Position numbers and translations under genes: made by a program
In this document: one piece after another, positions 1 through 64,000 of the stretch
Numbering within the stretch: position 1 is the stretch's first letter
Layout: each line of letters begins with the position of its first letter
Notes under the pieces: model-generated
Database searches by the model: none
What the model saw: only the letters and a program-made list of their open reading frames with translations
What the model was told of the DNA's origin: nothing
Origin: Chloroflexota bacterium
GTDB taxonomy: Bacteria; Chloroflexota; Dehalococcoidia; UBA2247; RBG-13-53-26
Length of the DNA stretch: 64,000 bases
Assembly: GCA_016876035.1 (NCBI GenBank)
Contig: VGOE01000001.1
Span: 27,264 to 91,263 of the forward strand
Reading direction: 5' to 3'

Positions 1-1103
1 TGCGCTTGTGCCTCGACTGCGGCAAGTGTACCGTTGTCTGTCCGGTTGCCCAGTACGACCCAGATTTCAACCCTCGCCTGATAGCACAGAGAAGGCTGGG
101 GCGGCGCAAGAACAACAGTTCGCAAGATGCGACAATCTGGTCCTGCCTTAGTTGCCACCTGTGCGTGGAGCGCTGCAATTACCGCGTGGCTTTCCCCGAG
201 TTCATTAGCGCTTTGAGGTGGGAGGCACGGAGCGCAGGATATGAGGTCAAGTGCAGCCACGGCGGGGCGCTCCAGGCACTGATGCACATGATGGCGCGCA
301 AGGAGCTGCGCCAAGATCGTCTGGGCTGGCTGCCGCAAGAGATCAGTTTATCGAGTGACTGCGACACGCTGTTCTTTGTCGGCTGTGCCCCATACTTCGA
401 TGCTATCTTCAGTAACCTTGGTCTGAGTTCGCTGGAAAGTGTGAAAGCAGCACTGAAACTGTTGAACCGCGCCCAAGTGCCCTTTAAGCTACTGGACAAC
501 GAACGTTGCTGTGGGCGCGATCTTCTTCTCCAGGGGGACAGAGACGGATTCTTGGGAGTGGCACGAGCCAACATGGAGGAGTTCGCCCGCCATAATGTCA
601 GGAAGATTATCACTAGCTGCCCCGAATGCTACTACACACTGAAAGTGGACTGGCCAAAGTTTCTGGGGGACATGGGAATTCAGGTCTGGCATCTGATGGA
701 GGTTATGGCACCCCTGGTGCAGAAAGGCAGCCTGAAGCTGGGGAAGCTCGGCAATCGAATCACCTATCACGACCCCTGCACGCTGGGAAGGTGCAGCGGC
801 CTATATGACGAACCGCGCAACGTTCTGAGGGCTGTGGGTGGGCTGGAACTGGCCGAGATGGAGCAAAGCCGCGAGAAATCCCTGTGCTGTGGGGCCAGCC
901 CCTGGTCGCACTGCGGCGCAGTCAACCGGCGGGTACAAGAGCGGCTACTGGCTCAGGCGAAGGCCACCGGCGCGGAGCTACTGGTGACCGCTTGCCCCAA
1001 ATGCCAGATACATCTGAAGTGTGCTCAGAAGGCTGGCGACGCAAAGATTCCTCAGCTTGACATCAAGGATATGGCTACTGTATTGGTTCAGTCACTTGAC
1101 TAG
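1..1103 (+). CDS. HdrD-like (HdrC/HdrB fusion) iron-sulfur oxidoreductase. It has two 4Fe-4S ferredoxin motifs followed by two cysteine-rich CCG domains. The 5' end probably lies upstream of the window.
   Basis: The ORF is open to the window edge. It contains CGKCTVVCP and CLSCHLCVERC ferredoxin-type motifs. It then shows CCG-like motifs (FVGCAPYF, NERCCGRD, ITSCPECYY, YHDPCTLGRC, SLCCGASPW, LVTACPKCQ). It sits directly upstream of hdrA. Confidence 0.7.
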   Translation, partial: RLCLDCGKCTVVCPVAQYDPDFNPRLIAQRRLGRRKNNSSQDATIWSCLSCHLCVERCNYRVAFPEFISALRWEARSAGYEVKCSHGGALQALMHMMARKELRQDRLGWLPQEISLSSDCDTLFFVGCAPYFDAIFSNLGLSSLESVKAALKLLNRAQVPFKLLDNERCCGRDLLLQGDRDGFLGVARANMEEFARHNVRKIITSCPECYYTLKVDWPKFLGDMGIQVWHLMEVMAPLVQKGSLKLGKLGNRITYHDPCTLGRCSGLYDEPRNVLRAVGGLELAEMEQSREKSLCCGASPWSHCGAVNRRVQERLLAQAKATGAELLVTACPKCQIHLKCAQKAGDAKIPQLDIKDMATVLVQSLD

Positions 1104-1115
1104 GAGGTAAGGCAA

Positions 1116-3575
1116 ATGGCAGGAGAAGAACTCAGGATAGGCGTGTTCGTCTGCGATTGCGGGCTCAACATCGCAGGCGCGGTGGAGACTGAAGAGGTCA
1201 GACGGGCGGCCGAAGAACTTCCCAATGTTGTGGTCTCGGTGAGAAACAGGTATACCTGCGCTGACCCAGGACAGGAGGAAATAAAAAGGCACATCCGAGA
1301 GCATAGACTGAACAGAGTAGTGGTAGCATCCTGTAGCCCACGGCTTCACGAACCGACGTTTAGACAGTGTGTTGCTGAGGCTGGAGTGAATCCTTACCTG
1401 GTCGAGATGGCCAATATAAGGGAGCAATGTAGCTGGGTGCATTATGATAACCGCGAACAGGCAACACTTAAGGCTAAAGATACTGTCAGGATGGCAGTGG
1501 CCAGGGCGCGTTACCTTCAGCCAGGGTTCGAGACTGACATCCCTGTCAAAGATGCGGCGCTAGTGATCGGAGGTGGGGTTGCCGGGATTCAGGCCGCTCT
1601 GGATTTGGCCGATGCCGGTCATATGGTCTACCTAGTGGAAAAGCAACCCACTATCGGCGGCATAATGGCCCAGTTGGATAAGACCTTCCCTACCATGGAC
1701 TGCTCCATCTGAATACTAGGCCCCAAGATGGCGGATGTCGGTCGACATCCTAGGATCAAGTTGATGACCTTGAGTGAAGTGGAGAAGGTGTCTGGACACA
1801 TTGGGAATTTCAGGGTGAAGGTGCGCCAAAAGGCGCGGTACGTCAATGAAAAAGAGTGCACTGCCTGCAGCAAGTGCGCCGAAGTGTGTCCGGTGGTAGT
1901 CCCGGATGAATTCCAGCAGGGCTTTTCTTCACGTAAGGCAATCTATATACCCTACCCACAGGCAGTGCCCTCCGCCTATCTCATCGACATGGAGCACTGC
2001 CTGGGCAACAACCCGGTAGCCTGCGATAAGTGTATGGACGCCTGCGAGAAGCAGTGCATAGACCTGAACATGCAGGACAAGGAAGTAGAACTCAACGTGG
2101 GTGTCATAATCGTGGCCACGGGCATGGGAGTGTATGACCCCACCGCCCTGGATGAGTACGGCTATACTCGCTTTGAAAACGTTATCACTAGCCTGGAATT
2201 TGAAAGACTGATAAACGCTGCTGGGCCTACCAAAGGTCACTTGGTACGTCCTTCAGACAGGCAGACCCCCAGGCACATCGGCTTCATTCAGTGTGTAGGC
2301 TCACGAACGGAGAACCGTGGCAACCCCTACTGCTCCAATGTATGTTGCATGAATACGGTAAAGGATAGCTTGCTGATCAAAGAGCACAATCCAGATACGG
2401 AGATTTACGTTTTCTACATGGACCTCCGCACCTTCGGCAAGGGTTTTGAGGATCTGCTGAGGCGTTCCAAAGAGGCAGGTGTTCACTACATCCGCGGCCT
2501 CCCTGGCGAGGTGACGGAAGACCCTGCCACCAGAGGCCTTTGTCTAAGAGTAGAGAATACCACCACAGCTCGGGTCGAGGAATACGATCTGGATATGGTT
2601 GTATTGTCCGTCGGTCTGGAGCCGGCCCAGGATCTGAAGCGGCTGGCCAGCCTGCTCAATCTCTCTCAAACGCCCGACGGTTTTGTGATGGAGTCTCATC
2701 CCAAGCTGCGGCCAGTAGATGCACCCACACCGGGAGTTTTCTTCGCCGGCTGCGTCGAGTCGCCCAAGGACGTAAAAGACAGCGTCACCCAGGCAGGAGC
2801 CGCTGCTGCCAGGAGTGCCATCCTGTTGAACGCCGGCGCTGTCAAGAGCCAGGCCATCAAGGCGATGGTTGACCTGACCAACTGTACCTCCTGCGGAGTC
2901 TGCGCCCGCGTCTGCCCCTACGGGGCTATAACAGTAGATATTAAGGCGAAGAGAGGAGCAGAGGTAGTGGCCGCAGCCTGCGCAGGCTGCGGCACCTGCG
3001 CTGCAGAATGCCGTTTCGACGCCATAACCATGCAGCACTTCACCGATGCGCAAATACTGGCCCAAGTAAACAGTGCCCTGGAAGAAGATCCAGAACAGAA
3101 GATACTGGCCTTCCTCTGCAATTGGTGCAGCTATGCTGGGGCCGACTTGGCAGGATTATCAAGATTGAAGTACCCAGCTAATACCCGTTTCATCCGTGTC
3201 ATGTGCAGCGGGCGAGTGGACGAGAGCTTCATATTGAGGGCCTTCGAGAAAGGCGCTCCTGTAGTGCTGCTCTCCGGTTGCCACCTCGGAGACTGCCACT
3301 ACATCAATGCCAACCACTGGACTATGCGCCGTGCCGATAAACTGTGGGATCGCCTGGAAAAGCTGGGAATACGGCCAGAGCGGCTACAACTGGAGTGGGT
3401 TAGCTCTGCCGAGGGCGCTAGATTTGCTCACATCATGCGCGGCCTAGAGGAGATGCGCTGCAAGGTTACAGCCAACGAGATAAACCATTCCAGGAAGGTG
3501 CTGGCCGAATATAGGCTGTCAAGGGAAGCTGAGGAAAGCAGCGAGGACAGGGAGTCAGAGGCATCAGAGGTGTAG
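1116..3575 (+). CDS. hdrA: Heterodisulfide reductase subunit A (HdrA) fused to a C-terminal MvhD domain. It is a predicted selenoprotein with in-frame TGA at 1710-1712 read as selenocysteine.
   Basis: Two ORFs (1116..1712 and 1728..3575) share one frame and are separated only by TGA. The TGA falls in ...TMDCSI-[TGA]-ILGPKM..., where HdrA normally has a conserved Cys/Sec. The N-terminal has an FAD-binding [10 protein letters not shown] motif. Ferredoxin Cys clusters follow. The C-terminal ~140 aa ([15 protein letters not shown]...[11 protein letters not shown]) is MvhD-like. An AGGAGG RBS precedes the ATG at 1116. Confidence 0.75.
1733..1750 (+). promoter_or_regulatory. Putative bacterial SECIS-like hairpin about 20 nt downstream of the in-frame UGA of hdrA.
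   Basis: GGATGTCG-GT-CGACATCC is a perfect inverted repeat starting 21 nt 3' of the TGA at 1710-1712. Flanking ctagg/cctag could extend the stem. Confidence 0.4.
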
Positions 3576-3581
3576 CATCAG

Positions 3582-3713
3582 ATGGAACAGCGGCTAAAAT
3601 GCCTTCGTTGTGGCTTTGAATACACCGTGAGAGTGGAGCCGGACGAAGCTCCGCGGGACAGGGTTTGTCCCAAATGCCGGTCCAACAGCGTTCGCAAGAT
3701 TTCTTCTAAATAG
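3582..3713 (+). CDS. Small zinc-ribbon protein of 43 aa with a CxxC...CxxC pattern. It is not in the supplied ORF track because it is under 60 aa.
   Basis: The ATG at 3582 lies 7 nt after the hdrA stop. The translation is MEQRLKCLRCGFEYTVRVEPDEAPRDRVCPKCRSNSVRKISSK and has two CxxC pairs. Confidence 0.4.
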   Translation: MEQRLKCLRCGFEYTVRVEPDEAPRDRVCPKCRSNSVRKISSK

Positions 3714-3991
3714 GAGACCAGCGAGGGCAGAGCTCCCCACTACTCATGGCCTGAAATAGGAGCTACTGTAACAACCCCTACCCTTGCTGCCCGTTTTGCT
3801 AGCTTCGGCGACTTGCCGAGCCTATCCTTATGCCAGGAGGACACAAAGGCTTTCTTTGCCCCGCAGCGCTTACACGTAGCATGGCAGACTTCGCCCCCTG
3901 CGTCGCTCAGTACCCAGTGGTGCGGTGGACATTGGTAATGAGGGATACCAACAATTGCCATAAGCAACCAGCCTGCGGATTCCCGGTCGCC

Positions 3992-5209
3992 TCAGATCAC
4001 CTGCTCACCCTTGAGAGCGGCGATATCGGCCCAGGTGTACCCCAGGATATCGATAAGGATCTCCTCCGTGTGCTGACCCAATTCTGGAGCTGGACGGTCT
4101 ATGGACGATGGCGTTCTGGTGAAATCAATAGGGAAACCTGGCATCGTGGTCTTACCCCACATAGGGTGATCGTATTCAACGAGGTACCCGTTGGCAAGCG
4201 GCTGAGGGTCATTGCTGAATTCCTCAACGCTGTTGACCATAGAGAAGATCAGATCATGTTCCCTGAGTATCTTCGCCCACTCATGGCTCGTCCTGGTGGC
4301 AAACCTTTCGTCGAGGATCTTGATGAGTTGTTCGGCATTTGCCTGCCTGTGGTCCATGTTGTCAAAACGGGGGTCCTTTTCCAGATGTTCCAGACCCATA
4401 GCCCGGCATAAGGCTGGCCAGCGAGGGTCGGGCGTTAAGTTCACTAAGGCAATCCACCTATTGTCGCCGCACAAATAGTAGTTGTAGAGCGGATTTCCCG
4501 TCCTTTCCCGCCGGATCCATTGTGTGCCGATACCAGCCATCTTGTGGAAGCCCAGATTCATGTGGAGTAGATAACTAATGCCCCCAAGAAGAGAGGTGTT
4601 AATCTCCTGACCGATACCAGTCCGCTCTCTGGCCAGCAGAGCCGATACGACTCCCAGGGTTGTGGTTATAGCCCCCATCTGATCAGCAATGCCCGCCACG
4701 GGAACCCACGGTTGCCGCCCTGGTTCTGTCACCATGTTCACGAACCCAGATCTGGCCATGGCAGCAAAGTCGAAGGCAGGAGCATCCCTGTCGGGCCCCC
4801 TGGGCCCCCAGCCAGAGCAACCAGCATAGATCAGGCGGGGATTGTACTTGGACAAGGTAGCATAGTCCAACCCCAGTTTCTGGACCGTCTCGCTTCGGAA
4901 GTTGTGCACGAAGACGTCTGACTTCGACACAAGTCGGCACAGTATCTCCTTGCCTTTCTCCTTACTGAGGTCCAGTGCCAGGCTTCTCTTATTGCGGTTG
5001 GCCATCTCAAAATAGACATTTCGCTGGCCGAAGTGGGTAGTGGCGATCGCCCCACCCATGCGCATCATGCCGCGGGCCATGTCGCCGCCGACGCGCTCCT
5101 CTATTTTGATGACATCTGCTCCCATATCACCCAGTAGCATTGTGGCTATGGGACCCTGCTGAAATACGGTCCAGTCCAGAACTCTTATCCCATCAAGTAC
5201 CTTGTCCAT
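3992..5209 (-). CDS. Family III CoA-transferase (CaiB/BaiF-like).
   Basis: The N-terminus reads LDGIRVLDWTVFQQGPIATMLLGDMGADVIKIE, typical of CaiB/BaiF. The length is 405 aa. Confidence 0.8.
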   Translation of the reverse strand: MDKVLDGIRVLDWTVFQQGPIATMLLGDMGADVIKIEERVGGDMARGMMRMGGAIATTHFGQRNVYFEMANRNKRSLALDLSKEKGKEILCRLVSKSDVFVHNFRSETVQKLGLDYATLSKYNPRLIYAGCSGWGPRGPDRDAPAFDFAAMARSGFVNMVTEPGRQPWVPVAGIADQMGAITTTLGVVSALLARERTGIGQEINTSLLGGISYLLHMNLGFHKMAGIGTQWIRRERTGNPLYNYYLCGDNRWIALVNLTPDPRWPALCRAMGLEHLEKDPRFDNMDHRQANAEQLIKILDERFATRTSHEWAKILREHDLIFSMVNSVEEFSNDPQPLANGYLVEYDHPMWGKTTMPGFPIDFTRTPSSIDRPAPELGQHTEEILIDILGYTWADIAALKGEQVI

Positions 5210-5225
5210 TCTCTGCCCCCAATAC

Positions 5226-6257
5226 TCACTTTCGGCTTTCGCCCTTTCTATGTTGTGGACGTAGCCGGTGGCTCTGTCTTTTCAGTCCCTTCCACAGTTC
5301 GCCTTGCCAGTCAACATGTATGTATGACCACTTGATGGTCTTCAGGTTGGTTACCGTCTCCATAGCGTTTATGCCAGGTATCCTACCCAGCTCCTCTGTC
5401 AGAATACGCATCAGATGCCTCCGTTCCCGAAAGACCACCCATGCCAACACATCGTACCGACCAGTGCAGAGCGACACCGTGTGTACACTTCTGCAACCCG
5501 CTACAGCCTCTGCCACATCCTTGATTCGGTCTGGAGACACCCTTATGCCTATGGAGGCATTCCCATTGTATCCGAGCGCAGCGGCACTTACCATGGTGAC
5601 GAACCTTATGACGCCTTCATTAAGTAGCCTCCTCATCCTTCTGACGACAGTAGGCTGACTGGTGCCCAGCTTTACGGCAAGGCTAGCGGTGCTTTCCGTG
5701 CTGTTGCGCTGCAACGCTGCTATCAGGCCAAAATCCAGTTGGTCGAGAGAAGCCCTGCATTCTCTGGGGCGATAACCCTGGTTCTCCGCCAGCAATGCTG
5801 GTGAGATTCTCAGCTCGTGGCACATTATGGTCTCATAGCACGAAACCCCTGGTATCTTGCCCAATCCTTCTGTCAGGAAGCTCAGCAGATCATCGGATCC
5901 TTTGAAGATACCCCAAGACACAATATCGAAAGGGCCGGCGGATAGTGCAACATAATGAATGGGGGCAAGAGAAGCCAGCCTATCTGCTACATCAAGCAGG
6001 GTGCCGGGTGTTACATTGATGCCGAACAGCGCAGTGTTCTCGTATCCGAGAGCCATGTGATCTACCAGACAGACCGTCCGTATAACGCGGGCATCAATCA
6101 ACCTCTGTAACATCACTCCGACCGTTGGTCTGCTGATGCCTAGACTAGTAGCAAGTTCCGTACGGGGCCTCCGTGGCTCAGATTCCAGCAGCTCTATCAA
6201 TCTCAGGTCCAACTCCTCTATCCGCACCAATTTGCTTATTGAAGTCTCGCTGGTCAC
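5226..6257 (-). CDS. Lrp/AsnC-family transcriptional regulator with two tandem HTH plus RAM-domain units (AhbA/B or NirDL-like architecture).
   Basis: There are two repeats of an HTH_AsnC-like segment (LDLRLIELLESEPRRPRTELATSLGISRPTV... and LDFGLIAALQRNSTESTASLAVKLGTSQPTV...). Each is followed by a ligand-binding domain. Confidence 0.7.
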   Translation of the reverse strand: MTSETSISKLVRIEELDLRLIELLESEPRRPRTELATSLGISRPTVGVMLQRLIDARVIRTVCLVDHMALGYENTALFGINVTPGTLLDVADRLASLAPIHYVALSAGPFDIVSWGIFKGSDDLLSFLTEGLGKIPGVSCYETIMCHELRISPALLAENQGYRPRECRASLDQLDFGLIAALQRNSTESTASLAVKLGTSQPTVVRRMRRLLNEGVIRFVTMVSAAALGYNGNASIGIRVSPDRIKDVAEAVAGCRSVHTVSLCTGRYDVLAWVVFRERRHLMRILTEELGRIPGINAMETVTNLKTIKWSYIHVDWQGELWKGLKRQSHRLRPQHRKGESRK

Positions 6258-6584
6258 GTTGTTTCACCTCTCTTATTCATTGGTCGGGCTGCCACCATGC
6301 AAATGCCGCCACAATACAGCCGATTATGGGCAACATAATACATCTAGAGTATCTTTATTTGATAAAATAGTCAATACCCTCTTGACAAGATGCAGAAACG
6401 GTGACTAAAATAAACCATCCTCGGCGGCAAGTAAGTGGAGGCGTGATTACCAATCAAGTGTAGATGTGAGGTGCCATAGGTTGTTTTCCTACATGGGAAC
6501 AGCGAAAGGAGGTGGTAGATGAGTGATAAGACAGCTGGTTGGTAAGGGCCGTAGAACAAAGAGGATAAACACGAAAGGAGAGAA

Positions 6585-9242
6585 ATGCGCAGGAATTCAG
6601 TCAAGAAGACGCTTCCTATCCTGTTGGTGCTTGCTCTGCTGACTCTGGTGATACCGCCCGTGATAGCGCCTGTAAAGGCAGAGGGAGAGGAAGCGATATC
6701 CAGGCCGGGCGAATACAGCGGATACTCTGAGCCAATCTATGACGAGTGGGTTCGCTCCTCTCAGTACGTTGAGGTGCGAGATGGCACGAAGCTAGCAGTG
6801 GACATCTTTCGTCCCTCCGTGGATGGAGTGCCAGTAGATGAACCACTGCCCGTGGTCTGGAGCGCGGAGCGCTACCTTAGGGCATCCCACACTCAGCAAC
6901 TGATAAGAACCACGCTCGATGCATACCCGTATCTGACGACACTGCTCAAACATGGATACGTGGTGGCGGCGGTGGAGGTGAGAGGTACCGGTGCTTCCTA
7001 TGGAGTCTTCTCCGGGGGTTGCGACATGACCGAGGCCTATGACCACTACGACATGACGGAATGGTTTGCGGCACAGGAATGGTGCAACGGCAACGTAGGC
7101 ATGTATGGTGCCTCCTACCGGGGAAACAACCAGTACTGGGCGGCCATGACTGCCCCGCCGCACTTGATGTGCATCTTTCCCGAAGTAGCTCCGTTCGATG
7201 GCTTCTTTTCGGGCAGCCCGAACGGGATATTCTGGGACCAGTTCCTCAAGAACTGGGATGCAATGACTAGGGCGCTGGACTTGAACCTCTACGGCATAAC
7301 GGTTCGAGTTGATGAGGACACCGACGGGTCAATGCTAGCGGCGGCCGTTGCGGAACACGTGAACAACGTCAGCACCTATGCGGTTGCCCAAAACATGCTG
7401 TACCGTAATACCTGGAATCCGGTTACGAATGTCCCCACATTCTTTACCACTGGCAATACTTTCCTTGACTTGGTGCAGACGTCTGACATTCCTGTCTACC
7501 ACTGGACGGGCTGGTTCGATTACTTCGTCTTCCATCAGCCCACGTGGTTCGCCAACCTGGACAATCCCCAGAAGATGACCGTTGGGCCCTGGATCCATAA
7601 GAGTCGTGGCGATGTCAGTTTCCTCGCCATCGAGCACCTTCGCTGGTACGATTACTGGCTGAAGGGGATCGACAATGGTATAATGGATGAGCCGCCTATC
7701 TACTACTACACGATAGGTGCCCCTGAGGGCGAGGAATGGCAGTTTGCCTGGGAATGGCCGCCCCACGGGACAACACCGAAGACATACTATCTCGGCGCGG
7801 GGCCATCGGACAGCGTGAATTCAATCAATGATGGCTCATTGAGCCTGACAGCACCTGTATCGGCCGCCGGCCAGGACGACTACACTGTGGACTATAGCAC
7901 GACCGAGGGCCCGAAGGATCGGTGGACAGCAAACACGCTGGACGACCTTCTGACCGACTTCACTCCTCTCGATGAGAAATCCCTTACCTATACCACCGTG
8001 CCTTTGAGTACAGACGTGCAAATCACAGGCTATCCCGTGGTGTATCTCTGGGCCTCTTCCACCGCCACAGACGGAGATTTCTTCGCCTACCTGGAAGAGA
8101 TTGATGAGAATGGCGTATCCACCAACGTCAGCGATGGATTGCTCCGGGCCTCCCATCGGTCGGTCAACACACCACCGTGGGACAACCTGGGGCTCCCCTG
8201 GCATCAAAGCTATACAGGAGACATAGCCGAGATGCCCGTCGGAGAACCGGTATTGCTGGCCTTTGCGCTGGCCCCCACTTCGAATGTCTTCGATGAAGGG
8301 CACCGCATTCGGTTGACGATCACCTGTGCTGACTACGCTGACATGTTTGATACGCCAACGTTGGATCCCGCGCCGACGGTCAGCGTATACCACAACGCCG
8401 ACTACGCCTCATACATCAGTTTACCAATCATGCTGGCACAGCCTGCAGTGACCGCGGTAAGCCCTGATTCTGGCAACCAAGGGGCGACCCTCGATATCGC
8501 TATTACGGGCAGCGATTTCGGCGAAGCCACAGAGGTAAGTCTTGGTGCTGGTATAACTGTGAATAGCTTTACGGTGGACAGTCCCACCCAAATAACGGCC
8601 AATGTCACTATTGATGCCGCGGCGACAACCGGGATACGGGATGTCTCGGTTACTACCCCAGGAGGGACCGGCGTACTGCCGGGTGCCTTCACGGTGATGC
8701 AAGCTCAACAGGCTGCGATAACTTTAACTCCTGATACTGGGGTTGGGGCTGTGACCGTTTCCGGCACTGGCTTCGCGGCCAACAGCACGATTACGATAAC
8801 CTGGGACGGGACTCTAATGCCAATGGTTCCACTAACTGCGCCAACAGGGGAGGATGGAAGATTCACCGCTATTATTAGCGTGCTGACCTCGAGTGTTCCG
8901 GGCGAGCATACGGTTACCGCGACTGACGCAGCAGGTAGTTCGGCATCGGCGACCTTCACCGTTGTGGAGATGACGGGGCCTACAGGACCGGCTGGTGCTA
9001 CTGGGGCAACTGGGCCACAGGGGCCTGCAGGACCGGCTGGTGCTACTGGGGCAACTGGGCCACAGGGGCCTGCAGGACCGGCTGGTGCTACCGGGGCAAC
9101 TGGGCCACAGGGGCCTACAGGGCCGACTGGACCTGAAGGCGAAACCGGATCGGCGGGTGGCGTGGGCTTGTCTATTGCTGCCATAGTGTTAGCAGTAATT
9201 GCCGTTGCTGGCGCCGGGTACGCTCTGGCCACGAAGAAGTAG
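6585..9242 (+). CDS. Secreted, membrane-anchored CocE/NonD-family (S15 X-Pro dipeptidyl-peptidase-like) hydrolase. It has Ig/TIG-like domains, a collagen-like Gly-X-Y repeat and a C-terminal TM helix.
   Basis: There is an N-terminal signal peptide ([23 protein letters not shown]). The CocE/NonD core reads [16 protein letters not shown]...GVVWSAERY...GASYRG. TIG-like segments read [21 protein letters not shown] and [17 protein letters not shown]. Then comes [22 protein letters not shown] x3 and a hydrophobic tail [25 protein letters not shown]. Confidence 0.75.
8984..9118 (+). repeat. 45-bp tandem repeat of three units encoding a collagen-like triple-helix segment ([15 protein letters not shown] x3).
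   Basis: Units at 8984-9028 and 9029-9073 are identical. The third unit at 9074-9118 has two mismatches. Confidence 0.9.
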
Positions 9243-9788
9243 CGGCCAAGTATTGTTGATGAGGCTGTCTAAGAAGCTGTTTTTGCTGGAGGGTAGTCAA
9301 TGGCCAGTTATTAGCTTTTTGGCCTGAACTTCGCCGGGCGAAGGGCTGAAAAACACGAACAGAAAGGAGGGATGTAAGAAGGACGCAGAATGTGCTGATT
9401 CTGTCTACATTCAGGCAGGAGATCAGAAATTCGAAGGAAATCAGAGAGAGGTTGTACCCCATTGCGGAGAGAATGCCAGGTAAAGTGGTGGCTACATGGT
9501 GGCATACATTTCTGTGCGTGAGTCGTGCCTATTTCAAACCCAAATCAGGGGGAAGTTTGGCCTAAAGCAGATACTCCAGGCTGTCCGTTTCCGTGAGTTC
9601 TCCGACGTCCTCAACATCTACCGAAGCCACCCCTTGTGGCGGGGGGTTGAGGAAGAGGGGTGGTTAATTGTGGTACGGAATCCGATCGGCGGCGAGCATG
9701 ACTTTATCAAGAGGCTAAAGGGGGTGATAGTTGAATGAGATAGGTTATAATCATTAGATAAAGCCCATAGGATCAAGCGACAAATCTT

Positions 9789-11027
9789 TTGAACATGGAG
9801 GTAAGTAAGATGAGCAGTATTTGGAAGAAGGCAACCATAGTCCTGCTGGTCCTGGCTCTTGTAGCCGCGTTCGGCTTTAGCTGTGGCAATGGAGAAAAGA
9901 AAACGACAACGATCATTATAGGCGCCCACCTGGATCTTACCGGGCCCGCTGCACCTGCACTTACTCCCGGCCGGATGGCGCTGGAGGATGTGGTGAGGTA
10001 TTGCAATGATGAAAACCTCATCCCGGGAGTGAGACTGAAGGTAGTCTTTTATGACGGGAACCTCAAACCTTCCAGGGACGTGCCCGGTTGGGACTGGCTC
10101 AAAAATAAGGGCGCACAAGTAATCATCACTGCCATTCCCTTCACCACGCTGACGCTGAAATCCTTTGCTGAGCGGGACCGCGTGCCAATCATCAGCCTCA
10201 GTAACACCGAGGCCTTTCGAGTGCCGCCGGGGTGGGTATTCTGCCCGCCTCCTTCATTCGGCGACCAGGTAAAAACTGTCCTGGACTGGGTCGGCAAAAG
10301 CGACTGGACGGAAGCCCGCCCGGCCAGGATTGGCGTTTTCCAATGGGATGACCCGGCAGCAAAAGAAATCACGCAAAAGGTTAAGGACTGGTGTCAGGCT
10401 CACTCTGGCAAGTTTGAGTTCGTTGCCTCCGTTACGGCTCCCATGGGATCAATGCTGCTGGGTTCTGCTCAGACGGAGCCTCTGAAAAACTGTGACTACG
10501 TATTCTTGTTTGGTACCGGTGCACCCTACTTTATGAAGGCCTACCGCCAGGCAGGGCATACGGCGACGTTTCTTGGTGACAGTTCCATAAGCTCTAATAG
10601 TAACTTTCTAGGGAAATTGGTTGGCTGGGATGGCCTTGATGGGACCCTGACCGCTGAAATAGAGTACTGGTGGGACGAACAGCACGGAACGATCCCTCTG
10701 TCTAAAGAGCTTATTCAGAGATACCGACCCGGTGAGGCTAGCGACCTTATTGGTGGTGGGAAAAACTACAAAGGTTTCACTACTCTCTATATGGGCGTGC
10801 TCCAGATACTGGAGGCAGCAATAAATGAGGTGGGCATCGAGAATTTCGACGGCCAGGCCTTCTACAACGCCTGTCTGACGACCACGGTGCGCATTGATGG
10901 CTACCCGGATATGTCTTACGGCCAGACGAAACGCGAGAGCCTGGATTACATCAAAATCTATGAGTGGAAGGCCGATGGCGAGCATCTGGTTAGCCGCAGC
11001 GATTGGATACCGCTAATAAGAGAGTAG
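9789..11027 (+). CDS. ABC-transporter periplasmic substrate-binding lipoprotein (type I PBP, branched-chain amino acid Liv-like family).
   Basis: It has a signal plus lipobox (LVLALVAAFGFSCGNG). The size is 412 aa and the composition fits a type I PBP fold. A GGAGG RBS lies upstream. Confidence 0.7.
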   Translation: MNMEVSKMSSIWKKATIVLLVLALVAAFGFSCGNGEKKTTTIIIGAHLDLTGPAAPALTPGRMALEDVVRYCNDENLIPGVRLKVVFYDGNLKPSRDVPGWDWLKNKGAQVIITAIPFTTLTLKSFAERDRVPIISLSNTEAFRVPPGWVFCPPPSFGDQVKTVLDWVGKSDWTEARPARIGVFQWDDPAAKEITQKVKDWCQAHSGKFEFVASVTAPMGSMLLGSAQTEPLKNCDYVFLFGTGAPYFMKAYRQAGHTATFLGDSSISSNSNFLGKLVGWDGLDGTLTAEIEYWWDEQHGTIPLSKELIQRYRPGEASDLIGGGKNYKGFTTLYMGVLQILEAAINEVGIENFDGQAFYNACLTTTVRIDGYPDMSYGQTKRESLDYIKIYEWKADGEHLVSRSDWIPLIRE

Positions 11028-11077
11028 AGACCGAAAAGGCGCCTTCCGAGCCGAGCGGCGGTAGCCGTAATCAGGGT

Positions 11078-11123
11078 CTAAGTTGCAGTGCTGTTCCTGG
11101 ATAGGAACAGCACTGCAACTTAG
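11078..11123. terminator. Perfect 21-bp inverted repeat with a 4-nt loop. It may be a bidirectional terminator or a regulatory palindrome.
   Basis: The sequence is CTAAGTTGCAGTGCTGTTCCT-GGAT-AGGAACAGCACTGCAACTTAG. It lies 50 nt after the stop of the binding-protein gene. No clear T-tract follows. Confidence 0.4.
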
Positions 11124-11304
11124 GTAGATGAAATTTCAGACCTACTCGTTGATGGAGTCATAACCACCTAAGCTGATACCACTGCGAGAGTATCTGGTAA
11201 CGTTGAGAGTAGAGCTTCAGCACGTATTGCAATTACAGTAGCACATCAATTACCATCATCGCGAGAACAATTAGACAAACTGGATCATATGAAGGAGGAA
11301 AACA

Positions 11305-12321
11305 ATGAAAGGCAACAGGCTCTGTGATCTGCTTGGCACCAAGTATCCCATCATTCAGGCGCCCATGAACTGGATCACAGGGGCTGACCTGGCGGCAGCA
11401 GTATCTAAGGCCGGGGGCTTGGGGACGCTGGGACCCAACGCGGGGGCTGACACGGTTACCGCCGATGTAGGAGAAACAGGAGAAAGACTGCGCCGCCAGA
11501 TAAGGAAAGTGAAGAGCCTTACAGACAAGCCCTTCGCCGTGAATTTCCCCATCGGCTTGGAAGGAGTGGAGCAGTCAGAAGGAGGGCGAAAATACTCACA
11601 GCGATGCGTCCAGGTGGCACTGGAGGAAGGCATACCTGTGGCTATAACCTCGGTGGGCCCGCCTCAAGTCTACACTAAGACACTGCAGGAGGCTGGAGTC
11701 AAGGTTCTGCATGCTGTGTCCACAGCCAGTCAGGCTAAGAAAGCCGAGGAGAATGGGGTGGATGGGGTCATCTGTGAGGGATATGAAGGGGGTGGTCACA
11801 AGGCAACGACCGAGTTGTCGACTATGGCGCTGATCCCCATGGCTTCCGATGCGGTGAAGATACCCATTGTTGCAGCCGGAGGCATTGCTGATGCCCGCGG
11901 GATGGTGGCTGCCTTGGCCCTGGGTGCTGATGGCGTATATGTGGGTACCCGTTTCATGGCCACCCGTGAGTGCGACGCCCATCCGAAGGTAAAGCAAGCC
12001 GTGGTCGAAGCACATGACGCTTGCACAGTTAGTGTAGACAAGTGGATGGTAGTTGGGCGCGATTTGAAGAACTCGTTCACTAACAAGTATTTCGAGATGA
12101 AGGCATCGGGTGCTTCCATGGAGGAGTTGTGGCAGTACATTAGTGAACACTCGATGTACCGTGGGTTAGTTCAAGGAGACATCGATGAGGGTGAGGTACC
12201 CTGCGGGCAAAACGCTGGGATAATAGATAATATCGTGAGTGCTGATGAGGTAATTCAGAACCTGATGAGCGGGATCTCCTCAGTCTTCGGCCAGGTCAAG
12301 GCAAGAATACCAACTTGCTAG
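11305..12321 (+). CDS. Nitronate monooxygenase / 2-nitropropane dioxygenase family (FabK-like FMN TIM-barrel oxidoreductase).
   Basis: The N-terminus reads LLGTKYPIIQAPMNWITGADLAAAVSKAGGLGTLG. GGIADARGMVAALALGADGVYVGTRF matches NMO family signatures. Confidence 0.8.
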   Translation: MKGNRLCDLLGTKYPIIQAPMNWITGADLAAAVSKAGGLGTLGPNAGADTVTADVGETGERLRRQIRKVKSLTDKPFAVNFPIGLEGVEQSEGGRKYSQRCVQVALEEGIPVAITSVGPPQVYTKTLQEAGVKVLHAVSTASQAKKAEENGVDGVICEGYEGGGHKATTELSTMALIPMASDAVKIPIVAAGGIADARGMVAALALGADGVYVGTRFMATRECDAHPKVKQAVVEAHDACTVSVDKWMVVGRDLKNSFTNKYFEMKASGASMEELWQYISEHSMYRGLVQGDIDEGEVPCGQNAGIIDNIVSADEVIQNLMSGISSVFGQVKARIPTC

Positions 12322-12560
12322 TCGTCTCATAAATAGGATGGTCTCGGTCAATAGCGGTACCAGAAGTCTCTGGCATACAGACTATTGTGAGACGACTAGT
12401 AACAACAATACAACCTGTACACCATATACCCTACAGAGCACCTGTGGTTAAGAAGACCAGCAATCGAACCCAACGGGACGCTGTCAACAACAAAGATACT
12501 AAGCACCTATGAATGAGAAGTCATAACGGGTCGATGCTATGAAGAGGGGGTACTACCGAC

Positions 12561-13076
12561 TCAGGGGCGGCGACGATCCAGACGTGGTCTATCTAGAACA
12601 TCCGGAAGTGGTTCCGTTTTCAAGGCTATTTCCCGGAGTATGCCATCGCGGAGCTTCCTCAAGAGTTGGCCTAATTGTTCGATTTCTGTTGGCGAGAGCG
12701 ATAGCTTTATCACCCGCGAACCGTAAACGAACCCGGCGCGTCTTACCTTGTTGACAGCCTCATCACCCTTTGGCAGCATCTGAATCTTCACCACTCTTTG
12801 GTCTCCCGCACCTCTGACCTTCTTCAAGTATCCAGCGCTTTCCATTCGCGCCACCAGTCCAGAGACACTTTGGGGGGTTCGAAAGGTATATGATGCTATC
12901 TGGCGCTCAGTCAGGGGAGCCTTGCTGGCACTCAGAATCATGAGAATATCCACCTGAGCAAGCGTCAACTGGTGCATACTAAGCTCGGACTCCAAATAGT
13001 CCGAGATAGCCTCCCAGGTCTGTCGCAGGAGTACCCATGTATTAGAGAAAGGATCGTCAAAATTCCAGTCGTACAT
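12561..13076 (-). CDS. MarR-family transcriptional regulator.
   Basis: A winged-HTH segment reads LTLAQVDILMILSASKAPLTERQIASYTFRTPQSVSGLVARMESAGYLKK. It lies downstream of and on the same strand as the ACAD/etf cluster. Confidence 0.75.
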   Translation of the reverse strand: MYDWNFDDPFSNTWVLLRQTWEAISDYLESELSMHQLTLAQVDILMILSASKAPLTERQIASYTFRTPQSVSGLVARMESAGYLKKVRGAGDQRVVKIQMLPKGDEAVNKVRRAGFVYGSRVIKLSLSPTEIEQLGQLLRKLRDGILREIALKTEPLPDVLDRPRLDRRRP

Positions 13077-13302
13077 TTGATGACCTCGGTCTGCTGTAAC
13101 TACGAACTGCTGCCAGATGTCTGCCTATGGCTCTTTCAGCAACAACCTAAGAATACCAGACCTCAGAAAAATTTGGCAAGACGTCGTGAATCTAGTTGAG
13201 ACTATACTCTATCAGGTGCGAAGCTGAGGGAAAAGGCTGCGGAAGTAACAAGCTCCTATTGTTCCCCCTCTTTCCTGACCCGAAAGATGTTTACCCTTGT
13301 GA

Positions 13303-14493
13303 CTACCGCTGTTTGGGCAGTCCCAGGCCCTCCCTACCAGCAACATGATTCTTTGACGTCTCGGTCGTGCCGCCAGCTAGTGTGAAAGAGAGAGCGCTGA
13401 TATATGTGTGTCTGATCCTCCCACCTAGCCTAGCCCACTTGGAGTCCTCATTCAGCTGCCCGTAAAGTCCCAGTATTTGCATGCCAACGTTGCCCAGCCG
13501 CTGGCACGTTTGGCCACCATGGATCTTGATCTCGGCGCTGGTCTTCACTGTAGGCATGTCGTTGGCGGCTCTCCAGTTCAGTTCATGGCCCAAGTTCATC
13601 CCCATTTCGATCTCGATAGCCAGTTGCGCCAGTTTGTTGCGCAACAAGGGATCCTTGGAAAGCGGTTGCCCATCAATCATTGTCTCGTTGCAGTATCGCA
13701 CTAGCTGTTCCAGATACCTTTTGGCGTTGTAGATTGTAAGGAGGCCGTAGGTCCGCTCAATCCCAAAGGCGTGAAGCAACAACTGCCAACCGCCATTCTT
13801 CTCCCCCACCACGTTCTCCTTGGGCACCTTTACATTGTCGAAGAACACCTCACAGAAGGCAGGAATGCCAGTAGGCTGTGTAATTTGGCGAAGAGATATA
13901 CCCGGGCTTTTCATATCGACGATCATCGCCGTCAAGCCCATGTGCTTGTTGGTGGGGTCGGTGCGGGTGAAGACCATGACATAGTCGGCATGATGCGCGT
14001 TGCTGGTCCAGGTCTTCTGCCCGTTCAGGACGTAGCAATCCTTCTCCTCCGCCGCCTTCAACTGAATGTTGAACGTGTCTGTGCCAGCGTTCGGCTCACT
14101 CATGCCTGTGGCCCACTTCGTTTGGCCACGCGTAATAGGAATAACGTATTTCCTCTTCTGTTCCTCGGTGCCAAACTGAAGTATAAGGTCAGCCGAGGCA
14201 GGGGCCATGTCCATCGCTGGCGCACCGCGATAGGCGACTTCTTGCATAAAGATCGCTTCCTTCCAAACCGATGCCCCCTGACCGCCGTATTCCTTCGGCC
14301 ATGTTAGGCCGATCCAATTCTTTTCGCCACACTTGCGCCACATCCGCAAAGCCATCTCGTAATATTCCTCCCCTCGAGACTCTTCCTCAGGCCCTGGGTC
14401 TACTCCCAGCCAGCCGGGCGGGAGTTCGCGATCGAAGAACTCCTGTATTTCTTTTTGGAAAGCCTCCTCTTCAGGTGAGTAGCGAAAATCCAT
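13303..14493 (-). CDS. Acyl-CoA dehydrogenase.
   Basis: The length is 396 aa. ACAD N-terminal and middle domain motifs are present (GMSEPNAGTD, TWTSNAHHADY). It lies adjacent to etfBA. Confidence 0.85.
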   Translation of the reverse strand: MDFRYSPEEEAFQKEIQEFFDRELPPGWLGVDPGPEEESRGEEYYEMALRMWRKCGEKNWIGLTWPKEYGGQGASVWKEAIFMQEVAYRGAPAMDMAPASADLILQFGTEEQKRKYVIPITRGQTKWATGMSEPNAGTDTFNIQLKAAEEKDCYVLNGQKTWTSNAHHADYVMVFTRTDPTNKHMGLTAMIVDMKSPGISLRQITQPTGIPAFCEVFFDNVKVPKENVVGEKNGGWQLLLHAFGIERTYGLLTIYNAKRYLEQLVRYCNETMIDGQPLSKDPLLRNKLAQLAIEIEMGMNLGHELNWRAANDMPTVKTSAEIKIHGGQTCQRLGNVGMQILGLYGQLNEDSKWARLGGRIRHTYISALSFTLAGGTTETSKNHVAGREGLGLPKQR

Positions 14494-14879
14494 CGTTCCC
14501 CTTTCTGTCCCGTTGGTCCTATGGAGCGATCTTTTGTCTTGATTTGGTTAAGGTACTACTCTAAACAATGGCCGTCCGTGAGCGTCATTGCCTTCCGTAT
14601 CTGCCACACCTGTCCTATCACCTGCCCGTAATCCTTGTTTCGGCATCGAAGATACGAGTATCCAAGAACACCGACGCGACGCCTCAACTATGTCCTTTGG
14701 CTAGAGATATTCTACATGCGTGGCGGCTGCGATTCAAGGCGCAGCATTCGCGGCTCCGCAAGACACTCTCCAAAAGACTCAGAATGCTGCTGCCCATTCC
14801 GGGTTGCAATCTGTGGATAACGACGCCCAGCGTGCTATAAAGCAGCCTGGTACTCCCCCGAGCTCAAGTGTTTGATACG

Positions 14880-15785
14880 TTAGCCACGACCAGGTGGAGG
14901 CCCAGAGATAAGCTTCTTCTCTTTCAGAAACTGAACGAATCTCGATGCTACCGTCCTGGGGTCGCCTTCAAGCAAGCCACTGCTCGCCTTTTGGGCGATG
15001 CCTCCCGACATAATCAAACGCATTCGCTCTGCTGCTGAAAGGCTGCTATCCGGAGTGAAGAGCTTTTTCCCTCTGGGTTTGGGCGGCGCGATACTGACAA
15101 CCTTGGTCTTTGAACCTGCCAGGCCGACTTCATCAGGAACCAGATTGAGTGCCTGAAGATCGTATTGTTCGACCGTCTTCATAGAAGCTGCCAGTATGGC
15201 CCGAAGCTTCAAGTATCTGGGCGTATTAATGCCACTTTCAACAGTAAGCAAGGCAGGGAGGGGAGTTTCTATAACGGCTCTGTTCCCCGCTTCGAGCTTC
15301 TTGTGAACAATCGCTTTTTCGTGATCATGTACGTCAATCTTGACAACCTCGGTCACCAATGGGAGACGCAAAATCTGGGCTATTGTAGGGCCAGTCAATC
15401 CCGTGTTGGTGTCAATAGCACGTGCTCCACAGAGAATGAGATCGTACGGTAGCTTGAGAGCAGCAATAGCCTTTGCCAGCACGACCCCGGTAGCGTAAGA
15501 ATCAGAATTGTCAAGAGCGGGATCACAAAGAAGGATAGCTCTGTCGGCACCCATAGCCAAACAAGTACGCAAGACCTCTGTGGCTGAAGGTGAACCCATG
15601 CATAGAGCAGTGACTCCACCACCCCCACACATTTCTTTTATCAGTGTGGCCTCCTCTACAGCCAGCCTATCATAGGGGTTGAGCACGTCGGGCAGCCATC
15701 CCTTCCTGATATTGTTCGCGGCAGTGTCTACCGTGATCGGGCCCTCTGCGTCGGGGACCTGCTTAACGCACACTACTACTTGCAT
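14880..15785 (-). CDS. etfB: Electron transfer flavoprotein beta subunit.
   Basis: The N-terminus reads MQVVVCVKQVPDAEGPITVD. Confidence 0.85.
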   Translation of the reverse strand: MQVVVCVKQVPDAEGPITVDTAANNIRKGWLPDVLNPYDRLAVEEATLIKEMCGGGGVTALCMGSPSATEVLRTCLAMGADRAILLCDPALDNSDSYATGVVLAKAIAALKLPYDLILCGARAIDTNTGLTGPTIAQILRLPLVTEVVKIDVHDHEKAIVHKKLEAGNRAVIETPLPALLTVESGINTPRYLKLRAILAASMKTVEQYDLQALNLVPDEVGLAGSKTKVVSIAPPKPRGKKLFTPDSSLSAAERMRLIMSGGIAQKASSGLLEGDPRTVASRFVQFLKEKKLISGPPPGRG

Positions 15786-15815
15786 ACGAAACCTTTGCGC
15801 GCCGATTAAACCTCA

Positions 15816-16877
15816 CTAGCTCTGTCTGAGGCTTTCTTCTGCCGAAGCCTGCGAGATCATTATTAGCTCATTGGTCATGGCCGGCACTATCGTCAGAAGG
15901 TCACCAAGGATGCCCAGATCAGCCATGTTGAACATGGGTGCACTACGGTCTTTGTTGATGACAACTATTGTCTTGGAGTCTTTCATGCCCATAGTGTGGT
16001 ACACTGATCCCGATATTCCACAAGCGATGTACAGCTTTGGGGTGACGGTCTTCCCTGTTTGCCCAACCTGCTTGGTGGACGGAATGTACCCTTCGTCCAC
16101 AGCCATGCGAGAGCCGGCGACAACCCCACCCAGCACTTCTGCCAGTTTCTCCAGTAACCGGAAGTTTTCACGACTCCCCACCCCCCGCCCACCCGACACA
16201 ATGACGGGAGCCTCATCAAGGCTCATAGTCTTGGGGTCACCCTTGGCAAAACGCACCGCCTTAGCACAAGGCACGCTGGTATCCAATCGCGGGGCAACCC
16301 TAATGACCTCCGCTTGTCTTGTAACCTTGGCACGCTTTACATCCAGGACACCAGGCACGACAGTGGCAATCTGAGGCCGCGCTGTAGGGCAAATCACGTT
16401 AGCGCTAGCCTTATCTCGGTAGACAGGCTTTGTCTGCACCAGTAGCCCGTCTTCGCTCAGGGAGAGGGCAGTGCAGTTCGAGGCTAATCCTGTTTTCAAA
16501 GCGGCTGCCAGCCGGACGGCAATATCCCTGCCGAACGAAGTGGCACCACAAAGGAGTATCCGCGGCTTCCGCTCTCTTACAAGATTTGATAGGGCCTGCG
16601 CCTGGAATTCAACAGAGTTCTCCAGAAGAGGGCTATCCAAGAGGTATACCTTGTCTGCCCCATGCTCACTAAGCCTATTCACCAGTGCCGGATTGTCACG
16701 GCCTACCAGTACAGCAGAGAGTTCGTCACCAAGCCTGTCGGCAAAGCGGCGACCTTCGCTCAGCAATTCCAGGGAGACGTCACAGAGTCCCCCCTCATCA
16801 CACTCTGCCAGAACCAAAATGCCTTTGTCAGCCGACATCAGACCCCCCGGCCTCACACCTATTCCAACCCACGCCAA
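15816..16877 (-). CDS. etfA: Electron transfer flavoprotein alpha subunit. The true start is probably the internal Met at 16838.
   Basis: The C-terminal FAD-binding region reads SGSVYHTMGMKDSKTIVVINKD. MSADKGILVLAE is preceded by a G-rich RBS. Confidence 0.85.
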   Translation of the reverse strand: MAWVGIGVRPGGLMSADKGILVLAECDEGGLCDVSLELLSEGRRFADRLGDELSAVLVGRDNPALVNRLSEHGADKVYLLDSPLLENSVEFQAQALSNLVRERKPRILLCGATSFGRDIAVRLAAALKTGLASNCTALSLSEDGLLVQTKPVYRDKASANVICPTARPQIATVVPGVLDVKRAKVTRQAEVIRVAPRLDTSVPCAKAVRFAKGDPKTMSLDEAPVIVSGGRGVGSRENFRLLEKLAEVLGGVVAGSRMAVDEGYIPSTKQVGQTGKTVTPKLYIACGISGSVYHTMGMKDSKTIVVINKDRSAPMFNMADLGILGDLLTIVPAMTNELIMISQASAEESLRQS

Positions 16878-16916
16878 ACATATATGCCCCCTGAAACGGA
16901 GGTCAAACAGCAGAGC

Positions 16917-18866
16917 CTAGATGATTCTAGCCATCCTAGACGCCTCCAGGGTAGCATCAGGCAACCTTCTGACACCGTTGCAGTCGCCAACCCTATGAAG
17001 TTCCTTGACCTGCTCCTTGAGAGCATAGTAAAGCGCATTGTCTTCCTGACCACCGCAGGCGAGGATCACCGTATCAACCCCTTCAATGCGACGGTCTTGC
17101 AGCGTGAAGATGTTGGAGATAACCACCGTATTCCCGGTGATTTCTCTTACCTTGTGGCAGGGGGTGAAGGTAACACCATTCCGGTATAGCCGGCCGTAGA
17201 TCGTCTGCTTCTGCGGCGGATCGACGTGGATTCCTGCACTGTACTCTTCCGTGACTATCTCGACCTTCTTGCCTTGCTGGGCGCAGAAATCGGCCACAGT
17301 CAGGGCCTCCATATTCTGCTCACCGGCGATAACCACCACATTCTGACCAACCTGAGCTTTGCCCATCAGGACTTCCCTGGTCTCCACCACATTCTTCTGG
17401 TTCACACCCGGAATCCTGGGGATATAAGGAAAAGAGCCGGTGGCTACTACGACCGCGTCGGCGTTCATCTTCTTGACCATGTCTGCCGTAACCTCGACTC
17501 CCAGATGCACATCCACGCCCAGGAGTTTCATTTGGTGGGTCAAATATCTAGGCAACTCCAAGAAACCATCTCTCCCAGGAGCCTTGCCAGCTATCAATAT
17601 CTGTCCCCCTAATTCAGAGCCCCTGTCGTACAGAGAGACCTTGTGACCCCGCATAGCCAGAACTCTGGCTGCTTCCAGGCCGGCAGGGCCTCCACCAATC
17701 ACCACCACCTTCTTCTTCGTAGCTGCTGGCTGAACCTGTAGCCACCCCGGCTGGTACTCTCGCGTCACTTCGGCATTAACCGAGCAACGTATGGGCATCA
17801 TGGCCGAGGCATTCTTGATGCAGCCTTCGTTGCATCCCAGGCACTTGCGGATTTCCTCCACCCTCCCTTCATGCGCCTTATTGGGCAGTTCGGGATCGGC
17901 AATAGTAGCACGGCACATGTTCACGATATCTCCCTGACCGCTGGCGATGATTTCCTCCGCCTGGGCCGGGTCGATGATTCTGCCCCTGACCATAACGGGG
18001 ATCTTCACTACCTTCTTTATCTCCGCTCCAAGATACACAAAGGAGTTCAGAGGGAAATACATGGTCTCCGCCATGCATTGAATGGATCTATAGGTTGAGG
18101 CGGTAATGTCCAGGAAGTCAATTTTCCCTGACTTTGTCAATATCTGGACTATAGTGAGCATGTCGTCCAGAGTATAGCCGCCCTCGGTAAACTCATCACC
18201 GCTTATCCTGAGGCATACGGTGAAGTCACTACCCACTGCCGCTCTCACGGCGTCGATCACCTCAAGAGGAAAGCGCAGGCGGTTTTCCAGGCTGCCGCCG
18301 TATTGGTCAGTCCTAGAATTAAAGAAGGGTGACATGAACTGCTCGAGCATGTATCCATGGCCGGCATAGATCTCGAACCCGTCGTAGCCTGCTTCACGGC
18401 TTATCTTGGCGGCGAAGGCCCAGGCTTCGGTCAGCTCCTTTATTTCCTCAACAGTCATCACATGGGGCATACCCCAGTTGCGGGGGGACAGGAGTGGGGA
18501 AGACGACCAGGTGGTCAGACCGATGACCCTGGGAAAGTCCTGAGCGCCCTGGTTTCCACCCTGGACGATGATCTTGGCGCCGAACTGGTGAACCAGGTCT
18601 GCAGCTTTCTTAAGCTGGGGCACAGAATCCTTTTGATTGAAGACGTTCGCCCCGCAGCTCTTCTGGTGAAAGCCTAGGCCCTCCGTGATGATCAGTCCAA
18701 CGCCTCCCTTTGCCTTCGCAGCCCAATACCAGGCTAGCTTATCGCCCGGGAGATTGGTATGCTCCTCACGTATCCAGGTGCCGTGACCGGAGCTGGCGAT
18801 TCGGTTTCTCAGGGTTATGGTGCCGACCTTCAGCGGCGAGAAAAGGTTTGGAAATTGTTGAGCCAT
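16917..18866 (-). CDS. OYE-type NADH:flavin oxidoreductase fused to an FAD/NAD(P)-binding domain (2,4-dienoyl-CoA reductase or enoate reductase family).
   Basis: It has an Old-Yellow-Enzyme TIM barrel N-terminus (LFSPLKVGTITLRNRIASSGHGT). The C-terminal Rossmann motif reads KKVVVIGGGPAGLEAARVLA. It is a paralog of 61423..63417. Confidence 0.8.
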   Translation of the reverse strand: MAQQFPNLFSPLKVGTITLRNRIASSGHGTWIREEHTNLPGDKLAWYWAAKAKGGVGLIITEGLGFHQKSCGANVFNQKDSVPQLKKAADLVHQFGAKIIVQGGNQGAQDFPRVIGLTTWSSSPLLSPRNWGMPHVMTVEEIKELTEAWAFAAKISREAGYDGFEIYAGHGYMLEQFMSPFFNSRTDQYGGSLENRLRFPLEVIDAVRAAVGSDFTVCLRISGDEFTEGGYTLDDMLTIVQILTKSGKIDFLDITASTYRSIQCMAETMYFPLNSFVYLGAEIKKVVKIPVMVRGRIIDPAQAEEIIASGQGDIVNMCRATIADPELPNKAHEGRVEEIRKCLGCNEGCIKNASAMMPIRCSVNAEVTREYQPGWLQVQPAATKKKVVVIGGGPAGLEAARVLAMRGHKVSLYDRGSELGGQILIAGKAPGRDGFLELPRYLTHQMKLLGVDVHLGVEVTADMVKKMNADAVVVATGSFPYIPRIPGVNQKNVVETREVLMGKAQVGQNVVVIAGEQNMEALTVADFCAQQGKKVEIVTEEYSAGIHVDPPQKQTIYGRLYRNGVTFTPCHKVREITGNTVVISNIFTLQDRRIEGVDTVILACGGQEDNALYYALKEQVKELHRVGDCNGVRRLPDATLEASRMARII

Positions 18867-18951
18867 TTTATCTTCCTTTCTGTCTTAATTTTCGTTAACT
18901 CGGCCTCATCTAGCCAAACCGGGCTTGGCATTGATAATTGTCCGACCGCTC

Positions 18952-20550
18952 CTACAGTCCCACGGGGAACTTCCATTCCCCATAGACCTTCATCTGCACT
19001 CCAGCCATCTCCCCCAGGGTAGCCTTGGCGCGTGCTGCTTCCATTATCGCTGGATAAACGTTTTCGCTAGTGCGCGTAACCTGCTCCAGTTTTTCCAGGG
19101 CCCGGGCAACCTGGCTGTTGTCACGCTCCTTCTTAAACTTCTTCAGCTTCTCAATCTGGCGCCTCGGTGATTCTGGGTCCCATCTAAAAATGGGCACTGT
19201 GTACGGTGCCTTCTCCAGACGGAATTTGTTCACACCGACAACATTGATCTCACCGGTTTCCACTTTGCGTTCGCGCTCGAGCGTGGCCTCCTTATACTCT
19301 TTATGAACCCACCCAGAACTCATGGCTTTAGCCATTCCACCCATGTTTTCAATCCTAGTCACGTATTCCCAGGCACGCTTTTCCAACTCATTAGTGAGCG
19401 ACTCAACATAGTAAGAACCACCCAGGGGATCTATGGTGTTAGTCACATTGGTTTCAAGAGCAGCTATCTGCTCCGTTCTAATAGAAAGTAGCATGGACTG
19501 GTCTGTAGGCAGGCAGAGCCCCTCATCATATCCGTTGGCATGTATCGATTGGGCTCCGCCAAGAGCTCCAGCCAACACCTGATAGGCGATGCGGATGACA
19601 TTATTCAGGGGTTCTTGCGTCGTGTGAGTGGAACCAGCACTCTGGCAGTGGACGCGAAAGAGCGCAGAGCGGGGGTCTGTGATTCCATACCTTTCCCTGA
19701 CAATCTTGTACCACATGCGTCTGGCTGCTCTGAGCTTAGCTATTTCTTCAAAGAAGTCGTTATGTAAACTCATATCAAAAGAGATGCGCTTGGCTAAGCG
19801 ATCAAGAGGCACCCGGCCTCGTCGCTTCGCTTCATCGACGTATTGTAGAGCGGTGGCCATAAGCATACCCAACTCCTGGACTGCGTTCAGGCCCATATCG
19901 CGAGCATTGTAGGAGCCAAAGGAGACAGTGTTCCAACTCGGCGCATGCTCGCAGCACCACTCCATGAAATCCACAGCGTACCTTACATAGGCTTCTGGCG
20001 ATACCTGGTTTACCAGGTCCAGCACACTCCAGCTAAGCATGTCATTGACTGTGGTGCCCCGCAGTTGCTTTATATCCAGCCCTCTTCTCTCGGCCATGAC
20101 AAAGTACATCGCTGTCACGAAATTGCCGCAACGATCAGCGATGTATGTCGATGCTTTCTCTATAGGAAGACCTTCGAAGGTTGTTTCAACATCTTCCAGC
20201 GAGGATAGCGGCACACCGGCATGACCGATGTCAGCAGAAACCCTGGGGTCGTCAGCATCCATACCAGTCGCCGTCGAGATATCAGGAGCTATGGAGAACC
20301 CTGTCTGCCCCAAGGCATACTCTTCACGGTAGAGTTTGTTGGTTTCCTCTGGCGTGTTGAACCCGCTCAAGCGCCTTATGGTCCACAATTGGCCCCGATA
20401 CATGGTGGGATAGACACCCCGGGTAAAAGGCGGACGCCCGGGAAGCCCGAGATCCCTGTCATAATCGAAGTCCTGCAGATCTTGGGCAGTATAGATATCC
20501 TTTACAGGGATTCCGGATGCCGAGACGAGCTGTTCCTTACTATCTCCCAT
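18952..20550 (-). CDS. Acyl-CoA mutase catalytic (substrate-binding TIM-barrel) subunit of the methylmalonyl-CoA mutase family. No B12-binding domain is present in this ORF.
   Basis: The MCM family N-terminal reads GIPVKDIYTAQDL...RPPFTRGVYPTMYRGQLWTIRRLSGF. The 532 aa cover only the catalytic barrel. Confidence 0.8.
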   Translation of the reverse strand: MGDSKEQLVSASGIPVKDIYTAQDLQDFDYDRDLGLPGRPPFTRGVYPTMYRGQLWTIRRLSGFNTPEETNKLYREEYALGQTGFSIAPDISTATGMDADDPRVSADIGHAGVPLSSLEDVETTFEGLPIEKASTYIADRCGNFVTAMYFVMAERRGLDIKQLRGTTVNDMLSWSVLDLVNQVSPEAYVRYAVDFMEWCCEHAPSWNTVSFGSYNARDMGLNAVQELGMLMATALQYVDEAKRRGRVPLDRLAKRISFDMSLHNDFFEEIAKLRAARRMWYKIVRERYGITDPRSALFRVHCQSAGSTHTTQEPLNNVIRIAYQVLAGALGGAQSIHANGYDEGLCLPTDQSMLLSIRTEQIAALETNVTNTIDPLGGSYYVESLTNELEKRAWEYVTRIENMGGMAKAMSSGWVHKEYKEATLERERKVETGEINVVGVNKFRLEKAPYTVPIFRWDPESPRRQIEKLKKFKKERDNSQVARALEKLEQVTRTSENVYPAIMEAARAKATLGEMAGVQMKVYGEWKFPVGL

Positions 20551-20931
20551 ATTGCCAACCTCCCGTAAGATCAGAGTAGGCAGATCGGGTAATAAAATGG
20601 GCTAGCATCGATACACTACCACCACTTCTCACCAGTTACTGGGCGCGCGATATGCAAATCCCCTTCGACATTCACGGTTTCTCCACCCCCTAATTTGAAC
20701 CGTATCACAATCCGTTGCAGTGGTCAATAAGGATCGGAATCAATCGGGTACGATTCTACATGTACTGAGACGAGAATGTCTTTTCATAGAAAAAAACGGG
20801 TCTGCCAGCAGAATTTGAAGGGGGAGGAAGGAGCGAGCAGCATGTGGAGAAGAGGAGGTTATTTCCTGCAAAGTCTCACAGCCCCAAGCTGTACGCCTTT
20901 CTCCTCAACTCAGTAGTAAGCCTTTCTGAGT

Positions 20932-21243
20932 CTACCACGTATGGCTGATAGCTTCATTCTTGCAGGCGCTATGGCAGTTTACCTCCTTCCGGCTGCAAAC
21001 ACCATTGAATCCGGGACATACATATCCCACCCGTTTCCTCGTCTCCTCCTTAACAACGGCTACCACTTTGCCATAGTCATCTTCAGCTAGCTCAAAGATA
21101 TTCTCTGGACAGGCAGCTACACAGTCCCCGCATCCGTTACATTTGTCGGTATCGATGGTAATGAAATAGTCTCCGGTACCATCGGTATAGCCGTAGTTAG
21201 CTCTCACGTGGCCCTCCTTGCGACTCGGCCCTTTCTCGGGCAA
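20932..21243 (-). CDS. Small ferredoxin-like 4Fe-4S protein. The start may be the GTG at 21207.
   Basis: CNGCGDCVAACP is a ferredoxin motif and additional Cys are present. The longest ORF overlaps the upstream activase gene. Confidence 0.5.
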   Translation of the reverse strand: MPEKGPSRKEGHVRANYGYTDGTGDYFITIDTDKCNGCGDCVAACPENIFELAEDDYGKVVAVVKEETRKRVGYVCPGFNGVCSRKEVNCHSACKNEAISHTW

Positions 21244-21994
21244 ATAGAGCTGCCCCTAGTGCACCAATAATCTGGGGATCAGTAGCCAGCAAGGGTTCCA
21301 GACCTACTTTCTCTTTAACCTTGTTGACCATCCCGACATTCTTAGCAATCCCTCCGGTGATGGTAAAGTCCTTCTCTATTGATACCCTTTTCAGCAGATT
21401 GCGGCAGCGGACCGCTATGGCATCGTGCAGGCCGCTGAGGATATCGCCCTTGGGCACTCCTTTTTTCAATAGGGCTAGGGCCTCGGATTTGGCGAAGACA
21501 GCGCACACTGTGCTGAAAGGGAGGTCTTGCGTCGACTCCAGGGACAAGCTACCAATCTCATCCAGGGGCACCTGGAGCACATCGGCAATCATCTCTAGAA
21601 ACCGTCCGGTGCCCCCGGCACACTTGTCATTCATGATGAAGTTGGTCACCCGCCCCTGCTCATCGCAGTTGATGGCTTTGCAGTCCTGCCCGCCCATGTC
21701 CAGGATCGTCCTCACTGATGGGAAATACCAGTGGGCACCTCGCGCATGACAGGAAATCTCTGAGATATTGGCATTGGCAAACGGAACCAGAACCCTGCCG
21801 TACCCAGTAGCCACAATATAGCTAAAGTCCTTCAGGGACAGGCCGGTCCCTTTGAGCGCCTCAGCCATGGTGAGTTCGGCCGCCCTGACGCTTTCGGGAC
21901 CAGTGTCGCAAATGCTATAGGACAGCACGTTGCCATCCTCCATGATAACGCTCTTAGCACCCCGCGAGCCTATGTCTACGCCAGCTACAAACAT
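21197..21994 (-). CDS. CoA-substrate-specific enzyme activase (BadF/BadG/BcrA/BcrD/HgdC ATPase family).
   Basis: The N-terminal reads MFVAGVDIGSRGAKSVIMEDGNVL. There is a Cys pair for a bridging 4Fe-4S cluster. The size is 265 aa. Confidence 0.8.
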   Translation of the reverse strand: MFVAGVDIGSRGAKSVIMEDGNVLSYSICDTGPESVRAAELTMAEALKGTGLSLKDFSYIVATGYGRVLVPFANANISEISCHARGAHWYFPSVRTILDMGGQDCKAINCDEQGRVTNFIMNDKCAGGTGRFLEMIADVLQVPLDEIGSLSLESTQDLPFSTVCAVFAKSEALALLKKGVPKGDILSGLHDAIAVRCRNLLKRVSIEKDFTITGGIAKNVGMVNKVKEKVGLEPLLATDPQIIGALGAALFARERAESQGGPRES

Positions 21995-22280
21995 GTCTCC
22001 TCCTGACCGCTGTGGAGAAACTTGTCAGTCTATTACCATAGTAAGGCAACCCCCGCGCCTGGTCAAAAAAGTTGCCCCGCCTTCCGCCCGGACGGTCTCA
22101 AACCTGACCCTGAACTCTTCCCTACGCCCGTCATTCCACTTTAGTGATTCTTCATCAGCAAGCAAGAAGAAACGGCAGAACCCGTGGCACATCCCGCCGT
22201 TCTTGGTTTGGCGCCAAAATGAACTTTTTGCACCGATTTTGCGTATATAATATTGAGGAAAGGGTTGTGGAGACAGGACC

Positions 22281-22823
22281 TTGGCGAAAGATTTCGGGGC
22301 TGAGAACTTTGAAGCCATTTTCCGTGAACACAAGGATATGGTTTACAGAACTGCTTACCTCATACTGGGTGATGCTCACAGGGCAGAAGATGTTTTGCAA
22401 GAGGTTTTCGTCAGGGTTCACAAATCCCTGGATAGCTTCGACTCTCGAAAAGGGGCCTTCAGCACCTGGCTCCGCCGCATCACAGTCAATCAGTGCATTA
22501 CAGAGCGTCGCAATAGTCACTCGGCCTCCTTATCTTTATCTCTCGAGAGACTTGAAGAAGAAGGCCTTGACCCCGAGGATACCGATTCCGAGCGTCCTGA
22601 GGAGCTTGCCCTAAAGAGGGAAGAAGGCCAGAGGATACAACGAGCCATGAACACGCTGGACCGAAAGCATCGTGCCGTAGTCACTCTGAGGTATTTTGAG
22701 CAGCTTTCCTACGAGGAAATAGCGCAGGTACTGAGTATCCCATTAGGAACCGTGAAGTCGCGCCTGAACACGGCCATTCAAGCTTTGCGCCAGGAACTGG
22801 TGGAAGGGAGGTTCAGACCATGA
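22281..22823 (+). CDS. ECF (sigma-70 family) RNA polymerase sigma factor.
   Basis: Region 2 reads AEDVLQEVFVRVHKSLDSFDSRKGAFSTWLRRITVNQ. Region 4 reads LRYFEQLSYEEIAQVLSIPLGTVKSRL. The stop overlaps the next ATG (ATGA). Confidence 0.8.
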   Translation: MAKDFGAENFEAIFREHKDMVYRTAYLILGDAHRAEDVLQEVFVRVHKSLDSFDSRKGAFSTWLRRITVNQCITERRNSHSASLSLSLERLEEEGLDPEDTDSERPEELALKREEGQRIQRAMNTLDRKHRAVVTLRYFEQLSYEEIAQVLSIPLGTVKSRLNTAIQALRQELVEGRFRP

Positions 22824-23083
22824 ACTGCGAGAACGTCAATCAATCGCTTCTAAGTTATCTCGACAACGAGGTCAGCTTTGACCAAAAGGAGGCTATTGAG
22901 ACCCATCTGTGCGCTTGCAACGGCTGTAGAGAGGATCTGGGGATTCTTGTGGCATCATTGTCAATCAGCGCATTGCTCAGCGCTGCAACAGAGATTCGCC
23001 TGCCTTATCTCTTTAGGGGCTCAACAAAGAATGGTTCGACATGGCGGAAGCCGGTTCCGGAAACCTTGAGGAGCCTTCCGTAA
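22820..23083 (+). CDS. Truncated zf-HC2 anti-sigma factor fragment (N-terminal domain only, 87 aa). It is likely a remnant of a duplicated anti-sigma gene.
   Basis: NCENVNQSLLSYLDNEVSFDQKEAIETHLCACNGCREDLG parallels the N-terminus of the full anti-sigma at 23288. It has no TM or extracytoplasmic domain. Confidence 0.5.
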   Translation: MNCENVNQSLLSYLDNEVSFDQKEAIETHLCACNGCREDLGILVASLSISALLSAATEIRLPYLFRGSTKNGSTWRKPVPETLRSLP

Positions 23084-23089
23084 AGAAGG

Positions 23090-23287
23090 AAGAAAGCGAG
23101 TGGTACAGCAGACCATGAAGACCCTGAATCCGAAGCATCTCGCGGCAGTTGCTGTAAGTGCTTTGACGATCTTTCCTGCCATGAGATCCGGAAAGGGATT
23201 GAGCATGGCGCTGGTGACTGCTAAGTGCGGGCAACACACGGCCTTTCGGGTCTTGCGCCAGGAATCAATTGGAGGGAGGAGCGTGTC
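23090..23287 (+). pseudogene. Decayed copy of the 3' end (region 4) of the ECF sigma factor gene. It is a remnant of a tandem duplication of the sigma/anti-sigma unit.
   Basis: Nucleotide similarity to 22590-22823 is clear. For example ttgcgccaggaactggtggaagggagg...catgaactgc matches ttgcgccaggaatcaattggagggagg...catgaaatgc. MKTLNPKHLAAV parallels MNTLDRKHRAVV. The reading frame is not maintained. Confidence 0.55.
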
Positions 23288-25546
23288 ATGAAATGCAAAA
23301 AAGTAAATCAGTTGCTTGTAAGTTACCTCGACAACGAGGTCAGCTCTGAAGAAAGAGAAGCTATTCAAGCCCATCTGTCCGCCTGCAAAGGCTGTAGAGA
23401 GGAGATGGAGGCTCTTGCCGAGACTCAAAGAGAGCTTCGCCAAGGTCTTAGTGCGGTCGGGGCAGGGGCCTCCGCGCCATCCCATGCGTGGTCGGCGGTA
23501 AAGGAGAGGACAGAGGCACAAAAGAGGAGTGGCATGCCCGTTCTGGAGGCGCTGAGGTCGAGGGTGAGAAGCGGCATAGGGAGGCTAATGCCACGCCCCG
23601 TCTGGCAAAAAGCGCTGGCTTCCGTGCTCACCGTGGCCATAGTTGCTGGCCTGTGCCTGGGGATACCAGCTTTTTCCAAGCAGCAGGATAGCTTGGGTCC
23701 TGGGCCGTCACCGGGGTCCCCTCAGACACCAGTACAGAACGATTTGTGGCCCGAGCCATCGGTACAGTTCGCGCTGTCGCCCGAAACGGATGAGTTGCTG
23801 AAGTTCGCTTCTTACGAAGAGTTGAAGGAGTTCGTGGGTGATAATGCGGCGCCTTTCTATTACTATTACTCTCTTGAGGCGGGTGGGAGTGTTGTCGCCA
23901 GGATTGCGGGGGCTCCTGGGGCTCCTGCGCTTCTCGCTGTCACTGCCGCAAGCCCTGTTATCTACTCCATCACGAATATTCAGGTGGAGGGGGTGGACGA
24001 GGCAGACATCGTCAAGACAGATGGGGAGTTCATCTATCTGGTCTCAGGGACAAAGGTTTTCATCGTGAAGGCGTATCCTGCCAAGGAGACCCGAGTCCTG
24101 TCCAGAATAGAGCTGAAACAAGAACCGCGGGAGATTTTTATAAATGGGAACATGCTGGTCCTATTGGGGGACGCCTGGAAGTCCGAGGCGGTTGTCCCCA
24201 CGTACCAGACCTCCATCAAGATATACGATATCACGGACAGAGAGAATCCTGACCTGGTGAGGGATGTTTCGGTAGACGGCCAGTACTTCGGATCAAGAAT
24301 GATAGGCGACTACGCCTATGTGGTGGTACGCGCACCGGTATGCTACTACAAGGACGAGATAAGGCTTCCCGAGGTCTACCTGGGCAGTAAGGTCAGGGAA
24401 ATACCGGCCACGGACATCTACTACTTTGACGTCACAGATTCCCATTTTGGATTCACCACTATCCTGGCGGTGAACACACAGGACGCCGCCGAGGAGCCGT
24501 CGCGGGAGACGATAATACTAGGGGCCACCAGCAACTTGTATGTTTCCCTGAACAACATATACGTTACCGTCACAGACTGGAGATATTCGGGCAGCGGCTC
24601 TCAAAGCACCAGCATCCACAGGATTCATATAGACGAGGGCAACATAGCCTACAAGGCCAGTGGAGAGGTGCCGGGCACGGTGCTGAACCAGTTCTCCATG
24701 GACGAGTATCAGGGCTTCTTCAGGGTAGCTACCACTTCCTGGGAGCGGGCTGGAAGCAAGGAAATGGCGCTCTACCGAAGCCAAAACAACCTCTATGTCC
24801 TCGACGTGAACCTGGACATCGTTGGCAGGCTGGAGAACCTGGCGCCGGGAGAGACCATTTACTCGGCCAGATTCATGGGAGAGAGATGCTATCTGGTGAC
24901 CTTCAAGCAGGTTGACCCATTTTTCGTCATCAATTTGAAGGACCCTTACAATCCCGAGGTCCTTGGTGCCTTGAAGATAACCGGCTATTCCGACTACCTG
25001 CACCCCTACGACGAGAACCACATCATTGGAATAGGCAAGGAAACGGTGGCAGCGAAGGAGGGCGACTTCGCCTGGGCTCAGGGCGTCAAGATATCGCTCT
25101 TCGACGTCACTGATGTCAGCCACCCCAAGGAAGTGGCCAAGTACGAGATAGGCAAGCGGGGATCGGAATCGCCAGTCCTGCGGGATCACAAAGCACTTCT
25201 TTTTGATAGGGCTAAGAACCTTCTGGTGATGCCCGTCTCTGTGGTCGAGAGTGGCTCTAGCGACCCGTGGCAGGGTGCCTATGTATTCCACATATCCCCC
25301 TATGACGGAATTAAATACAGGGGCAGGATAACCCATTATGACGGGGATGAAGGCAAAATCCCCTCTCCTTTTTCTATACTTCCAGACAAGACATGGCGGA
25401 TATTGCCGGTGTATGAAGCAGACTCCTCCTACGCAGTGACCAGGTCTCTCTACATAGGGGATGTGCTTTACACCATCTCGGCCATGAAGATCAAAATGAA
25501 CAACCTGGAGAATCTGAAGCTGATCAATGAGGTAACAATCAAATAG
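23288..25546 (+). CDS. Anti-sigma factor. It has an N-terminal zf-HC2 domain, one TM helix and a large extracytoplasmic beta-propeller-type domain.
   Basis: MKCKKVNQLLVSYLDNEVSSEEREAIQAHLSACKGCREEM carries the zf-HC2 motif. The TM helix reads ALASVLTVAIVAGLCLGIPAF. The roughly 550-aa C-terminal region has a beta-strand-rich composition (YYYYSLEAGG...). The ORF-track entry extends upstream to 23225. Confidence 0.7.
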   Translation: MKCKKVNQLLVSYLDNEVSSEEREAIQAHLSACKGCREEMEALAETQRELRQGLSAVGAGASAPSHAWSAVKERTEAQKRSGMPVLEALRSRVRSGIGRLMPRPVWQKALASVLTVAIVAGLCLGIPAFSKQQDSLGPGPSPGSPQTPVQNDLWPEPSVQFALSPETDELLKFASYEELKEFVGDNAAPFYYYYSLEAGGSVVARIAGAPGAPALLAVTAASPVIYSITNIQVEGVDEADIVKTDGEFIYLVSGTKVFIVKAYPAKETRVLSRIELKQEPREIFINGNMLVLLGDAWKSEAVVPTYQTSIKIYDITDRENPDLVRDVSVDGQYFGSRMIGDYAYVVVRAPVCYYKDEIRLPEVYLGSKVREIPATDIYYFDVTDSHFGFTTILAVNTQDAAEEPSRETIILGATSNLYVSLNNIYVTVTDWRYSGSGSQSTSIHRIHIDEGNIAYKASGEVPGTVLNQFSMDEYQGFFRVATTSWERAGSKEMALYRSQNNLYVLDVNLDIVGRLENLAPGETIYSARFMGERCYLVTFKQVDPFFVINLKDPYNPEVLGALKITGYSDYLHPYDENHIIGIGKETVAAKEGDFAWAQGVKISLFDVTDVSHPKEVAKYEIGKRGSESPVLRDHKALLFDRAKNLLVMPVSVVESGSSDPWQGAYVFHISPYDGIKYRGRITHYDGDEGKIPSPFSILPDKTWRILPVYEADSSYAVTRSLYIGDVLYTISAMKIKMNNLENLKLINEVTIK

Positions 25547-25595
25547 AAACCGAAAGAGCTTGAGCCACCATTGCGGTAGGGTGGTTGCCATAAGT

Positions 25596-25635
25596 GGTGG
25601 GGGGGCGCGCGAAGCGCGCCCCCCACCAGGTTTTA
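25596..25635 (+). terminator. GC-rich hairpin followed by a TTTT run. It is a likely rho-independent terminator of the anti-sigma gene.
   Basis: The sequence is GGTGGGGGGGCGCGC-GAAG-CGCGCCCCCCACC then AGGTTTTAG. It lies 50 nt after the stop at 25546. Confidence 0.5.
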
Positions 25636-25743
25636 GACCTAATAAGACAAGGCATGTGGGAGACATGACACACAGGACGATATTGGTATGGTACAATGAC
25701 GCTGAAAAAGGTGACGGGTGCAAGCTTTGACCGGAGTGATAGG

Positions 25744-26010
25744 ATGAAAACCTTCCAGGTAATTCGCAGTGGCATTGTTTTTGAGCTTCAGCCTGAACCT
25801 GAGGGTGGTTATACCATAACTGTCCCAGCTCTACCGGGATGCATCTCTTATGGGGGAAATTTCGAAGAGGCTATGGAAATGATAGAAGATGCCATCGAGG
25901 GCTGGCTGGCCGTAGCCAAAGAAGAAAACATCCCCATACCAGATCAGTTTGAATCTGTAGCGAGTAGGGTAGGTCGCGTGAAACGCGACCCAACATCGTG
26001 TAGAGCGTAG
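25744..26010 (+). CDS. hicB: HicB-like (UPF0150) antitoxin-family protein.
   Basis: MKTFQVIRSGIVFELQPEPEGGYTITVPALPGCISYGGNFEEAMEMIEDAIEGWL is a typical HicB N-terminal RNase-H-like fold signature. A GGAG RBS is present. No hicA was recognised nearby. Confidence 0.6.
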   Translation: MKTFQVIRSGIVFELQPEPEGGYTITVPALPGCISYGGNFEEAMEMIEDAIEGWLAVAKEENIPIPDQFESVASRVGRVKRDPTSCRA

Positions 26011-26109
26011 GGCCGACCAGGATAGTGGGTTCACAGAACCCACCCCACGAGACTTGAATCAAAAGGAAAAGGCCGTAACACCAAATTGGCGTTGCGGCCT
26101 TTCGTTCAT

Positions 26110-26154
26110 TGGTAGCGGGGGTTGGATTTGAACCAACGGCCTTCGGGTTATGGG
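26110..26154 (-). repeat. 45-nt copy of the 3' half of the tRNA-Met at 48153-48227 (CCA end through the anticodon loop). It is a putative attL direct repeat.
   Basis: 26110-26154 is identical to 48153-48197 (tggtagcgggggttggatttgaaccaacggccttcgggttatggg). The sequences diverge afterwards. Confidence 0.75.
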
Positions 26155-26369
26155 TCTGGTGAGTATTGTCACAAGGGGTTATTTTACGTTCAAGCTGGAC
26201 ATAATGCATCAGGAGGCAGAATGTCGTTTTGTTCGTAAAATGCCGACCAGTGATAACCCGTTTCATTCCGTTGGTTAGCTTTTTGTTAGCTATTTTCTAG
26301 CTACGTTTTGAGCGTGAGACGATTTTCGTGAGACCCGGTTTGAAATGGTTCGGAGATACACCAGGTCGG

Positions 26370-27350
26370 TCAAGTAATGAAAACCTGAAGCTGTACAAGG
26401 CAGTGCTGTCCTGGGCGGCTGCTGTTGAGGGCAACTTCTGAGAGGGGATTGGGTTGTCGGGGGTCACATTTCCGAGTTTTGTGCAGCACTGCCAGCAGCA
26501 ACCGGTCCACACCCTGGGTCGAGTTGAAAGGCAGCTCATAGGCTGGATGAGCGAAACCCGGATTACAGAGTACCATGCCTCGCCTACAGGTGGCCGCCTT
26601 GACCGCCTCCCCCCTGGCAATCATTCCTTTGCTCAAAGAATCAATGTGGCTAGCTAGGCGGTTGTTAAAGGTACGTAACATGCTTGAGCGGCTGGCCTTG
26701 ATCATTCCCTCAAGCTCCGAAGCACTCACCGATGGCGCTGGCATCCCAAACGTCTTGGAGATGTTGGACAGGGCGGTGCGGTAGACAGTGACGGCATGAT
26801 CAGTAGAAACCCTGATGTCAGCCCCAAGCATACGGCCAGTTTTCATCAACTGGTAGAACGCCCTTTGCTGCTCAGACAGCTTGACCATCCCTGTACCAGC
26901 CCTTATGAGCCTATCGGCGTCTCCATAGTACCTTGCGAACCCAATTTGCCTCGATAAACTGCCGTTCATCCTCGAAAAAGCGTTGATAAAGGCTTCTTGA
27001 GAGGTGGAACCCAGCCGTAATAGCGACTTATCGGCACGGAACATCTTGCCAAAAGCCGACTGAATAGACTTGTTTTCAGCCCATACCTTCTGGCCGATAG
27101 CCTGCCTGACAACAGTGGCCCTCAGTCTTGGCGAGACAGAAGCGAGCTGGTCAGCATTGATGAAAAGCACGGATCCCTGGCGGAAATAGAGGTGATGGCC
27201 GCGGGAAATGTTGAAGAGTTCTTTTGAAGAGACTACCCGGATGCTGGTCAGCTCATTGGTGAAGCGTGGGTCCAGCCCTTTAAGGGCGGTGCGGATGGAC
27301 TCTGAGAATAGGCGGTTGGCTACAATTTCAGTCGATAGGAACGACTCCAT
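26370..27350 (-). CDS. Hypothetical protein (326 aa) with no recognisable motif.
   Basis: It is a long ORF with coding-like composition inside the island. It is overlapped at its 5' end by a 76-aa ORF. Confidence 0.45.
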   Translation of the reverse strand: MESFLSTEIVANRLFSESIRTALKGLDPRFTNELTSIRVVSSKELFNISRGHHLYFRQGSVLFINADQLASVSPRLRATVVRQAIGQKVWAENKSIQSAFGKMFRADKSLLRLGSTSQEAFINAFSRMNGSLSRQIGFARYYGDADRLIRAGTGMVKLSEQQRAFYQLMKTGRMLGADIRVSTDHAVTVYRTALSNISKTFGMPAPSVSASELEGMIKASRSSMLRTFNNRLASHIDSLSKGMIARGEAVKAATCRRGMVLCNPGFAHPAYELPFNSTQGVDRLLLAVLHKTRKCDPRQPNPLSEVALNSSRPGQHCLVQLQVFIT

Positions 27351-27558
27351 ACCCCGCCTCCTCCAACATGTCCACCACCCATGGTATGTAGTCCCTATCT
27401 CCAGGCTGGGAACGCCTCAGTATCCCAGCTTGATCGCCTTCCGGCATAATGACCTCTACACTGCCGATCCCCTGTAGAAAAGGGTTATCTGAGACGATCT
27501 TCCCGTCGTCGGTCAGCGTACCGAGGCGAACGTCCTCAACTACGATGTGGTAGGCCAT
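27328..27558 (-). CDS. Hypothetical small protein (76 aa) overlapping the start of the downstream gene.
   Basis: There is a 23-nt overlap with 26370..27350, which suggests a coupled pair. Confidence 0.3.
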   Translation of the reverse strand: MAYHIVVEDVRLGTLTDDGKIVSDNPFLQGIGSVEVIMPEGDQAGILRRSQPGDRDYIPWVVDMLEEAGYGVVPID

Positions 27559-27830
27559 CTGTGAGTACTATAGACACGACTATTACGTCTGTCAAGATGT
27601 GGTTCTGCTCGGTTGGAGTTGGCAAAGGCGGAAGAACCAAGAAGCGTCTACTCTGCATGGAGCTTTAGGCCTCGCCTTTACCCTTGCCATTTAGACCACT
27701 CTACATAGTTAAGGGATTGGGAACCCTCTGTCCAACTGGGATCACATTGTAACTCAGAAGTTGCAAGCAAACTGTCCCCCGCGCTACAATTGACCCGTAG
27801 AGCTTTTAGCAGGCTGAGAAGGGGGTAACT

Positions 27831-28271
27831 ATGAGCCTTTTGGCAGCACTTTCAGGGAAGTCCACATCCGATGAAGAAATTCTAAGTCAACTCAACGAGG
27901 CGGTGATGCAGCTGCAGGCGGATGCTCTAGGCAAGTTGGACGCTTTCGCACTCGGTAAGAAGGAGATTGAACAGAGCCGGCAGAACGTGATTCAGCTTCT
28001 TGAAATTCTCCAGGAACTTCTGTCCCAGACCGGTGACCTGCAATTCGTCATTCCAGATACACCTCAGGAGAGCGCAGCAAAGGATATAGTGCTGAAGCTC
28101 GAATATCGAGGTAGGCCGAGGGCTGACTGGCTCGAGGATATTCACTCAGCCATATCAAACTTGCGTGATAGCAAACCGCTATCTGATTCCGACTGGGTTT
28201 TATTAGAAGACATCGTAGATATACTGGATACAGAGCTTGCCGAAGACTTGAGGGAACTCAGCCGACAGTAA
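27831..28271 (+). CDS. Hypothetical coiled-coil protein (146 aa). It is translationally coupled to the next gene.
   Basis: A TAATG stop/start overlap occurs at 28269-28273. The composition is Leu/Glu/Gln-rich heptad-like. Confidence 0.45.
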   Translation: MSLLAALSGKSTSDEEILSQLNEAVMQLQADALGKLDAFALGKKEIEQSRQNVIQLLEILQELLSQTGDLQFVIPDTPQESAAKDIVLKLEYRGRPRADWLEDIHSAISNLRDSKPLSDSDWVLLEDIVDILDTELAEDLRELSRQ

Positions 28272-29443
28272 TGCGAGCGTATCTGAGGGCAAAGTGCGCA
28301 CAACTAGAAATTGAACTGAATCGGTTACAGGACTACATTGGCCAACAAGAACGGGATGCAACGCATCCCGTTCTTGTTTCTGATTTGAAAGACCACCTCT
28401 GCCAAATGCAGCGGCTGTGCCGACGGTTGTCCGCGATTGCTGAGAATCCCGATGCTGCTTTGTTGAAACGTGCTCATATGTACCTGAGAGATTACGCCTA
28501 TCTTCAGACATCTCTCAGAGTATGGTATCTCCCCGCATGCTTTTATGAAACGGATACGGATCGGCAATTTGGCAGAATCATACGGCACCTGAATAGTAGG
28601 CTTGGTGTGACGCCAATGGAAGACCTTATCGTATCCCACGGGCGCTTTTTCACTACCTTCCCTGGGATACTGAGAGCACCCATTTTCTACGTTCCCTTTG
28701 CTCAGCACCAGAGTCTTGGAGATCTTCCCGCTCTGTACCACGAAGTTGGGCATATTGTCTATCAACATAATCCGCTCTTCGCAACCGAACTCCAGGCAGT
28801 CGTGATCACCCACTACAGCGAGCTTGCGAGAAGAACTTCCCCTATTCCCAGTGTTCAGCAAGAAGAGCGTTTGAAAGCCCTTTCTTGGTGCGTTCAGTAC
28901 TGGAATTGGAGGAAGGCTATCCGAATACAAGAGCTGTTCTGTGATATTTTTGCAGCCAATGTCGTTGGTCCAGCCTTCATTTTCTCGTGGATAGACTTAG
29001 TTATGCGCCAAGCTGGAGAGCCATATCAGTACTCTGAATGCGACGAACATCCCCCGGATGGGTTCAGGGCAACAACCTGCTTCCAGGCGCTCCCAGCAGC
29101 ATGTCGGGATGCGCCACTAGTGGAATGGATGCAACAGGTGTTCACTCAGTATGTCAGCGGGAAACTTCAGCGGAGAGATCCGGTTCCCTACGCCATGCTG
29201 TGTTCAACCGAGCTTATGGAGAAATTGGTGAATAAGGTCAGCGAGCATCTGGAAAGGATTGGGGTACCGGTCTATGCAGGCCCGATCCCTGATCAGTCTC
29301 AGGCACAAGACTTTGCTGATGTGCTCGATCTTGAGGGACTACTTAATGCAGCAGTGGTGAAGCTGTTGGCTGACCCAAACGGCTATAATAGCTGGGAGTC
29401 CGAAATGGTCAGAAGACTCTATGCAGCGCTCCCAACAGCCTAA
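28271..29443 (+). CDS. Putative zinc metallopeptidase with HExxH-x4-H (HEVGHIVYQH). The family is unassigned and could be ImmA/IrrE-like or SprT-like.
   Basis: The motif is LPALYHEVGHIVYQHNP. The protein is 390 aa. Confidence 0.45.
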   Translation: MRAYLRAKCAQLEIELNRLQDYIGQQERDATHPVLVSDLKDHLCQMQRLCRRLSAIAENPDAALLKRAHMYLRDYAYLQTSLRVWYLPACFYETDTDRQFGRIIRHLNSRLGVTPMEDLIVSHGRFFTTFPGILRAPIFYVPFAQHQSLGDLPALYHEVGHIVYQHNPLFATELQAVVITHYSELARRTSPIPSVQQEERLKALSWCVQYWNWRKAIRIQELFCDIFAANVVGPAFIFSWIDLVMRQAGEPYQYSECDEHPPDGFRATTCFQALPAACRDAPLVEWMQQVFTQYVSGKLQRRDPVPYAMLCSTELMEKLVNKVSEHLERIGVPVYAGPIPDQSQAQDFADVLDLEGLLNAAVVKLLADPNGYNSWESEMVRRLYAALPTA

Positions 29444-31704
29444 TCCTCGTCTTTGAGTAGCGTTTCCCGCAGAAGTTCATCATCCCATCGAACGGTTACA
29501 GGCATACTAATGTCAATATCTGGGGCATTCCAGTTGAATTGAGTAAGGCGGAATACATCCTCAGCAACATGTCGGATGTCAAAAGCTCCGCTAGTCTGGG
29601 CCACGCTGACTAGCAATGTTCGGGCAGTTTTCCCCTGCTCGTCCCATTTCTCAGGCTTTCCTGTAGTCGTGATGATAGCTCGTCCCTCATCTAAGATGAG
29701 GTAGCAACCGGGGAACGGGTTCTGAAAGGTTGTTAGGTCATTTGGAGGCCCTGCAACGCTAAATATGCGCACCGGCAGATGTGTCTTACGAAGTTCCACA
29801 ATGGCATGCCTTACTGACCCACCGATGATGCCCTCTGATCGTAGTCGATTTAGGGCATCTTCGATACCCTCACTCTCCTTTGGCCATATGCGCCCGTCCC
29901 GATGAAATATAATACTTTCGAGGTGGAATCCCTGAGTCGCTATTTGCTTAACTGATGAAAGGAGTTCGTCTCGGATTCTCCTGGTCTTGATCGCTTCTTT
30001 TCCACCGCTACTACCTGTCCTCCGTCGCATCTCTCGGCCCCCCTTACCAAACAGGTATGTATAGACGACTCGTGAATCTTGAACGTCTATGCCAACATAT
30101 AGGTCCTGGTGAAGGAGATCAGCAAGAACCCAAGGCTTGCTTCCTGTTGCGATCAAAACACCAAGGGCTAGGTTGCGCAACTTGGATCTGTTAACGCAAA
30201 CCTCCTGGACATTCCCTTCATGAATACACTGAGAGAATACCGACCTGCATGTCTCTTTGAGGAGGGGATGGACCTGGCTGACGGCCTCTGACGGTAGTAC
30301 GCAAACCAGAAGAGCCCTCCGATGATCCCTCACAAGTGTTTCTGCCTCCGAGATCAGATTGCGTCCCTCTAGGTCAGGGGCGTAGGGAATCTGTCGCGAG
30401 AAGCTAAGATCCAGGCCAGATTGAAGCTTGACTTCAGTTACCAGCCTCTGCACAAATTCCTCTCTCAGCCGCCTGCTAAGCGTATTAGGGCAAAGCAGAA
30501 ATGCGACAGGGAGTGGCTCGGTGTGAAAGGGATGGCGCTCATAAAGAGCCTTAATCTTTGCAGGGCCCCAGTGGCGGATAGGATACGGCTCATTGGTGCG
30601 CTTTTGGAGGGCATCTATTCTGATGATGTGACCCTGACCAAATTCGAGCCCCGGCACTTGAAAGAAAGAGCCATCTATATGTAACGGCTCAAAGGACAAA
30701 TCTAGCGGAACATCCCCATAACAGACTTGCCCCAAGTCTTGAAGGAATTCAGATATTAGCTTCATCCGCACTTGCGGACTTAGCTGTGGGGGAATCGAGC
30801 ATTGTCGCAGGCCAATATGCTCTGTGGTAAATCTGGGGAAAAGGCGACTGACTGGGACAGGGAAGGGAGCCGTGCCACGCTCCTTATCCTGTACATAATA
30901 CACTGCCTCTTCATCAGGACTGAGGCTGCTACTGATCTGGGGGTACCGCCTGCGATAATACTCCAGCACTGTTTCGTTCAATTCCTCTAGCCAGAACTCC
31001 GCTATCGTTTGGCCTGTATCTCCAGCGTAAAAGCACCCAAACTTCACAGGCCCGTTGTCTCTTAAGAAGGCTCTTCTATGCTCCATCCGAACATCGCAGT
31101 GCTCGCGTAGCTGTTCCTCAAGCCCACGATCTCTATAGTCAAGCAAGGAGAGGCGGGATACATAGCGTGTCGCAACATCCACAGCAAGAAATAATCTTCC
31201 GCCTCGGATGGAAGTCACCCCAAAAGAGAACCCACGATATGCGTTTATGATGTCGGAAGCTTTGTCCTGATTATCCGGCGACACACGGAAAAATCGAGTC
31301 CAGGTGTCGCGCCAATAGTTAGGCTGATTTCGAAGTGTATCTGAAAAGGCGCGCTCCACCATGCTAGCGACAAACTCCAGATCTGCCCCGCTTGCTACTC
31401 GAAGGTCTACAGAAATGATCTCATCCGTGGGATCAACGTGGTAGGTCATATGAGGCACATCTTTGAAAGTGAGATCAGCATTAGTCATGTCGACGTCGGC
31501 TGGCATGATGAAATACGCGTCGGTGTCTCGTGACCGTGGAAAGACAGGGCACTTGAGGCGCCTCCTCCACATCTCATCTGCCCATTTCTGGACACGGACT
31601 GGTCTATAGTTATCATCAGGTAGCCGTTCTCGAACTTTGAGTAACCTGTACCTAAAATCGAGCTGCTGGGAATTTCGTATTTCGAACAGGGTGTATGCTA
31701 GCAC
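29440..31704 (-). CDS. Long prokaryotic Argonaute (pAgo) with a PIWI domain.
   Basis: PIWI-domain signatures are present. RALLVCVLPSE...ETCRSVFSQCI...NLALGVLIATGSKPWVL...LYVGIDVQD holds the first catalytic Asp in GIDV. IIFHRDGRI is the RDG motif. C-terminal AFDIRHVAEDVFRL parallels the YYAHLAAFRAR region with His. The length is 754 aa. The start overlaps the stop of the upstream nuclease gene. Confidence 0.7.
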   Translation of the reverse strand: MLAYTLFEIRNSQQLDFRYRLLKVRERLPDDNYRPVRVQKWADEMWRRRLKCPVFPRSRDTDAYFIMPADVDMTNADLTFKDVPHMTYHVDPTDEIISVDLRVASGADLEFVASMVERAFSDTLRNQPNYWRDTWTRFFRVSPDNQDKASDIINAYRGFSFGVTSIRGGRLFLAVDVATRYVSRLSLLDYRDRGLEEQLREHCDVRMEHRRAFLRDNGPVKFGCFYAGDTGQTIAEFWLEELNETVLEYYRRRYPQISSSLSPDEEAVYYVQDKERGTAPFPVPVSRLFPRFTTEHIGLRQCSIPPQLSPQVRMKLISEFLQDLGQVCYGDVPLDLSFEPLHIDGSFFQVPGLEFGQGHIIRIDALQKRTNEPYPIRHWGPAKIKALYERHPFHTEPLPVAFLLCPNTLSRRLREEFVQRLVTEVKLQSGLDLSFSRQIPYAPDLEGRNLISEAETLVRDHRRALLVCVLPSEAVSQVHPLLKETCRSVFSQCIHEGNVQEVCVNRSKLRNLALGVLIATGSKPWVLADLLHQDLYVGIDVQDSRVVYTYLFGKGGREMRRRTGSSGGKEAIKTRRIRDELLSSVKQIATQGFHLESIIFHRDGRIWPKESEGIEDALNRLRSEGIIGGSVRHAIVELRKTHLPVRIFSVAGPPNDLTTFQNPFPGCYLILDEGRAIITTTGKPEKWDEQGKTARTLLVSVAQTSGAFDIRHVAEDVFRLTQFNWNAPDIDISMPVTVRWDDELLRETLLKDED

Positions 31705-31705
31705 C

Positions 31706-32641
31706 TCACCACTCCCTGCATATTCGCTGAAATGGGCAACGCTCGCAAATCTTCACATGCCGGGCATAGCTAAAATCCCGAATATCTGCCACGCCTGTAT
31801 CAGGATCAACCATGAGTGCGCTAATGTTTTCTACGCTTCTCCTGATAACTGCTAACCGGTTCCACTTAGCTTCGGGGTCCAACGTAAAAGCTTCAACCTG
31901 CGGAGTCTCCAAGTTAACGGCATACGCTGTGGTGTCCCTAAGCTCAATACTCAAAGCCAGGTGTGGCCAAAGAAGGTAGCACTCCATTTGCCCCGAATAA
32001 CTTCGTGCATCAGACTTCCCAGTCTTCCAGTCATAGATCGCAAATCGGCCATCGCTGTTTCGCACAGCAAGATCTACCTTAACTGTGACCTTTGTAGTCT
32101 CGAAGTCAAATGCTGTAGCCCCTGGCCCAAATGTCGGGGGCTCAATCCAAACCCGGTTAGCGGTGGCTAGAATCTGCGGAATCCTCAGGGTGTCCCGAAT
32201 GTCACCGAAATTGTCCAAGCAGGTTCTGATCGTAGTTAGTATCCTGCTGAAAGTATCAAGCGGTAGCTGGATTCCATATTCATGCTCAAAGATAGCACCA
32301 AACTCCTCTCCTGCTCTCGTTGGCGCAACTTGGCGGTAGAGTTTCCTCTCAGAAAAATTCCACTGGCGCTCTGCGAGGTCCGCAGCCTTTTCTCGAAGGT
32401 CTTCCACCGACCAACGATGCCCGTTTGCCAGTTCCTTCAGCGACTTTGCAACAGTGGTATGCAAAAGGTCACCGACCCACGCCGAGAGTGTTTTTAGTTG
32501 CCGCAGAATCGCCACCTCTTTCAACAAAGGCTTCCTTGAATTGCGACGCGCTCCAGCCAAGTAATGAAAGAATAGCTGTCGCTCGCAGACTTCTAGCAGG
32601 TTGCCTTTCGAATACGACCATGATCGCTTTGTCGAGTCCAT
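31706..32641 (-). CDS. Cas4/AddB-like PD-(D/E)xK nuclease with a 4-Cys iron-sulfur cluster motif. The start is taken at the internal Met because the longer ORF overlaps the upstream gene.
   Basis: The PD-(D/E)xK core is VKVDLAV...GRFAIYDWKTGK. C-terminal CERCPFQRIC (C-x2-C-x5-C) plus an N-terminal Cys (EVCERQ) match the Cas4/AddB Fe-S arrangement. It lies immediately upstream of pAgo. Confidence 0.7.
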   Translation of the reverse strand: MDSTKRSWSYSKGNLLEVCERQLFFHYLAGARRNSRKPLLKEVAILRQLKTLSAWVGDLLHTTVAKSLKELANGHRWSVEDLREKAADLAERQWNFSERKLYRQVAPTRAGEEFGAIFEHEYGIQLPLDTFSRILTTIRTCLDNFGDIRDTLRIPQILATANRVWIEPPTFGPGATAFDFETTKVTVKVDLAVRNSDGRFAIYDWKTGKSDARSYSGQMECYLLWPHLALSIELRDTTAYAVNLETPQVEAFTLDPEAKWNRLAVIRRSVENISALMVDPDTGVADIRDFSYARHVKICERCPFQRICREW

Positions 32642-32654
32642 AACGCTTGCTGTC

Positions 32655-33044
32655 TTACGGAATATTGAAGGGACTGTAGAAATGTCCCACGCCCTGCGGC
32701 TCCAGGCGGTTGCCGAACAGGGGCCGCAGGCGAATCTCCTGGTTGCGCCAGTACATCTTGGGCTCCACATCCATAGTCAGCTTGTCCACGGGCAAGAGAA
32801 CGACCGGACTGCGGCGCAAGAGCCTCTCACCAGCCTCATAGAGGATATCGTGGAGTGGCTTCAAGTCACTCATTGTTGCCATGATTCGGTCCAGCCCTGC
32901 AACCTTAACTCGCCTGGGCAAAGTGTCCCTGGCTTGAAGACGTTGAAGGAACTGAACAATGCTCATTACTTCTGAGTCATCCTCGTAGCGCTGGCCAATA
33001 AGCCCCCTTTCCACCAGGTTGTAGCCGGCCTTCAATCCTTCCAT
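32655..33044 (-). CDS. Hypothetical protein (129 aa) within the defence operon.
   Basis: It lies 10 nt downstream of the methyltransferase stop and on the same strand. Confidence 0.4.
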   Translation of the reverse strand: MEGLKAGYNLVERGLIGQRYEDDSEVMSIVQFLQRLQARDTLPRRVKVAGLDRIMATMSDLKPLHDILYEAGERLLRRSPVVLLPVDKLTMDVEPKMYWRNQEIRLRPLFGNRLEPQGVGHFYSPFNIP

Positions 33045-33054
33045 AATACGCCCT

Positions 33055-35685
33055 CTACATTAGCCTCCGCTTCCCAGCTCCCAGCGCCTCGGCATGCTCC
33101 CGCAGGCGGTCATAGACCTTCACCCCGGTCTTCTTGTAAAGTAGGTCCAGCACCTGCACTAGGCCATCTCGCCGCCACCGCTCCAGCTCAGGTCGGATGT
33201 CCAGCCCGCTCTCCAGGACAGCATACAGGTAGTGGGCAATATCTATGAGAGGAAGAGGGTGTCCCCGCTCTATCTCTTTCTCTATGAACTCCAGGCGTTT
33301 TGAGGGAGTCATGGGCGCTATGGTCCGCCCTTTGCGCTCCTCAAGATACTGGCGGCGGTTGAACTCCTCCAGACTGAAGCCTCCCCCGGTAGTGAATCGC
33401 TTGCGCAAGTCGTCCCAAGTCAACCCCCTCTCCCCGGCAATGTAAAGAAGGTAGAGTTGGGTGGTTTCATCCAGGCCAGCGGGCAGTAGCTTCAGTTCGT
33501 AGGACTTGATGAGGAAGTCTACCATCCCCTCAATCTCGTCCACGGCGGTATCCACGTCCACGGGCTGGCCACCCCGCATGACATTGGGCCAGTGCCTCGA
33601 ATAGACCTCCAGGCAGCGCCCCATGGCAATGACGAAGAGGTCCGCGTCGCTGATGCGCCGCCCTGAGCGGCGGATGGCTCCCACTGTCTCCTCAACTTTG
33701 GCATGAATCTCGTCCTTGAGACTTTCCCAGGCAACCCGCCTTGGCTCCTCCAAGCGCTTGCGGCATACGAAGGGAATGTCATACGCGATGCCACCAGTTT
33801 TCAAGAGATGCGTGGAGGTCTTCATCTCGGCATGAACAGGGTAGACAGCCGAGACATAGAAGCCTGCCTCCACGATGCTCCGTAGGACAGATTTCCAGGC
33901 CCAAGGTTCCTTATGGTGGAAGGTGAAGACAAATGGCCCATCATCCTTCAGCACCCGGTGAGATTCCTTGAACACCCGAGTGAGTCCCCCGAAGAAGAAG
34001 TCCTCCGCATCCTTCTCTGCCTGCCCGGGCTTCTTGCTGGTGTTATGACGGGCAGTGTTCTTTACGATCTCCCTAGCCCTCGGTGATACCTCCGTTTCAA
34101 ACCAGGGATACTGCTCCTTAAGCCCCAGCTTGAGCCAAACATAGAAGAAGTCAGCCAGCTCCGAGTACATCACATTGTCACAATAGGGCGGGTCTGTGAT
34201 GACGGCGTCCATCGAATTGTCAGCCAGGAAAGCCATGTCTTCAGAAGTATCAGCCCCGAGTGCCACTTGACGTTTATCGCCTGCGAGCCGAAATTGGCTA
34301 ACTTGGCTCAGGGGTAACACCCGGTCAACTGTGCCACTTTCTCCCAATTTCAGGCGGGCTGCTTTCCCGCCCCTGATAGTAATCTCATACGGTGAAACAC
34401 TGTAAGTCTTGGCTGCTCTAACTTTCTGCCAAGTGCCTGCAAATGAATTTCCCCCACCCCTTGTGCCCCATATATTGCTCTCAACGGGCATGTTCGTCGG
34501 CCAGTAAGCATGGCGAGAAAATAATGGCATGATTTGGTAACTATCCGCCCTATACCGACAGAACATGTTGCTGAAATCTGTGAACTCTGATAGCGCCAGC
34601 AACCCAAGTTCCCTTACATTCTGATCCTCTATTCTTAGAATCTCCTTCAGCAGCAGGGAGAGACACAGGAGCTGCCGCTCGTTGAACATTTGGTGGAAGT
34701 ATTTGTAGCCGTAGTTGATAGGCCGGGGATCGCTGCGCCCTTCATTGGGAATCTTGGCGCGCGGGAAGAGCAGCCCGTCCTTCAGCCGCTGAAACTCTGC
34801 TCTGGCCTCTTCGTATAAAGCCTTATCGCTGCCCGTGACCCCTTTATAACCTCGGCGGCATGCGGGGCAGTAATACTCCAGGGCGAACATCTCGGCCTCG
34901 GGCGGGCCCTCCCGCCTCTGGATAGCCTTGAGAATGTTCTCCTTCTGCCCGCAGGCGGGGCAGGTGTATTTCCCACCCCCGGCGTATCCCTCTTCCGGCA
35001 CGTATTCCATACCACACTCGGAACATTCCACAGGGCTGTCCAGGGAATCAACATTGCTCTTGATGTGATAACAATGGGGGCAAAAGACGATATGCTTGCT
35101 ACTCTTGATGGCGATGCGGAAGGAAGGAAAGAGCTTTACCTCTTCGCCACAAGCCAGACAGGGCACCTTCTTCACCCAGAAGGCATACATGATGTCAGCC
35201 TCATGGCCTTGAGGACAAGTAGTGCGGTAGTAGCGCTTGAGCCGGGGGGCGATAGTTCTCTCCAGGTGCTTGAAGGCAGCGTCCAGGGCATCAAACTCTA
35301 CCGGGTCTATCTCCTTCTTGGTGACGAACCAGGCCACCGGATTGAGATCGATGCCGACCACCTTGCACCCCAGGCGCAGGGACTCCACCACCGTGGTGCC
35401 TCCGCCCATAAAGGGGTCCAGGATGATGGGTAGCTTGCCCTCTTTGTTCTTAAGCTCGTTCTTGGAGTAGAAGCGGCTCCACAGGCGGCGCTGGTTCTCC
35501 TCCGGGGAAAGAGAGTCGTCCCACTCGGCGAAGGCAGCCAGGATAAGCATGCGGAAGACACTGCCCAGGCGCCTGGCCCACCACTTGTGAATCATATATA
35601 TAGGGCGCCTCATACCTAAGCCTGTTTCAGCAGTGGCGACCTCGTTTAAGGCTTCTATGGGCAGGTCACGCTCTATGTAGCGCAT
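33055..35685 (-). CDS. DNA methyltransferase with a DUF1156-type N-terminus (amino-methyltransferase, DPPY motif) and inserted zinc-ribbon clusters.
   Basis: The N-terminal reads IHKWWARRLGSVFRMLILAA (DUF1156 WWARR signature). The SAM motif is ILDPFMGGGTTVVE. The catalytic motif IV is VITDPPYCDNVMYSE. Multiple CxxC pairs are present. The protein is 876 aa. Confidence 0.8.
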   Translation of the reverse strand: MRYIERDLPIEALNEVATAETGLGMRRPIYMIHKWWARRLGSVFRMLILAAFAEWDDSLSPEENQRRLWSRFYSKNELKNKEGKLPIILDPFMGGGTTVVESLRLGCKVVGIDLNPVAWFVTKKEIDPVEFDALDAAFKHLERTIAPRLKRYYRTTCPQGHEADIMYAFWVKKVPCLACGEEVKLFPSFRIAIKSSKHIVFCPHCYHIKSNVDSLDSPVECSECGMEYVPEEGYAGGGKYTCPACGQKENILKAIQRREGPPEAEMFALEYYCPACRRGYKGVTGSDKALYEEARAEFQRLKDGLLFPRAKIPNEGRSDPRPINYGYKYFHQMFNERQLLCLSLLLKEILRIEDQNVRELGLLALSEFTDFSNMFCRYRADSYQIMPLFSRHAYWPTNMPVESNIWGTRGGGNSFAGTWQKVRAAKTYSVSPYEITIRGGKAARLKLGESGTVDRVLPLSQVSQFRLAGDKRQVALGADTSEDMAFLADNSMDAVITDPPYCDNVMYSELADFFYVWLKLGLKEQYPWFETEVSPRAREIVKNTARHNTSKKPGQAEKDAEDFFFGGLTRVFKESHRVLKDDGPFVFTFHHKEPWAWKSVLRSIVEAGFYVSAVYPVHAEMKTSTHLLKTGGIAYDIPFVCRKRLEEPRRVAWESLKDEIHAKVEETVGAIRRSGRRISDADLFVIAMGRCLEVYSRHWPNVMRGGQPVDVDTAVDEIEGMVDFLIKSYELKLLPAGLDETTQLYLLYIAGERGLTWDDLRKRFTTGGGFSLEEFNRRQYLEERKGRTIAPMTPSKRLEFIEKEIERGHPLPLIDIAHYLYAVLESGLDIRPELERWRRDGLVQVLDLLYKKTGVKVYDRLREHAEALGAGKRRLM

Positions 35686-35694
35686 GGCGACTTC

Positions 35695-36030
35695 TCACTT
35701 CTTCGTTGGCGGGTGGAAATGTGTCTCAGAGCGAAGGGACGTTGGAAAATCACATTTCCCACACCAGAGGTCCCGATCAAGATTTTTGTGGCGTGTCCAT
35801 CCATGGTGGTCTTCAAGCGTTCTCTGAACCTGACGCTGCCAATTGCCGCCTTTGTGGAGAATGTTGGCAGGCACAAGCGAACCAAATTCCGGATAGACAA
35901 CGGGGTTGTTGCTCGCTGCAAGCTGTTGAGCGCAGTTCAGAACCGCTGAGTCACAGGCAGGGCAAAGGGGCCATGGCCAACTGCTATAGTCGGGCTTCGT
36001 ATGGTTAGAATTCCAACTGCATGAGCGCAT
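35695..36030 (-). CDS. Hypothetical zinc-ribbon protein (111 aa, 4 Cys) in the defence operon.
   Basis: Two Cys pairs are present (CPACDSAV...CGKCDF). It lies 9 nt upstream of the methyltransferase start. Confidence 0.35.
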   Translation of the reverse strand: MRSCSWNSNHTKPDYSSWPWPLCPACDSAVLNCAQQLAASNNPVVYPEFGSLVPANILHKGGNWQRQVQRTLEDHHGWTRHKNLDRDLWCGKCDFPTSLRSETHFHPPTKK

Positions 36031-36061
36031 TTTACTTCCCTCGCAACATTCAGCTTCCCCT

Positions 36062-36289
36062 TCATCTCCTGCAGAGAGACAAACTCCCCTTCTTGCCCTC
36101 GGCCCAGGCTTTACGGGACCTCTTTACCTGGTGCGCCAGTTCCTCGCCGCCCAGGATCTCCGCCGTTGCCTCCCACTCATCCCTCTCCCTGAGGTAGGCG
36201 GCAAAGTCAGCCACCGCCTTAACCCTGTCCTCTGAAAGGGACTTGACCTCTTCCAGTAACTTGCCCTTGTAGCCACCAGCCTTAGCCAC
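36062..36289 (-). CDS. Small hypothetical protein (75 aa, GTG start) in the defence operon.
   Basis: A GTG start is preceded by AGAGGGGGTGA. It lies 6 nt after the PglZ-domain gene stop. Confidence 0.4.
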   Translation of the reverse strand: MAKAGGYKGKLLEEVKSLSEDRVKAVADFAAYLRERDEWEATAEILGGEELAHQVKRSRKAWAEGKKGSLSLCRR

Positions 36290-36295
36290 GATTCA

Positions 36296-37243
36296 TCACC
36301 CCCTCTTTAGCCTTATCACAGGTACCAGACACTCCATGAGTGAAATGCCGCCATGTGCCACATCCGACTGCTTGCCAGGGGCACTCCAGTAGTAGCGCCC
36401 CCGGACATAGCACCCCTTATCATCGAACAGAACATAGGTATGGTCTTTGGGAAGAGCACGCAGCACCTCAAACTCTCCGGCATTCGGGCCATCGAATGTG
36501 ATCCCCCGCTGGGCACCAAAGAGCTTCAGAAGCACCTTGCGATTGGAGACGGGGGCGTGCCAGAAAAGGGCAGCGGACTGGGCATATACATAGCCATGGT
36601 CAGAGGTGAGCACCACCTCCTTCGTTTCCAGCATGTTTAGAATCTTGAGCAGAGCCTCCTCCGTCCGTTGCAAAGCAAAGGAAGGGGTAACCCCCTTGCC
36701 TTTCATGGGATGCATCAGTTCGTCTGGAAAGGAAAGCCATACCAACGCCTTTGGTCCCTGCAGGAAGATCGGAACATCGCCCGACCTGATGGAGCGGAAG
36801 GTGAATCCCTGCCACTTCTTGGGCATAGCTGCCGCTCCTGCTACTCCGAAGACATCACGGAAGAAAGCCCGTGTCGTCGATGGCACCCCTGAGTAGGCAT
36901 AGGAGTATTGTGCAGGGTCGAAGCCCTTTTCTTTGAGCCGGGGCATTAGCCAGTTGGCCTCTCTGAGGGAGAGGCCGTCCAGCACAACGATGGACGCCTC
37001 CAGGCAACTGAACTCGGCTGTCCTGTTCTGGGATCTGGCCCGCTCCAACAGCAAATCGTAGAGTTCAAAGTAGGTATCCCTTATGAACTCCTCCAGATTA
37101 TTGGTCTCGCGCTCTTGCTGGACATAGAAAGCATCCACATCGCCTGAGTCACCTGATGTCCATATATCATTTAGAGCCTTGAACAAAGGGCCGACAGGAT
37201 CGTCCTGGGTGAGAAGCTGTGTGACAAGGCTATTCAGATTCAT
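36296..37243 (-). CDS. Stand-alone PglZ-domain protein (alkaline-phosphatase superfamily fold).
   Basis: Motifs IVVLDGLSLRE, GVPSTTRAFF and VVLTSDHGYVY resemble the PglZ/BrxZ metal-binding and catalytic Ser/Thr signatures. The start overlaps the ATPase stop by 14 nt. Confidence 0.6.
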   Translation of the reverse strand: MNLNSLVTQLLTQDDPVGPLFKALNDIWTSGDSGDVDAFYVQQERETNNLEEFIRDTYFELYDLLLERARSQNRTAEFSCLEASIVVLDGLSLREANWLMPRLKEKGFDPAQYSYAYSGVPSTTRAFFRDVFGVAGAAAMPKKWQGFTFRSIRSGDVPIFLQGPKALVWLSFPDELMHPMKGKGVTPSFALQRTEEALLKILNMLETKEVVLTSDHGYVYAQSAALFWHAPVSNRKVLLKLFGAQRGITFDGPNAGEFEVLRALPKDHTYVLFDDKGCYVRGRYYWSAPGKQSDVAHGGISLMECLVPVIRLKRG

Positions 37244-39821
37244 GCTTCTCCACCTCCAGGGTGGCCTTGATGATGCCCTCTGAGGGAACGGGCAGCTTGC
37301 CCAGGAGCTTCATCAGCTCGTCCTTCGCCATAGCCCGAGGCATCCATAGCTTTACAGACAGCTCAACCTGGCTGACGCCTTTCTTGCCCTTGAAGTCCGC
37401 CAGCAATTCTTCTAACTTGCTCGCCTCTTCCATCGCCTTACCTCTGAGAGATATGGTGACAGAAGCAACTTTGTCACCCGAGGAGAGACGTCCCTCTAAC
37501 TCAGTGACCATCTTGAAGGGAGTAGTATGTTCCTGGCTAGCAAGGGGCACAGTCTCCCTTTCGGCGACCTTTTTGTCCTCTTTCACCGCCGTGCCGCCTT
37601 CGGGCGTCCGCTCATACTCTGTAGTTTCCCCAGGCACTACCTTCTCCGGCTCTTTCTCGGCGGTAATGGCCACCCCTCCGGGAACCGATGGCCCATACTG
37701 CGCCAGATAAAGCCGCATCTCGTCCAGGACTTCGTGGCACGGGTTGCTCTTATCATAGAGGCGCTTGTCCAACTCCAATATGATCTCACCGCTGACGCAG
37801 AGGCTGCGTACTCGGGAGGGCAAGGTTTCAGCATCCAGCAAAAGAGGCCTCCCCACTTGCTTCATGAACATACTTTTCAGCTCATCAAACCTTCTACCTT
37901 GCCCCTGGGCTTCGGCCAACTCCGTTATAATGGCATCGTCCACCACCTCGGTGCTAGCAGCGCTCCTGACCTTGTCGGCGATGTCTTCGGTGCTTAGCTC
38001 ACAGGCGACCGGGCGGAAATATACCTGGGCACCTTTGCCACTGGCCTTCATCCACTCTCCATAAGCCCGCTGCACCCGGTTTCGCAGTTCATCCTCTTGT
38101 TGCTGCTGGTATTCACTCAGGGCTTTCTTCTTGTCTGCCCCTACCTCTGTTTCCATAGCTTGGCAAACCAGGATGCGCTGGGCCCTAATTAGCAGCTCTT
38201 CGCTTTGAGCAAGATCGCCCCCGGTCTTGGGACGAACCAGGATAACCATATTTCGCCATTCTCTGCCATGAAAGATCTTGTCCCGGATGTCATCGCTCTC
38301 CACAAACTTGGTTGACACTAATATCCTAAGCTGGCGGGTATCAGGAATTTCGCTATCAAGTGGGTAGATACTGACGTCCATACCCTTGAGGAAGCTCTTA
38401 ATAACCTCAGCCAGCTTGCTCTGAGCAGCCTTGGAGTCTTCCGCAAGCTGTCTTTCAGCCCGGGCATTGATACTAATGGGGAGGTTTTCCTCGTCTCTAA
38501 ACACATAACGACCATTCAGCGGATGGACAAACCAAGCATTCAGAGCACCTTGCCTAAGCTTGGATAGCACAAGGTTTATCTGATTTATGTCCCTCTGCAG
38601 AGTAAGATTTCCCAGGACTATTTGCCCCTCATTTGCACCGGGCTGGCCCGCCACAAAGGAACGAAGAAGAATTGTGGACAGAATGCCCCTAGCCAGCTTT
38701 TCGTCTTTGGTCCGCTTGATGTCGCTGAGACACCGTTCCACCAGCACCGGCTCCAGCTTAAAGAGGTCATCCTGAACCTCTTCATTTTCTGGGTTTATGT
38801 CGGAGGAGAGTAACAGATCTCTCTCTGCAGCGCAGTCACGGAGGACACTAGAGAGGAGATAGAGGATGCCACGGGTATTCTGATAATTTCGGGAAGCACC
38901 AAAGCTCTGGAAAAGAACCTCCAAAAGCTCGGGGTGAAGGGGGTAGTATTTGAGCATTTGGGAACGATAAGCATCGATAGGCTCGACAACAGTTTCCAGG
39001 GAACCCTTGATGTCTGCATAGCGCTTCACATAGGCTTCCACCACTCTCTTGGCCTTGGCCTTGTCGATGCTTTGGAACAGCCTGAACCGAATGACCTCCG
39101 CCTTGTCCTCCGAAGCTCCCAGGTCTTGAATGAAGACCTGCTCCCTGCCCAGCCTTCCCAAGATTCCTTCACTCCTACCGTATAGCGAAATCAAGACAAT
39201 CAACTTGCAGTCGCTATCTGAGCTTACCTCTGAAAGGACCTGGAGGAAGTTGAGGTTGCGAGTTTTCCTTACAGGGTCGGCGATGGCCTCATACCAGGAT
39301 TCGAGCTCATCCATGATAATGACAACTGGTTCCTTGCCGATGGCTTCTTTGAACTGGGTGATGGTCGGATAGTCACGAATCTGGCCAAGCATGGAGGCCT
39401 TCCCTAGCCCCTTGAACACGGGCTCCCATAAGAACTCTGGATTCCCCTCTTCCCCCTCCATCAACTGCAACACAACTGGCATAGCCTGTGGTAATTGAAC
39501 TTTGATAGACCACCTGTCCTGCCAGGCTTTGGCCACATTAGGAGCCGCAAACAGGTGGTATAGCACAAGCAGACAGTGCGACTTGCCGGTGCCATAGCCA
39601 CCGGCAAAGATGAAAGTGCCATGAGCTCTTCTACCCGAGAGCCGCTCGGTTATTGCTTTTAGCGCCTGGGAGAGTGCATGGGAAGGGTAGGTTATGGAAA
39701 GGATGCGATCGGCTGAGGCTTCTGGCTTGGTTGGGATAGTCACATTATATAACCTTACTATCCCGAAGATGTCGCCTTTCTGGGCTTCATCAGAAAGTGA
39801 AACAACATCGTTGATTAACAT
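37230..39821 (-). CDS. Large P-loop ATPase of the BrxC/PglY-like family (DUF499-like).
   Basis: Walker A is FAGGYGTGKSHCLL. Walker B is VVIIMDELESW. It is the first gene of the operon, with about 480 nt of non-coding DNA upstream. The protein is 863 aa. Confidence 0.7.
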   Translation of the reverse strand: MLINDVVSLSDEAQKGDIFGIVRLYNVTIPTKPEASADRILSITYPSHALSQALKAITERLSGRRAHGTFIFAGGYGTGKSHCLLVLYHLFAAPNVAKAWQDRWSIKVQLPQAMPVVLQLMEGEEGNPEFLWEPVFKGLGKASMLGQIRDYPTITQFKEAIGKEPVVIIMDELESWYEAIADPVRKTRNLNFLQVLSEVSSDSDCKLIVLISLYGRSEGILGRLGREQVFIQDLGASEDKAEVIRFRLFQSIDKAKAKRVVEAYVKRYADIKGSLETVVEPIDAYRSQMLKYYPLHPELLEVLFQSFGASRNYQNTRGILYLLSSVLRDCAAERDLLLSSDINPENEEVQDDLFKLEPVLVERCLSDIKRTKDEKLARGILSTILLRSFVAGQPGANEGQIVLGNLTLQRDINQINLVLSKLRQGALNAWFVHPLNGRYVFRDEENLPISINARAERQLAEDSKAAQSKLAEVIKSFLKGMDVSIYPLDSEIPDTRQLRILVSTKFVESDDIRDKIFHGREWRNMVILVRPKTGGDLAQSEELLIRAQRILVCQAMETEVGADKKKALSEYQQQQEDELRNRVQRAYGEWMKASGKGAQVYFRPVACELSTEDIADKVRSAASTEVVDDAIITELAEAQGQGRRFDELKSMFMKQVGRPLLLDAETLPSRVRSLCVSGEIILELDKRLYDKSNPCHEVLDEMRLYLAQYGPSVPGGVAITAEKEPEKVVPGETTEYERTPEGGTAVKEDKKVAERETVPLASQEHTTPFKMVTELEGRLSSGDKVASVTISLRGKAMEEASKLEELLADFKGKKGVSQVELSVKLWMPRAMAKDELMKLLGKLPVPSEGIIKATLEVEKHESE

Positions 39822-40304
39822 GGTTACCCCTCCCAGAGTCGCTTTCTGTGAAGTATCAGCTGCACCTAAAGAATGATCAGCATCAGGATTTCAGTATACT
39901 CCATTTTGTAGACCTTGAGAAGACAACGAATTGTGAAGAATTTCTCAAAGGTCACAACTTTTCGTCAGCTTCTGGACTCGCCAAATCCCTGGCAGGGTCT
40001 ATCTAGCTCTATGGCGACTGACCAATCTATCGACTCCCAAAGCAACTAATCCCACCCCAAATCCCCTGGCCGGGCTATCTTGCAGCCATTCCTGCCCTGA
40101 TTATTTCCTCTGAAGTCTTGACGGGACAGACCAAATGAGGTACTTTTTGCTTACCTACCACTGGCGGATTTTAAGCCGTCCCGAGGTGGCCCATTTGGGT
40201 GACCGGTGACACCTTGACAAGTACTATTATGATGGTCTAACATTCTGGCGCAGCTTTGTCCGAAAACGTTGAGCGTTACATAGATTCATGAACTATGTTC
40301 TGGG

Positions 40305-40544
40305 TTGGAGGGAGAAAAGGCTATGACCCACATACCTATGCTTCTTAGCGAGCCTATTCCAAAAGTAAGGTGCCTCCAATGTGGTGAGGAATACGAGTAT
40401 GATCCTGTTGCAGGATGGGGTTGCCTCATACTGACAGATGAGAGGAATGCACCAACCGTCATTCTGGGAGTATGGTGCAGTAACAGCTGCCTTAACGAAT
40501 GGCTTAATAAGCCTCAAGCTAGGCGCTCACTGGTGTCTGAATAG
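40305..40544 (+). CDS. Small hypothetical Cys-rich protein (79 aa).
   Basis: CLQCGEEYEY...CSNSC is present. GGAG lies upstream of the ATG. Confidence 0.3.
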   Translation: MEGEKAMTHIPMLLSEPIPKVRCLQCGEEYEYDPVAGWGCLILTDERNAPTVILGVWCSNSCLNEWLNKPQARRSLVSE

Positions 40545-40986
40545 TGAGATTCTCCACGGGTCTTATCGCTACTGTCGGTTGGTCTTCGATCTGGCTAAAG
40601 ATGAACCATTCTGGGTAACTGCCGTAACATGAATATATTATTGCAGAGTCTCATTCTATCAGGGCAGCACCTATCTTTGTTAGATGATGTCTTCCGACAA
40701 CATTACCCACCATATGCTGAAATCACTAAGAAGCTTTTGAGCCTCCCTATCATGCATCCCGAAATGCTCGCGTCCGCAAATCCGCTGGCTGCGAAATCAG
40801 GTCAGACCTTTTCAACCATTATACCATCCCAATCTCGGCTTGGACGAAGGGTGACAGCCTTGGCCTAAGATTATAAACGTGGCTGCTCAATAAGGCCAAC
40901 CTCTGAGAATGGGCTGGCTCTTGGGGGCACACAACGTCAAGTTGTTGGGCCCAGCGTGTAATCAAGAGATGACAGGGATAACTAGC

Positions 40987-42132
40987 CTACCGCTCGTAGG
41001 AATAGCCCTTCACGTAGTTGTGGATGGTCGGTTTGCTCACGCCCATCATCTTGGCAATCTGCCCCATGGATAGCCCGCCATGGTGAAGCTCCCTTGCCTT
41101 CTGGATACGCTCCTCAAGGGTCATCCTCTTGGGCAGCTTCATTGCCGGAGGTTCTCCGCCGGCTGCAAAGGCATGGCTTAGTTTGGCGGTCCAGAATGTG
41201 GGCAAATCATTCTCCAGAAGCCCCATGAAGTCGGCATCTGGAGAGTAAACGTAGCTCCACCTTCTTCTTTCGCCCTTCACTGTGCCAAAGGCTTGTTTTG
41301 CCTGGGTCGCAATTCTAGCCAGTTCAGGCCTATCAAACTCTAGCTGAAGCATCCCCAAATCCTTGAATACCACCACGTTGGCAGAGCTAGCGATATTTCT
41401 ATCCACTTGGCGGGCTTCCTGGCTGACGAAGACAAGCGTCTGCTCCCTTTGGCGAGATAGATTTAGGATGCGGGACATCTCTCTGCTTCTAGCTGCTAGG
41501 CTCTCCCTGGAGTGATACCGCAGATAGGCTTCGTCCACAAGCACGATAGACTTCTGGGGGATGTCTTCGAAGCTTTCGGCAATGCCTATCCAGTCTGGGA
41601 GAAGCTTCTGGCCTTGCTTTGGAAGCCCAAGAACGTAAGGTGTCAGCACATATCTGCATAACTCCAACAGCCGATAGCCCAGGGCGGACTTACCACTGCC
41701 CCGCTTCCCTAAGATTAGCACCACGGAGGGGTGGGCGATAACCTCCCGCCATCTAGCATCGACCTCAATCTGGGCTTCAGTTCTAAGTGCTGGCGAAGTA
41801 ATGGTCTCGGTTTCCCCTGCTGGCTTGTTATCAATCTGTTTGAAGGCAAGTGACCAGGCTTCAAAAAGCCGGCGTTTACTTTCCTGCATCAATACCTCTT
41901 GGCACTGTCGCCATAGCTCTACCAGGAATGGCTCCAAGAAGGGTGAAGCAATGGCAAAAGTAATGCCTGCCTGGAGTCGCCTGCCTTGAGGGGCGACAGC
42001 GAGTCCCAATAGGCCCCACAGAGCAGCGGAGTAATAACCGTTGTCTGTCGGCTGATTACTGACCATTCCAATATGTCGCCGTCTCAAATGTGACATAATA
42101 GCCTCTGGGAGCCATTGTAAACGAAAAGTCAT
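40987..42132 (-). CDS. P-loop NTPase with a C-terminal helix-turn-helix. It may be a replication or partition-associated ATPase of the mobile element.
   Basis: Walker A is LILGKRGSGKSALG. Walker B is IVLVDEAYL. The C-terminal HTH is GLSMGQIAKMMGVSKPTIHNYV. Confidence 0.55.
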   Translation of the reverse strand: MTFRLQWLPEAIMSHLRRRHIGMVSNQPTDNGYYSAALWGLLGLAVAPQGRRLQAGITFAIASPFLEPFLVELWRQCQEVLMQESKRRLFEAWSLAFKQIDNKPAGETETITSPALRTEAQIEVDARWREVIAHPSVVLILGKRGSGKSALGYRLLELCRYVLTPYVLGLPKQGQKLLPDWIGIAESFEDIPQKSIVLVDEAYLRYHSRESLAARSREMSRILNLSRQREQTLVFVSQEARQVDRNIASSANVVVFKDLGMLQLEFDRPELARIATQAKQAFGTVKGERRRWSYVYSPDADFMGLLENDLPTFWTAKLSHAFAAGGEPPAMKLPKRMTLEERIQKARELHHGGLSMGQIAKMMGVSKPTIHNYVKGYSYER

Positions 42133-42359
42133 ATTCGTTCAATACCCTTCAACCAGCTTTGAAATTGAACGGCTGCCCGTTCAAAAGCGTCCAATTAAAC
42201 GGCTGGTCGAACACCTGATTCAACAGTCGCTTTGCTACCTTTGCAGTAGGAAATGGTATATCCTCCGCTTCATCATCTTCGGGCGGACAGAGACCATCGG
42301 TTGGAAACAGCCAGTCCAGCATTTCGCACTCCCAGCCTTCACCAGCTATCCTTTGTTTG

Positions 42360-43040
42360 CTACCACCCAAAGTCCACCCCTTGTTGTACCCGCAGAGATT
42401 CCTCAGCTTGCAGGGTCTTGAAATACCTTAGTGTCATCCTGGCTGTTGTGTGCCGGAGCTGGTCCTGGACAGCCTTCGGATTGCCAGTCACCCTCAGTCT
42501 TTCTATAGCCCCGCTATGCCTCAGGATATGCACGGCCCCCACATGGTCGGGCTTAGTGACTCCGGCTTTAGCCATGGCTGCGTCAACAATCTGAAAGGCC
42601 CTGGTTCGGGTTATGGGAAAGAACTGCTCTTCGATATTGAGGCCGTGGCGGTAGGCATAGGCTTGCAGTTGCGCTGCAAGGCTAGATGATATGGCTGCTA
42701 TCCCGGGTTTCTTACCCTTACCGAAGATCTCCAGGTGCCAGCCGGTAGGATCCTGCTTTATATCCCTCGGCCTGACCCTTAATGCCTCGCTGATCCGCAG
42801 ACAAGCGTCAAAGAGTGTCTGTACCAACAGCCTGTCACGATCCTGGTGTCTGCCAGAACTGCCGGCGGCCTCAGCTATGGCCGTCACCTCAGCCAACCCC
42901 AGGTGCGGTACATAACCACTCTCAGCCACCTGTGCCCTGACAATTGCTTGCCTCTGAGCACTTTTGTTTAGCCTTGGAAGCCTTGGGGTCACCGCCACCA
43001 GGTTTGTTGACGACTGTGGTCTATCGCCACTGGCTGTCAT
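42360..43040 (-). CDS. Small tyrosine recombinase of the phage-integrase family (resolvase or Xer-like).
   Basis: The C-terminal catalytic region reads HILRHSGAIERL...LRHTTARMTLRYF (HxxR...Y). The protein is 226 aa. Confidence 0.65.
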   Translation of the reverse strand: MTASGDRPQSSTNLVAVTPRLPRLNKSAQRQAIVRAQVAESGYVPHLGLAEVTAIAEAAGSSGRHQDRDRLLVQTLFDACLRISEALRVRPRDIKQDPTGWHLEIFGKGKKPGIAAISSSLAAQLQAYAYRHGLNIEEQFFPITRTRAFQIVDAAMAKAGVTKPDHVGAVHILRHSGAIERLRVTGNPKAVQDQLRHTTARMTLRYFKTLQAEESLRVQQGVDFGW

Positions 43041-43267
43041 TGCTTAACCTTCTTGTCCCTTTTGATAACGTCCCTCAGTCTGAGCCTATGGGTTTTCAGG
43101 ATGCTGTATATATATCCCCGGCTACACCCTAACTCTTGGGCCGCTACCGTTACGCTTCCACACTTTCTCAGCTTGTCAAGAATGTTTTTGACAGGCACGT
43201 CCAGCCGTTTCCGTCCTAGACCACTTACCACCACTGTTTTGCCACAATGGGGACATTGGACGTTCAT
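43037..43267 (-). CDS. Small DNA-binding protein with an N-terminal Zn ribbon and a C-terminal HTH.
   Basis: The Zn ribbon is CPHCGK. The HTH is GSVTVAAQELGCSRGYIYSIL. It overlaps the recombinase start by 4 nt. Confidence 0.5.
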   Translation of the reverse strand: MNVQCPHCGKTVVVSGLGRKRLDVPVKNILDKLRKCGSVTVAAQELGCSRGYIYSILKTHRLRLRDVIKRDKKVKQ

Positions 43268-43299
43268 TGGTCACCCCTCAAAACAGAATTTATTTTCGT

Positions 43300-43480
43300 T
43301 CTTTACTGACACTTCATGCTTACCTAGCTTCTATATATACACTGACACTACTCTTGACACTTCACTGACACTTCACTGACAGTTTACTGACAGTTTGAAC
43401 TGTCAGTGTTTGGACTGACAATTGTCGGGGTATTCTTTAGCTTCAGTTCGTGCCTAAGTGTCAGTATGTCAGTAGTGTCA
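43300..43480. repeat. Iteron-like cluster of at least 9 direct and inverted copies of an ACTGACA/TGTCAGT core. It is a putative origin or integrase/repressor binding array.
   Basis: CACTTCACTGACA occurs twice. GTTTACTGACA, GTTTGAACTGTCAG and GGACTGACAAT are present. Downstream copies include GTGTCAGTATGTCAGTAGTGTCA. The cluster lies between the DUF3987-like gene and the HTH gene. Confidence 0.6.
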
Positions 43481-43486
43481 TGCATT

Positions 43487-44722
43487 TTAGGTGGCCTGCA
43501 GCATCCTCTTCTTGCCCTCGTAGTGGTTTCTCAGTACCCCTAACCTGAGTAACGGCTCCACTGTTGTCTCCAGTTCTTTGGCGGCCAGATTCAGATTACG
43601 ATAGACATCGCGATACGGAACTAGACCCCCGGCACTCTTTACATATTCAACTATCCGCATCTCCTTCTGTTTGCTCTGCGACTGTCCGAAGTTGGCGAAT
43701 ACTTCAGTAACACCTGCTTCGAGGTACCCCCCTACCGCAATAGCCAGTTCTAGGTGATCTGCTGATATAACTTTTGACATGGCATCTGCGGCATAGAGTA
43801 GAGCTACCTTCCAGATGAAGTCCTGGACCCTGACAATGAGCGTAGGTATTAAGCCCGGCTGTTGGCAACGCCAGTAATACTGGCTGTAGTATCGCTCAAA
43901 GAGCGCCTCTGCCTCACTTGATATGGTTATCTCTCCATCAGGCACACCATCAGCCCATTGGCGGATCTCATTCAACCGTTCGACTACCTTTATGCGCTTC
44001 TCCGGGTCAACCTTTGGTGGATTGGGCATAGGGTCCTTTGGCAGCCCATAAAAGTAACACCAACGATTCGCAAAGCCGCCGTATATGTCCCGCTCGGTAA
44101 GTGCCTTTTGTAGCCAATCCTGTGTTGTACCAGCCGTGATAGACAGGAAAGGCTCTTTGGCTGGCTTGATGGGTTTTTGACGCACTTGTGCATTGAACAC
44201 GTCTGATGAATCATATAACTCGTTGAGGGCTGGAATAATGTTGGCCACTGACTCCTGTTTCGCTTTTGCCAACAAAGAATAGAACTCGCCAAGCTCTATG
44301 AGTCTAACCTTCCGCTCTCCGGCTAAATCGTCCAGCACCCCTTCGGAACTTCGAATGCCCCGAAGCACCTTGAATGGCGGACTTCCCTCATCTTCTGGGG
44401 ACAGGTGAAGCCTGTCTAATACGTCTCGGCCTCTTAACCATGTCGTATCTTTCCGAGTTATTCCACTTCTACCTACGAGACACGTATAGAAGTTTGGGTA
44501 AAGCTTACGTGCATGATAGACGAAAAGCCTTCGGCCTAGGGTACACCCAAAGACTTGAAGGAAAGTAGCATAGTGGAAAGCGTCCGCTGCTTCGGTAGTA
44601 TTCGCCACCATGTCTCGATAGTCTGCGAACAAGCCCCGCCATGAGATTTCTGGTAATTCTGGATTAGCGGTGATGGTGATTGGCCTTGAGATTGTCTTTT
44701 CCGTAATCGTAATCTCTGGCAT
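43487..44722 (-). CDS. Primase-associated replication protein, possibly a DUF3987-like helicase-loader domain.
   Basis: The 411 aa lie immediately downstream of the primase gene with a 2-nt gap. No Walker motif was seen, so the assignment is tentative. Confidence 0.4.
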   Translation of the reverse strand: MPEITITEKTISRPITITANPELPEISWRGLFADYRDMVANTTEAADAFHYATFLQVFGCTLGRRLFVYHARKLYPNFYTCLVGRSGITRKDTTWLRGRDVLDRLHLSPEDEGSPPFKVLRGIRSSEGVLDDLAGERKVRLIELGEFYSLLAKAKQESVANIIPALNELYDSSDVFNAQVRQKPIKPAKEPFLSITAGTTQDWLQKALTERDIYGGFANRWCYFYGLPKDPMPNPPKVDPEKRIKVVERLNEIRQWADGVPDGEITISSEAEALFERYYSQYYWRCQQPGLIPTLIVRVQDFIWKVALLYAADAMSKVISADHLELAIAVGGYLEAGVTEVFANFGQSQSKQKEMRIVEYVKSAGGLVPYRDVYRNLNLAAKELETTVEPLLRLGVLRNHYEGKKRMLQAT

Positions 44723-44724
44723 GG

Positions 44725-45672
44725 CTAGTCCCCCGTCAGCAGATCATCGAGTCCTTTGAACCTAGTATCCCAGTCCGCTTCAAAGGTGCGTAAACCGAAC
44801 CTAATGAGGAAAGCGGCCAGCGTGTCCAAGTGCAGACGTACGGTGGTGTTCCGGTTTTTATCTTCATCGAAGGCGATAACGATGCGTTTCGGCCTCAGTT
44901 GACGGACTATCGGTATCACGCCTCGCCAGTTCCCTACGCCTGGTACTGCCAATACCAGATGGCCCAACTTCAAAGCAGCGATGTCAGCTTTGAGTGGCCC
45001 TTCCGTAATCCACATTTCGCTATCATTGGAGACTAGCCCTGCCACATGAACCGGCGCTCCTGGCGAACACCCGGCGTTAAACCCTTTGCTTGATAGCCAC
45101 TTATATTTGCCGCCGCCTACCTCATCGCAACGTACTTGAAGCCCGACGATGCGCTTCTTTATATCTCGCACAGGTATCAGGATACCGACTGGCCCTGCCA
45201 ACTGACATTGTCCAGCTTCAAGGTAAAACCCGGGCACTCCTGCCAGTCTAACACTCCTAGTTTCAAGTCTTATGATCAACTTGCCTCGTCCGGTGGGCGG
45301 TAATGTTCTATAGCATAGGCTGTCAATCTGTGCGTCTGTTAAACCCCGGCGCTGCAAGCTAGCTCGGTGTATGGCTGATAGTTGTAACTCTTCTAGCAAA
45401 GCGTTATACGTCTTGTCTAACACGTCGGGCGCTGCTTTCGGTGTCTGTTTAGGGTCTGGTCTAAACGTAGGTAGTGGTGGCAATGGCATGGTTGCGTCCA
45501 GCTTGTGAAGCCAACCTGCGCCTTTGTTTCCGGCTGGCTTGTCGCTCTCAATCCTGGCACATATCGCGGCTTTTCCATCCCCGGATACGAGACACCAATC
45601 CGGCTTGCCGCAGACCGGACATGGGTTGTGCCGGTTAACCCTCACCCATTTTGAAACTATGGCGGCAGTCAT
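44725..45672 (-). CDS. DNA primase with an N-terminal zinc finger and a Toprim domain (P4-alpha or DnaG-like).
   Basis: The Zn finger is CPVCGKPDWC...AAIC. The Toprim acidic motifs are ITEGPLKADIAAL and RIVIAFDEDKN. Confidence 0.65.
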   Translation of the reverse strand: MTAAIVSKWVRVNRHNPCPVCGKPDWCLVSGDGKAAICARIESDKPAGNKGAGWLHKLDATMPLPPLPTFRPDPKQTPKAAPDVLDKTYNALLEELQLSAIHRASLQRRGLTDAQIDSLCYRTLPPTGRGKLIIRLETRSVRLAGVPGFYLEAGQCQLAGPVGILIPVRDIKKRIVGLQVRCDEVGGGKYKWLSSKGFNAGCSPGAPVHVAGLVSNDSEMWITEGPLKADIAALKLGHLVLAVPGVGNWRGVIPIVRQLRPKRIVIAFDEDKNRNTTVRLHLDTLAAFLIRFGLRTFEADWDTRFKGLDDLLTGD

Positions 45673-45920
45673 TAGCGGCCTACTTTTTCACTGCCCTGAT
45701 TAGCGCTATATCGCCTGAAGGTATCCTGTCTGTTGTGGTCTGGCACCAGGGTGGTCCGCCGCCGCTGACGGCACGGCTTGCAACGCTTTGGCTCAGATAA
45801 TGACTTGCTATGGAAATAGACTTGCTCTCCAGCCGTGAAAGTGAACTCCCGTCCACAATCACAGCAACGGAGAACCTTATCCCGGAAGTGAGGCTTTTTG
45901 CCGCCCGGCCTTTGCGTCAT
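45672..45920 (-). CDS. Small zinc-finger protein (82 aa).
   Basis: The motif is CCDCGREF...CKPCRQRR. Confidence 0.35.
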   Translation of the reverse strand: MTQRPGGKKPHFRDKVLRCCDCGREFTFTAGEQVYFHSKSLSEPKRCKPCRQRRRTTLVPDHNRQDTFRRYSANQGSEKVGR

Positions 45921-45951
45921 AATCCTTCCTTCCTTTCGAGTCGGCTGCTGC

Positions 45952-46155
45952 CTAATTGTTAGGCTTGCCAGCTTCAGCCAGCATTCGCTGAAGGGCGGCT
46001 TTAGGAATTACCAACCGCCGCTCCGATATTCGAATAACAGGTAGCTTCCCCTCCCGACACAAACTGTATGCAGTTGCCCTTGAAATCCCTAGAGCATCCG
46101 CCGCCTCGACTACCGTCATTGTCAGGCGTTCGCTCTCCTTCTTAGACATTCTCAC
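45952..46155 (-). CDS. xis: Excisionase/AlpA-family HTH DNA-binding protein.
   Basis: LTMTVVEAADALGISRATAYSLCREGKLPVIRISERRLVIPKAAL is a typical MerR-like excisionase HTH. Confidence 0.6.
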   Translation of the reverse strand: MRMSKKESERLTMTVVEAADALGISRATAYSLCREGKLPVIRISERRLVIPKAALQRMLAEAGKPNN

Positions 46156-46267
46156 AACCTCCTACTTGACAACTATCTCTAGTAGGAATTATAATTCTTA
46201 GTAACAGGACTGACAATGCCTAATGTAGGGACTAAGAGAAGCGACTGTTAGGAATAGAGGGATTAAG

Positions 46268-46939
46268 ATGGCAGTCAAGCGCAAACGAGCCAAGATTACA
46301 CATAAAGAAGAAACCATGATTCTTGACTACTCACGTAGGTTCCGCAAGTTGGGACGAACCCAATTGGCTGAAAAGATTCAGGCAGAAGTCAAATGGTCGG
46401 GCAAGCCTCCTGAAATAGAGGTATTGGAGAAAAAAATATCGAAGTATAGAAAAATTAATGACCCCGAGGAGGAACCCTGGGATATGTCTAAACTAGACAA
46501 GTATCCCATTCCGCCGGAAGCGCTACCCTCAGTGATACTGTGCTACGTCTATCGACTGGAACATGGCGACACCTTACTTACTGTCCGGGAAGCCAAGTGG
46601 GTTTCACGCATCTATGCTATTTGGAAAGACAAGGCAGAAGAGTATGTAAAAGCGCTCGATTATATCGCTTCGTTTCTCGCCCTGGGTGAAGTCAGCATGG
46701 AATTTATCGAAAGATCAAGCACCAGGAACAGAGATTTGGCAACTTTGCATAGCAACCTTCGCATGATGAACGTCATATGGCTTTACGGACAAATCACTAG
46801 AAAGCCGCCGAGTGAAGAGTTAGTAAGATGGATTAAGAACAAAATGGACGAGTGGCCGGAAGAGCTGAAGGCCCAATTTCCAGATTGGTTTAGGGAGGCA
46901 GATAATGAGAGGTCACATAATCAAGCGATACAAGAATAG
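46268..46939 (+). CDS. Hypothetical protein (223 aa) upstream of the integrase.
   Basis: An ORF with an RBS-like GGGATTAAG precedes the ATG. No motif was recognised. Confidence 0.45.
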   Translation: MAVKRKRAKITHKEETMILDYSRRFRKLGRTQLAEKIQAEVKWSGKPPEIEVLEKKISKYRKINDPEEEPWDMSKLDKYPIPPEALPSVILCYVYRLEHGDTLLTVREAKWVSRIYAIWKDKAEEYVKALDYIASFLALGEVSMEFIERSSTRNRDLATLHSNLRMMNVIWLYGQITRKPPSEELVRWIKNKMDEWPEELKAQFPDWFREADNERSHNQAIQE

Positions 46940-48082
46940 CTACACGATTGTCCTAACCCTCGGCTATGACCCGGCCACTGGCAAGCGTAGGCAGCAATGG
47001 GTTAGCGTCAAAGGGACTAAGAAGGATGCGGAGAAGCGCCTGGCGGAGCTCCTGCACCAGCTCGATACCGGCACCTTCATGAAGCCTGGCAAGACTACCC
47101 TGGCCGAATACCTGGAGCGATGGTTGAAGGACTACGCATGGCCTAATCTGTCCCCGAGGACCGCCGAGGGGTATGAACACATCGTCAGGCGTCACCTTAT
47201 CCCGGGTCTCGGCTCGATATCTCTGACACAGTTGAAGCCCGAACATCTCCAGCGCTACTACTCCGAGAAGCTATCAAGCGGCCGGTGTGATGGTAGGGGG
47301 GACTGAGCGCGAGAACAGTACGACATCATCACGTTACCCTGCATGATGCCCTGCAAACGGCTGTCAAGTGGGGATTGCTGGTCAGAAATCCGGCTGACGC
47401 AGTAGCCACCCCCCGCTTTCAGCCTCACGAGATGCACACTCTTTCCGAAGAAGATATTTACACTTTCCTTGAAGCCGCGAAGAAGACACCCTACTATGCC
47501 TTATTCTATCTGGCACTTTTCACCGGTATGAGGCGGTCTGAACTTCTGGCTCTGCAATGGTGTGACGTCGATCTGGCATTAGGTCAGGTATATGTTGCGC
47601 GTACTCTTCACCACCTGCGAAATGGAGGAATTGCCTTCAGAGCACCTAAAACAGCCAAAGGCCGCCGGACCATAGCTCTTCCACCGTCAGCTTGTATTGC
47701 TCTCAGAGCGCATAGGGAAGCACAGGAGGCAAGGCGAACCATGCTGGAGATCCCGCTGAGAGAGGATGAACTGGTTTTCTCTCAACTGGACGGTAGACCA
47801 CTACTTCCTGATACGGTAACCCATGCTTGGGTTAAACTGGTAAGGCGCACCGGCCTTCAGGGAATCCGATTACACGATGCCAGACACACCCATGCTTCCT
47901 TGATGCTGAAACAGGGTGTCCATCCCAAGATAGTTCAAGAGAGATTAGGCCATGCCAGCATACAGATAACCCTTGATACCTACTCCCATGTGGCCCCCGG
48001 GCTCCAAGCGGCTGCCGCTGTCCGATTTGACGAACTGCTGGCTCCCAAGCGTGACAAAGAGGTAGTTGAAAAAGTTGGTTAG
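46905..48082 (+). pseudogene. int: Tyrosine integrase (phage-integrase family) split into two frames by a roughly 14-nt insertion with stops near 47285-47300.
   Basis: The N-terminal SAM-like/core-binding part (46905..47306) reads ...EYLERWLKDYAW...LKPEHLQRYYSEKLSSGR. The catalytic part (47375..48082) reads RHHHVTLHDALQTAVKWGLLVRNPAD...LRHLRNG...HDARHTHASLML...LGHASIQITLDTYSHV (R..HxxR..Y). The continuation GGLSARTV is in frame 2 after tgtgatggtagggg. Confidence 0.6.
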
Positions 48083-48152
48083 CTATCCGTTAGCTAAAAT
48101 GAAAATGCCCCCAACTGGACGGGCCATATTGAGGGCATTTTAGCTTCAAAAA

Positions 48153-48227
48153 TGGTAGCGGGGGTTGGATTTGAACCAACGGCCTTCGGGTTATGGGCCC
48201 GACGAGCTACCACTGCTCCACCCCGCG
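48153..48227 (-). tRNA. tRNA-Met (anticodon CAU), initiator-type.
   Basis: The RNA reads CGCGGGGTGGAGCAGTGGTAGCTCGTCGGGCCCATAACCCGAAGGCCGTTGGTTCAAATCCAACCCCCGCTACCA. Positions 1:72 are mismatched (C:U). Three G:C pairs close the anticodon stem. The anticodon loop is CCCAUAA. A CCA end is encoded. Confidence 0.85.
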
Positions 48228-48254
48228 ATATAAATAAAGGTACTGCTCCAGGGG

Positions 48255-51219
<2,965 letters not shown>

Positions 51220-51472
51220 TACTTACCCGAAGCAGTACCAATATTCACTTTTTAAGGTACAGGCAAGGCGAGGAAATACTGTTCACAACAACTGATGGCC
51301 CGGGCCTTGCCACGCGAACTATTAGTATAGCACCATGATTCGAGCCCTGTCAAGCCCGCGATTTGACCCTTAATCCGTGGATTGATAAGGGAATCTGAAG
51401 CTATGCAGATTCACTTTTGTACCAACCTTCCGGGTGGTTGAAAGGGGTAATACTCTGTAATACCATACCCTT

Positions 51473-51837
51473 ATGGCTAAGGTAGTAGTAACGTTCAAGT
51501 TGGAAGCGCAGATCTACTCAAAGCTGAAGGAGATAGCTGAGAAGGAAGGCAGAGAGTTTCTGAGATCTTGAGGGAGTCTTTAACCGACTGGCTACAAAAC
51601 AAGAAGTACGTTTCTACGTCTGACTTTATTACCTTGATAAAGGAGCAGAAGAACGCTGGCAAAAGCTGGGCAGGAATATCATCCCTGGTACTCGGACGAT
51701 ATGGGATTTCTTTGGACAAAGAAACGATACAGTTCGGAGGCTCAAATGCTCTGAAAGGGCTCGCCTCGGAGGATGCTCTGAACGTTATGTTGCTCGTCAA
51801 CCCATTCTCATTCTCGGCGTTTGCCTTTCGCTCTTAG
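51473..51837 (+). pseudogene. Ribbon-helix-helix (CopG/Arc-like) protein gene interrupted by a -1 frameshift in a T-run near 51556-51560. A complete 32-aa RHH peptide followed by an independent ORF is also possible.
   Basis: Frame 2 gives MAKVVVTFKLEAQIYSKLKEIAEKEGREFLRS*. Frame 1 continues (V)SEILRESLTDWLQNKK... A joined reading REF-SEILRESLTDWL fits the RHH second helix. One extra T in gagTTTctg would restore the frame. Confidence 0.4.
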
Positions 51838-52398
51838 TTTCTCGCCAACGCTGAATGCCCTGGCTATGACATCTCCAAGCGCCTGGTATTGACGATCTGG
51901 GGATGGAGTGTACGCAAAAGGCTTGATTTTGCTGACGTCTGGCTTGCCATCGGTCAGGCAGTTCTCTGAAACATGGGTTTCCTCAATTCTACCAACGACA
52001 AGGGAATGGCTGCCCAAGTCCAAGATGTGGACAACCTTACACTCCAGATTGACGGGGCATTGTTCAATAAGCGGAGCACTGCCTAATTTGCCGTAGAACA
52101 CTTTGAACTGGCAGACCTCCACTTTGCCTGCTTTAGAACCAGAGGTAATACCACAGTAATCCGTTTCCACTACCATATCTGTGGAGGGTACATTCACGGA
52201 AAAAGTCATGTTCTGTCTGATGCCTCCAAGGGTATAGCGATGATGCCGGATGGCCACAGAAATCATTGGTGGCTCGCCATTGGCAATGCCTGACCAGGCT
52301 ACTGCCATGAAATTTGGTTTGCCATCGACATTTGCCCCGACTAGGAGCGCAGGCATAGGGTAGATCAGCGTCTGAGGCCCCATGGTGATTTTGTTCAT
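51808..52398 (-). CDS. Flavin reductase-like FMN-binding split-barrel protein.
   Basis: MNKITMGPQTLIYPMPALLVGANVDGKPNFMAVAWSGIANGEPPMISVAIR is typical of the flavin reductase domain. The start is taken at the internal Met, and the longer ORF extends to 52446. Confidence 0.7.
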   Translation of the reverse strand: MNKITMGPQTLIYPMPALLVGANVDGKPNFMAVAWSGIANGEPPMISVAIRHHRYTLGGIRQNMTFSVNVPSTDMVVETDYCGITSGSKAGKVEVCQFKVFYGKLGSAPLIEQCPVNLECKVVHILDLGSHSLVVGRIEETHVSENCLTDGKPDVSKIKPFAYTPSPDRQYQALGDVIARAFSVGEKLRAKGKRRE

Positions 52399-52849
52399 AG
52401 TCTTTCCTCCAACCAATCGAGTGGTTTTCAGGTACCGAGAGCTCACCTCAGAAGTGAAGAGTGCGTGATTTAGCTAGGATTGTAACCTATTTGAGCCCAG
52501 ATCACAAAAGAGCAAACAACCGACGTAATGTGACCCCAAGGGCCGTCCCATATTAATTTGCCCCGCCGATAGCCTTGCAGGAGTTCAAGCTGCACCACTT
52601 TGCACTCAGCCGTAGGTTGTGGTGGCATAATGCCCAACACAGTAGTCTCTTGGCTGGTTAGTCGGCGGAGCCCACCGACGCATTGCGTTTCATACTTTGG
52701 TTTGCTACCCAGCAGGATTAAAGAAAAGCAATTAGGCCTCGTACCCCCAAAAGCGTGGTACAATAGGTTGCACTATCTCACGAGAGGATAACAGGCAATA
52801 GACAACCTCATAATTACAAGAGAGATGCCTGGAGCGAACTGGGGGGCAC

Positions 52850-53695
52850 TTGATGCAGACGACTGGCATTTTCTATCACGAGATAATGAGAAATGAACAT
52901 GCTCCTTTAGACATGAACATCGGAAGAGCTTTCGATGCTCTGAAAGGAGAGGGTCTACTCTTGGAAGAAGGAGTAAGTTTCTTTGAAGCGGAACCAGTCA
53001 CTGAGACTCTTGTCCTCAAGGTGCATACCGAGGAGTGGGTGGCGGAGGTTAAGAGAGGAGGATACTGGAAAGTGAGCCTTTATTCAGCGGGAGCCGTTGC
53101 AATGGCTTTCGATAAAGTCCTCTCCGGCGAGATGCATAATGCCCTTGCCCTTGTTGGGGCCGGTGGACACCATGCCCGGAGGGATTACGCCTGGGGAGGA
53201 TGCTACATCAATCACGAGGCCATTGCCGTAGCTCTGGCAAGGGAAACCGGCAGAGGAACAAGGTTCGCCATAGTTGATACCGACACCCATCACGGCGATG
53301 GCACCAGGGATATCTTCTCAGAAGACAAAGATATTCTTCACATCTGCTATTGCGCGTACGGCAAAGGAGAAGGAAAAACCAAAGTGTGTCTTCCCCATGC
53401 ATCTGGAGACGACGAGTTTGTACGCAGATTTCGCAACGAGGTCCCTCCCCTCATTCGCGAATTTGAACCAGAGCTCATTCTGTGGTTTTGCGGTCTCGAT
53501 ACCCACAAAGACAGCTACGGAACCAGAAAGCTTACGGAGAACTGCTATCCTCGGCTGTGCGAAGTCCTGATGGAAACAGCTGAGCATGTGTGCCGGGGGA
53601 GGCTTATCGTCAGAATAGGATGCAACGCGCCTTCCTATGTGGCAGCAGAGGCGCTTCCGAAGATGGTGAGGATTCTCGCCATGAGAAAATCGTGA
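52850..53695 (+). CDS. Histone deacetylase / acetoin-utilisation (AcuC) / acetylpolyamine amidohydrolase family protein.
   Basis: GAGGHHARRDYAWGGCYINHEAIA and IVDTDTHHGDGT are HDAC-family Zn-site motifs. Confidence 0.8.
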   Translation: MMQTTGIFYHEIMRNEHAPLDMNIGRAFDALKGEGLLLEEGVSFFEAEPVTETLVLKVHTEEWVAEVKRGGYWKVSLYSAGAVAMAFDKVLSGEMHNALALVGAGGHHARRDYAWGGCYINHEAIAVALARETGRGTRFAIVDTDTHHGDGTRDIFSEDKDILHICYCAYGKGEGKTKVCLPHASGDDEFVRRFRNEVPPLIREFEPELILWFCGLDTHKDSYGTRKLTENCYPRLCEVLMETAEHVCRGRLIVRIGCNAPSYVAAEALPKMVRILAMRKS

Positions 53696-53886
53696 CCATA
53701 GGCAACAGTCTTCCTGCACTACTGCTATCCGACGACCAACACGCCATTGAGATAGAATTCACCAATTGACCAAGGGGCCAACAGCCCGGTTACGTGCTAT
53801 GGGAATCTCTACGTCAACTATCGATGAGAATAGGACACATTATGGCTCTTTGCATCGTCGTGGTATTGGCCAAACCCTGAACACTC

Positions 53887-54822
53887 ATGAGCTGTGGGCT
53901 GATAAATACAGCCGACGTATCTCAGGCTGCTTTTATCGAGGCTCGAACAGACCAGGGCCTCGCCTCTTTCCACTCGGCCAAAAAGGTGATATCGTTTGGG
54001 AGGCCACTAGATCGCAAGGGAACACTGATGACTGAACATGAAATTGTGCATGTCGCAACGGCTCCCTCACATACACTTGAGGCAAATCTGGTAGAGAAAG
54101 TGGCAGCCATCGTTGGTAAAGACCTTTACAGGACACGACTTCTCTTATCTGGAGAGATTCCCAGAATCATCACCCACCATGACACCATGCAAATGGCAGA
54201 ATTGACCGCTCAGAAGCTGAGAGACCTGGGCCTGGTGGCGTTTGCGTGCCGTGATTCGGAGCTTCGCCAGCCGTCTCGGGCCTACAGAGCACAGACTCTG
54301 AGATTCGCGGAGAGAGCAATCCACTTCTCGGATAAGGGTGGCCAGGTGAGAATAATGGATTCCACGAATACCTCCTTGGTTATCAAGGGAAGAATACAGG
54401 CTTACACAGAAACAAAGGCGGTAACAACAAAAAGGAAGTTCAGCTTGCCAGCCACAGTGCTGACTGGCGGCATTCCTATCTGGCGCACAGTGAAAGAAGA
54501 CACTACGGATAAGTCCATTCAAAATGAGTGTTTTGTCAGGCTCTACGACCGGATATCGGCCGATGCTGCTGTGGAGGTTCTCCAGTATGACCTTGACTAT
54601 TCGTTCCTAGGGGTGAAGATGGTTTTATCTTCTCTCGGAAACTTGAACATCGTTGTCATGAGAATCAGAGATACACTCCCACAGGCAGTTTTCGATGACA
54701 GACTGATGAAACCTTTCAGGTTGGATATATCTTCTGCTACGCCCAAGGAGAACATTGAGATCAACTGCAAATTGATTTACTTGTGCCATCGAGTCATGAG
54801 TAATCTTAACCCGCACCTATAG
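53887..54822 (+). CDS. Hypothetical protein. The start may be the internal Met near 54025.
   Basis: The ORF has coding-like composition. No motif was recognised. Confidence 0.4.
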   Translation: MSCGLINTADVSQAAFIEARTDQGLASFHSAKKVISFGRPLDRKGTLMTEHEIVHVATAPSHTLEANLVEKVAAIVGKDLYRTRLLLSGEIPRIITHHDTMQMAELTAQKLRDLGLVAFACRDSELRQPSRAYRAQTLRFAERAIHFSDKGGQVRIMDSTNTSLVIKGRIQAYTETKAVTTKRKFSLPATVLTGGIPIWRTVKEDTTDKSIQNECFVRLYDRISADAAVEVLQYDLDYSFLGVKMVLSSLGNLNIVVMRIRDTLPQAVFDDRLMKPFRLDISSATPKENIEINCKLIYLCHRVMSNLNPHL

Positions 54823-55058
54823 CTGGTCTGCGCACATTTCGAGGCAAGCAACCAAGAAGAATAGAATCGATCCGATCTCACTTTGAATGGCACAAACTGA
54901 CGTAATGTGGCTCAACGAAACTGACGAATGTGCCGTCGGCGCCTTTGGACACGGATCTCGAGAACGTGACGTCTTGACGGTTACAAAGCAGGGTTGTAAT
55001 CTATCGAGATGAAAGACCTGCCTTCAGCCTGATCGAAGCCAACGCTGCCTATAAGCAT

Positions 55059-56627
55059 ATGTTGGATCCCAAATACAAACAACCGTCAATAGACCTGAAC
55101 GAGCAGTTTAGACGTGCCCTCGACATGATGGAACATACCGGTACGAGCGTTTTCATCACCGGACGGGCGGGCACAGGGAAGTCGACTCTGCTTTACTACT
55201 TCCGCCAGACGACCAATAAGAAGGTCGCGGTGCTGGCGCCCACTGGTGTTGCTGCTCTCAACGTTAAGGGGCAGACGATCCATTCCTTCTTCGGGTTCAA
55301 GCCCAACATCACTTTGGAACGGGTCAAGAAAGTGCCTTTCAGTGATGACGGAGAGAATATCTACAGAAACTTGGATGCCATAGTCATCGATGAAATCTCA
55401 ATGGTGAGAGCCGATCTACTCGATTGTATGGACAAATTCCTGCGACTGAACGGCCCCAGCGCAGACAGGCCTTTTGGCGGCCTACAGATGATCTTTATCG
55501 GCGACCTCTACCAGTTGCCTCCTGTTATCACTAGCACTGAAAAGGAAGCTTTCAGCTCTCTTTATGAGACACCATACTTCTACAGTGCCAAGGTGTTCGA
55601 CTCCTTTGAAATGGAGTTTGTGGAACTGGAGAAGGTCTACCGCCAGCATGACCAAGAGTTTATCGACCTGCTCAACTCCGTCCGGAACAAATCGATTACC
55701 GAAGAGGGGCTAGAGCTTCTCAACCAGAGGTATATGCCGGAATTCGAACCATCTCCGGATGATTTCTGCGTTTACATTACGACAACGAACAGGCTTGCAG
55801 ACAAGGTCAATAGCCAGCAACTGGCAAAACTGAAAACCAGACTCCACACCTTCACTGCTGATATCGAGGGGGATTTTGGTAACGAATACCTTCCTACTGC
55901 AATTGATCTCCAGGTCAAGGTAGGGGCACAGATCATGATGCTCAATAATGATATCGATGGCCGCTGGGTCAACGGCACCATCGGCAGAATTACCCGCATA
56001 GCTGGCGACAAGACTGATGAGTGTATCATTACGGCTGAGTTGGCCGATGATGAAACCGTGGAGATTACGCCCTACACTTGGGAGATCTTTTGGTTCTTCG
56101 CCGACGGAGGAGAGTTGCAGTCAGAAGTCATCGGCAGGTTCAGACAGTACCCCCTGATGCTTGCCTGGGCGGTAACCATACACAAGAGCCAGGGTAAGAC
56201 GTTTGATAGGGTGGTCATCGATATCGGCAAGGGCACATTTGCCCACGGGCAGGCCTATGTGGCACTGAGCCGGTGCACCAGGCTGGATGGCATTATCCTG
56301 AAAAAGCCTATTCAAAAGAAACACGTCTGGACAGATTACAAGGTGGTAGATTTTCTGACTAGATACCAATACAGGAAAGCGGAACAATCCTGCCCGCTCG
56401 ATAATAAGCTTGAAGTGATCAAGAGAGCCATCAAGGACAAGGCGACACTGCAAATAGTGTACCTGAAGCCTAACGACGAGAAGACGAGAAGAACCGTGAG
56501 GCCCGAGGCGCTTGGGGAGATGGAGTACCGTGGCAAGAAATACCTGGGAATGCGGGCATTTTGCATGAAGCGGAACGAGGAAAGGACTTTCCGGATCGAC
56601 AGAATACTGGAAATAGAAGGCGTGTGA
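55059..56627 (+). CDS. pif1: Pif1-family (RecD-like) ATP-dependent DNA helicase with a C-terminal WYL domain.
   Basis: Walker A is ITGRAGTGKST. Motifs VIDEISMVRADLLD and LQMIFIGDLYQLPPV are typical of Pif1/RecD. The C-terminal reads ATLQIVYLKPNDEKTRRTVRPEALGEMEYRGKKYLGMRAFCMKRNEERTFRIDRILEI (WYL-like). Confidence 0.8.
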   Translation: MLDPKYKQPSIDLNEQFRRALDMMEHTGTSVFITGRAGTGKSTLLYYFRQTTNKKVAVLAPTGVAALNVKGQTIHSFFGFKPNITLERVKKVPFSDDGENIYRNLDAIVIDEISMVRADLLDCMDKFLRLNGPSADRPFGGLQMIFIGDLYQLPPVITSTEKEAFSSLYETPYFYSAKVFDSFEMEFVELEKVYRQHDQEFIDLLNSVRNKSITEEGLELLNQRYMPEFEPSPDDFCVYITTTNRLADKVNSQQLAKLKTRLHTFTADIEGDFGNEYLPTAIDLQVKVGAQIMMLNNDIDGRWVNGTIGRITRIAGDKTDECIITAELADDETVEITPYTWEIFWFFADGGELQSEVIGRFRQYPLMLAWAVTIHKSQGKTFDRVVIDIGKGTFAHGQAYVALSRCTRLDGIILKKPIQKKHVWTDYKVVDFLTRYQYRKAEQSCPLDNKLEVIKRAIKDKATLQIVYLKPNDEKTRRTVRPEALGEMEYRGKKYLGMRAFCMKRNEERTFRIDRILEIEGV

Positions 56628-56873
56628 AGGGAGCGCAGATACGCGAACTCAGTCTGTGCAGGGCAATCTTGCCGGTGGGCACTCAAATAGCCGAAACTCA
56701 TCCCTATTGCACCATCTGGCGAATCGCGCAATGCGGTAACCGACAATCCCACAGAATAGGCTGACTTGGTACAATCATAGAGTTTGTCAGGTCTTGTCGG
56801 CTGCCTGTGCATGGCGTCTTTGACGAGAAGCAGAAGACTGTGCTATACCTCACACAGATAGAAAGGGGGTCAT

Positions 56874-57695
56874 ATGAGACTTTGCATGGTTCAGATCCTT
56901 GACCTGCCTGAAGAGTTCCTGGATCCTATGTTCAGCATGATGAAGCCCAGCTTCGACAACGTCCTGCGGCCGGACACCGAAGTGGTGCTGAAGCCGGCCA
57001 AGGGCGGCCACCCGACGGATCACCTCGAAGACCTGGACAATCCCTATTTCGATTTCCTGAACAAAAGGCCCATCATAGACGCACTCCTGGAGGCAGAAAA
57101 GGAAGGCTTTGATGGGGCCTGGGTAAACTGTTTTGGAGACCCTGGGATTAAGGAAGCCAGGGCCGCTGTCGGCATACCGGTTTTCGGAGCCTGCGAGTCA
57201 ACTCTGCACTTCGCCTGCCAGATAGGCCGTAAGTTCGCCATAATCACTGCCAACATGCCAGGGCAAGTGGCCCTGATGGAGGATCAGGTCAGGCAGCACA
57301 GTTTGCAAGACCGCCTGATCATCAACGGGGTGAGGACGGACAAGACTCCCTTTGATGAGGCCATGACGAAAGGCATGCAGGATCCCAGTCTTATTGCCTC
57401 CAGTATCGAAGAGGTGGCCAGAGGCTGTGTTGCCGATGGTGCTGATGTGGTAATAATTGGCTGTTGTGGACTGGGGCCACTCTGCACCTTGGCCGGCTTC
57501 AACAAGATAACCGTCGGGAGCCAGCAGGAGGTGCCAGTCCTGAACGCCGTCACCATAGTCGCCAAGACCACCGAGATGGCTGTTGATATTAGAAGGGGAG
57601 CAGGTCTGCCCATCCCCAGCCGCATCAGGGGGCAGGCCCTTCCGTCAAAAGAGGATTTGGCCAGGGTGAGAGCTGCCTACGGACTGCCGGCTTAG
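56874..57695 (+). CDS. Asp/Glu/hydantoin racemase-family protein (arylmalonate decarboxylase or maleate isomerase-like).
   Basis: Two conserved Cys-containing half-site motifs are present (GACESTLHFA and VVIIGCCGLG). Confidence 0.6.
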   Translation: MRLCMVQILDLPEEFLDPMFSMMKPSFDNVLRPDTEVVLKPAKGGHPTDHLEDLDNPYFDFLNKRPIIDALLEAEKEGFDGAWVNCFGDPGIKEARAAVGIPVFGACESTLHFACQIGRKFAIITANMPGQVALMEDQVRQHSLQDRLIINGVRTDKTPFDEAMTKGMQDPSLIASSIEEVARGCVADGADVVIIGCCGLGPLCTLAGFNKITVGSQQEVPVLNAVTIVAKTTEMAVDIRRGAGLPIPSRIRGQALPSKEDLARVRAAYGLPA

Positions 57696-57849
57696 CCGGG
57701 AATCCTAAGCACTTGTGCTGTTCAGGGCAGCAACGGCCGATGAAAGGGTTGCCTGGGTGTGCCGCAAGACTCGTCCGACGCCTACGCCAATGCTCTGGGC
57801 ACCACATACACGTAAGCCTGAACGCTGAAGCAAATCTAGGAGGTGAAAG

Positions 57850-58617
57850 GTGAGTTCGCTGTTTTCTCTGAAAGATAAGGTAGCTATTGTTACTGGGGGT
57901 GGCCGCTGGACAGGAAGGACTATTGCCCTGGAGATGGCTAAGGCCGGGGCTGATGTGGTGGTCTGTGCCCGAACTGTCGAGGGGATCGAAGAAGCGGCAG
58001 CAGAGATTCGCAGCCTGGGTCGCCGATCTCTGGCTGTTCAGACCGATGTTCGGGTGAAGAAGCAGGTGGACAACCTTGTGAAAAAGACCCTGGCTGAGTT
58101 CGGCCGTATCGACATCCTGGTTAACAACGCTGGTGGCGGCTCCATGGAGAAAGCCTTGGAGTTGGATGGAAAGGGTTGGGACTTCATGGTACGAGAAAAC
58201 CTGAAGTCTGTATTCCTGTGCAGCAAGGCAGTGGTGGGCGCTATGATGAAACAGGGGGGTGGCTGTATTGTCAACATCGCTTCCTGCGAGGGCGTTCGGG
58301 CAGCCCCTTGCAATCCTGCCTACGGCGCAGCCAAAGCCGGAGTAATGAATCTCACCATGACCCTGGCAGTCGATTGGGCTCCTTACAATATCCGGGTCAA
58401 CGCCGTAGCTCCGGGCTTCATTGCCCTCCCCGGTTTGCAGGAGTTTCTCCCCTTTTACCCTCACCTGGTGAACATCTACAATAAGGTTCCCTTGAAGCGG
58501 GCTGCGAAGTTTGAAGAGATAGCGGGACCGGTTATTTTCCTTGCTTCCGCTGCCGCAGGCTACACCACTGGCATAACGATTATCGTTGATGGCGGGATGA
58601 CTAGCTCGACAGGATAG
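57850..58617 (+). CDS. Short-chain dehydrogenase/reductase (SDR) family oxidoreductase.
   Basis: The GTG start has an AGGAGGTGA RBS. The Rossmann motif is VAIVTGGGRWTGRTIA. NNAGG is present. The YxxxK motif is AYGAAKAG. Confidence 0.85.
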   Translation: MSSLFSLKDKVAIVTGGGRWTGRTIALEMAKAGADVVVCARTVEGIEEAAAEIRSLGRRSLAVQTDVRVKKQVDNLVKKTLAEFGRIDILVNNAGGGSMEKALELDGKGWDFMVRENLKSVFLCSKAVVGAMMKQGGGCIVNIASCEGVRAAPCNPAYGAAKAGVMNLTMTLAVDWAPYNIRVNAVAPGFIALPGLQEFLPFYPHLVNIYNKVPLKRAAKFEEIAGPVIFLASAAAGYTTGITIIVDGGMTSSTG

Positions 58618-58635
58618 CTTCGGTCTCAAAGAAGA

Positions 58636-59688
58636 CTATATACCCTGTTCAGTGCGCTGCAAATATGAGGATGCCAGATCTCCAAAAGACATTTTCCTAT
58701 AGTCGAGGGCGACCATGGTTTCCATGGACTGGATGCCTGGGATGGGGCCCAGTTCTTCTGCTAAGAAGTCAGATAGGCCTATCGGGCCTGGAAACATCGT
58801 CTCAACAATGACATCATAGCGACCAGTCACTCGGATCAAGGACCATACGTTGGGCAGAGTCTGAACCTTATCCATGACTGTATCGATATCTCCCGGTGAG
58901 ACTTTGATACCTACCATACCGAAGGTGCGATACCCCAGATGGAGCGGGCTGGCAAAGGCAACGACCTTTGTAATCTGCTTATCCAGAAGCCTCTGTAGTC
59001 TGGCAGATGCATTGGCCCAACTTATGCCAAGCTTCTTGGCTAAATGCGACACCGCCTGGCGACCGTCCTCTTCCAGCTCCTGAAGAATCCTCAAATCAAG
59101 TTGGTCAATGCTGAGGCCTGAGTCCTGGTCTCTTTGTTGAGCCTGAGGAGCCTTCTGTTCTTGTCGATCGCGCCAGGGCTCTGAATGAGAGGAGAGCGCG
59201 TCTGAGAAAGACATGATTCTCCAGTTATGGGAATGCGGTGGTGACAAGCAGACGCGCCATTCGATGACCATCATTGTTTCGGCGGATTGAATGCCGGGGA
59301 TGCTACCCAATTCCCTGGCCAAGAAGATGGAAAGATCCGACGCGTTGGCAAACATGCTCCAGATAATGATATCTTGCCAGCCAGCGGCTATGGTCACCAG
59401 TTTCACATTCGGGATGTCCCGCAGCCTGTCGCTAACGCTACGCAGCTTTGCCGGTGATACCTGGATTCCTGTTAGCGCCATAAGTCGGTATCCCAAAGCC
59501 AAAGGGTTGGCAAAGGCTGTGATCCTGGTGATCTTCCGATCCAGGAGTCTTTGCAGCCTTTTGCAAGCATAGGTCTCACTGATTCCAAGTTCTCTGGCGA
59601 AATGTGATGCAGGTAGTCTACCATTGGATCGGATCTCCTTCAGAATCTTCAGATCAATGACATCCAAATTGGCGTCCATTTTCACCAC
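58636..59688 (-). CDS. Lrp/AsnC-family regulator with tandem HTH plus RAM units. It is a paralog of 5226..6257.
   Basis: Two HTH_AsnC-like segments are present (LDVIDLKILKEIRSNGRLPASHFARELGISET and LDLRILQELEEDGRQAVSHLAKKLGISWAN). Confidence 0.7.
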   Translation of the reverse strand: MVKMDANLDVIDLKILKEIRSNGRLPASHFARELGISETYACKRLQRLLDRKITRITAFANPLALGYRLMALTGIQVSPAKLRSVSDRLRDIPNVKLVTIAAGWQDIIIWSMFANASDLSIFLARELGSIPGIQSAETMMVIEWRVCLSPPHSHNWRIMSFSDALSSHSEPWRDRQEQKAPQAQQRDQDSGLSIDQLDLRILQELEEDGRQAVSHLAKKLGISWANASARLQRLLDKQITKVVAFASPLHLGYRTFGMVGIKVSPGDIDTVMDKVQTLPNVWSLIRVTGRYDVIVETMFPGPIGLSDFLAEELGPIPGIQSMETMVALDYRKMSFGDLASSYLQRTEQGI

Positions 59689-60094
59689 GGTTCAGTCTCC
59701 GTCGTATTCCTGGCAGCGCTGCCAATATCATCGATTGGGAGTTTCTACCCTACCGGTGAAAGGCATTCAGCCTCTATCAGCACTGCATATTATAGCCTGG
59801 TGTGACTAGCATTTGTCAATGGGCTGGTGATGAAACATAATACAAGTTGGCATATTTCGTCAATAACTATAAGATGATGTGGCACAATGATCGATATTAC
59901 TACACACCTTCACGCTTATCCATTGACAAATGACTCTTCCGATGATACAATAACACGCCGTCTAAACTTCTCAATGGGAGGCTATCAAGCGAGGTGATGC
60001 CTTCGCTGATTGCTCCAATAAAAAATCCGGCGTTCCAGAACGGCATTCCAAGTTCAGCTAGGGTGGCTGAGGATCGAAAGGAGATAACCACAGA

Positions 60095-60520
60095 ATGAAA
60101 GTAGAGAGGATTGATCATGTTCACGTCTACGTCAAGAACGTGGATAAGGCTGTTGAGCTTTTCGGGCCGCTCCTGGGCAAGGATTTCTACCTTGTTGTCG
60201 AAGTTCCTGAATCCGGTGCCCGCGTTGCTCTCAACCCCCTGCACCTGGAGTTCATCCAGCCTACTGATCCAGAGGGCATGACCGCCAAAGCCTTGGAAAC
60301 ATCAGGCTCCTGGGAGGAGGGGGGTATCTGTATCTCTCTAAAAGTGCCAGACATCGAAAGAGCGACTGCTGAAATGGAATCGAAGGGTATCAAGGTGCTT
60401 GCCAGCATGCAGGTAGGGAAGCTAAGGGAGGTGGCCTTTGACAGTGCCAAGACCTTCGGGGTGATGATCGAGCTATGCGAATATCCAGGTGATGATATTA
60501 CGCTGGCTGCCATGGGCTGA
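60095..60520 (+). CDS. VOC-family protein (glyoxalase fold), methylmalonyl-CoA epimerase-like.
   Basis: MKVERIDHVHVYVKNVDKAVELFGPLLG...LEFIQPTDP...GVMIELCEYPGDD has the MCE-like pattern. It is a paralog of 63457..63870. Confidence 0.7.
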   Translation: MKVERIDHVHVYVKNVDKAVELFGPLLGKDFYLVVEVPESGARVALNPLHLEFIQPTDPEGMTAKALETSGSWEEGGICISLKVPDIERATAEMESKGIKVLASMQVGKLREVAFDSAKTFGVMIELCEYPGDDITLAAMG

Positions 60521-60557
60521 TAGAGTCTAAGTACACGATCAGAAAGAAAGGAGAGCC

Positions 60558-61412
60558 GTGATCCTAGACAAGTTCAAGCTAACGGACAAGGTGGCCATAG
60601 TCACTGGAGCTGGGACAGGCCTGGGCCGGGGAATGTCTCTGGCCTTTGCCGATGCTGGTGCCCATGTGGTCTGTGCAGCGCGAGGCGTGGAGGCACTGGA
60701 GGCCACAGCGAAGGAGGTCCGGGCCCGGAAGAGAAAGGCGCTGGTTGTGCCTACTGATGTGACGAAAACGGACCAGATAGACAATCTGGTGAGCAGAACT
60801 ATGAAGGAATTTGGGCGGATAGATATCCTGGTCAATAACTCTGGAGGAGCTTATTTCATCAAGACTATGGACCTCACTGAGGGGGAATGGGAGGGATTCA
60901 TTCGTTTGAACCTGAGCAGCGTTTTGCTGATGAGCAAGGCTGTAGCCAAGGTGATGGCGGAGCAGAAGAGGGGCAATATTATCAACATCTCTTCTCAGGC
61001 CTCCGTTGGGGTGGCCAAGCACGTTTCCTACTCCGCTGCCAAGGCAGGCATCATATCGCTTACCCGGGCCCTGGCTTGGGAGTGGGCCTCTTACAACATT
61101 CGGGTGAACTGCATTGCCCCTGGTCCCGTGGTTCATGAGAGGACCAAGGAGTTTTTCAGCATGATGCCGGAGGAAGTGAACACGGCTGCCCTTTGCATCA
61201 AGCGGCTCGGCACTGCGGAAGATGTGGCTGCTGCTGCGGTGTACCTTGCCTCGGACGCTTCAGAGTGGGTCACCGCCCAGACCATGAATATAGACGGCGG
61301 GCAGCGCTGCGGCTATACCTATGATGATCAGGTGGTTGACATGATGGTGGCCTACGCCAGGCCATTCTACTGGGGGGAGGCAGGGCCACCGGGATCACAG
61401 TGGAAAGGGTAA
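60558..61412 (+). CDS. SDR-family oxidoreductase.
   Basis: It has a GTG start. The Rossmann motif is VAIVTGAGTGLGRGMS. NNSGG is present. The YxxxK motif is SYSAAKAG. Confidence 0.85.
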   Translation: MILDKFKLTDKVAIVTGAGTGLGRGMSLAFADAGAHVVCAARGVEALEATAKEVRARKRKALVVPTDVTKTDQIDNLVSRTMKEFGRIDILVNNSGGAYFIKTMDLTEGEWEGFIRLNLSSVLLMSKAVAKVMAEQKRGNIINISSQASVGVAKHVSYSAAKAGIISLTRALAWEWASYNIRVNCIAPGPVVHERTKEFFSMMPEEVNTAALCIKRLGTAEDVAAAAVYLASDASEWVTAQTMNIDGGQRCGYTYDDQVVDMMVAYARPFYWGEAGPPGSQWKG

Positions 61413-61422
61413 GAAAAGGGGC

Positions 61423-63417
61423 ATGATGCCAGACAAGAATCCATTCTTCCCAAGGCTATTCTCTCCTGGTCGCATCGGAGAAATGGAACTGAGGAACCTG
61501 ATTGTCATGCCGCCAATGGGAACCGGGCATGGCAGCACCGAAGGATACGTCACCGAGAAACTGATGGACTACTACGAGGCACGAGCCAAAGGGGGCGTTG
61601 GGTTAGTGATTATTGAAGTGACGTGCGTTGATGCTACCACCGGCATGGATATGCGCGGTCGGCTGGTGGTGGATGATGACAAGTTCGTGCCGGGCCTGAG
61701 CCAGTTGGCTGAGGCTATCCACAGACACGGAGCCAAGACAGCCTTACAGCTACACCATGGTGGAAGAGTGGCCAAGTCAGCGCTAACTGGCAGGCAGCCT
61801 GTAGCGCCTTCGGCGATCCCCATGCCAAGCAGTGGGTGGGCATGGGAAAACCCTGAAGTGCCCAGGGAACTGACCATTGCCGAGATCAAGCAACTGGTGA
61901 ACAAGTACGCCGAGGCAGCACAACGCGCCAAGAAGGCGGGATTTGATGCCGTGGACATCCATGCCCAGGGTCTTTACCTTCCGGCCCAATTTCTATCTGC
62001 CGCCTCAAATAAGCGCCAGGACGAGTATGGGGGTGAGCTAAAGAACAGGGCCAGGTTTCTCCTTGAAATCATAAGAGCCATCAAAGAGTCAGCGGGGCAG
62101 CACTTCCCGGTGATAGTCAGGCTGAACTGGGTGGAGTTCGGCATAGAGGGTGAATTCACTTTTGACGAGTGCCTTCAGGTAGCCCAGATGATCCAGCAGG
62201 CAGGTGCCGATGCTATCCGCGGTTATATTGCTGGATGGGGTATGCCTGACCTATCACAGGTGACAGATCCAGCGGAGTTTCAAGCATTCCTGTCACTGTC
62301 CATGGAGGAGCCGCCAAACAGCCAGGCCTTCTTTACAGACAGGATTAAGAAACATGTGACTATGCCGGTAATAGCAGGGTCGAGGATCACCCCCGAAATC
62401 GGGGAAATGATGCTACGGGAGAACAGGGCTGACTTCATCGCCATAGGCAGAGGCTTGATCACTGACCCGGATTGGGCCAAGAAAGCTGCCTCTGGCAAAA
62501 CAGATGAAATCGTGCCGTGCATAGCCTGCATGCGCTGTGTCAACACTGCCCTGACTGAGGCTAACATGCAATGCTCAGTAAACCCGGCCGTGAGCCGGGA
62601 GCGGGAATATGAGATCAAGCCAGCGGCCAGACAGAAGAAGGTGGTAGTGGTAGGCGGCGGCCCCGGTGGTATGGAGGCGGCCAGGGTGGCGGCGCTGAGG
62701 GGGCACCGGGTAACGCTGTACGAGAAACAGCCCCAGCTTGGCGGGCAACTGCTTCTGGCAACGGTGCCACCGCACAAGAACAACCTGGCTCCTTTAGCAG
62801 GTTACCTTTCAACGCAGATGGAGAAGCGCGGCGTCAAGGTCAACCTTGGCGTTGAGGCCACGCCAGAGCTAATAGAGAAGGCTAAACCAGACGCAGTTAT
62901 CCTGGCCACAGGTGCAAGTCCCTTCGTTCCAGACATCCAGGGCATTAGGCGGAGCAGTGTGTTTACTGCTGAGCAGGTTTTACAAGGCCAGCTGGTAGGA
63001 GAGAAGGTTGTTGTCATTGGGGGTGAGCTGGTGGGATGCGAAACTGCGGATTTCCTGGCAGAGATGGGTAAGAAGGTTACCATAACGAGGAGGGGGCCGA
63101 AGATGGCCACCCGAATCGGGCCAGGGGTCAGAGAGATGCTTCTGGGAAGGCTGGCTGCTCTTGGAGTGACCATGCTAACTGGTGTTGAATATGAGGAATT
63201 GACAGACAAGGGTTTGGTCATCACCACCAAGGACGGGGGAAAACAGACCATTGAAGCAGATATCATAGTTCTGGCTGCCGGCGCCAGGCCGAACAGGAAG
63301 CTTCTACAAGCGCTGGAGGGGAAGGTTCCTGAGATTTACAGCATTGGCGACTCCGTTGAGCCAAGGAGAATAGCGGAGGCCGTGGCTGAAGGCTATCAGG
63401 CTGCGCTGAAGCTCTGA
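61423..63417 (+). CDS. OYE-type NADH:flavin oxidoreductase fused to an FAD/NAD(P)-binding domain (dienoyl-CoA or enoate reductase-like). It is a paralog of 16917..18866.
   Basis: The OYE N-terminus reads LFSPGRIGEMELRNLIVMPPMGTGHGS. The Rossmann motif is KKVVVVGGGPGGMEAARVAA. Confidence 0.8.
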   Translation: MMPDKNPFFPRLFSPGRIGEMELRNLIVMPPMGTGHGSTEGYVTEKLMDYYEARAKGGVGLVIIEVTCVDATTGMDMRGRLVVDDDKFVPGLSQLAEAIHRHGAKTALQLHHGGRVAKSALTGRQPVAPSAIPMPSSGWAWENPEVPRELTIAEIKQLVNKYAEAAQRAKKAGFDAVDIHAQGLYLPAQFLSAASNKRQDEYGGELKNRARFLLEIIRAIKESAGQHFPVIVRLNWVEFGIEGEFTFDECLQVAQMIQQAGADAIRGYIAGWGMPDLSQVTDPAEFQAFLSLSMEEPPNSQAFFTDRIKKHVTMPVIAGSRITPEIGEMMLRENRADFIAIGRGLITDPDWAKKAASGKTDEIVPCIACMRCVNTALTEANMQCSVNPAVSREREYEIKPAARQKKVVVVGGGPGGMEAARVAALRGHRVTLYEKQPQLGGQLLLATVPPHKNNLAPLAGYLSTQMEKRGVKVNLGVEATPELIEKAKPDAVILATGASPFVPDIQGIRRSSVFTAEQVLQGQLVGEKVVVIGGELVGCETADFLAEMGKKVTITRRGPKMATRIGPGVREMLLGRLAALGVTMLTGVEYEELTDKGLVITTKDGGKQTIEADIIVLAAGARPNRKLLQALEGKVPEIYSIGDSVEPRRIAEAVAEGYQAALKL

Positions 63418-63456
63418 ATGTGCGCTTCTAATTAACGCAAGGAGGTAAAAGGGCCG

Positions 63457-63870
63457 ATGAAAGTTGAGAGGATCGATCATTTTCATGCCTATGCTAAGGA
63501 TGTAGATGCGGCCGCCAATCTCTTCGGGGAGTTGTTTGGAACGGAATTCGATCCGCCCTGGGTGTCGGATGAATGGGGCTGCAAGGTGCGCTTTCACCGA
63601 TTGGGCTTCGAATTCATTCAACCAACAGACCCAAACGGGCTAATAGCACAAGCACTGGCAAATCGAAAAGAAGGCGTGATCTGCATCTCGCTGAAGGTGC
63701 CTAACATGGAGGAGGCGATTGCCGAGATGGAGTCCCGAGGCATCAAGCTGCTGCATCTGTTTCAGGTGGGGCAAAACAAGGAGGCGACCTTCGACTATGC
63801 AAACACCTTTGGGTTGCAGATCGAACTTTGTGAATATCCAGGTGACGACATCCAGGCTGCATCCTTGTAG
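63457..63870 (+). CDS. VOC-family protein, methylmalonyl-CoA epimerase-like (second copy).
   Basis: MKVERIDHFHAYAKDVDAAANLFGELFG...FEFIQPTDP...GLQIELCEYPGDD is present. An AAGGAGGT RBS lies upstream. Confidence 0.7.
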   Translation: MKVERIDHFHAYAKDVDAAANLFGELFGTEFDPPWVSDEWGCKVRFHRLGFEFIQPTDPNGLIAQALANRKEGVICISLKVPNMEEAIAEMESRGIKLLHLFQVGQNKEATFDYANTFGLQIELCEYPGDDIQAASL

Positions 63871-64000
63871 CAACAGACTGTGTGATATGTCTCAAAATAT
63901 GTTGAAGCCTGCCTGGGTAAGAACTGATTTCAGAAAATCCGACAAATGAATTAGTCCGAATAGTCAGAGGGGGTGGAATCCTATGCCAGTGTGAGATATG

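Follow-up and report, generated by a model that had tools for sequence, protein, structure and literature searches.

Organization of the hdrA locus

At the start of the window, i.e. the whole 64-kb stretch of DNA analysed, the plus strand carries a gene for an HdrD/GlpC-like iron-sulfur subunit (3-1103) with a CxxCxxCxxxCP ferredoxin motif and two CCG domains (Pfam CCG 2.6e-29, Fer4_8). Its 5' end is lost at the window start; on longer contigs the gene encodes 379 aa (L229, 8849-9988). An HdrD/GlpC-like gene also precedes the Sec-type hdrA of a Dehalococcoidia locus (L072). It is followed on the same strand by hdrA, for which gene callers give two separate ORFs, 1116-1712 (198 aa) and 1728-3575 (615 aa). 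According to the earlier note on this DNA the two share one frame and are split by a TGA at 1710-1712, and both ORFs and the TGA were found there. If the TGA is read through, the frame comprises 819 codons and ends with the stop codon TAG (3573-3575); by translation this is a complete hdrA-mvhD gene of the HdrA2 type (1116-3575, plus strand, 819 aa) with the predicted Sec as residue 199. A strong Shine-Dalgarno sequence AGGAGG (1102-1107, plus strand) can be read 8 nt upstream of the ATG at 1116; inspection of the sequence before the ATG at 1728 revealed no comparable element. Directly downstream of hdrA a 43-aa zinc-ribbon ORF (3582-3713, plus strand; Pfam Zn_ribbon_8 1.5e-6, under the gathering score) is possibly the operon's final gene.

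The order of the operon is POR, a large GltD/HdrA-like protein, MvhD, the HdrD/GlpC-like protein and HdrA(U)-MvhD, and the genes next to hdrA are intact. Such an operon is the kind of module that serves flavin-based electron bifurcation in anaerobes. In the stretch read, consisting of the window and a sister-contig flank of about 19 kb gained via exact-protein matches (8.9 kb at the left and about 10 kb at the right side), no hydrogenase genes are adjacent. A search of the window and the upstream flank for other ORF pairs bridged by a TGA identified hdrA only; all further pairs either involved antisense frames or were neighbouring genes that share a frame. Since no additional candidate for a read-through TGA was found, both the HdrD/GlpC-like protein and the MvhD copies close by have Cys and not Sec. 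An HdrA-like protein of 1092-1185 aa encoded upstream was considered as a second Sec protein and rejected: the paralogue is distant, and its reading frame contains no TGA.

The gene is continuous across the TGA. Comparison of the read-through product with HdrA of the PDB entry 5ODC (5odc_A) resulted in one alignment spanning the TGA (residues 4-653, E=1.6e-234), and residues 660-776 matched MvhD of the same structure (5odc_D, 2.8e-40). The proposed HdrA-MvhD fusion is confirmed by NCBIfam NF040770, for which both halves score as a single HdrA2 protein with 1192.6 bits, above the curated cut-off of 1100, over residues 7-788 and again with the TGA spanned. Using Pfam and 5odc_A, an N-terminal Fe-S domain, an FAD/thioredoxin-reductase-like domain and inserted and C-terminal ferredoxin domains were assigned to the HdrA portion (1116-3080, plus strand). 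The MvhD/FlpD domain (3093-3452, plus strand; Pfam FlpD 2.9e-46, residues 663-779) is fused to the HdrA C-terminus. The 819 codons contain neither a second stop nor a frameshift, and no decay was seen. The TGA and the hairpin described below are unchanged on contigs of six independent metagenome samples with 99.85-100% identity, which rules out an assembly error. The N-terminal fragment is present only in JGI/IMG and Logan and absent from NCBI; a neighbour protein from the same contig, MBM4461774.1, is found in NCBI.

The UGA codon and the conserved cysteine position

Codon 199 (UGA, 1710-1712, plus strand) is located in the context ...TMDCSI-U-ILGPKM and aligns to Cys197 (DCSIC) of HdrA from Methanothermococcus thermolithotrophicus in the solved structure 5ODC; with the predicted Sec the CxxU motif would read C-S-I-U. 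Cys is the residue found here in each of the 120 best full-length homologues. The coincidence of the TGA with the conserved Cys/Sec position of HdrA, which had been claimed from the sequence, was thereby borne out by the alignment. That the best full-length homologues in the databases are all Cys-type is at the same time an observation which counts against the Sec reading. HdrA is an established selenoprotein family (PMC1794560; PMC9312934) and is included with the motif CxxU in the list of selenoproteins (PMC9312934). Through Cys197, one HdrA protomer coordinates the N-terminal [4Fe-4S] cluster in the second protomer (PMC9012536).

A degenerate pattern scan requiring TGA at this codon demonstrated that at least 120 species genomes have the same in-frame TGA in an hdrA gene. 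Among the matches listed, the TGA-type genes belong to many bacterial phyla and to Asgard archaea, and the nearest one is Dehalococcoidia CP070819.1 (81% identity, a single HSP spanning the TGA). A neighbour-joining tree placed the window gene as sister to this TGA-type gene. The identity to HdrA2 proteins of Dehalococcoidia/Chloroflexota is 74-81%.

Search for the Sec machinery

In the window and the flank, together about 83 kb of the genome, neither selA, selB, selD nor a gene for tRNA-Sec was found, which counts against the Sec reading. With ARAGORN no tRNA-Sec was detected, either in the window or at 20 related loci, and a Pfam search of 30 window ORFs did not find SelA, SelB or SelD. The use of Sec and the presence of SelB have been reported for Chloroflexi (PMC4959059; PMC5736913).

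A hairpin downstream of the UGA

The inverted repeat GGATGTCG (1733-1740) / CGACATCC (1743-1750) starts 21 nt past the A of the TGA. The earlier note had given this sequence and distance correctly, but the last of its 8 base pairs does not hold, because it would leave a loop of 2 nt. What forms is a stem of 7 bp (1733-1739/1744-1750) with a GGUC apical loop (1740-1743). The stem of this predicted bacterial SECIS hairpin (1733-1750, plus strand) begins 20 nt and the loop 27 nt past the UGA. The MFE structure calculated with RNAfold shows the 7 bp and the GGUC tetraloop, as does the centroid structure, but the local fold of 1707-1770 is no more stable than shuffled sequence (z = -0.56). A search of Rfam with the region 1600-1900 (E<=10) yielded no family match; like the z-score, this counts against the Sec reading. 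A lower SECIS stem was also considered: a CUAG/CUAG pairing is possible in the window, but it is unconserved, and RNAalifold with 91 sequences backs the upper hairpin only. The reason to regard the hairpin as more than a product of chance is therefore comparative and not thermodynamic.

The hairpin of the window, GGAUG(U/C)C-GGUC-G(A/G)CAUCC, is found at +24 to +41 in 91 bacterial Sec-type hdrA genes. In these 91 genes the pair 29-36 covaries (C-G 46, U-A 33, U-G 12) with 0 mismatches; the covariation is limited to this one base pair of the hairpin. Over 95 homologous sequences 98.3% of the cells are paired, compared with 23-57% in controls with a slid structure. The third-position entropy of the hairpin codons is 0-0.5 bit, that of the flanking codons in the same sequences 1-1.95 bit.

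As a matched control, 90 Cys-type hdrA genes encoding the same peptide D-[V/A]-G-R-H-P were analysed. All 7 pairs are formed in 81/90 Sec-type and in 6/90 Cys-type genes; the conserved peptide D-V-G-R-H-P, which the latter also have, thus favours the formation of a hairpin. The Gly codon is GGT in 90/90 Sec-type genes and in 14/90 Cys-type genes. The loop is GGUC in 86/90 and GGUA in 4/90 of the Sec-type genes, compared with only 13/90 in the Cys-type genes, and the combination of hairpin and GGUC loop occurs in none of the 90 Cys-type genes (Fisher p = 1e-32). At every diagnostic synonymous site (GAT, GTC, GGT, CGA, CAT and Ile (ATH) after the TGA) the window gene is of the Sec type. The hairpin is tied to the TGA form of the gene, where it is under selection at the RNA level; genes of the Cys form do not maintain it. 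Thermodesulfobacteriota and Anaerolineae possess hairpins of other sequence at the same place. The Asgard archaeal copies are mostly devoid of a stable hairpin there; for these copies a SECIS element is expected in the 3'-UTR.

Interpretation of the in-frame UGA

The region 1116-3575 very probably represents a single gene whose product is a fusion flavoprotein HdrA-MvhD of the HdrA2 type with 819 residues and about 90 kDa, UGA codon 199 being decoded as Sec. The idea of a Sec codon with a downstream SECIS element, put forward in the earlier note, is supported by the position of the UGA, its recurrence, the TGA-linked hairpin and the GGUC loop. Following the paradigm of E. coli, the hairpin 1733-1750 would be bound by SelB carrying Sec-tRNA(Sec) as the ribosome nears the UGA, and Sec would be brought to the A site, for which release factor 2 competes. 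The genome would accordingly be expected to contain selABCD, and selenium would be incorporated into the protein. Based on the homologous structure, Sec199 would take the place of the Cys with which one HdrA protomer reaches over the dimer interface to coordinate the N-terminal [4Fe-4S] cluster of its partner.

Two other readings accept that the UGA is a stop and that no full-length protein is made. The gene could be a pseudogene, in which a recent nonsense change turned TGT or TGC of a Cys-type hdrA into TGA and the hairpin merely follows from the conserved peptide D-V-G-R-H-P. A single base change would be sufficient, and the Cys at this position in all of the 120 best homologues, the chance occurrence of a 7-bp hairpin in a few Cys-type genes and the non-significant z-score are in line with this idea. 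The hairpin together with the GGUC loop is nevertheless missing in all 90 Cys-type controls, the sister in the tree is a TGA-type Dehalococcoidia gene, apart from the TGA the two halves are intact and are scored together as one HdrA2, and the TGA is fixed in six independent assemblies. A recent TGY-to-TGA mutation is excluded by the exact match to the synonymous-codon signature of the Sec type, and we consider a pseudogene highly improbable. Alternatively, the TGA and the SECIS element could have been inherited intact by a lineage that has lost the Sec machinery, so that full-length expression no longer occurs. In the evolution of bacteria, selenoproteins and the Sec trait have often been lost (PMC1794560), and the approximately 83 kb without sel genes or tRNA-Sec would fit. 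Such a relic is very unlikely, because the gene is undecayed over 819 codons and scores as full-length HdrA2, the hairpin is perfect and the neighbouring genes of the operon are intact.

A functional protein is also conceivable if translation stops at the UGA (1710) and restarts at the AUG at 1728, with the 198-aa and 615-aa polypeptides assembling into HdrA. Gene callers predict exactly these two ORFs, and the ATG is located only 15 nt past the TGA. This ATG, however, is the conserved internal Met of 'GPKM' found in all Cys-type homologues, and it lacks a Shine-Dalgarno sequence. The break would cut the FAD-binding domain and lose the cluster-ligating Cys/Sec, and the conservation of the hairpin at the RNA level would be left unexplained. 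A split gene is therefore extremely improbable. Least credible, with a probability close to nil, is a sequencing or assembly error or a genetic code with UGA as a sense codon for Trp or Gly. Nothing specific speaks in favour of it, and the same TGA is present in the six independent assemblies. UGA is an ordinary stop here, since 24/67 long window ORFs end in TGA; among the long ORFs of the window there is no second pair joined by a TGA such that read-through would be suggested, and the aligned residue is Cys and neither Trp nor Gly.

Comparison with known systems

The Sec-containing HdrA proteins of Deltaproteobacteria, Clostridia and Methanococcales (COG1148) belong to the same family as the window protein and have Sec at the same position of the motif C-x-x-U. 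Their operon partners are also alike, namely MvhD/FrhD and a GlpC/HdrD-like Fe-S protein (PMC1794560; PMC9312934). In contrast to these systems, HdrA is fused to MvhD here, Cys and not Sec is used in the HdrD/GlpC-like protein and in the MvhD copies close by, hydrogenase genes are not adjacent in the stretch read, and the host is a Chloroflexota/Dehalococcoidia-like MAG and not a deltaproteobacterium, clostridium or methanogen. The HdrABC-MvhAGD complex in 5ODC (Methanothermococcus thermolithotrophicus / M. wolfeii) is alignable over residues 4-653 with all domains in common, but it has Cys at the TGA position, where Sec is predicted here, and MvhD as a separate subunit. As to the physiological substrate, CoM-S-S-CoB would not be expected for a bacterial enzyme. 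The fused architecture is shared with HdrA2 (NF040770), including the Cys-type HdrA2 of Dehalococcoidia MAGs; the latter contain C-V-L where the window has U-I-L, and the hairpin is not maintained in their DNA.

Like the hairpin of the window, the SECIS element of E. coli fdhF is short, is located inside the ORF directly 3' of the UGA and has a GGUC apical loop. In the fdhF loop G23 and U24 are conserved and G23 contacts SelB (PMC8659212); the window loop presents the same conserved G and U. The geometry differs. The loop starts at +31 compared with +22 in fdhF, i.e. 9 nt or three codons farther, the UGA is separated from the helix by 20 nt instead of 11 nt, and the 7-bp helix is perfect, whereas only fdhF contains the bulged U17 (PMC8659212). 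The window hairpin thus lacks the E. coli-type geometry with a helix 11 nt past the UGA and a bulged U17, a geometry that is specific for E. coli. The greater distance from the UGA and the absence of the bulged U are observations which count against the Sec reading. Some bacterial SECIS elements fall outside the consensus model, pointing to distinct classes (PMC9312934).

The evolutionary origin of the gene can be described only tentatively, with a chance somewhat below even. The window gene and its sister in CP070819.1 would be what is left, with Sec retained, of an HdrA2 lineage that was originally of the Sec type, and the large Cys-type Dehalococcoidia HdrA2 clade would be derived from this lineage by Sec-to-Cys conversion. 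A near-invariant HdrA SECIS element, common to several phyla, would impose a constraint on the amino-acid sequence as well, since the wobble base in the Arg codon and the Val/Ala residue vary together. In the same scenario Sec would not be a redox-active residue of catalysis; its selenolate would instead bind the [4Fe-4S] cluster in the partner protomer.

Sec-containing HdrA and bacterial SECIS hairpins inside ORFs are textbook cases, and existing knowledge is unchanged; the novelty is low because HdrA (CxxU) has long been established as a selenoprotein family. Recognition of the predicted Sec codon restores a complete HdrA2-type electron-bifurcation subunit from two called ORFs and would imply the use of selenium by this Chloroflexota population. 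For Sec-type hdrA genes in metagenomes, TGA-ATH followed by GAT-G(T/C)C-GGT-CG(A/G)-CAT-CC from +25 can serve as a diagnostic pattern.

Gene structure and read-through product

The hdrA-mvhD gene opens with an ATG at position 1116 of the forward strand, preceded by a Shine-Dalgarno motif (AGGAGG, 1102-1107, +) read from the sequence, and codon 199 of this frame is a TGA (1710-1712, +) in the context TMDCSI-U-ILGPKM. The earlier note had described two HdrA ORFs in one frame, split only by the TGA, and the frame indeed resumes unchanged past this codon and ends at a TAG (3573-3575, +). Read-through translation gives a protein of 819 aa. Residues 4-653 match 5odc_A, the HdrA chain of the M. thermolithotrophicus HdrABC-MvhAGD complex (E=1.6e-234), residues 660-776 match the MvhD subunit of the same 5ODC complex, and the Pfam domains are concordant with this assignment. 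The NCBIfam model HdrA2, which describes the HdrA-MvhD fusion, scored 1192.6 bits (curated cut-off 1100) in a single alignment spanning the TGA. Counted back through the alignment, the TGA corresponds to Cys197 of 5odc_A. A cysteine also occupies this position, in the context DCSICVLGPKMMDVGRHP, in all of the best 120 full-length homologues, which are Dehalococcoidia/Chloroflexota 'HdrA2' proteins with 74-81% identity to the window protein; the proposed coincidence with a conserved HdrA cysteine was thus borne out.

The 198-aa N-terminal ORF ending at the TGA was found on 8 contigs, six of which, one from each of six samples, were read (three Logan SRA assemblies and three JGI metagenomes). 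TGA and hairpin were identical on all six, at 99.85-100% identity to the window, which rules out an assembly or sequencing artefact. UGA is an ordinary stop here, terminating 24 of 67 long ORFs, and no other TGA-bridged ORF pair resembling a read-through gene was found in the window or the upstream flank.

HdrA is a long-established selenoprotein family of bacteria and archaea with the motif CxxU, and sixteen bacterial members had been counted by 2006 (PMC1794560, PMC9312934, PMC13188914). The gene is a new selenocysteine (Sec) HdrA member with HdrA2 fusion architecture from a Chloroflexota/Dehalococcoidia-like lineage, and it is probably mis-annotated. The Sec reading is almost certainly correct but ordinary, as the family is already known.

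Operon context and Sec machinery

Sister contigs add 8.9 kb upstream of the window and reveal the order ferredoxin, 2-oxoacid:ferredoxin oxidoreductase alpha, beta and gamma, a GltD/HdrA-like protein of 1092-1185 aa, MvhD, an HdrD/GlpC-like protein (379 aa) and HdrA(U)-MvhD. The large protein (4785-8342 of sister contig L229, upstream of the window start) joins a GltD/NfnB-like part to an HdrA-like part, whose HdrA N-terminal domain spans residues 664-846; a separate MvhD comes after this protein. With two HdrA-like proteins and both a separate and a fused MvhD, the operon therefore has each of these modules twice, downstream of the oxidoreductase. A 43-aa zinc-ribbon ORF follows hdrA-mvhD. 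NCBI entry MBM4461774.1 ('Chloroflexi bacterium' MAG) is identical to a window protein. A search for selA, selB, selD and tRNA-Sec found none in the window plus the added flanks (~83 kb in total). Sec-containing enzymes and SelB have been reported in Chloroflexi single-cell genomes (PMC4959059, PMC5736913). We infer that SelB would bind the hairpin and that selenium would be incorporated at the UGA (1710-1712).

Recurrence of the TGA in HdrA genes

One genome per prokaryotic species was scanned with the pattern D-C-S-[I/M]-TGA-[I/V/M]-L-x-P-K-M. At least 120 matches were obtained, and all those listed are HdrA genes with TGA at this codon (Sec-type, as opposed to Cys-type genes with TGY). Hosts among the matches listed include Desulfobacterales, Syntrophobacterales, Anaerolineae, Chloroflexota, Zixibacteria, KSB1, Planctomycetota and Asgard archaea, as well as the complete Dehalococcoidia chromosome CP070819.1 (L072). 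Using tblastn, the L072 gene aligned with the window protein at 81% identity in a single 802-residue HSP through the TGA, and there, too, an HdrD-like gene is paired with Sec-HdrA-MvhD. In a crude NJ tree built from 65 Sec-type and 30 Cys-type sequences, the two proteins are sisters adjoining a Cys-type Dehalococcoidia clade, and this whole group is nested among Sec-type sequences.

The codon after the UGA (1713-1715 in the window) encodes Ile (ATH, hence A at +4) in 120 of the 120 Sec-type matches listed (L001-L120); Val follows the Cys codon in 80/90 Cys-type genes sharing the downstream peptide. The invariant Ile reflects either a UGA-context requirement or common descent of the Sec-type genes.

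A conserved hairpin downstream of the UGA

The segments GGATGTCG (1733-1740) and CGACATCC (1743-1750) form a perfect inverted repeat beginning 21 nt past the TGA. Repeat and distance were as the earlier note had given them; of the 8 pairs it had claimed only 7 can form in the hairpin (1733-1750, +), which closes on a GGUC tetraloop (1740-1743). Folding of the TGA region with RNAfold, which had been proposed there, gave this hairpin in the MFE structure and again in the centroid. Since TGA and repeat are read directly and the hairpin was recovered by RNAfold, the original observation was correct. The whole folded segment was not more stable than shuffled sequence (z = -0.56), and stability by itself proves nothing.

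The peptide encoded by the stem, D-V-G-R-H-P, is also conserved in Cys-type proteins, and the hairpin might accordingly be a by-product of the protein sequence; amino acids set 2 of the 7 stem pairs, while the others hinge on wobble choices. We therefore compared 90 distinct Sec-type genes encoding D-[V/A]-G-R-H-P with 90 distinct Cys-type genes from a metagenome scan that encode the same peptide with TGY for TGA. The hairpin codons of the Sec-type genes hardly vary: GAT for Asp in 89/90, G(T/C)C for Val/Ala, GGT for Gly and CAT for His in 90/90 each, and CGA, CGG or AGG for Arg in 90/90. Seven pairs form in 81 genes and six in the remaining 9, around a loop that is GGUC in 86/90 and GGUA in 4/90. 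In the Cys-type genes, in contrast, codon choice within the peptide varies freely (GGT for Gly in only 14/90), 7 pairs occur in 6/90 and the hairpin with a GGUC loop in 0/90 (Fisher's exact test, p = 1e-32), which speaks strongly against the by-product explanation. Shared ancestry was rejected as the cause of the codon freezing, because within the same Sec-type alignment third-position entropy is 0-0.5 bit at the hairpin codons but 1-1.95 bit at flanking Leu, Gly, Pro and Lys codons.

Pair 29-36 covaries (C-G 46, U-A 33, U-G 12, mismatches 0), linking the Val/Ala exchange to the third position of the Arg codon. Across a 95-sequence alignment 98.3% of cells were paired, versus 23-57% with the 3' arm slid, and 0/500 shuffles reached the observed covariation score. 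The window hairpin is the exact main-type Sec-HdrA consensus. Covariation, frozen wobble sites and the absence of hairpin plus GGUC from the 90 controls uphold the view that it is compatible with a bacterial SECIS element.

No Rfam family matched the hairpin. It shares the apical GGUC loop with the SECIS of E. coli K-12 fdhF (around the Sec codon, TGACACGGCCCATCGGTTGCAGGTCTGCACC), where G23 and U24 of the loop and a bulged U17 are conserved, SelB contacts U17 and G23, and 11 nt separate the UGA from the minimal helix (PMC8659212). The window helix, however, lies 20 nt past the UGA, its loop starts at +31 instead of +22, and it lacks a bulge. By analogy, the hairpin may work like the fdhF element, with a geometry that is not identical.

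Variant hairpins occur in other lineages. Two Thermodesulfobacteriota genes carry a stem re-sequenced by compensatory changes (GGAGGCC/GGUCUCC). Fifteen Anaerolineae-type Sec-HdrA genes (L002, L015, L027, L031, L036, L044, L052, L055, L063, L067, L086, L087, L093, L101 and L117), which encode V-D-A-A-R in place of x-D-V-G-R, have a different GC-rich hairpin, UUGACGCG-GC-GCGUCAA with a GGC loop, positioned equally far from the UGA; this is a predicted second SECIS solution within the HdrA family. Most Asgard archaeal Sec-HdrA copies, whose SECIS is expected in the 3' UTR, have no stable hairpin at this place.

Other features of the window

The region 26000-48300 looks like an integrated genomic island adjoining tRNA-Met (48153-48227, minus strand), with several defence-type genes, a terminase-like HTH protein (40987-42132) and a DUF3854/DUF3987 primase-helicase-like pair (43487-45672). 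Next to the tRNA, the tyrosine integrase (46905-48082) is broken over two reading frames, an N-terminal part with Arm-binding and SAM-like domains that ends in TGA (46905-47306) and the catalytic domain (47375-48082); a frameshift that made it a pseudogene, or an error in sequencing, could account for the break. A 754-aa Argonaute-like protein (within 29440-32770; weak Piwi match, 2.9e-5, below the gathering score) directly adjoins a PD-(D/E)XK nuclease (31706-32770), with which it may form a prokaryotic Argonaute defence pair. A row of genes at 33055-39821, for a DNA methylase of 876 aa, a PglZ-like protein (weak match) and an 863-aa DUF499 ATPase, is reminiscent of defence modules of the BREX or DISARM type.

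An S15-family X-Pro dipeptidyl-peptidase-like protein (6585-9242) has a signal peptide, a membrane anchor and a C-terminal collagen-like G-x-T/P-G-P repeat; BLAST detected an internal DNA repeat with a 45-nt shift at 8975-9130. An anaerobic acyl-CoA metabolism cluster on the minus strand (13303-21994) encodes an acyl-CoA dehydrogenase, EtfB/EtfA, an OYE-type 2,4-dienoyl-CoA-reductase-like enzyme, a methylmalonyl-CoA-mutase-like large subunit, a ferredoxin and a BadF/BcrA-type ATPase.

What the first reader, a model, noticed from the sequence alone, without database searches (positions are those of the whole stretch)
26110..48227. Island of about 22 kb integrated into initiator tRNA-Met, bounded by a 45-nt tRNA 3'-half direct repeat
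The 45 nt at 26110-26154 are identical to the 3' half of the intact tRNA at 48153-48227 (CCA end through the anticodon loop). This is the classical footprint of tyrosine-integrase-mediated insertion into a tRNA gene. The integrase gene abuts the intact tRNA. An excisionase-like HTH, a Zn-finger/Toprim primase, iterons and a small recombinase lie inside. The defence operon is therefore mobile cargo rather than core genome.
Basis: seen in the sequence. Interest (0 to 1): 0.6.

Follow-up and report, generated by a model that had tools for sequence, protein, structure and literature searches.

The report
Defence island inserted in initiator tRNA

Summary
The 45 nt at 26110-26154 exactly match the intact initiator tRNA-Met (48153-48227, minus strand), from the first base of the anticodon loop to the encoded CCA end. 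Chance expectation is 0.

- Five metagenome contigs from the nearest relatives (23S rRNA 95.3-95.4% identical) carry the empty site. Removing the island in silico gives a 333-nt collinear match at 90.7%.
- A contig from a related element carries the joined form (attP), with both island ends around the same 45 nt.
- GTTAGCTA arm-type sites lie at both island ends.
- No degenerate internal repeat exists.

The backbone is orf223-int facing xis-zf-primase-helicase, followed by iterons, an HTH gene and a small tyrosine recombinase. It recurs in other Chloroflexota contigs at other tRNAs with different cargo. The cargo here is a VbAgo-like Argonaute with a Cas4-like nuclease, plus a DUF499 ATPase/PglZ/DUF1156 methylase module, plus four unknown ORFs.

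Amendments:
- The integrase is split by a 1-nt deletion in a poly-G tract, seen on 8 contigs drawn from at least four samples.
- Composition does not differ from the host.
- The tRNA is the tail of the 23S rRNA transcription unit.

Verdict: a new member of a known kind.

The parts
26061..26103 (-). Native intrinsic terminator of the 23S-tRNA-fMet unit (host DNA, just outside the island), now 22 kb away from the tRNA
   Evidence: Hairpin of -26.6 kcal/mol followed by UUUUCCUUUU, z = -3.8. It is homologous, with changes on both sides of the stem, to the sequence directly 3' of the intact tRNA in L093, L094, L098, L101 and L104.
26110..26154 (-). Distal direct repeat: the displaced original 3' part of tRNA-fMet (positions 32-76), forming the att junction far from int
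   Evidence: Exact 45-nt copy; 0 matches expected by chance. No tRNA is predicted here.
26155..26340 (+). Left arm of the element (P arm): TCTGGTG, ATTTTACGTTCAA (26181-26193), and three GTTAGCTA-like sites (26270-26303)
   Evidence: The same blocks are conserved next to the 45-nt core in the attP-like contig L095. The GTTAGCTA repeats were found.
26370..29443 (.). Four ORFs of unknown function: 26370-27350 (-), 27328-27558 (-), 27831-28271 (+), 28271-29443 (+)
   Evidence: No hit in Pfam, NCBIfam, PADLOC or PHROGs; the PDB was searched only for 26370-27350 and 28271-29443, with no significant match.
29440..31704 (-). Long prokaryotic Argonaute, VbAgo-like, with the DEDD catalytic tetrad retained
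   Evidence: PADLOC pAgo_II, E = 4.7e-70. Full-length match to VbAgo, PDB 9v65, E = 3.9e-156. The VbAgo tetrad D550/E584/D617/D756 (PMC10448046) aligns to identical residues.
31706..32770 (-). Cas4-like PD-(D/E)XK nuclease partner of the Argonaute
   Evidence: Pfam PDDEXK_1, E = 3.9e-15. PADLOC Aga_Cas4-like_Nuc, E = 5.7e-33.
33055..35685 (-). DUF1156-type N6 DNA methyltransferase (HmaB-like)
   Evidence: Pfam N6_N4_Mtase and DUF1156. PADLOC HmaB, E = 6.3e-45.
36296..37243 (-). Standalone PglZ-like protein (315 aa)
   Evidence: Pfam PglZ 24.7 bits, just under the 25-bit cutoff. PADLOC PglZ, E = 8e-7.
37230..39821 (-). DUF499 AAA+ ATPase (HmaC / BrxC-like)
   Evidence: Pfam DUF499, E = 7e-12. 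PADLOC HmaC, E = 8e-19.
40987..42132 (-). ATPase with C-terminal helix-turn-helix; function unknown
   Evidence: HTH families at residues 335-378 and a weak AAA_16 hit. A partial homologue (37% over 111 aa) lies in the related island L115.
42360..43040 (-). Small (226 aa) catalytic-domain-only tyrosine recombinase; inferred multimer resolvase
   Evidence: Pfam Phage_integrase, E = 1.4e-10. PHROG integrase, E = 5.7e-20. The R, K, HxxR, H and Y residues are visible in the translation. The role is inference.
43037..43267 (-). 76-aa HTH protein next to the iterons
   Evidence: Weak HTH_28 hit. A 54% identical homologue sits at the same position after the iterons in L116.
43300..43480 (.). Iterons (putative replication origin): 11-nt unit CACTGACACTT x4.7 at 43340-43392, further direct copies from 43303, inverted copies AGTGTCAGT at 43457-43480, and an AT-rich patch
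   Evidence: The same CTGACAC motif array lies directly 3' of the helicase gene in L116 and L118, whose helicases are 70-72% identical.
43487..44722 (-). DUF3987 replicative helicase (rep)
   Evidence: PHROG primase/helicase families, E = 1e-25 to 6e-17. Homologues are fused to Prim-Pol/PriCT or DnaB-N domains.
44725..45672 (-). DUF3854 primase-like protein (pri)
   Evidence: Pfam DUF3854, E = 4.8e-9. PHROG DNA primase, E = 8.6e-6.
45672..45920 (-). 82-aa treble-clef zinc-finger protein
   Evidence: Pfam zf_Tbcl, E = 1.2e-14.
45952..46149 (-). Excisionase-like HTH_17 protein (xis / AlpA-like)
   Evidence: Pfam HTH_17, E = 2.2e-13. PHROG excisionase families. Conserved next to int in L106-L109, L113, L115 and L118.
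46166..46216 (.). Overlapping divergent promoter-like sites between xis and orf223
   Evidence: 12/12 and 11/12 matches to TTGACA-N17/18-TATAAT on opposite strands. These are consensus matches only.
46268..46939 (+). orf223, unknown function; overlaps the int start and is presumably co-transcribed
   Evidence: No family hit. An ORF occupies the same position in L113, L115 and L118, with weak similarity only to L113.
46905..48082 (+). Tyrosine integrase with N-terminal arm-binding domain, split by a 1-nt deletion in a poly-G tract (47296-47301). N-terminal fragment is 46905-47306; the catalytic part reads from 47297.
   Evidence: Pfam Arm-DNA-bind_4 and Phage_int_SAM_3 in fragment 1; Phage_integrase, E = 5e-27, in fragment 2. 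Inserting one G restores 392 aa, the length of most of the best 120 homologues. The truncated product is encoded on 8 contigs.
48074..48145 (.). Right arm of the element (P' arm): two GTTAGCTA sites (48078, 48089), and an element-borne hairpin terminator (48092-48145) that now ends the tRNA transcript and the int gene
   Evidence: Hairpin of -24 kcal/mol followed by UUUUCAUUUU. The same layout is seen in L095 and L115.
48153..48227 (-). Intact initiator tRNA-Met; its 3' 45 nt (48153-48197) are the proximal direct repeat, supplied by the element
48255..51219 (-). 23S rRNA gene, 27 nt upstream of the tRNA (host context, not part of the island)
   Evidence: Rfam LSU_rRNA_bacteria, 2727 bits. The same 23S-tRNA-fMet linkage is seen in 11 related contigs.

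Best explanation
The segment 26155-48152 is a single integrative element. A lambda-type tyrosine integrase inserted it into the initiator tRNA-Met gene at the 3' end of the 23S rRNA transcription unit of a Dehalococcoidia bacterium. Recombination took place between a 45-nt core in the element (attP) and the identical stretch of the tRNA gene, from the anticodon loop to the CCA end. The element's copy now completes the tRNA. The original 3' part, still attached to the operon's own terminator, was pushed 22 kb away. The element brings its own hairpin terminator and GTTAGCTA arm-type sites on both sides of the core for the integrase's N-terminal arm-binding domain. It also brings an excisionase-like gene and a primase-helicase-iteron replication module with a small resolvase-like recombinase. 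It was therefore probably able to excise and replicate as a circle. About 13 kb is cargo: an Argonaute with a Cas4-like nuclease, a DUF499 ATPase/PglZ/DUF1156 methylase module, and four unknown ORFs. In this population the integrase has lost one G from a G7 tract and is split, so the island is most likely immobile unless the tract reverts or a related integrase acts in trans.

Shown here: the repeat, the empty site in relatives, an attP-like junction of a related element, the conserved arm sites and iterons, and the frameshift.

Inferred: the crossover mechanism, the roles of xis, pri, rep and the small recombinase, the terminator function, and the present immobility.
For: - Exact 45-nt repeat with chance expectation 0, and an intact initiator tRNA.
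- Empty site in the five closest relatives, including the homologous terminator and, in two of them, the homologous left-flank gene. The in-silico empty site aligns collinearly over 333 nt at 90.7%.
- L095 holds int 3' end, GTTGGTTAGCTATCCGTTAGCTAA, a hairpin, the identical 45 nt, TCTGGTG, ATTTTACGTTCAA and GTTGGCTAGCTAT..GTTAGCTATT. That is both island ends joined, as in attP.
- All three exact GTTAGCTA sites in 64 kb lie within about 130 nt of the island ends.
- The integrase has arm-binding, SAM-like and catalytic domains, and its catalytic residues read intact.
- Homologues 72-80% identical are mostly 392 aa. They sit next to tRNA-fMet-23S (L115), tRNA-Arg (L113), tRNA-Val (L106) and tRNA-Lys (L118) with different cargo.
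- The iterons 3' of rep are conserved in L116 and L118.
- No internal repeat remnant exists.
- The frameshifted product is encoded on 8 contigs; the four shown come from four different samples.
Against: - No empty site and no circular junction was found for this very element or population. The metagenome collection scanned seems not to hold this population's contigs, since the 45-mer scan returned none of them, so that negative is weak.
- Composition is indistinguishable from the host: tetranucleotide correlation 0.89 against 0.92 between the two flanks, and GC 52.1% against 53.3%.
- The integrase is frameshifted, so activity cannot be assumed.
- L095 could be the middle junction of a tandem array rather than a free circle.
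- The roles of the replication genes rest on family names only.
Confidence: 0.9

Rival explanations
1. The 45-nt copy is the remnant of a duplicated or decayed second tRNA gene, and the genes between the copies are ordinary chromosome. The integrase would be a bystander.
For: Composition of the segment is host-like. The integrase is broken.
Against: The nearest relatives have tRNA and terminator directly joined, with no 22-kb content. The DNA next to the orphan copy matches the left arm of an attP-like junction. The identity stops exactly at the anticodon loop. Arm sites flank both ends.
Confidence: 0.02
2. The island is still mobile. The G6 tract reverts to G7 by replication slippage (an on/off switch), or ribosomes slip -1 on the G run, or a related integrase in the same cell acts in trans.
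For: The frameshift lies in a poly-G tract that close relatives keep in frame (G6 in L113, G7 in L115). The rest of int and all other backbone genes look intact. The integrase family is very abundant in Chloroflexota, with more than 6000 homologues at E <= 1e-60.
Against: All 8 contigs read carry the shifted version. No intact copy close to this integrase exists among 5.8 billion proteins; the best hit is 80% identical. G_GGG_GAC is not a canonical slippery heptamer (from the sequence). No attB or attP junction of this element was found.
Confidence: 0.2
3. The element is a phage satellite of the PICI/SaPI or P4 type that needs a helper phage for transfer, with defence genes carried as satellite cargo.
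For: The layout int, xis/AlpA-like HTH, pri, rep and iteron origin directly 3' of rep is that of SaPI/PICI (own knowledge of those elements). It has divergent promoters between the int side and the xis side. It has no conjugation genes. Defence cargo is typical of satellites.
Against: No terS, capsid, portal, size-redirection or interference gene was detected in Pfam or PHROGs. At 22 kb it is larger than typical satellites. No relatives of rep or of the att core occur in IMG/VR. The small recombinase, or a serine resolvase in L118, next to the origin fits a plasmid-like episome equally well.
Confidence: 0.2
4. The 22 kb are a composite of two or more elements that entered the same site one after another. 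For example, a backbone element at 40-48 kb and a separately acquired defence block at 26-40 kb.
For: There are two tyrosine recombinases. A 1.1-kb gene-poor spacer at 39822-40986 separates cargo from backbone. The site is reused in relatives: L097 and L099 have orphan repeats.
Against: No internal copy of the repeat exists. The best internal match is 25/45, the same as shuffled sequence. The left end at 26155-26340 matches the P arm of the attP-like contig that also carries the int end, so both present ends belong to one element type.
Confidence: 0.1

Closest known systems
tRNA-integrated genomic islands and prophages made by lambda/P4-type tyrosine integrases, with the identity block running from the anticodon loop to the 3' end (own knowledge: Williams 2002 classification of sublocations in tRNA genes; not retrievable in the paper library)
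   Same: Integrase next to an intact tRNA, a direct repeat of the tRNA 3' part at the far end, arm-type sites, an excisionase-like gene, an empty site in relatives, and variable cargo.
   Different: The target is the initiator tRNA-Met, which here is the tail of the 23S rRNA unit. The host is an uncultured Dehalococcoidia bacterium. The integrase is frameshifted. Composition is host-like.
SaPI/PICI phage-inducible chromosomal islands, and P4-like satellites
   Same: The order int, xis/AlpA-like, primase, helicase, then an iteron origin immediately 3' of the helicase gene; divergent control region; defence genes as cargo.
   Different: No packaging or capsid-hijack genes were detected, the size is 22 kb, there is no evidence of a helper phage, and the element carries an extra small tyrosine recombinase.
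Dehalococcoides ssrA genomic islands (PMC3146451; PMC2764846)
   Same: Same bacterial class; site-specific islands with direct repeats at a single-copy small-RNA gene; cargo exchange between strains.
   Different: Those target the tmRNA gene and carry reductive dehalogenase operons. Here the target is tRNA-fMet and the cargo is defence genes. I did not compare the integrases.
Integrative plasmid-like elements such as actinomycete pSAM2-type AICEs (own knowledge)
   Same: tRNA-specific int/xis plus the element's own replication module, allowing an episomal phase.
   Different: No transfer (Tra/FtsK-like) gene was detected, and the replication proteins belong to different families.
Cargo 1: VbAgo, a DNA-guided RNA-cleaving long Argonaute (PMC10448046; PDB 9v65)
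   Same: Full-length homology (E = 3.9e-156) with the DEDD tetrad conserved.
   Different: Here it is adjacent to a Cas4-like nuclease gene and located on a mobile island. Activity is untested.
Cargo 2: Type-3 'BR' DUF499-centred BREX-related systems, also called Hma (PMC12839542)
   Same: DUF499 ATPase, N6 methylase with DUF1156, and a standalone PglZ, all in one co-directional array.
   Different: No helicase gene (BrxHII-like / HmaA) is present anywhere in the island. An iSTAND component was not identified.

Membership tests
tRNA-integrated genomic island (tyrosine-integrase type) | Intact tRNA at one end and a direct repeat of its 3' part at the other | tested here: met
   45/45 nt identical at 26110-26154 and 48153-48197; 0 expected by chance.
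tRNA-integrated genomic island (tyrosine-integrase type) | Tyrosine recombinase gene next to the tRNA-proximal junction | tested here: met
   Arm-binding, SAM-like and catalytic domains at 46905-48082, ending 70 nt from the tRNA.
tRNA-integrated genomic island (tyrosine-integrase type) | Integrase reading frame intact (needed for autonomous mobility, not for having integrated) | tested here: not met
   A 1-nt deletion in the poly-G tract at 47296-47301, reproduced on 8 contigs.
tRNA-integrated genomic island (tyrosine-integrase type) | Unoccupied site in related genomes | tested here: met
   L093, L094, L098, L101 and L104 (23S 95.3-95.4% identical) have tRNA directly joined to the homologous terminator; the match is collinear over 333 nt.
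tRNA-integrated genomic island (tyrosine-integrase type) | Joined ends (attP) detectable as a circle or tandem | tested here: inconclusive
   Found for a related element (L095).
tRNA-integrated genomic island (tyrosine-integrase type) | Atypical base composition (common but not required) | tested here: not met
   Tetranucleotide correlation 0.89 against 0.92 flank-to-flank; GC 52.1% against 53.3%.
PICI/SaPI-like phage satellite | int, xis/AlpA-like, pri-rep and an iteron origin 3' of rep | tested here: met
PICI/SaPI-like phage satellite | Packaging or capsid-redirection genes (terS, ppi, cpm, sid/psu, or capsid genes) | tested here: not met
   No such family in Pfam or PHROGs for any island ORF. 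There are only weak HTH-level hits to terminase profiles in the 381-aa ATPase. Several ORFs remain unassigned, so absence is not proven.
PICI/SaPI-like phage satellite | Induction and packaging by a helper phage | not testable with these tools
   Needs experiments or virus-particle metagenomes. IMG/VR holds no match to the att core, the arm motif or rep.
Integrative conjugative or mobilisable element | Relaxase, coupling protein or type IV secretion genes | tested here: not met
   None among the Pfam hits of the island ORFs.
Prophage | Capsid, terminase, portal and tail genes | tested here: not met
   PHROGs gives only integration, excision and replication categories.
Type-3 BR (DUF499-centred BREX-related) defence system (cargo) | DUF499 ATPase, N6 methylase and standalone PglZ | tested here: met
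   The PglZ hit is weak (24.7 bits; PADLOC E = 8e-7). The definition comes from PMC12839542.
Type-3 BR (DUF499-centred BREX-related) defence system (cargo) | BrxHII-like helicase in the core locus | tested here: not met
   No helicase domain in any ORF of 29-40 kb.
Catalytically active long pAgo (cargo) | PIWI domain with a complete DEDX tetrad | tested here: met
   In the alignment to VbAgo, D, E, D and D are all conserved (tetrad positions from PMC10448046).

The most novel reading that the evidence does not exclude
The backbone found here recurs across uncultured Chloroflexota at different tRNAs with different defence cargo. It consists of orfX-int facing xis-primase-helicase, followed by a CTGACAC iteron origin. 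It may define a so far undescribed family of helper-dependent, satellite-like or plasmid-like 'defence shuttles' in a phylum where no such elements are known. The poly-G tract in the integrase would act as a reversible on/off switch that locks useful islands in place.
Probability: 0.15. Interest if true: 0.6.

Novelty: new member of a known kind. Interest (0 to 1): 0.3.

Why it matters
It shows that the Argonaute and BREX-related genes in this Dehalococcoidia genome are horizontally acquired cargo, not core genome. It gives a fully mapped att system (core, both arms, empty site and a joined form) for an abundant but unstudied integrase family of Chloroflexota. That could help annotate islands in metagenome-assembled genomes and could serve as an integration tool for a group with no genetics. 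Biologically it is an expected kind of element. The less common points are the target (the initiator tRNA at the tail of the 23S rRNA unit, with the element replacing the operon terminator by its own) and the fixed poly-G frameshift in the integrase.

Tried and rejected
- An exact scan of JGI metagenome contigs for the predicted empty-site junction of this very strain gave 0 hits. That collection seems not to hold the source population, because the 45-mer scan returned none of its contigs. The negative is therefore weak.
- A scan of genome contigs with the left-flank beta-propeller protein found best relatives only 55% identical, with no tRNA nearby. Synteny is lost at that distance.
- Exact-protein look-ups of flank genes (MM_CoA mutase, hicB, the 311-aa ORF) returned only island-bearing or truncated contigs. 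No empty site turned up in the same population. Logan contigs simply break inside the 45-nt repeat.
- Look-ups of the 773-aa ORF version, the Cas4-like nuclease and P0147 found no record.
- GC and tetranucleotide analysis gave no island signal.
- IMG/VR scans for the att core, the arm motif and the helicase found nothing. Integrase relatives there share only int and xis.
- A search for the far repeat of related islands L113, L115, L118 and L106 found none within the fetched 10 kb, so their sizes are unknown.
- The unknown ORFs have no hit in Pfam, NCBIfam, PADLOC or PHROGs; the three tried against the PDB sequences (26370-27350, 28271-29443, orf223) matched nothing significant.
- My by-eye impression that the L099 287-aa ORF is TIR-like was not supported by Pfam, and I dropped it.
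- Programmed -1 frameshifting in int was considered and judged unlikely, because there is no canonical slippery heptamer.
- Literature searches for islands in initiator tRNA genes found nothing specific.

Full report
**Observation.** The window holds one tRNA gene, tRNA-Met(CAT) at 48153-48227 on the minus strand (ARAGORN; Rfam 62.6 bits).
- Read directly, it has the hallmarks of a bacterial initiator: an unpaired 1:72 position (C1xU72), A11:U24, and three G:C pairs at the bottom of the anticodon stem.
- The 45 nt at 26110-26154 are identical to 48153-48197. With up to three mismatches allowed these are the only two matches in 64 kb, and no shuffle gave any.
- In tRNA terms the block runs from the first base of the anticodon loop to the encoded CCA end. 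Identity then drops (TCTGGTGAG against CCCGACGAG).

**Host context.**
- A complete 23S rRNA gene (48255-51219, minus strand) ends 27 nt upstream of the tRNA, so the tRNA is the tail of the 23S unit.
- The flanks match contigs from several JGI and Logan metagenomes at 99.97-100% identity.
- The best database relatives of the left-flank gene are Dehalococcoidia MAGs.
- Immediately outside the distal repeat lies a strong hairpin followed by a U-run (26061-26103, -26.6 kcal/mol).

**Empty site.** A scan of metagenome contigs for the 45-mer gave 13 contigs.
- Eleven have an intact tRNA-fMet, each directly downstream of a 23S gene.
- Five of them (L093, L094, L098, L101, L104) have the 23S most similar to the window, at 95.3-95.4% identity.
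- In these five the sequence immediately 3' of the intact tRNA is homologous to window 26048-26109, including the terminator hairpin with changes on both sides of the stem.
- L101 and L098 go on into a homologue of the window's left-flank beta-propeller anti-sigma gene, at 72% and 58% aa identity.
- Deleting 26155-48197 in silico yields a sequence that aligns to these contigs as one 333-nt segment at 90.7% identity across the junction.

**Joined ends.** Contig L095 (activated sludge, 1.2 kb) has no tRNA. In order it contains:
- the 3' end of a related integrase gene;
- the 24-nt motif GTTGGTTAGCTATCCGTTAGCTAA, identical to window 48074-48097;
- a hairpin;
- the identical 45 nt;
- blocks that match the window's island left end: TCTGGTG, ATTTTACGTTCAA, TGATAAC.CGTTTCA, GTTGGYTAGCT..GTTAGCTATT and TGAGCGTGAG.

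This is the arrangement expected for attP, either as an excised circle or as the middle junction of a tandem pair. It shows that 26155-26340 belongs to the element. L097 carries an orphan 45-mer next to a host DegV gene. L099 carries an orphan copy 1.44 kb from an intact tRNA. So the site is used repeatedly in this clade.

**Integration machinery.**
- The gene next to the tRNA encodes an arm-binding domain, a SAM-like domain and a tyrosine-recombinase catalytic domain.
- All three exact GTTAGCTA sites of the window lie within about 130 nt of the island ends, with near-copies beside them. The same sites are conserved in L095, L115 and L106. I read them as arm-type sites (inference).
- Between the right-hand sites and the tRNA, the element carries its own hairpin plus U-run (48092-48145, -24 kcal/mol). 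An equivalent hairpin of different sequence is present in L095 and L115. The element thus replaces the operon terminator that it displaces (inference).
- An HTH_17 excisionase-like gene (45952-46149) is transcribed away from orf223-int. Two near-perfect divergent promoter-like sites lie between them.

**The integrase is broken.**
- The ORF stops at 47306 and resumes in another frame from 47297. Inserting one G into the run at 47296-47301 restores a 392-aa protein with the R, K, HxxR, H and Y residues.
- Most of the best 120 homologues (72-80% identical) are 392 aa, the rest 384-415 aa.
- Close relatives encode the same K/R-G-G motif with in-frame G6 or G7 tracts.
- The truncated 133-aa product is encoded on 8 contigs; the four shown come from four samples and two assembly pipelines, so this is not a sequencing error.
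- No intact version close to this integrase is in the protein collection.
- The rest of the backbone appears intact, so the lesion looks recent.

**Replication module.**
- Downstream of xis lie a treble-clef zinc-finger ORF, a DUF3854 primase-like gene and a DUF3987 helicase.
- The helicase's homologues are often fused to Prim-Pol/PriCT or DnaB-N domains.
- Directly 3' of the helicase gene is an array of CTGACAC iterons in direct and inverted orientation, with an AT-rich patch (43300-43480).
- The same motif array follows the helicase gene in L116 and L118, whose helicases are 70-72% identical.
- Then come a 76-aa HTH protein and a 226-aa catalytic-domain-only tyrosine recombinase with all catalytic residues. 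I infer this recombinase resolves multimers. An ATPase-HTH protein follows.
- L118 has the same backbone (orfX-int facing xis-pri-rep-iterons) at tRNA-Lys with MmeI-type restriction cargo.
- L115 has the integrase at tRNA-fMet-23S with Ku and ligase. L113 is at tRNA-Arg with a methylase and a histidine kinase-like ATPase.
- This is the pattern of a modular element family with exchangeable cargo.

**Cargo.** One co-directional array from 39821 down to 29440 encodes:
- a DUF499 ATPase, a standalone PglZ-like protein, two small ORFs, a DUF1156 N6 methylase and a small ORF;
- then a Cas4-like PD-(D/E)XK nuclease and a long Argonaute.

The Argonaute is a full-length homologue of VbAgo (E = 3.9e-156) and keeps its DEDD tetrad. 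The first three proteins fit the Type-3 'BR' BREX-related systems described in PMC12839542, except that no helicase gene is present. Four ORFs at 26370-29443 match nothing.

**What it is not.**
- No capsid, terminase, tail, relaxase or secretion genes were found. It is not a recognisable prophage or conjugative element.
- The layout resembles SaPI/PICI satellites, but the defining packaging functions were not found and the size is 22 kb.
- There is no internal remnant of the repeat, so a tandem composite is unlikely.
- Composition gives no signal. That fits a donor from the same bacterial class, or long residence.

**Verdict.** The added value here is:
- the empty site;
- the attP-like junction;
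- the arm sites;
- the conserved origin;
- the element family;
- the identity of the cargo;
- the broken integrase.

It is a new member of a well-known kind of element, and interest is modest.

Noticed in passing
window 48153-48227 (tRNA), also L093-L105: The initiator tRNA of this clade has C at position 33 (anticodon loop CCCAUAA) instead of the near-universal U33, and C1xU72 rather than C1xA72. The same sequence occurs in 11 related contigs. The more distant L115 has U33.
   Followed up: partly
window 48228-51219: The 23S rRNA is followed after 27 nt by tRNA-fMet, and no 5S rRNA gene is present in the window. The 23S-tRNA-fMet linkage is conserved in all 11 related contigs.
   Followed up: partly
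L099 1393-2954: An orphan 45-nt repeat and the intact tRNA lie only 1.44 kb apart, and each is preceded by the same ~70-nt terminator sequence. Between them is one 287-aa ORF with no Pfam hit. This could be a mini-island or the remnant of one.
   Followed up: partly
window 47296-47301; L113, L115: The integrase frameshift sits in a poly-G tract that close relatives keep in frame (G6 or G7). Such a tract is slippage-prone and could in principle switch the gene on and off.
   Followed up: partly
window 26370-29443: Four island ORFs (326, 76, 146 and 390 aa) have no match in Pfam, NCBIfam, PADLOC or PHROGs (PDB tried for the 326- and 390-aa ORFs only). They sit beside known defence genes and may be an undescribed system.
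   Followed up: partly
window 33055-39821: The DUF499 ATPase, standalone PglZ and DUF1156 methylase array lacks the helicase that defines the published Hma / Type-3 BR systems. It is either a helicase-less variant or a degraded copy.
   Followed up: partly
window 25744-26010: A solitary HicB-like antitoxin gene lies between the beta-propeller gene and the native terminator, with no HicA partner found. Most of it is absent from the empty-site relative L101.
   Followed up: no
window 39822-40986: A 1.1-kb gene-poor spacer separates cargo from backbone. It holds two small plus-strand ORFs; one (40323-40544) has four Cys in a zinc-ribbon-like pattern. Neither has a family hit, and no Rfam match at gathering score lies anywhere in the island.
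   Followed up: partly
L116 5100-7823; L118 20356-21260: Relatives of the pri-rep backbone lie next to other defence-type genes: nSTAND/Mrr_cat in L116 and an MmeI-type methylase-endonuclease in L118. This suggests the family often carries defence cargo.
   Followed up: partly
window 22281-25546: The host left flank encodes an ECF sigma factor, a small zf-HC2 anti-sigma protein, and a 752-aa zf-HC2 plus beta-propeller protein. Homologues of the latter in the genome collection are mostly in archaeal MAGs (Bathyarchaeia, Thermoplasmatota) at 40-55% identity.
   Followed up: no

What the first reader, a model, noticed from the sequence alone, without database searches (positions are those of the whole stretch)
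29440..39821. Composite eight-gene defence operon fusing a BREX-like DUF499/PglZ/DUF1156 module with Cas4-like nuclease and long pAgo
Eight co-directional minus-strand genes are packed with gaps of -14 to +31 nt. The order is: BrxC/PglY-like P-loop ATPase, stand-alone PglZ domain, a 75-aa protein, a 111-aa Zn-ribbon protein, the DUF1156-type DNA methyltransferase, a 129-aa protein, the Cas4/AddB-like Fe-S PD-(D/E)xK nuclease and a long Argonaute with a PIWI domain. The only sizeable non-coding stretch, about 480 nt, lies upstream of the ATPase. This implies a single transcription unit. Each half resembles a known defence theme: a BREX-like ATPase/phosphatase/methyltransferase triad, and pAgo with a Cas4-like nuclease partner. 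I do not know a described system in which both are hard-wired into one operon. The DUF499/DUF1156/PglZ combination itself is, as far as I recall, only computationally noted and not characterised. Either point would make this a candidate novel defence system. It could be a self/non-self methylation mark coupled to guide-directed nuclease interference.
Basis: partly seen in the sequence, partly recalled or inferred. Interest (0 to 1): 0.9.

Follow-up and report, generated by a model that had tools for sequence, protein, structure and literature searches.

The report
Two adjacent defence systems, not one
The apparent eight-gene hybrid defence operon is two separately inherited anti-invader systems, a methylation-based BREX-related system and an Argonaute cassette, lying back to back on a 22-kb mobile island; each is a variant of a recently described kind.

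Summary
The ORFs and most domain calls are real: DUF499 ATPase, stand-alone PglZ, DUF1156 methyltransferase, Cas4-like nuclease and a long Argonaute. The "single fused system" reading does not hold. In 80 loci with the same stand-alone PglZ, the conserved unit is DUF499–PglZ–(variable insert)–methyltransferase–DUF8076, and none has an Argonaute. In 23 distinct loci with related Argonautes, from about ten phyla, the conserved unit is nuclease–Argonaute plus a ~140-aa protein and a ~385-aa HExxH protein. Only one of the 23 loci (L120) shows a BREX-related gene next to the cassette.

- The first half is a helicase-less variant of the "Type-3 BREX-related" system (NAR 2026).
- The second half belongs to the DNA-guided, RNA-cleaving Argonaute operons. 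Its closest solved structure is VbAgo, and the DEDD tetrad is intact.
- The "111-aa Zn-ribbon gene" is unsupported.
- The 75-aa gene is a toxin–antitoxin remnant.
- Both systems are cargo of a 22,043-bp island in tRNA-Met of a Chloroflexota MAG.
- Co-transcription is plausible (13-nt gap) but untested.

The parts
26110..26154 (.). Left island boundary (attL): 45-nt exact copy of the 3' half of tRNA-Met
   Evidence: The repeat is found at 26110 and 48153, 22,043 bp apart; 0 matches were expected by chance.
27831..28271 (+). 146-aa acidic, predicted all-helical protein; conserved partner in the pAgo cassette
   Evidence: Homologues lie next to related pAgos in at least 17 distinct loci in which tblastn detected it, at 25-53% identity. 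No Pfam, PADLOC, NCBIfam or PDB sequence match. A promoter-like site lies at 27761-27790.
28271..29443 (+). 390-aa HExxH protein (putative gluzincin-type Zn peptidase with an N-terminal four-helix domain); conserved partner in the pAgo cassette. Its stop overlaps the pAgo stop by 4 nt (convergent genes).
   Evidence: A homologue is adjacent in all 23 distinct pAgo cassettes. H157, E158, H161, E221 and D225 are invariant. The family has 780 representatives at 50% clustering. The AF2 model has pLDDT 95.9. No significant PDB fold match.
29440..31704 (-). Long, catalytically competent Argonaute of the DNA-guide/RNA-target (gD-tR) group, VbAgo-like
   Evidence: PDB VbAgo 9v65, E=3.9e-156, residues 2-749. 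The DEDD tetrad (D540, E570, D603, D742) is invariant in 19 homologues. PADLOC pAgo_II 5e-70.
31706..32641 (-). Cas4-family PD-(D/E)XK nuclease, 311 aa (ACE2-like in length)
   Evidence: Pfam PDDEXK_1 4e-15; PADLOC Aga_Cas4-like_Nuc 6e-33. C19, D190, D204-W-K206, Q218 and Y222 are invariant; C299, C302 and C308 are at least 90% conserved.
32655..33044 (-). DUF8076 (129 aa): last gene of the BREX-related operon; possibly the degenerate P-loop ('iSTAND'/BrxB-like) adaptor
33055..35685 (-). DUF1156-type N6-adenine DNA methyltransferase with a nested Zn-finger target-recognition insert
   Evidence: The sequence carries FMGGGTT and DPPY motifs and several CxxC pairs. A segment at about 34212-34609 shows no DNA homology to close relatives. 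dN/dS 0.09-0.14.
35695..36030 (-). 111-aa ORF: probably not a gene. It lies in 343 nt of non-homologous DNA that replaces a ParE toxin gene.
36062..36289 (-). 75-aa antitoxin remnant of an embedded toxin-antitoxin pair
   Evidence: 81% identical over 70 aa to the 82-aa partner of ParE in L011; the C-terminus is frameshifted. Weak DUF2281 match.
36296..37243 (-). Stand-alone PglZ (315 aa), the presumed effector phosphodiesterase/nuclease
   Evidence: D89, S92, T124, D215, H216, H297 and E304 are invariant in 20 homologues down to 23% identity. dN/dS 0.09-0.12.
37230..39821 (-). DUF499 AAA+ ATPase (Walker A GGYGTGKS, Walker B IIMDE)
   Evidence: dN/dS 0.07
39893..39921 (-). Promoter-like site about 70 nt upstream of the ATPase gene (weak evidence)
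   Evidence: Site counts in the region are not above those in shuffled sequence.
46905..48082 (+). Island integrase, split into two ORFs (Arm-binding + SAM-like domains; catalytic domain)
48153..48227 (-). tRNA-Met; its 3' half is the right island boundary (attR)

Best explanation
Two autonomous defence systems sit next to each other as cargo of a 22-kb integrative island in tRNA-Met of a Chloroflexota MAG (GenBank proteins MBM4461747-56).

System A (39821-32655) is a compact, helicase-less variant of the DUF499-centred 'Type-3 BREX-related' system.
- Inferred by analogy with BREX and MANTIS: the DUF499 AAA+ ATPase acts as DNA-binding scaffold and loader.
- Inferred: the DUF1156 methyltransferase marks host DNA by N6-adenine methylation of a short motif. 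Its hypervariable insert would set the motif.
- Inferred: the stand-alone PglZ is the metal-dependent effector acting on unmarked DNA.
- Inferred, more tentatively: DUF8076 is a degenerate P-loop adaptor linking PglZ to the ATPase, as BrxB does in BREX.
- A decayed toxin-antitoxin pair is embedded between PglZ and the methyltransferase. This position is a hotspot for inserted accessory genes in relatives.

System B (27831-32641) is a four-gene cassette of the DNA-guided, RNA-cleaving Argonaute group.
- Inferred: the Cas4-family nuclease generates or trims single-stranded DNA guides.
- Inferred: the DEDD-active Argonaute uses those guides to cut invader transcripts.
- Shown: a 146-aa helical protein and a 390-aa HExxH protein always travel with the cassette. 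Inferred: they probably form a regulatory or licensing protease module.

Shown overall: gene content, conservation, independent inheritance of the two systems, and the island borders. The biochemical roles, and read-through transcription of the nuclease-Argonaute pair from the System A promoter, are inferences.
For: - Independent inheritance, System A: 80 of 80 PglZ loci lack the pAgo, nuclease, 146-aa and 390-aa genes. 60 to 62 of them show DUF499 or the methyltransferase, and 32 show DUF8076, always in the same order.
- Independent inheritance, System B: 23 distinct pAgo loci, from Thermoproteota, Chloroflexota, Cyanobacteriota, Verrucomicrobiota, Gemmatimonadota, Actinomycetota, Thermodesulfobacteriota and others, keep nuclease-pAgo plus the small and HExxH genes in three different arrangements. 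22 of the 23 have no System A gene.
- Boundary of homology: DNA homology to System A relatives stops exactly at the DUF8076 stop codon (32659).
- Selection: System A genes are under purifying selection, dN/dS 0.07-0.14.
- Argonaute activity class: full-length match to VbAgo, with an intact DEDD tetrad. VbAgo and PliAgo are DNA-guided RNA cleavers, and their operons carry a Cas4-like nuclease (PMC13219720, PMC9360449).
- Published descriptions: Type-3 BR (PMC12839542) and the mechanism of the related MANTIS system (bioRxiv 10.64898/2026.09.23.753747).
- Island: att repeats and integrase.
Against: - The nuclease gene starts 13 nt after DUF8076, with no recognisable promoter, Shine-Dalgarno sequence or terminator. 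The two systems may therefore share a transcript.
- In L120, the closest pAgo relative (54% identity), a PglZ C-terminus ends about 36 nt upstream of the nuclease. Adjacency to a PglZ system therefore occurs in 2 of the 3 members of this sub-clade.
- System A lacks the helicase that the published Type-3 BR definition lists as a core component.
- The HExxH protein has no significant structural neighbour.
- No biochemical function was tested.
Confidence: 0.75

Rival explanations
1. The eight genes form one integrated system in which a methylation mark set by the BREX-like half tells the Argonaute-nuclease half what to attack or spare.
For: - Tight packing and a 13-nt junction with no terminator.
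- The window cassette and its closest relative both lack the HTH or sigma-like regulator gene found in many other cassettes, and both sit directly behind a PglZ-system gene.
- BREX-related loci often embed auxiliary effectors (PMC12839542).
Against: - 0 of 80 PglZ loci hold an Argonaute, and 22 of 23 Argonaute cassettes hold no BREX-related gene.
- The two junctions differ: after DUF8076 in the window, after PglZ in L120.
- The Argonaute's nearest characterised relatives cut RNA, which carries no DNA methylation mark (PMC13219720).
- The Argonaute's true conserved partners lie on the other strand with a promoter-like site of their own.
Confidence: 0.1
2. The locus is a decaying relic. The island is fixed in place and one or both systems are no longer functional.
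For: - The integrase is split into two ORFs.
- The antitoxin is frameshifted and the toxin is lost.
- System A has no helicase, and the cassette has no regulator gene.
Against: - All eight large or conserved ORFs are intact.
- Catalytic residues are conserved in PglZ, the methyltransferase, the nuclease, the Argonaute and the HExxH protein.
- dN/dS for System A is 0.07-0.14.
- The compact four-gene form without a helicase recurs in many loci, 13 of them with a 4-nt PglZ/methyltransferase overlap.
- The identical locus is found in four sequencing runs.
Confidence: 0.1

Closest known systems
Type-3 BREX-related (BR) system, DUF499-centred (Rakesh & Krishnan, NAR 2026, PMC12839542; computational description only)
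   Same: - DUF499 AAA+ ATPase.
- DUF1156 N6-methyltransferase with a nested insert carrying two 4-Cys zinc fingers.
- A stand-alone PglZ with active-site residues, encoded as a separate gene.
- Possibly the inactive P-loop 'iSTAND' component, if DUF8076 is that protein.
   Different: - No BrxHII-like helicase in the operon or anywhere in the island, although the paper lists the helicase as one of three core components.
- The compact four-gene form recurs in many metagenomic loci.
- DUF8076 is not named in the paper.
- A toxin-antitoxin remnant is embedded in the operon.
MANTIS / Type-2 BR (Gao_RL), and Hma / Type-1 BR
   Same: They share the homologous DUF499 ATPase and DUF1156 methyltransferase. 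MANTIS shows experimentally that the ATPase plus a small co-factor load the methyltransferase for adenine hemimethylation.
   Different: Those systems use a helicase-nuclease effector, and MANTIS also has the small DUF3780/DUF3870 protein. Here the effector is PglZ and the small protein is DUF8076.
Type-3 BREX (BrxF, BrxC, PglXI, BrxHII, PglZ, BrxA)
   Same: PglXI-like methyltransferase (PADLOC 2e-21), a PglZ domain, and an ORC/Cdc6-type ATPase.
   Different: - The ATPase is DUF499-type, not BrxC/DUF6079 (16 bits, below the cutoff).
- PglZ is a lone domain.
- BrxA and the BrxHII helicase are absent.
Operons of DNA-guided RNA-targeting pAgos (PliAgo and PnyAgo groups, Lisitskaya et al. 2022, PMC9360449; VbAgo, PMC10448046 and PMC13219720)
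   Same: - A long DEDD Argonaute, with full-length similarity to VbAgo.
- It is preceded by a PD-(D/E)XK nuclease distantly related to Cas4.
- The operon composition is conserved and spread horizontally across phyla, including Chloroflexi.
   Different: - The window has no HTH or sigma-70 regulator.
- The 146-aa/HExxH pair is convergent to the Argonaute rather than co-directional.
- The text of those papers, as read here, does not discuss the two extra conserved genes.
APACE1 (long-A pAgo + ACE1 Cas4-family nuclease; Bobadilla Ugarte et al. 2025, PMC12094033)
   Same: An active Argonaute co-encoded with a Cas4-family nuclease that has one N-terminal and three C-terminal Cys and a D-DxK motif. 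In APACE1 the nuclease trims DNA guides.
   Different: - The nuclease is 311 aa, matching ACE2 in length (mean 313) rather than ACE1 (mean 278).
- The Argonaute belongs to a different clade.
- APACE1 Argonautes cut DNA.
- The authors state that APACE1 conclusions cannot be carried over to ACE2 systems.
BPAN (long-B pAgo + nuclease, abortive infection; PMC10620215)
   Same: An Argonaute with an adjacent nuclease partner.
   Different: BPAN Argonautes are catalytically dead and activate the nuclease. Here the DEDD tetrad is intact.

Membership tests
Type-3 BREX-related (BR) system | DUF499-type AAA+ ATPase | tested here: met
   Pfam PF04465, 44.4 bits (cutoff 23). PADLOC HmaC 8e-19 and DUF499 9e-14. 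Walker A and B motifs present. The NCBIfam equivalog model scores far below its cutoff (83 against 1200 bits), so this is a distant member.
Type-3 BREX-related (BR) system | DUF1156 N6-adenine methyltransferase with a nested recognition insert | tested here: met
   N6_N4_Mtase 42 bits (cutoff 26.7); PADLOC HmaB 6e-45 and DUF1156_MTase 3e-24; DUF1156 N-terminal domain 20.6 bits, below the cutoff of 24. About 400 aa with several CxxC pairs separate motif I from DPPY.
Type-3 BREX-related (BR) system | Stand-alone PglZ with active-site residues, as a separate gene | tested here: met
   315 aa. Pfam PglZ 24.7 bits, just under the cutoff of 25; PADLOC 8e-7; homologues carry PF08665. D89, S92, T124, D215-H216, H297 and E304 are invariant. 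The fold was not modelled.
Type-3 BREX-related (BR) system | BrxHII-like helicase (without a nuclease) in the core locus | tested here: not met
   No helicase among the island genes. Compact relatives also lack a helicase-sized neighbour. The one large insert examined, in L013, encodes an AAA_22 ATPase plus an Mrr nuclease.
Type-3 BREX-related (BR) system | Inactive STAND (iSTAND) component, present in 82% of taxa | tested here: inconclusive
Canonical BREX (types 1-6) | BrxC/PglY (DUF6079) ATPase, multidomain PglZ, and BrxA, BrxB and BrxL partners | tested here: not met
   DUF6079 16 bits, below the cutoff of 23. PADLOC BrxC matches only the N-terminal P-loop region (6e-6). PglZ is a lone domain. 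No BrxA or BrxL genes.
MANTIS / Type-2 BR and Hma / Type-1 BR | Helicase-nuclease effector (plus the small DUF3780/3870 protein in Type-2) | tested here: not met
   No such genes in the operon or island.
DNA-guided RNA-targeting (gD-tR) pAgo operon | Long pAgo with a DEDD tetrad, related to biochemically proven members | tested here: met
   VbAgo E=3.9e-156 over residues 2-749; PliAgo 4e-21. D540, E570, D603 and D742 are invariant.
DNA-guided RNA-targeting (gD-tR) pAgo operon | PD-(D/E)XK, Cas4-related nuclease gene directly upstream of the pAgo | tested here: met
   1-nt gap between the genes; PADLOC Aga_Cas4-like_Nuc 6e-33; Fe-S cysteines and the D..DxK..QxxxY motifs are conserved.
DNA-guided RNA-targeting (gD-tR) pAgo operon | HTH regulator or sigma-70-family factor in the operon | tested here: not met
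   No homologue of the cassette-linked HTH or 196-aa genes in the window. Such genes are present in L005, L007, L028, L029, L115, L117 and others.
DNA-guided RNA-targeting (gD-tR) pAgo operon | [quoted passage not shown] | not testable with these tools
   Inferred only from homology to VbAgo (PMC10448046, PMC13219720).
APACE1 (long-A pAgo + ACE1) | ACE1-clade nuclease (about 278 aa, cyanobacterial) with its cognate pAgo subclade | tested here: not met
   The nuclease is 311 aa, and homologues are 293-363 aa, matching the ACE2 mean of 313 (PMC12094033). No PDB sequence match to any solved nuclease. No phylogeny against ACE1 and ACE2 sequences was run.
BPAN (long-B pAgo + nuclease) | Catalytically inactive pAgo | tested here: not met
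   The DEDD tetrad is intact and invariant.

The most novel reading that the evidence does not exclude
In this Argonaute sub-clade the nuclease-Argonaute pair has lost its own regulator and become docked behind PglZ/DUF499 operons. This is seen twice: after DUF8076 in the window and after PglZ in L120. The result would be a co-transcribed two-layer defence, in which methylation-based discrimination of DNA and DNA-guided cleavage of invader RNA are expressed, and perhaps act, together. The 146-aa/HExxH pair would serve as a separate protease switch.
Probability: 0.15. Interest if true: 0.75.

Novelty: new variant of a known kind. Interest (0 to 1): 0.45.

Why it matters
- System A is a four-gene, helicase-less BREX-related system with PglZ as its only candidate effector. 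It is about the smallest setting in which to test what PglZ does and how a DUF499 ATPase loads a methyltransferase. Both are open questions for BREX.
- The in vivo role of RNA-cleaving prokaryotic Argonautes is unknown. These Argonautes travel with a Cas4-like nuclease, a small helical protein and a large orphan HExxH family (780 representatives, with no Pfam family and no structural neighbour in the PDB). This defines the full unit that should be cloned and mutated.
- The case also shows that tight packing in a defence island does not make one system.

Tried and rejected
- Sequence searches of the 390-aa, 146-aa and DUF8076 families against Pfam, NCBIfam, PADLOC and PDB gave nothing meaningful.
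- The word-indexed homologue search with the 390-aa protein found a single hit. The exhaustive HMMER search was needed to find the family.
- The promoter and terminator scan is not above shuffled expectation, so it neither proves nor excludes a single transcript.
- A scan of viral contigs with the pAgo alignment found nothing. The plasmid collection holds only distant pAgos of 24% identity or less.
- The idea that the large inserts between PglZ and the methyltransferase in relatives encode the missing helicase and iSTAND was rejected for L013, where the insert is an AAA_22 ATPase plus an Mrr nuclease.

Full report
**What is in the sequence**

Eight co-directional minus-strand ORFs lie between 39821 and 29440. 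Profile searches confirm the large ones:
- 863 aa: DUF499 AAA+ ATPase (Pfam 44 bits; PADLOC HmaC 8e-19; Walker A GGYGTGKS, Walker B IIMDE).
- 315 aa: a lone PglZ domain. Pfam gives 24.7 bits against a cutoff of 25, and PADLOC gives 8e-7.
- 876 aa: DUF1156-type N6-adenine methyltransferase (PADLOC HmaB 6e-45, PglXI 2e-21; FMGGGTT and DPPY motifs separated by a Cys-rich insert).
- A PD-(D/E)XK nuclease (PADLOC "Aga_Cas4-like_Nuc", 6e-33).
- 754 aa: an Argonaute (PADLOC pAgo_II, 5e-70).

The PglZ call is strengthened by 44 homologues, most of which carry PF08665. Alkaline-phosphatase-type residues (D89, S92, T124, D215-H216, H297, E304) are invariant in an aligned subset of 20 of them, down to 23% identity.

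The nuclease starts at 32641, not at the first ATG of the ORF. Fourteen homologues align from there, and the invariant N-terminal Cys19 would otherwise be misplaced or lost.

**Corrections to the small genes**

- The 129-aa product is Pfam DUF8076.
- The 75-aa product is 81% identical to an 82-aa antitoxin that pairs with a ParE toxin in the closest relative (L011). Its C-terminus is frameshifted.
- The ParE gene itself is replaced in the window by 343 nt of unrelated DNA.
- The "111-aa Zn-ribbon" ORF lies in that replacement. It has no homologue in the 114 loci fetched by then. The metagenome gene callers did not call it, GenBank has no locus tag for it, and its exact sequence is not in the 15-billion-protein collection. 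I treat it as not a gene.

**The two halves are inherited separately**

Neighbourhoods of the stand-alone PglZ:
- L011 is a Chloroflexi MAG, 82% identical. L013/14 are 45% identical and L016 is 42% identical. All show the order DUF499, PglZ, a variable insert, methyltransferase, DUF8076, and then unrelated genes.
- A metagenome scan with a PglZ alignment returned 80 loci. tblastn finds DUF499 in 60, the methyltransferase in 62 and DUF8076 in 32, always in that order. It finds the Argonaute, the nuclease and their partners in none.
- Thirty-five loci outside the window's own population have DUF8076. Of these, 24 have at least 1 kb and 9 have at least 3 kb of sequence beyond it, with no nuclease or Argonaute.
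- DNA homology between the window and four relatives ends at 32659, the DUF8076 stop.

Neighbourhoods of the Argonaute:
- Its homologues come from 17 genomes plus metagenomic contigs, 23 distinct cassettes in all. Source organisms include Nitrosotalea, Thermodesulfobacteriota, Microcoleus, Okeania, Chloroflexi, Bifidobacteriaceae, Opitutaceae, Akkermansia, Gemmatimonadota and Longimicrobiaceae.
- Every cassette has the Cas4-like nuclease directly upstream of the Argonaute.
- Every cassette also has a protein of about 380 aa, and tblastn detects a protein of about 140 aa next to it in at least 17 of them. These are homologous to the window's plus-strand genes at 28271-29443 and 27831-28271.
- The pair occurs downstream and co-directional (most loci), upstream (L005, L007), or convergent (the window, L120, L121).
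- Profile HMMs built from the BREX-related clade find no DUF499, methyltransferase, DUF8076 or PglZ in these loci, with one exception described below.

The real units are therefore 39821-32655 (System A) and 27831-32641 (System B).

**System A**

[quoted passage not shown] Type-3 BR has the ATPase, the DUF1156 methyltransferase, a BrxHII-like helicase without a nuclease, a stand-alone active PglZ, and an inactive STAND protein in 82% of taxa. A subset have two 4-Cys fingers in the methyltransferase insert, as here.

The window matches except for the helicase. None is present in the operon or the island.
- The helicase-less form is not an accident of this locus. Thirteen loci have PglZ and the methyltransferase overlapping by 4 nt, and the compact loci show no helicase-sized neighbour.
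- The space between PglZ and the methyltransferase is variable. It holds a toxin-antitoxin pair in L011 and its remnant in the window, and an AAA_22 ATPase plus an Mrr nuclease in L013. In L016, BrxL sits between DUF499 and PglZ.
- This agrees with the embedded "auxiliary effectors" the paper describes.

Mechanism, by analogy only. In MANTIS (Type-2 BR) the DUF499 ATPase and a small co-factor are both needed to load the methyltransferase for adenine hemimethylation (bioRxiv 10.64898/2026.09.23.753747). In BREX, BrxB bridges PglZ to BrxC (same source). I therefore expect ATPase-assisted methylation as the self mark, with PglZ as the effector. A 250-350-nt segment of the methyltransferase gene (about 34212-34609) has no DNA homology to relatives that are otherwise 75-83% identical. 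That fits a variable target-recognition region.

**System B**

- The Argonaute matches the solved VbAgo over its whole length (E=3.9e-156), and PliAgo over the PIWI domain.
- The DEDD tetrad (D540, E570, D603, D742) is invariant in 19 homologues. The Argonaute is therefore not a long-B, BPAN-type protein.
- VbAgo, PliAgo and PnyAgo use DNA guides to cut RNA. Lisitskaya et al. noted that such Argonautes sit in operons of constant composition with a Cas4-related PD-(D/E)XK nuclease and an HTH or sigma-70 regulator, spread across phyla including Chloroflexi (PMC9360449; PMC10448046; PMC13219720).
- The window's nuclease has the Cas4/AddB hallmarks: one N-terminal and three C-terminal Cys, D190, D204-x-K206 and Q218-x3-Y222. 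Its 311 aa match ACE2 rather than ACE1 of the APACE systems (PMC12094033).

The 390-aa partner has an invariant HExxH (H157, E158, H161) plus E221 and D225.
- Its family has 780 representatives at 50% clustering.
- It has no Pfam, NCBIfam, PADLOC or PDB sequence match.
- Its model is very confident (pLDDT 95.9, pTM 0.93). It has four long N-terminal helices, three short strands, the HExxH helix and a later helix bearing E221. This is a gluzincin-like layout.
- Distant family members are again found in HTH-nuclease-Piwi-small-HExxH cassettes (L115, L117). One small/HExxH pair occurs without an Argonaute (L118).

I infer that this is a protease-based regulatory or licensing module. The substrate is unknown.

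**Genomic setting**

- A 45-nt exact copy of the 3' half of tRNA-Met (48153-48197) recurs at 26110-26154.
- The 22,043 bp between the repeats carry a split tyrosine integrase next to the tRNA (46905-47306 and 47375-48082), an excisionase-like gene, DUF3854/DUF3987 primase-helicase-like genes, a second short recombinase, a P-loop/HTH protein, and both defence systems.
- The proteins are in GenBank as MBM4461747-56 (locus tags FJ012_00230-00270) of a Chloroflexi MAG, named only as hypothetical or DUF proteins.
- The identical locus occurs in four sequencing runs.

- The nuclease gene begins 13 nt after DUF8076, with no Shine-Dalgarno sequence, promoter-like site or terminator-like site. The only promoter-like sites in sensible positions lie upstream of the ATPase (39921-39893) and of the 146-aa gene (27761-27790). 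The scan is not above shuffled background, and Chloroflexi promoters may differ. Read-through from System A is therefore plausible.
- The two closest Argonaute relatives (L120 at 54% and L121 at 53%) share the window's convergent layout.
- In L120 the first 93 nt of the contig encode a PglZ C-terminus (…HDGLSLMECVVP…; profile E=1e-6) that stops about 36 nt before the nuclease.
- L121 is cut 75 nt upstream of the nuclease, so nothing can be said for it.
- Adjacency to a PglZ system thus occurs in two of three members of the sub-clade, but at different positions in the operon.
- Many other cassettes carry their own XRE-HTH or sigma-like gene. The window has none, and no such gene precedes the nuclease in L120.
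- I could not extend this lead because the look-ups were exhausted. I give 0.15 to a real, lineage-specific coupling.

**Verdict**

The interpretation as one fused, novel system is not supported. The locus holds a helicase-less variant of a computationally described BREX-related system. Next to it sits a member of the RNA-targeting Argonaute operons, whose two extra conserved genes have not been studied. Both were brought in by a tRNA-Met island.

Noticed in passing
L120:1-93 (contig logan:SRR22388292_14470): The closest relative of the window's Argonaute cassette has the C-terminus of a PglZ gene ending about 36 nt before the Cas4-like nuclease. This is a second, differently placed adjacency of a PglZ system and this pAgo sub-clade.
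   Followed up: partly
window 28344-28378: A perfect 16-bp-stem hairpin (AACAAGAACGGGATGC-AAC-GCATCCCGTTCTTGTT) lies inside the 5' part of the 390-aa HExxH gene, 70 nt after the overlapping stop and start with the 146-aa gene. It could be an attenuator or a protein-binding site.
   Followed up: no
window 48255-51219 and 48153-48227: A complete 23S rRNA gene is followed directly by tRNA-Met. No 5S or 16S rRNA reaches the Rfam threshold anywhere in the 64-kb window, so the rRNA genes appear unlinked. The island's attachment site lies immediately downstream of the 23S gene.
   Followed up: no
window 46905-47306 and 47375-48082: The island's tyrosine integrase is split into two ORFs, one with the Arm-binding and SAM-like domains and one with the catalytic domain. 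This suggests a frameshifted, possibly immobilised island. A second short recombinase-like gene lies at 42360-43040.
   Followed up: partly
window about 34212-34609 (within the methyltransferase gene): This segment has no detectable DNA homology to four relatives that are otherwise 75-83% identical across the gene. It is probably the variable target-recognition part, which would imply a different methylation motif.
   Followed up: partly
L118:7600-9128 and L117:5311-7710: The small-protein/HExxH pair also occurs without any Argonaute (L118, near sigma-like genes). One family member is a 799-aa fusion (L117), and others are 609 and 632 aa (P0096, P0132). The pair may be a portable module used by more than one system.
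   Followed up: partly
L013:10228-15625; L016:5253-6653; L011:10955-11450: The interval around PglZ in BREX-related operons is an insertion hotspot. It holds an AAA_22 ATPase (1529 aa) plus an Mrr-type nuclease, a BrxL Lon-like ATPase, or a ParE toxin-antitoxin pair in different relatives.
   Followed up: partly
window 55059-56627: A PIF1-family helicase fused to a WYL domain lies outside the island. It was not examined further.
   Followed up: no
window 22726-22949 and 23194-23417: A 224-nt direct repeat (72% identity, 468 nt apart) lies just upstream of, and into the start of, a zf-HC2 anti-sigma/beta-propeller gene (23225-25546).
   Followed up: no
window 29440-31704 and 28271-29443 (GenBank MBM4461750.1, MBM4461749.1): The public annotation truncates the Argonaute to 688 aa and represents the 390-aa HExxH protein by a 146-aa fragment. 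Neither is named as an Argonaute or a peptidase.
   Followed up: partly

What the first reader, a model, noticed from the sequence alone, without database searches (positions are those of the whole stretch)
29440..32641. Long pAgo with candidate slicer residues paired with a Cas4/AddB-type iron-sulfur nuclease
The Argonaute carries the PIWI hallmarks GIDV (first catalytic Asp) and HRDG (second Asp). It also has a His in the C-terminal AFDIRHVAED segment that aligns with the YYAH region, which is compatible with a catalytically active DEDH/DEDD-type site. The adjacent nuclease has the PD-(D/E)xK core (VKVDLAV...IYDWKTGK). It also has the C-x2-C-x5-C plus N-terminal Cys arrangement diagnostic of Cas4/AddB Fe-S nucleases. 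Such nucleases are proposed to generate or process guides for pAgos. The nuclease stop and pAgo start overlap.
Basis: partly seen in the sequence, partly recalled or inferred. Interest (0 to 1): 0.75.

Follow-up and report, generated by a model that had tools for sequence, protein, structure and literature searches.

The report
RNA-cutting Argonaute defence operon, four genes
This is a bacterial Argonaute defence module: a probably active, probably DNA-guided RNA-cutting Argonaute with a Cas4-like iron-sulfur nuclease, a pairing already described, plus two conserved partner genes that no paper I could search names.

Summary
Both ORFs are real. The 754-aa protein (29440-31704, minus strand) is a full-length long pAgo, about 39% identical to VbAgo, a characterised DNA-guided RNA-cleaving Argonaute. 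Its catalytic tetrad is intact: D540, E570, D603 and D742. The fourth residue lies in VRWDDELL.

The 311-aa protein (31706-32641, minus strand) has every Cas4-family motif tested. Its nearest solved relatives are the Argonaute-associated nucleases ACE1. The two genes abut (TGA-G-GTG) and do not overlap.

An active RNA-targeting pAgo preceded by a Cas4-like nuclease was described in 2022, so the pair is a new member of a known kind.

The module is really four genes. A 146-aa acidic protein (27831-28271) and a 390-aa protein with invariant HExxH…E…D (28271-29443) accompany the nuclease and pAgo in every complete relative, in three gene orders, in bacteria and archaea. They match no curated family or solved fold, and the papers I could search do not mention them.

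The module sits on a ~22-kb island integrated at tRNA-Met.

The parts
31706..32641 (-). Cas4-family PD-(D/E)xK nuclease, 311 aa. Key residues: N-terminal C19; D190 (VKVDLA); D204-W-K206 (DWKTGK); Q218...Y222; C299-x2-C302-x5-C308.
   Evidence: Pfam PDDEXK_1, 2.2e-15. PADLOC Aga_Cas4-like_Nuc, 3.4e-33, full length. All nine residues are invariant in 8 sequences and present in 22-24 of 24 locus copies. A family profile hits the ACE1 structures 9iac and 9iab (E = 4.6e-7 and 8.1e-6), then the AdnB nuclease domain.
29440..31704 (-). Long pAgo, 754 aa, GTG start. DEDD tetrad: D540, E570, D603, D742. MID 5'-end pocket: H479, K483, Q492, N498, N511, A519.
   Evidence: phmmer against PDB: VbAgo 3.9e-156 (residues 2-749 against 6-763), MbpAgo 9wmd 2.3e-29, PliAgo 7r8f 3.7e-21, CbAgo 7.8e-5 (9WMD identified). 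About 39% identity to VbAgo. D540, D603 and D742 are invariant and E570 is at least 90% conserved in 22 family members. PADLOC pAgo_II, 4.7e-70.
27831..28271 (+). Conserved 146-aa acidic protein (pI 4.3), here called 'small'. Its stop overlaps the start of the next gene (TAATG). No known family.
   Evidence: No hit in Pfam, PADLOC or PHROGs, and only a far-sub-threshold chance match in NCBIfam (YidC model, E = 0.048, 12.4 bits against a 479-bit cut-off). 26-53% identical homologues sit at the equivalent position in the other loci. Distant homology to the 121-137-aa genes at the same position in PliAgo-type operons (hhalign probability 91.5%). pI.
28271..29443 (+). Conserved 390-aa HExxH protein, here called 'mid'. 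Invariant residues: H157, E158, H161, E221, D225, G233, P261, R266; H260 nearly invariant. It has an N-terminal three-helix bundle and a C-terminal predicted metal-enzyme domain. It is convergent with the pAgo gene, and the two ORFs overlap by 4 nt at their stops.
   Evidence: No curated family matches. 282 cluster representatives at E <= 1e-3, nearly all about 380 aa. Invariant residues come from 68 sequences. AlphaFold2 model with alignment: pLDDT 96.7. No significant solved or viral structural match. Only sub-threshold Pfam M48, M78 and reprolysin hits in 6 of 68 members.
27761..27790 (+). Promoter-like site (TTGCAA-18-TACAAT) 40 nt upstream of the 146-aa gene. It is a candidate promoter for the small-mid pair.
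   Evidence: Consensus scan only. The number of sites found does not exceed the number in shuffled sequence, so this is weak evidence.

Best explanation
The locus is a member of the DNA-guided, RNA-targeting ('D-R') pAgo defence operons, of the VbAgo subgroup. It is carried as cargo on a ~22-kb island integrated at tRNA-Met.

Proposed mechanism:
1. The Cas4-family iron-sulfur nuclease, translated just ahead of the pAgo, makes or trims short 5'-phosphorylated single-stranded DNA from invading or replicating DNA, and probably binds the pAgo. This step is inferred from ACE1.
2. The pAgo anchors the guide 5' end in its MID pocket (H479/K483/Q492/N511), pairs it with complementary transcripts and cuts them with the D540/E570/D603/D742 site. 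The fourth Asp sits on a mobile C-terminal segment. This step is inferred from VbAgo biochemistry and structures. The residues are shown here; the activity is not.
3. Two further conserved genes, for a small acidic protein and an HExxH...E metal enzyme (most likely a zincin-type peptidase), belong to the same inherited unit. They probably regulate or extend the response. Their linkage is shown here; their role is unknown.
For: - Full-length homology to VbAgo (3.9e-156). The next-best solved relatives are the other two characterised RNA-cutting pAgos, MbpAgo and PliAgo; DNA-cutting pAgos are far weaker.
- VbAgo cleaves RNA with DNA guides, its D550A/D617A mutant is dead, and D756 enters the active site (PMC10448046, PMC13219720).
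- The tetrad is conserved in 22-23 of 23 relatives.
- The nuclease has all Cas4-family motifs and is a distant homologue of ACE1, which trims pAgo guide DNAs and forms a heterodimer with its pAgo (PMC12094033).
- Lisitskaya et al. 2022 reported that every D-R pAgo is preceded by a Cas4-like PD-(D/E)XK nuclease (PMC9360449).
- The four-gene core is present in all complete loci found with the pAgo as bait.
- With the HExxH protein as bait, 3 of 3 look-ups landed in pAgo operons, as did 18 of 22 metagenome loci with enough flank.
- Three different gene orders are seen.
- Pairwise identities of pAgo, nuclease and HExxH protein correlate at r = 0.94-0.97 over 23 loci.
- The setting is a defence island: an adjacent DUF499/PglZ/DUF1156-methylase system, an integrase, and tRNA-Met att repeats.
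Against: - No activity was measured. 39% identity to VbAgo does not fix guide or target preference.
- The MID pocket starts with His where VbAgo has Tyr, and the autoinhibitory C-terminal tail is about 14 residues shorter than in VbAgo.
- The nuclease is only distantly related to ACE1, and the ACE paper warns that ACE1 conclusions may not transfer to other clades.
- In RsAgo, the co-encoded nuclease is not needed for guide biogenesis (PMC11162769).
- The HExxH protein matches no curated peptidase family and no solved fold.
- In this window the small-mid pair is convergent with the pAgo rather than co-transcribed with it.
Confidence: 0.65

Rival explanations
1. DNA interference of the APACE1 or CbAgo type. 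The pAgo uses DNA guides to cut invader DNA rather than RNA, and the nuclease supplies or trims the guides.
For: The nuclease's nearest solved relatives are the ACE1 proteins of the DNA-targeting APACE1 systems. MaAgo cuts both DNA and RNA. PnyAgo shows weak DNA cleavage.
Against: The pAgo itself is much closer to the three RNA-specific pAgos (E = 1e-156, 1e-29 and 1e-21) than to DNA-cutting pAgos such as CbAgo (7.8e-5). VbAgo does not cut DNA at 37 C.
Confidence: 0.2
2. Effector model. The pAgo senses invader transcripts, and the Cas4-like nuclease then degrades the invader's DNA (or cellular DNA). The nuclease acts downstream of recognition rather than as a guide maker.
For: Lisitskaya et al. 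raise this as an alternative for D-R pAgos. Long-B pAgo nuclease systems (BPAN) work through a PD-(D/E)XK effector. Cutting RNA alone would not remove a plasmid.
Against: BPAN pAgos have lost the tetrad, whereas this one keeps it. The PDB profile search with the nuclease family returned only ACE1 and AdnAB nuclease domains. The only Cas4-family Argonaute partner studied so far trims guides.
Confidence: 0.25
3. Inactive long-B pAgo with a nuclease effector (BPAN-like abortive infection). This is the outcome the first reader named as refuting.
For: PADLOC files both proteins under its 'Class II' pAgo and Cas4-like nuclease models. Nuclease partners are typical of inactive pAgos.
Against: All four tetrad residues are present and conserved. 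EcAgo of BPAN has G and Q at tetrad positions 1 and 3. The nearest homologue is an active enzyme.
Confidence: 0.03
4. The small acidic protein and the HExxH protein form an independent two-gene cassette (for example a separate defence, toxin-antitoxin or regulatory unit). On this view they only travel with pAgo operons and are not part of the mechanism.
For: Here they are on the opposite strand with their own promoter-like site. A distant paralogous pair occurs without a pAgo, next to a dCTP-deaminase-like gene, in L098, L108, L111 and L114.
Against: All close family members with enough flanking sequence are next to a nuclease and/or pAgo, in three gene orders and in both bacteria and archaea. 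Divergence is tightly correlated with that of the pAgo and nuclease. The position is kept even in PliAgo-type operons whose pAgo is only 21-31% identical.
Confidence: 0.15

Closest known systems
VbAgo (Verrucomicrobia pAgo; PDB 9v65 and related entries; PMC10448046, PMC13219720)
   Same: Full-length homologue (E = 3.9e-156, about 39% identity). Same DEDD tetrad positions, including the fourth Asp on the C-terminal segment. The K/Q/N/A residues of the MID pocket are the same.
   Different: First MID-pocket residue is His, not Tyr; T503 corresponds to N498. The acidic tail after the last catalytic Asp is 12 residues here against 26 in VbAgo. VbAgo was studied as a stand-alone enzyme; the text passages I retrieved from those papers do not mention its partner genes.
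D-R pAgo operons of the PliAgo and PnyAgo/MbpAgo groups (Lisitskaya et al. 2022, PMC9360449)
   Same: An active DEDD pAgo directly preceded by a Cas4-like PD-(D/E)XK nuclease, spread by horizontal transfer. PliAgo-type operons found here also carry the small and HExxH genes.
   Different: This locus belongs to a third subgroup, the VbAgo type. It has no adjacent HTH regulator or sigma factor. Its small-HExxH pair is inverted relative to the pAgo. The published text names only the nuclease, the regulator and the sigma factor.
APACE1 (long-A pAgo plus ACE1; PMC12094033) and the uncharacterised APACE2/ACE2
   Same: A Cas4-family partner with D-DxK and 1+3 cysteines encoded in an operon with an active pAgo. 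ACE1 is the nearest solved relative of the nuclease. The nuclease's length (311 aa) is close to the ACE2 mean of 313 aa.
   Different: Homology to ACE1 is detectable only by profile (E about 1e-6), and only over the C-terminal half. APACE1 pAgos cut DNA. APACE1 is described as two genes. Membership of the ACE2 clade could not be tested.
BPAN (long-B pAgo plus the bAgaN nuclease; PMC10620215, PMC13535254)
   Same: A long pAgo with a co-encoded PD-(D/E)XK-superfamily nuclease.
   Different: BPAN pAgos lack the tetrad (EcAgo has G492 and Q568), and the nuclease is an abortive-infection effector. Here the tetrad is intact.

Membership tests
Slicer-competent long pAgo | Full N-L1-PAZ-L2-MID-PIWI architecture | tested here: met
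   Residues 2-749 align end to end with VbAgo residues 6-763, whose domains are mapped structurally. The Pfam Piwi hit is only sub-threshold (23.9 bits against a cut-off of 28.9).
Slicer-competent long pAgo | DEDX catalytic tetrad | tested here: met
   D540, E570, D603 and D742 align with VbAgo D550, E584, D617 and D756. They are invariant or nearly so in the family.
Slicer-competent long pAgo | MID pocket for the guide 5' end ([Y/K/R/H]-K-Q-type motif) | tested here: met
   H479, K483, Q492 and N511 correspond to VbAgo Y484, K488, Q497 and N521. His is one of the first residues accepted in the standard motif.
DNA-guided RNA-cleaving (D-R) pAgos | Closest sequence relatives are D-R pAgos | tested here: met
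   The top three solved relatives are VbAgo, MbpAgo and PliAgo.
DNA-guided RNA-cleaving (D-R) pAgos | Operon with an upstream Cas4-like PD-(D/E)XK nuclease | tested here: met
   The nuclease ends 1 nt before the pAgo start. The feature is described in PMC9360449.
DNA-guided RNA-cleaving (D-R) pAgos | DNA guide and RNA target specificity | not testable with these tools
   This needs in vitro cleavage assays.
Cas4 family / Argonaute-associated Cas4 enzymes (ACE) | PD-(D/E)xK core: D...D-x-K, plus QxxxY | tested here: met
   D190, D204, K206, Q218 and Y222 are invariant.
Cas4 family / Argonaute-associated Cas4 enzymes (ACE) | One N-terminal and three C-terminal cysteines (the iron staple) | tested here: met
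   C19 and C299-x2-C302-x5-C308, present in 22-23 of 24 relatives.
Cas4 family / Argonaute-associated Cas4 enzymes (ACE) | An Fe-S cluster is actually bound | not testable with these tools
   This needs spectroscopy of purified protein.
Cas4 family / Argonaute-associated Cas4 enzymes (ACE) | Placement in the ACE1 or ACE2 clade | tested here: inconclusive
   A profile hit to the ACE1 structures (E = 4.6e-7) covers only the C-terminal half; the single sequence finds nothing. No ACE2 sequences were available for a tree.
Long-B pAgo / BPAN | Catalytic tetrad lost | tested here: not met
   The tetrad is complete. EcAgo serves as the comparison.
Zincin (gluzincin) metallopeptidase, for the 390-aa protein | HExxH on a helix preceded by a small beta-sheet | tested here: met
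   H157-E-x-x-H161 is invariant in 68 sequences. In the model, strands at 120-141 precede helix 153-166.
Zincin (gluzincin) metallopeptidase, for the 390-aa protein | Third metal ligand (Glu) on a later helix | tested here: inconclusive
   E221 and D225 are invariant and lie on helix 213-232.
Zincin (gluzincin) metallopeptidase, for the 390-aa protein | Significant match to a curated peptidase family or a solved zincin fold | tested here: not met

The most novel reading that the evidence does not exclude
RNA-targeting pAgo systems may be obligate four-component machines. In this reading, a previously unannotated HExxH metal enzyme (a putative protease) and its small acidic partner form a signalling or activation arm coupled to Argonaute. 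The enzyme might cleave the small protein, a regulator, or the pAgo's autoinhibitory C-terminus once a target is recognised. The same two-gene arm would be re-used with a dCTP-deaminase-like effector in pAgo-less cassettes.
Probability: 0.15. Interest if true: 0.8.

Novelty: new member of a known kind. Interest (0 to 1): 0.5.

Why it matters
It does add a divergent (about 39% identical) relative of VbAgo, an enzyme studied as an RNA-cleavage tool.

The in vivo role of DNA-guided RNA-cutting pAgos is still open: how they obtain guides, and how cutting RNA stops an invader. The studied enzymes were characterised alone. A nuclease, a small acidic protein and an HExxH enzyme are inherited with the pAgo as one unit across bacteria and archaea. 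That gives concrete candidates for the missing steps and a reason to test the whole operon rather than the pAgo alone.

Tried and rejected
- Inactive long-B/BPAN reading: rejected, because the tetrad is intact.
- 8xih/9wmd as long-B structures: rejected. 9WMD is MbpAgo, an active RNA-cutting pAgo.
- DUF8076 gene (32655-33044) as part of the pAgo module: rejected. It is absent from the closest relative's locus and unlike the gene next to the L032 methylase.
- HTH regulator as a core component: rejected. It is present only in some subgroups and absent next to the window module.
- Single-sequence AlphaFold2 of the 390-aa protein: useless (pLDDT 43.6). It was redone with a 68-sequence alignment.
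- Word-indexed homologue search for the 390-aa protein: found only one hit. The exhaustive search found 282.
- Literature searches linking pAgo with a metalloprotease, zincin or HExxH: nothing found.
- The 16-bp palindrome inside the 390-aa gene as a conserved element: not conserved in homologues.
Full report
**1. What is at the coordinates**

The minus strand carries two abutting ORFs:
- 31706-32641, 311 aa, ATG start. The frame stays open up to 32770, but homologues of 310-317 aa that cover 99% of the protein support the ATG at 32641.
- 29440-31704, 754 aa, GTG start.

The junction reads TGG TGA G GTG. The genes are therefore separated by one nucleotide and do not overlap. A GGGAG motif lies 7 nt upstream of the GTG. 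In relatives the two genes overlap by 4-23 nt.

**2. The Argonaute**

*Nearest relatives.* Against all PDB sequences the best match is VbAgo (E = 3.9e-156), with residues 2-749 aligned to 6-763 and about 39% identity. Next come MbpAgo (9wmd/8xih, about 2e-29; 9WMD identified) and PliAgo (7r8f, 3.7e-21). DNA-cutting pAgos such as CbAgo reach only 7.8e-5.

VbAgo, MbpAgo and PliAgo are the characterised DNA-guided RNA-cleaving pAgos (PMC10448046, PMC13346755, PMC9360449).

*Catalytic tetrad.* VbAgo's tetrad is D550/E584/D617/D756. The D550A/D617A double mutant is inactive, and D756 swings into the site on a C-terminal loop-to-helix switch. These positions align with D540 (GIDV), E570 (GGKE), D603 (HRDG) and D742 (VRWDDELL) of the window protein.
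- In a 22-member family alignment, D540, D603 and D742 are invariant and E570 is at least 90% conserved.
- In 23 locus copies the counts are 22, 23, 23 and 23.

The site is therefore DEDD.

*Other features.* The MID pocket is H479/K483/Q492/N498/N511/A519, against Y484/K488/Q497/T503/N521/A529 in VbAgo. The acidic tail after the last catalytic Asp is 12 residues here, against 26 in VbAgo, where residues 764-782 are purely autoinhibitory.

**3. The nuclease**

- It matches Pfam PDDEXK_1 (2.2e-15) and the PADLOC model Aga_Cas4-like_Nuc over its full length (3.4e-33).
- Invariant residues are C19, D190, D204, K206, Q218, Y222, C299, C302 and C308. This is the RecB/Cas4 D...DxK...QxxxY core plus the 1+3 cysteine 'iron staple'.
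- The single sequence finds no solved structure.
- A family profile finds the two ACE1 structures 9iac and 9iab (4.6e-7 and 8.1e-6), and then AdnB nuclease domains.

ACE1 is a ssDNA endonuclease that forms a heterodimer with its pAgo and trims guide DNAs (PMC12094033). Whether the window protein belongs to the uncharacterised ACE2 clade (mean length 313 aa) could not be tested.

**4. What is already known**

Lisitskaya et al. 2022 reported that both groups of D-R pAgos sit in operons of constant composition, in which the pAgo is preceded by a Cas4-like PD-(D/E)XK nuclease. A helix-turn-helix regulator accompanies one group and a sigma-70 factor the other. PADLOC already models this pairing. 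The finding as written is therefore a new member of a known kind.

**5. The unit is four genes**

*pAgo as bait.* Contigs carrying the same or related pAgos always carry two more genes: one of about 121-147 aa and one of about 373-390 aa.

Profiles of the four proteins recover the full set in every complete locus from 19 reference genomes. The hosts are Nitrosotalea, Thermodesulfobacteriota, Microcoleus, Okeania, Chloroflexi, Bifidobacteriaceae, Hermodarchaeota and Methanobacteriaceae.

Three gene orders occur:
- HTH-small-mid-nuclease-pAgo;
- nuclease-pAgo-small-mid;
- in the window and its closest relative, nuclease-pAgo convergent with small-mid.

*Distant pAgos.* PliAgo-type loci (L028, L029, L032; E = 1e-144 to 1e-207 to 7r8f) and an intermediate lineage (L034) keep the HExxH gene in the same place. 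L030 (pAgo only 21% identical to the window's) keeps it too, although its pAgo was not compared with PliAgo. Their small gene is a distant homologue of the window's (hhalign probability 91.5%).

*HExxH protein as bait.*
- 3 of 3 look-ups landed in such operons.
- In a metagenome scan, 18 of 22 loci with at least 1.5 kb on both sides have a pAgo alongside.
- No close family member with enough flanking sequence lacks a nuclease or pAgo.

*Co-inheritance.* Pairwise identities of pAgo, nuclease and HExxH protein correlate at r = 0.94-0.97 over 23 loci.

**6. The two extra proteins**

*Small protein (27831-28271).* It is acidic (pI 4.3) and has no meaningful match in any library; the one hit is a chance-level NCBIfam match at E = 0.048. 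Its stop overlaps the next start (TAATG).

*HExxH protein (28271-29443).*
- It has no curated family.
- An exhaustive search finds 282 cluster representatives, nearly all about 380 aa.
- H157, E158, H161, E221, D225, G233, P261 and R266 are invariant in 68 sequences.
- AlphaFold2 with that alignment gives pLDDT 96.7. The model has a three-helix bundle (1-91), then short strands (120-141), then the HExxH helix (153-166), and later the E221/D225 helix (213-232). This order is typical of zincins.
- Pfam gives only sub-threshold M48, M78 and reprolysin hits.

I read it as a metal-dependent enzyme, most likely a peptidase. This is inference: non-peptidase HExxH enzymes exist (PMC12636437).

**7. 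Mechanism**

*Shown here:*
- the gene set and its co-inheritance;
- the conserved catalytic residues of all three enzymes.

*Inferred:*
- The nuclease supplies or trims 5'-P DNA guides (from ACE1).
- The pAgo slices complementary RNA at position 10/11 (from VbAgo).
- The small and HExxH proteins regulate or extend the response.

*Rivals:* DNA rather than RNA targeting; the nuclease as a downstream DNA-degrading effector; the small-HExxH pair as an independent cassette. A proteolytic switch acting on the small protein, on a regulator, or on the pAgo's autoinhibitory tail is speculation, and is recorded as the novel case.

**8. Context**

The last 54 nt of tRNA-Met (48153-48206) are repeated at 26110-26163. 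The ~22 kb between the repeats holds:
- an integrase (42360-43040);
- DUF3987 and DUF3854 genes;
- a DUF499 ATPase, a PglZ-like protein and a DUF1156-type methylase (PADLOC HmaC/HmaB-like);
- the pAgo module.

The module is thus cargo of an integrated mobile element that acts as a defence island.

**9. Verdict**

The pair is a new member of the known class of RNA-targeting pAgo plus Cas4-like nuclease operons. The conserved small-acidic and HExxH partners are the part that merits follow-up. I found them mentioned neither in the pAgo papers whose text I searched nor through library-wide searches.

Noticed in passing
window 26110-26163 and 48153-48206 (tRNA-Met at 48153-48227, minus strand); integrase at 42360-43040: The 3' 54 nt of tRNA-Met are directly repeated 22 kb away (93% identity). 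The repeats bracket an integrase, DUF3987/DUF3854 genes, a methylase/ATPase system and the pAgo module. This looks like an integrated mobile island with att sites.
   Followed up: partly
window 33055-39821 (minus strand); also L032 9892-17149: A DUF499 ATPase (863 aa), a PglZ-like protein (315 aa) and a DUF1156-type methylase (876 aa; PADLOC HmaB 6e-45, HmaC 8e-19) lie directly upstream of and co-directional with the nuclease-pAgo genes. No helicase gene was noticed among the ORFs listed. A DUF1156 plus DUF499 set also flanks a PliAgo-type operon in L032.
   Followed up: partly
L098 889-3414, L108 3784-6263, L111 2609-5257, L114 6094-8445: A distant paralogous cassette without a pAgo: a small protein (145-194 aa), then an HExxH protein (408-469 aa) that keeps all nine signature residues, then a dCTP-deaminase-like protein (PF22769). 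None of the eight proteins scanned, from all four loci, hits PADLOC.
   Followed up: partly
window 28344-28378: A perfect 16-bp inverted repeat with a 3-nt loop lies inside the coding region of the 390-aa gene, followed by a T-rich stretch. RNA fold -29.5 kcal/mol, z = -4.8. It is unique in the window and absent from homologous genes.
   Followed up: yes
L008 249-2895, L010 832-2885, L011 1170-3889, L033 3432-5541, L034 1-827: Genes of Bil-type ubiquitin-like conjugation systems (BilA_UBL_2, BilD_N, ThiF, Prok-E2_E) sit divergently right next to the pAgo operon in five unrelated loci. No such genes were noticed near the module in the window.
   Followed up: no
L024 and L027 (cyanobacterial and Methanobacteriaceae MAGs): The pAgo is broken into several ORF fragments in both loci; the nuclease is also fragmented in L024 and the HExxH gene in L027. 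These are apparent pseudogenes or assembly frameshifts.
   Followed up: no
L107 5180-7732: A 355-aa protein with a sub-threshold Piwi-domain match (E = 1.5e-6, 28.1 bits against a 28.9-bit cut-off) is followed by a 116-aa gene and a 381-aa HExxH protein. This may be a shortened version of the module.
   Followed up: no
window 25696-26010, 11078-11123, and 22726-22949 / 23194-23417: A HicB-like antitoxin gene lies just outside the island's left repeat. There is a 21-bp perfect palindrome at 11078-11123. A 224-nt direct repeat (72% identity) lies upstream of the beta-propeller/anti-sigma gene.
   Followed up: no
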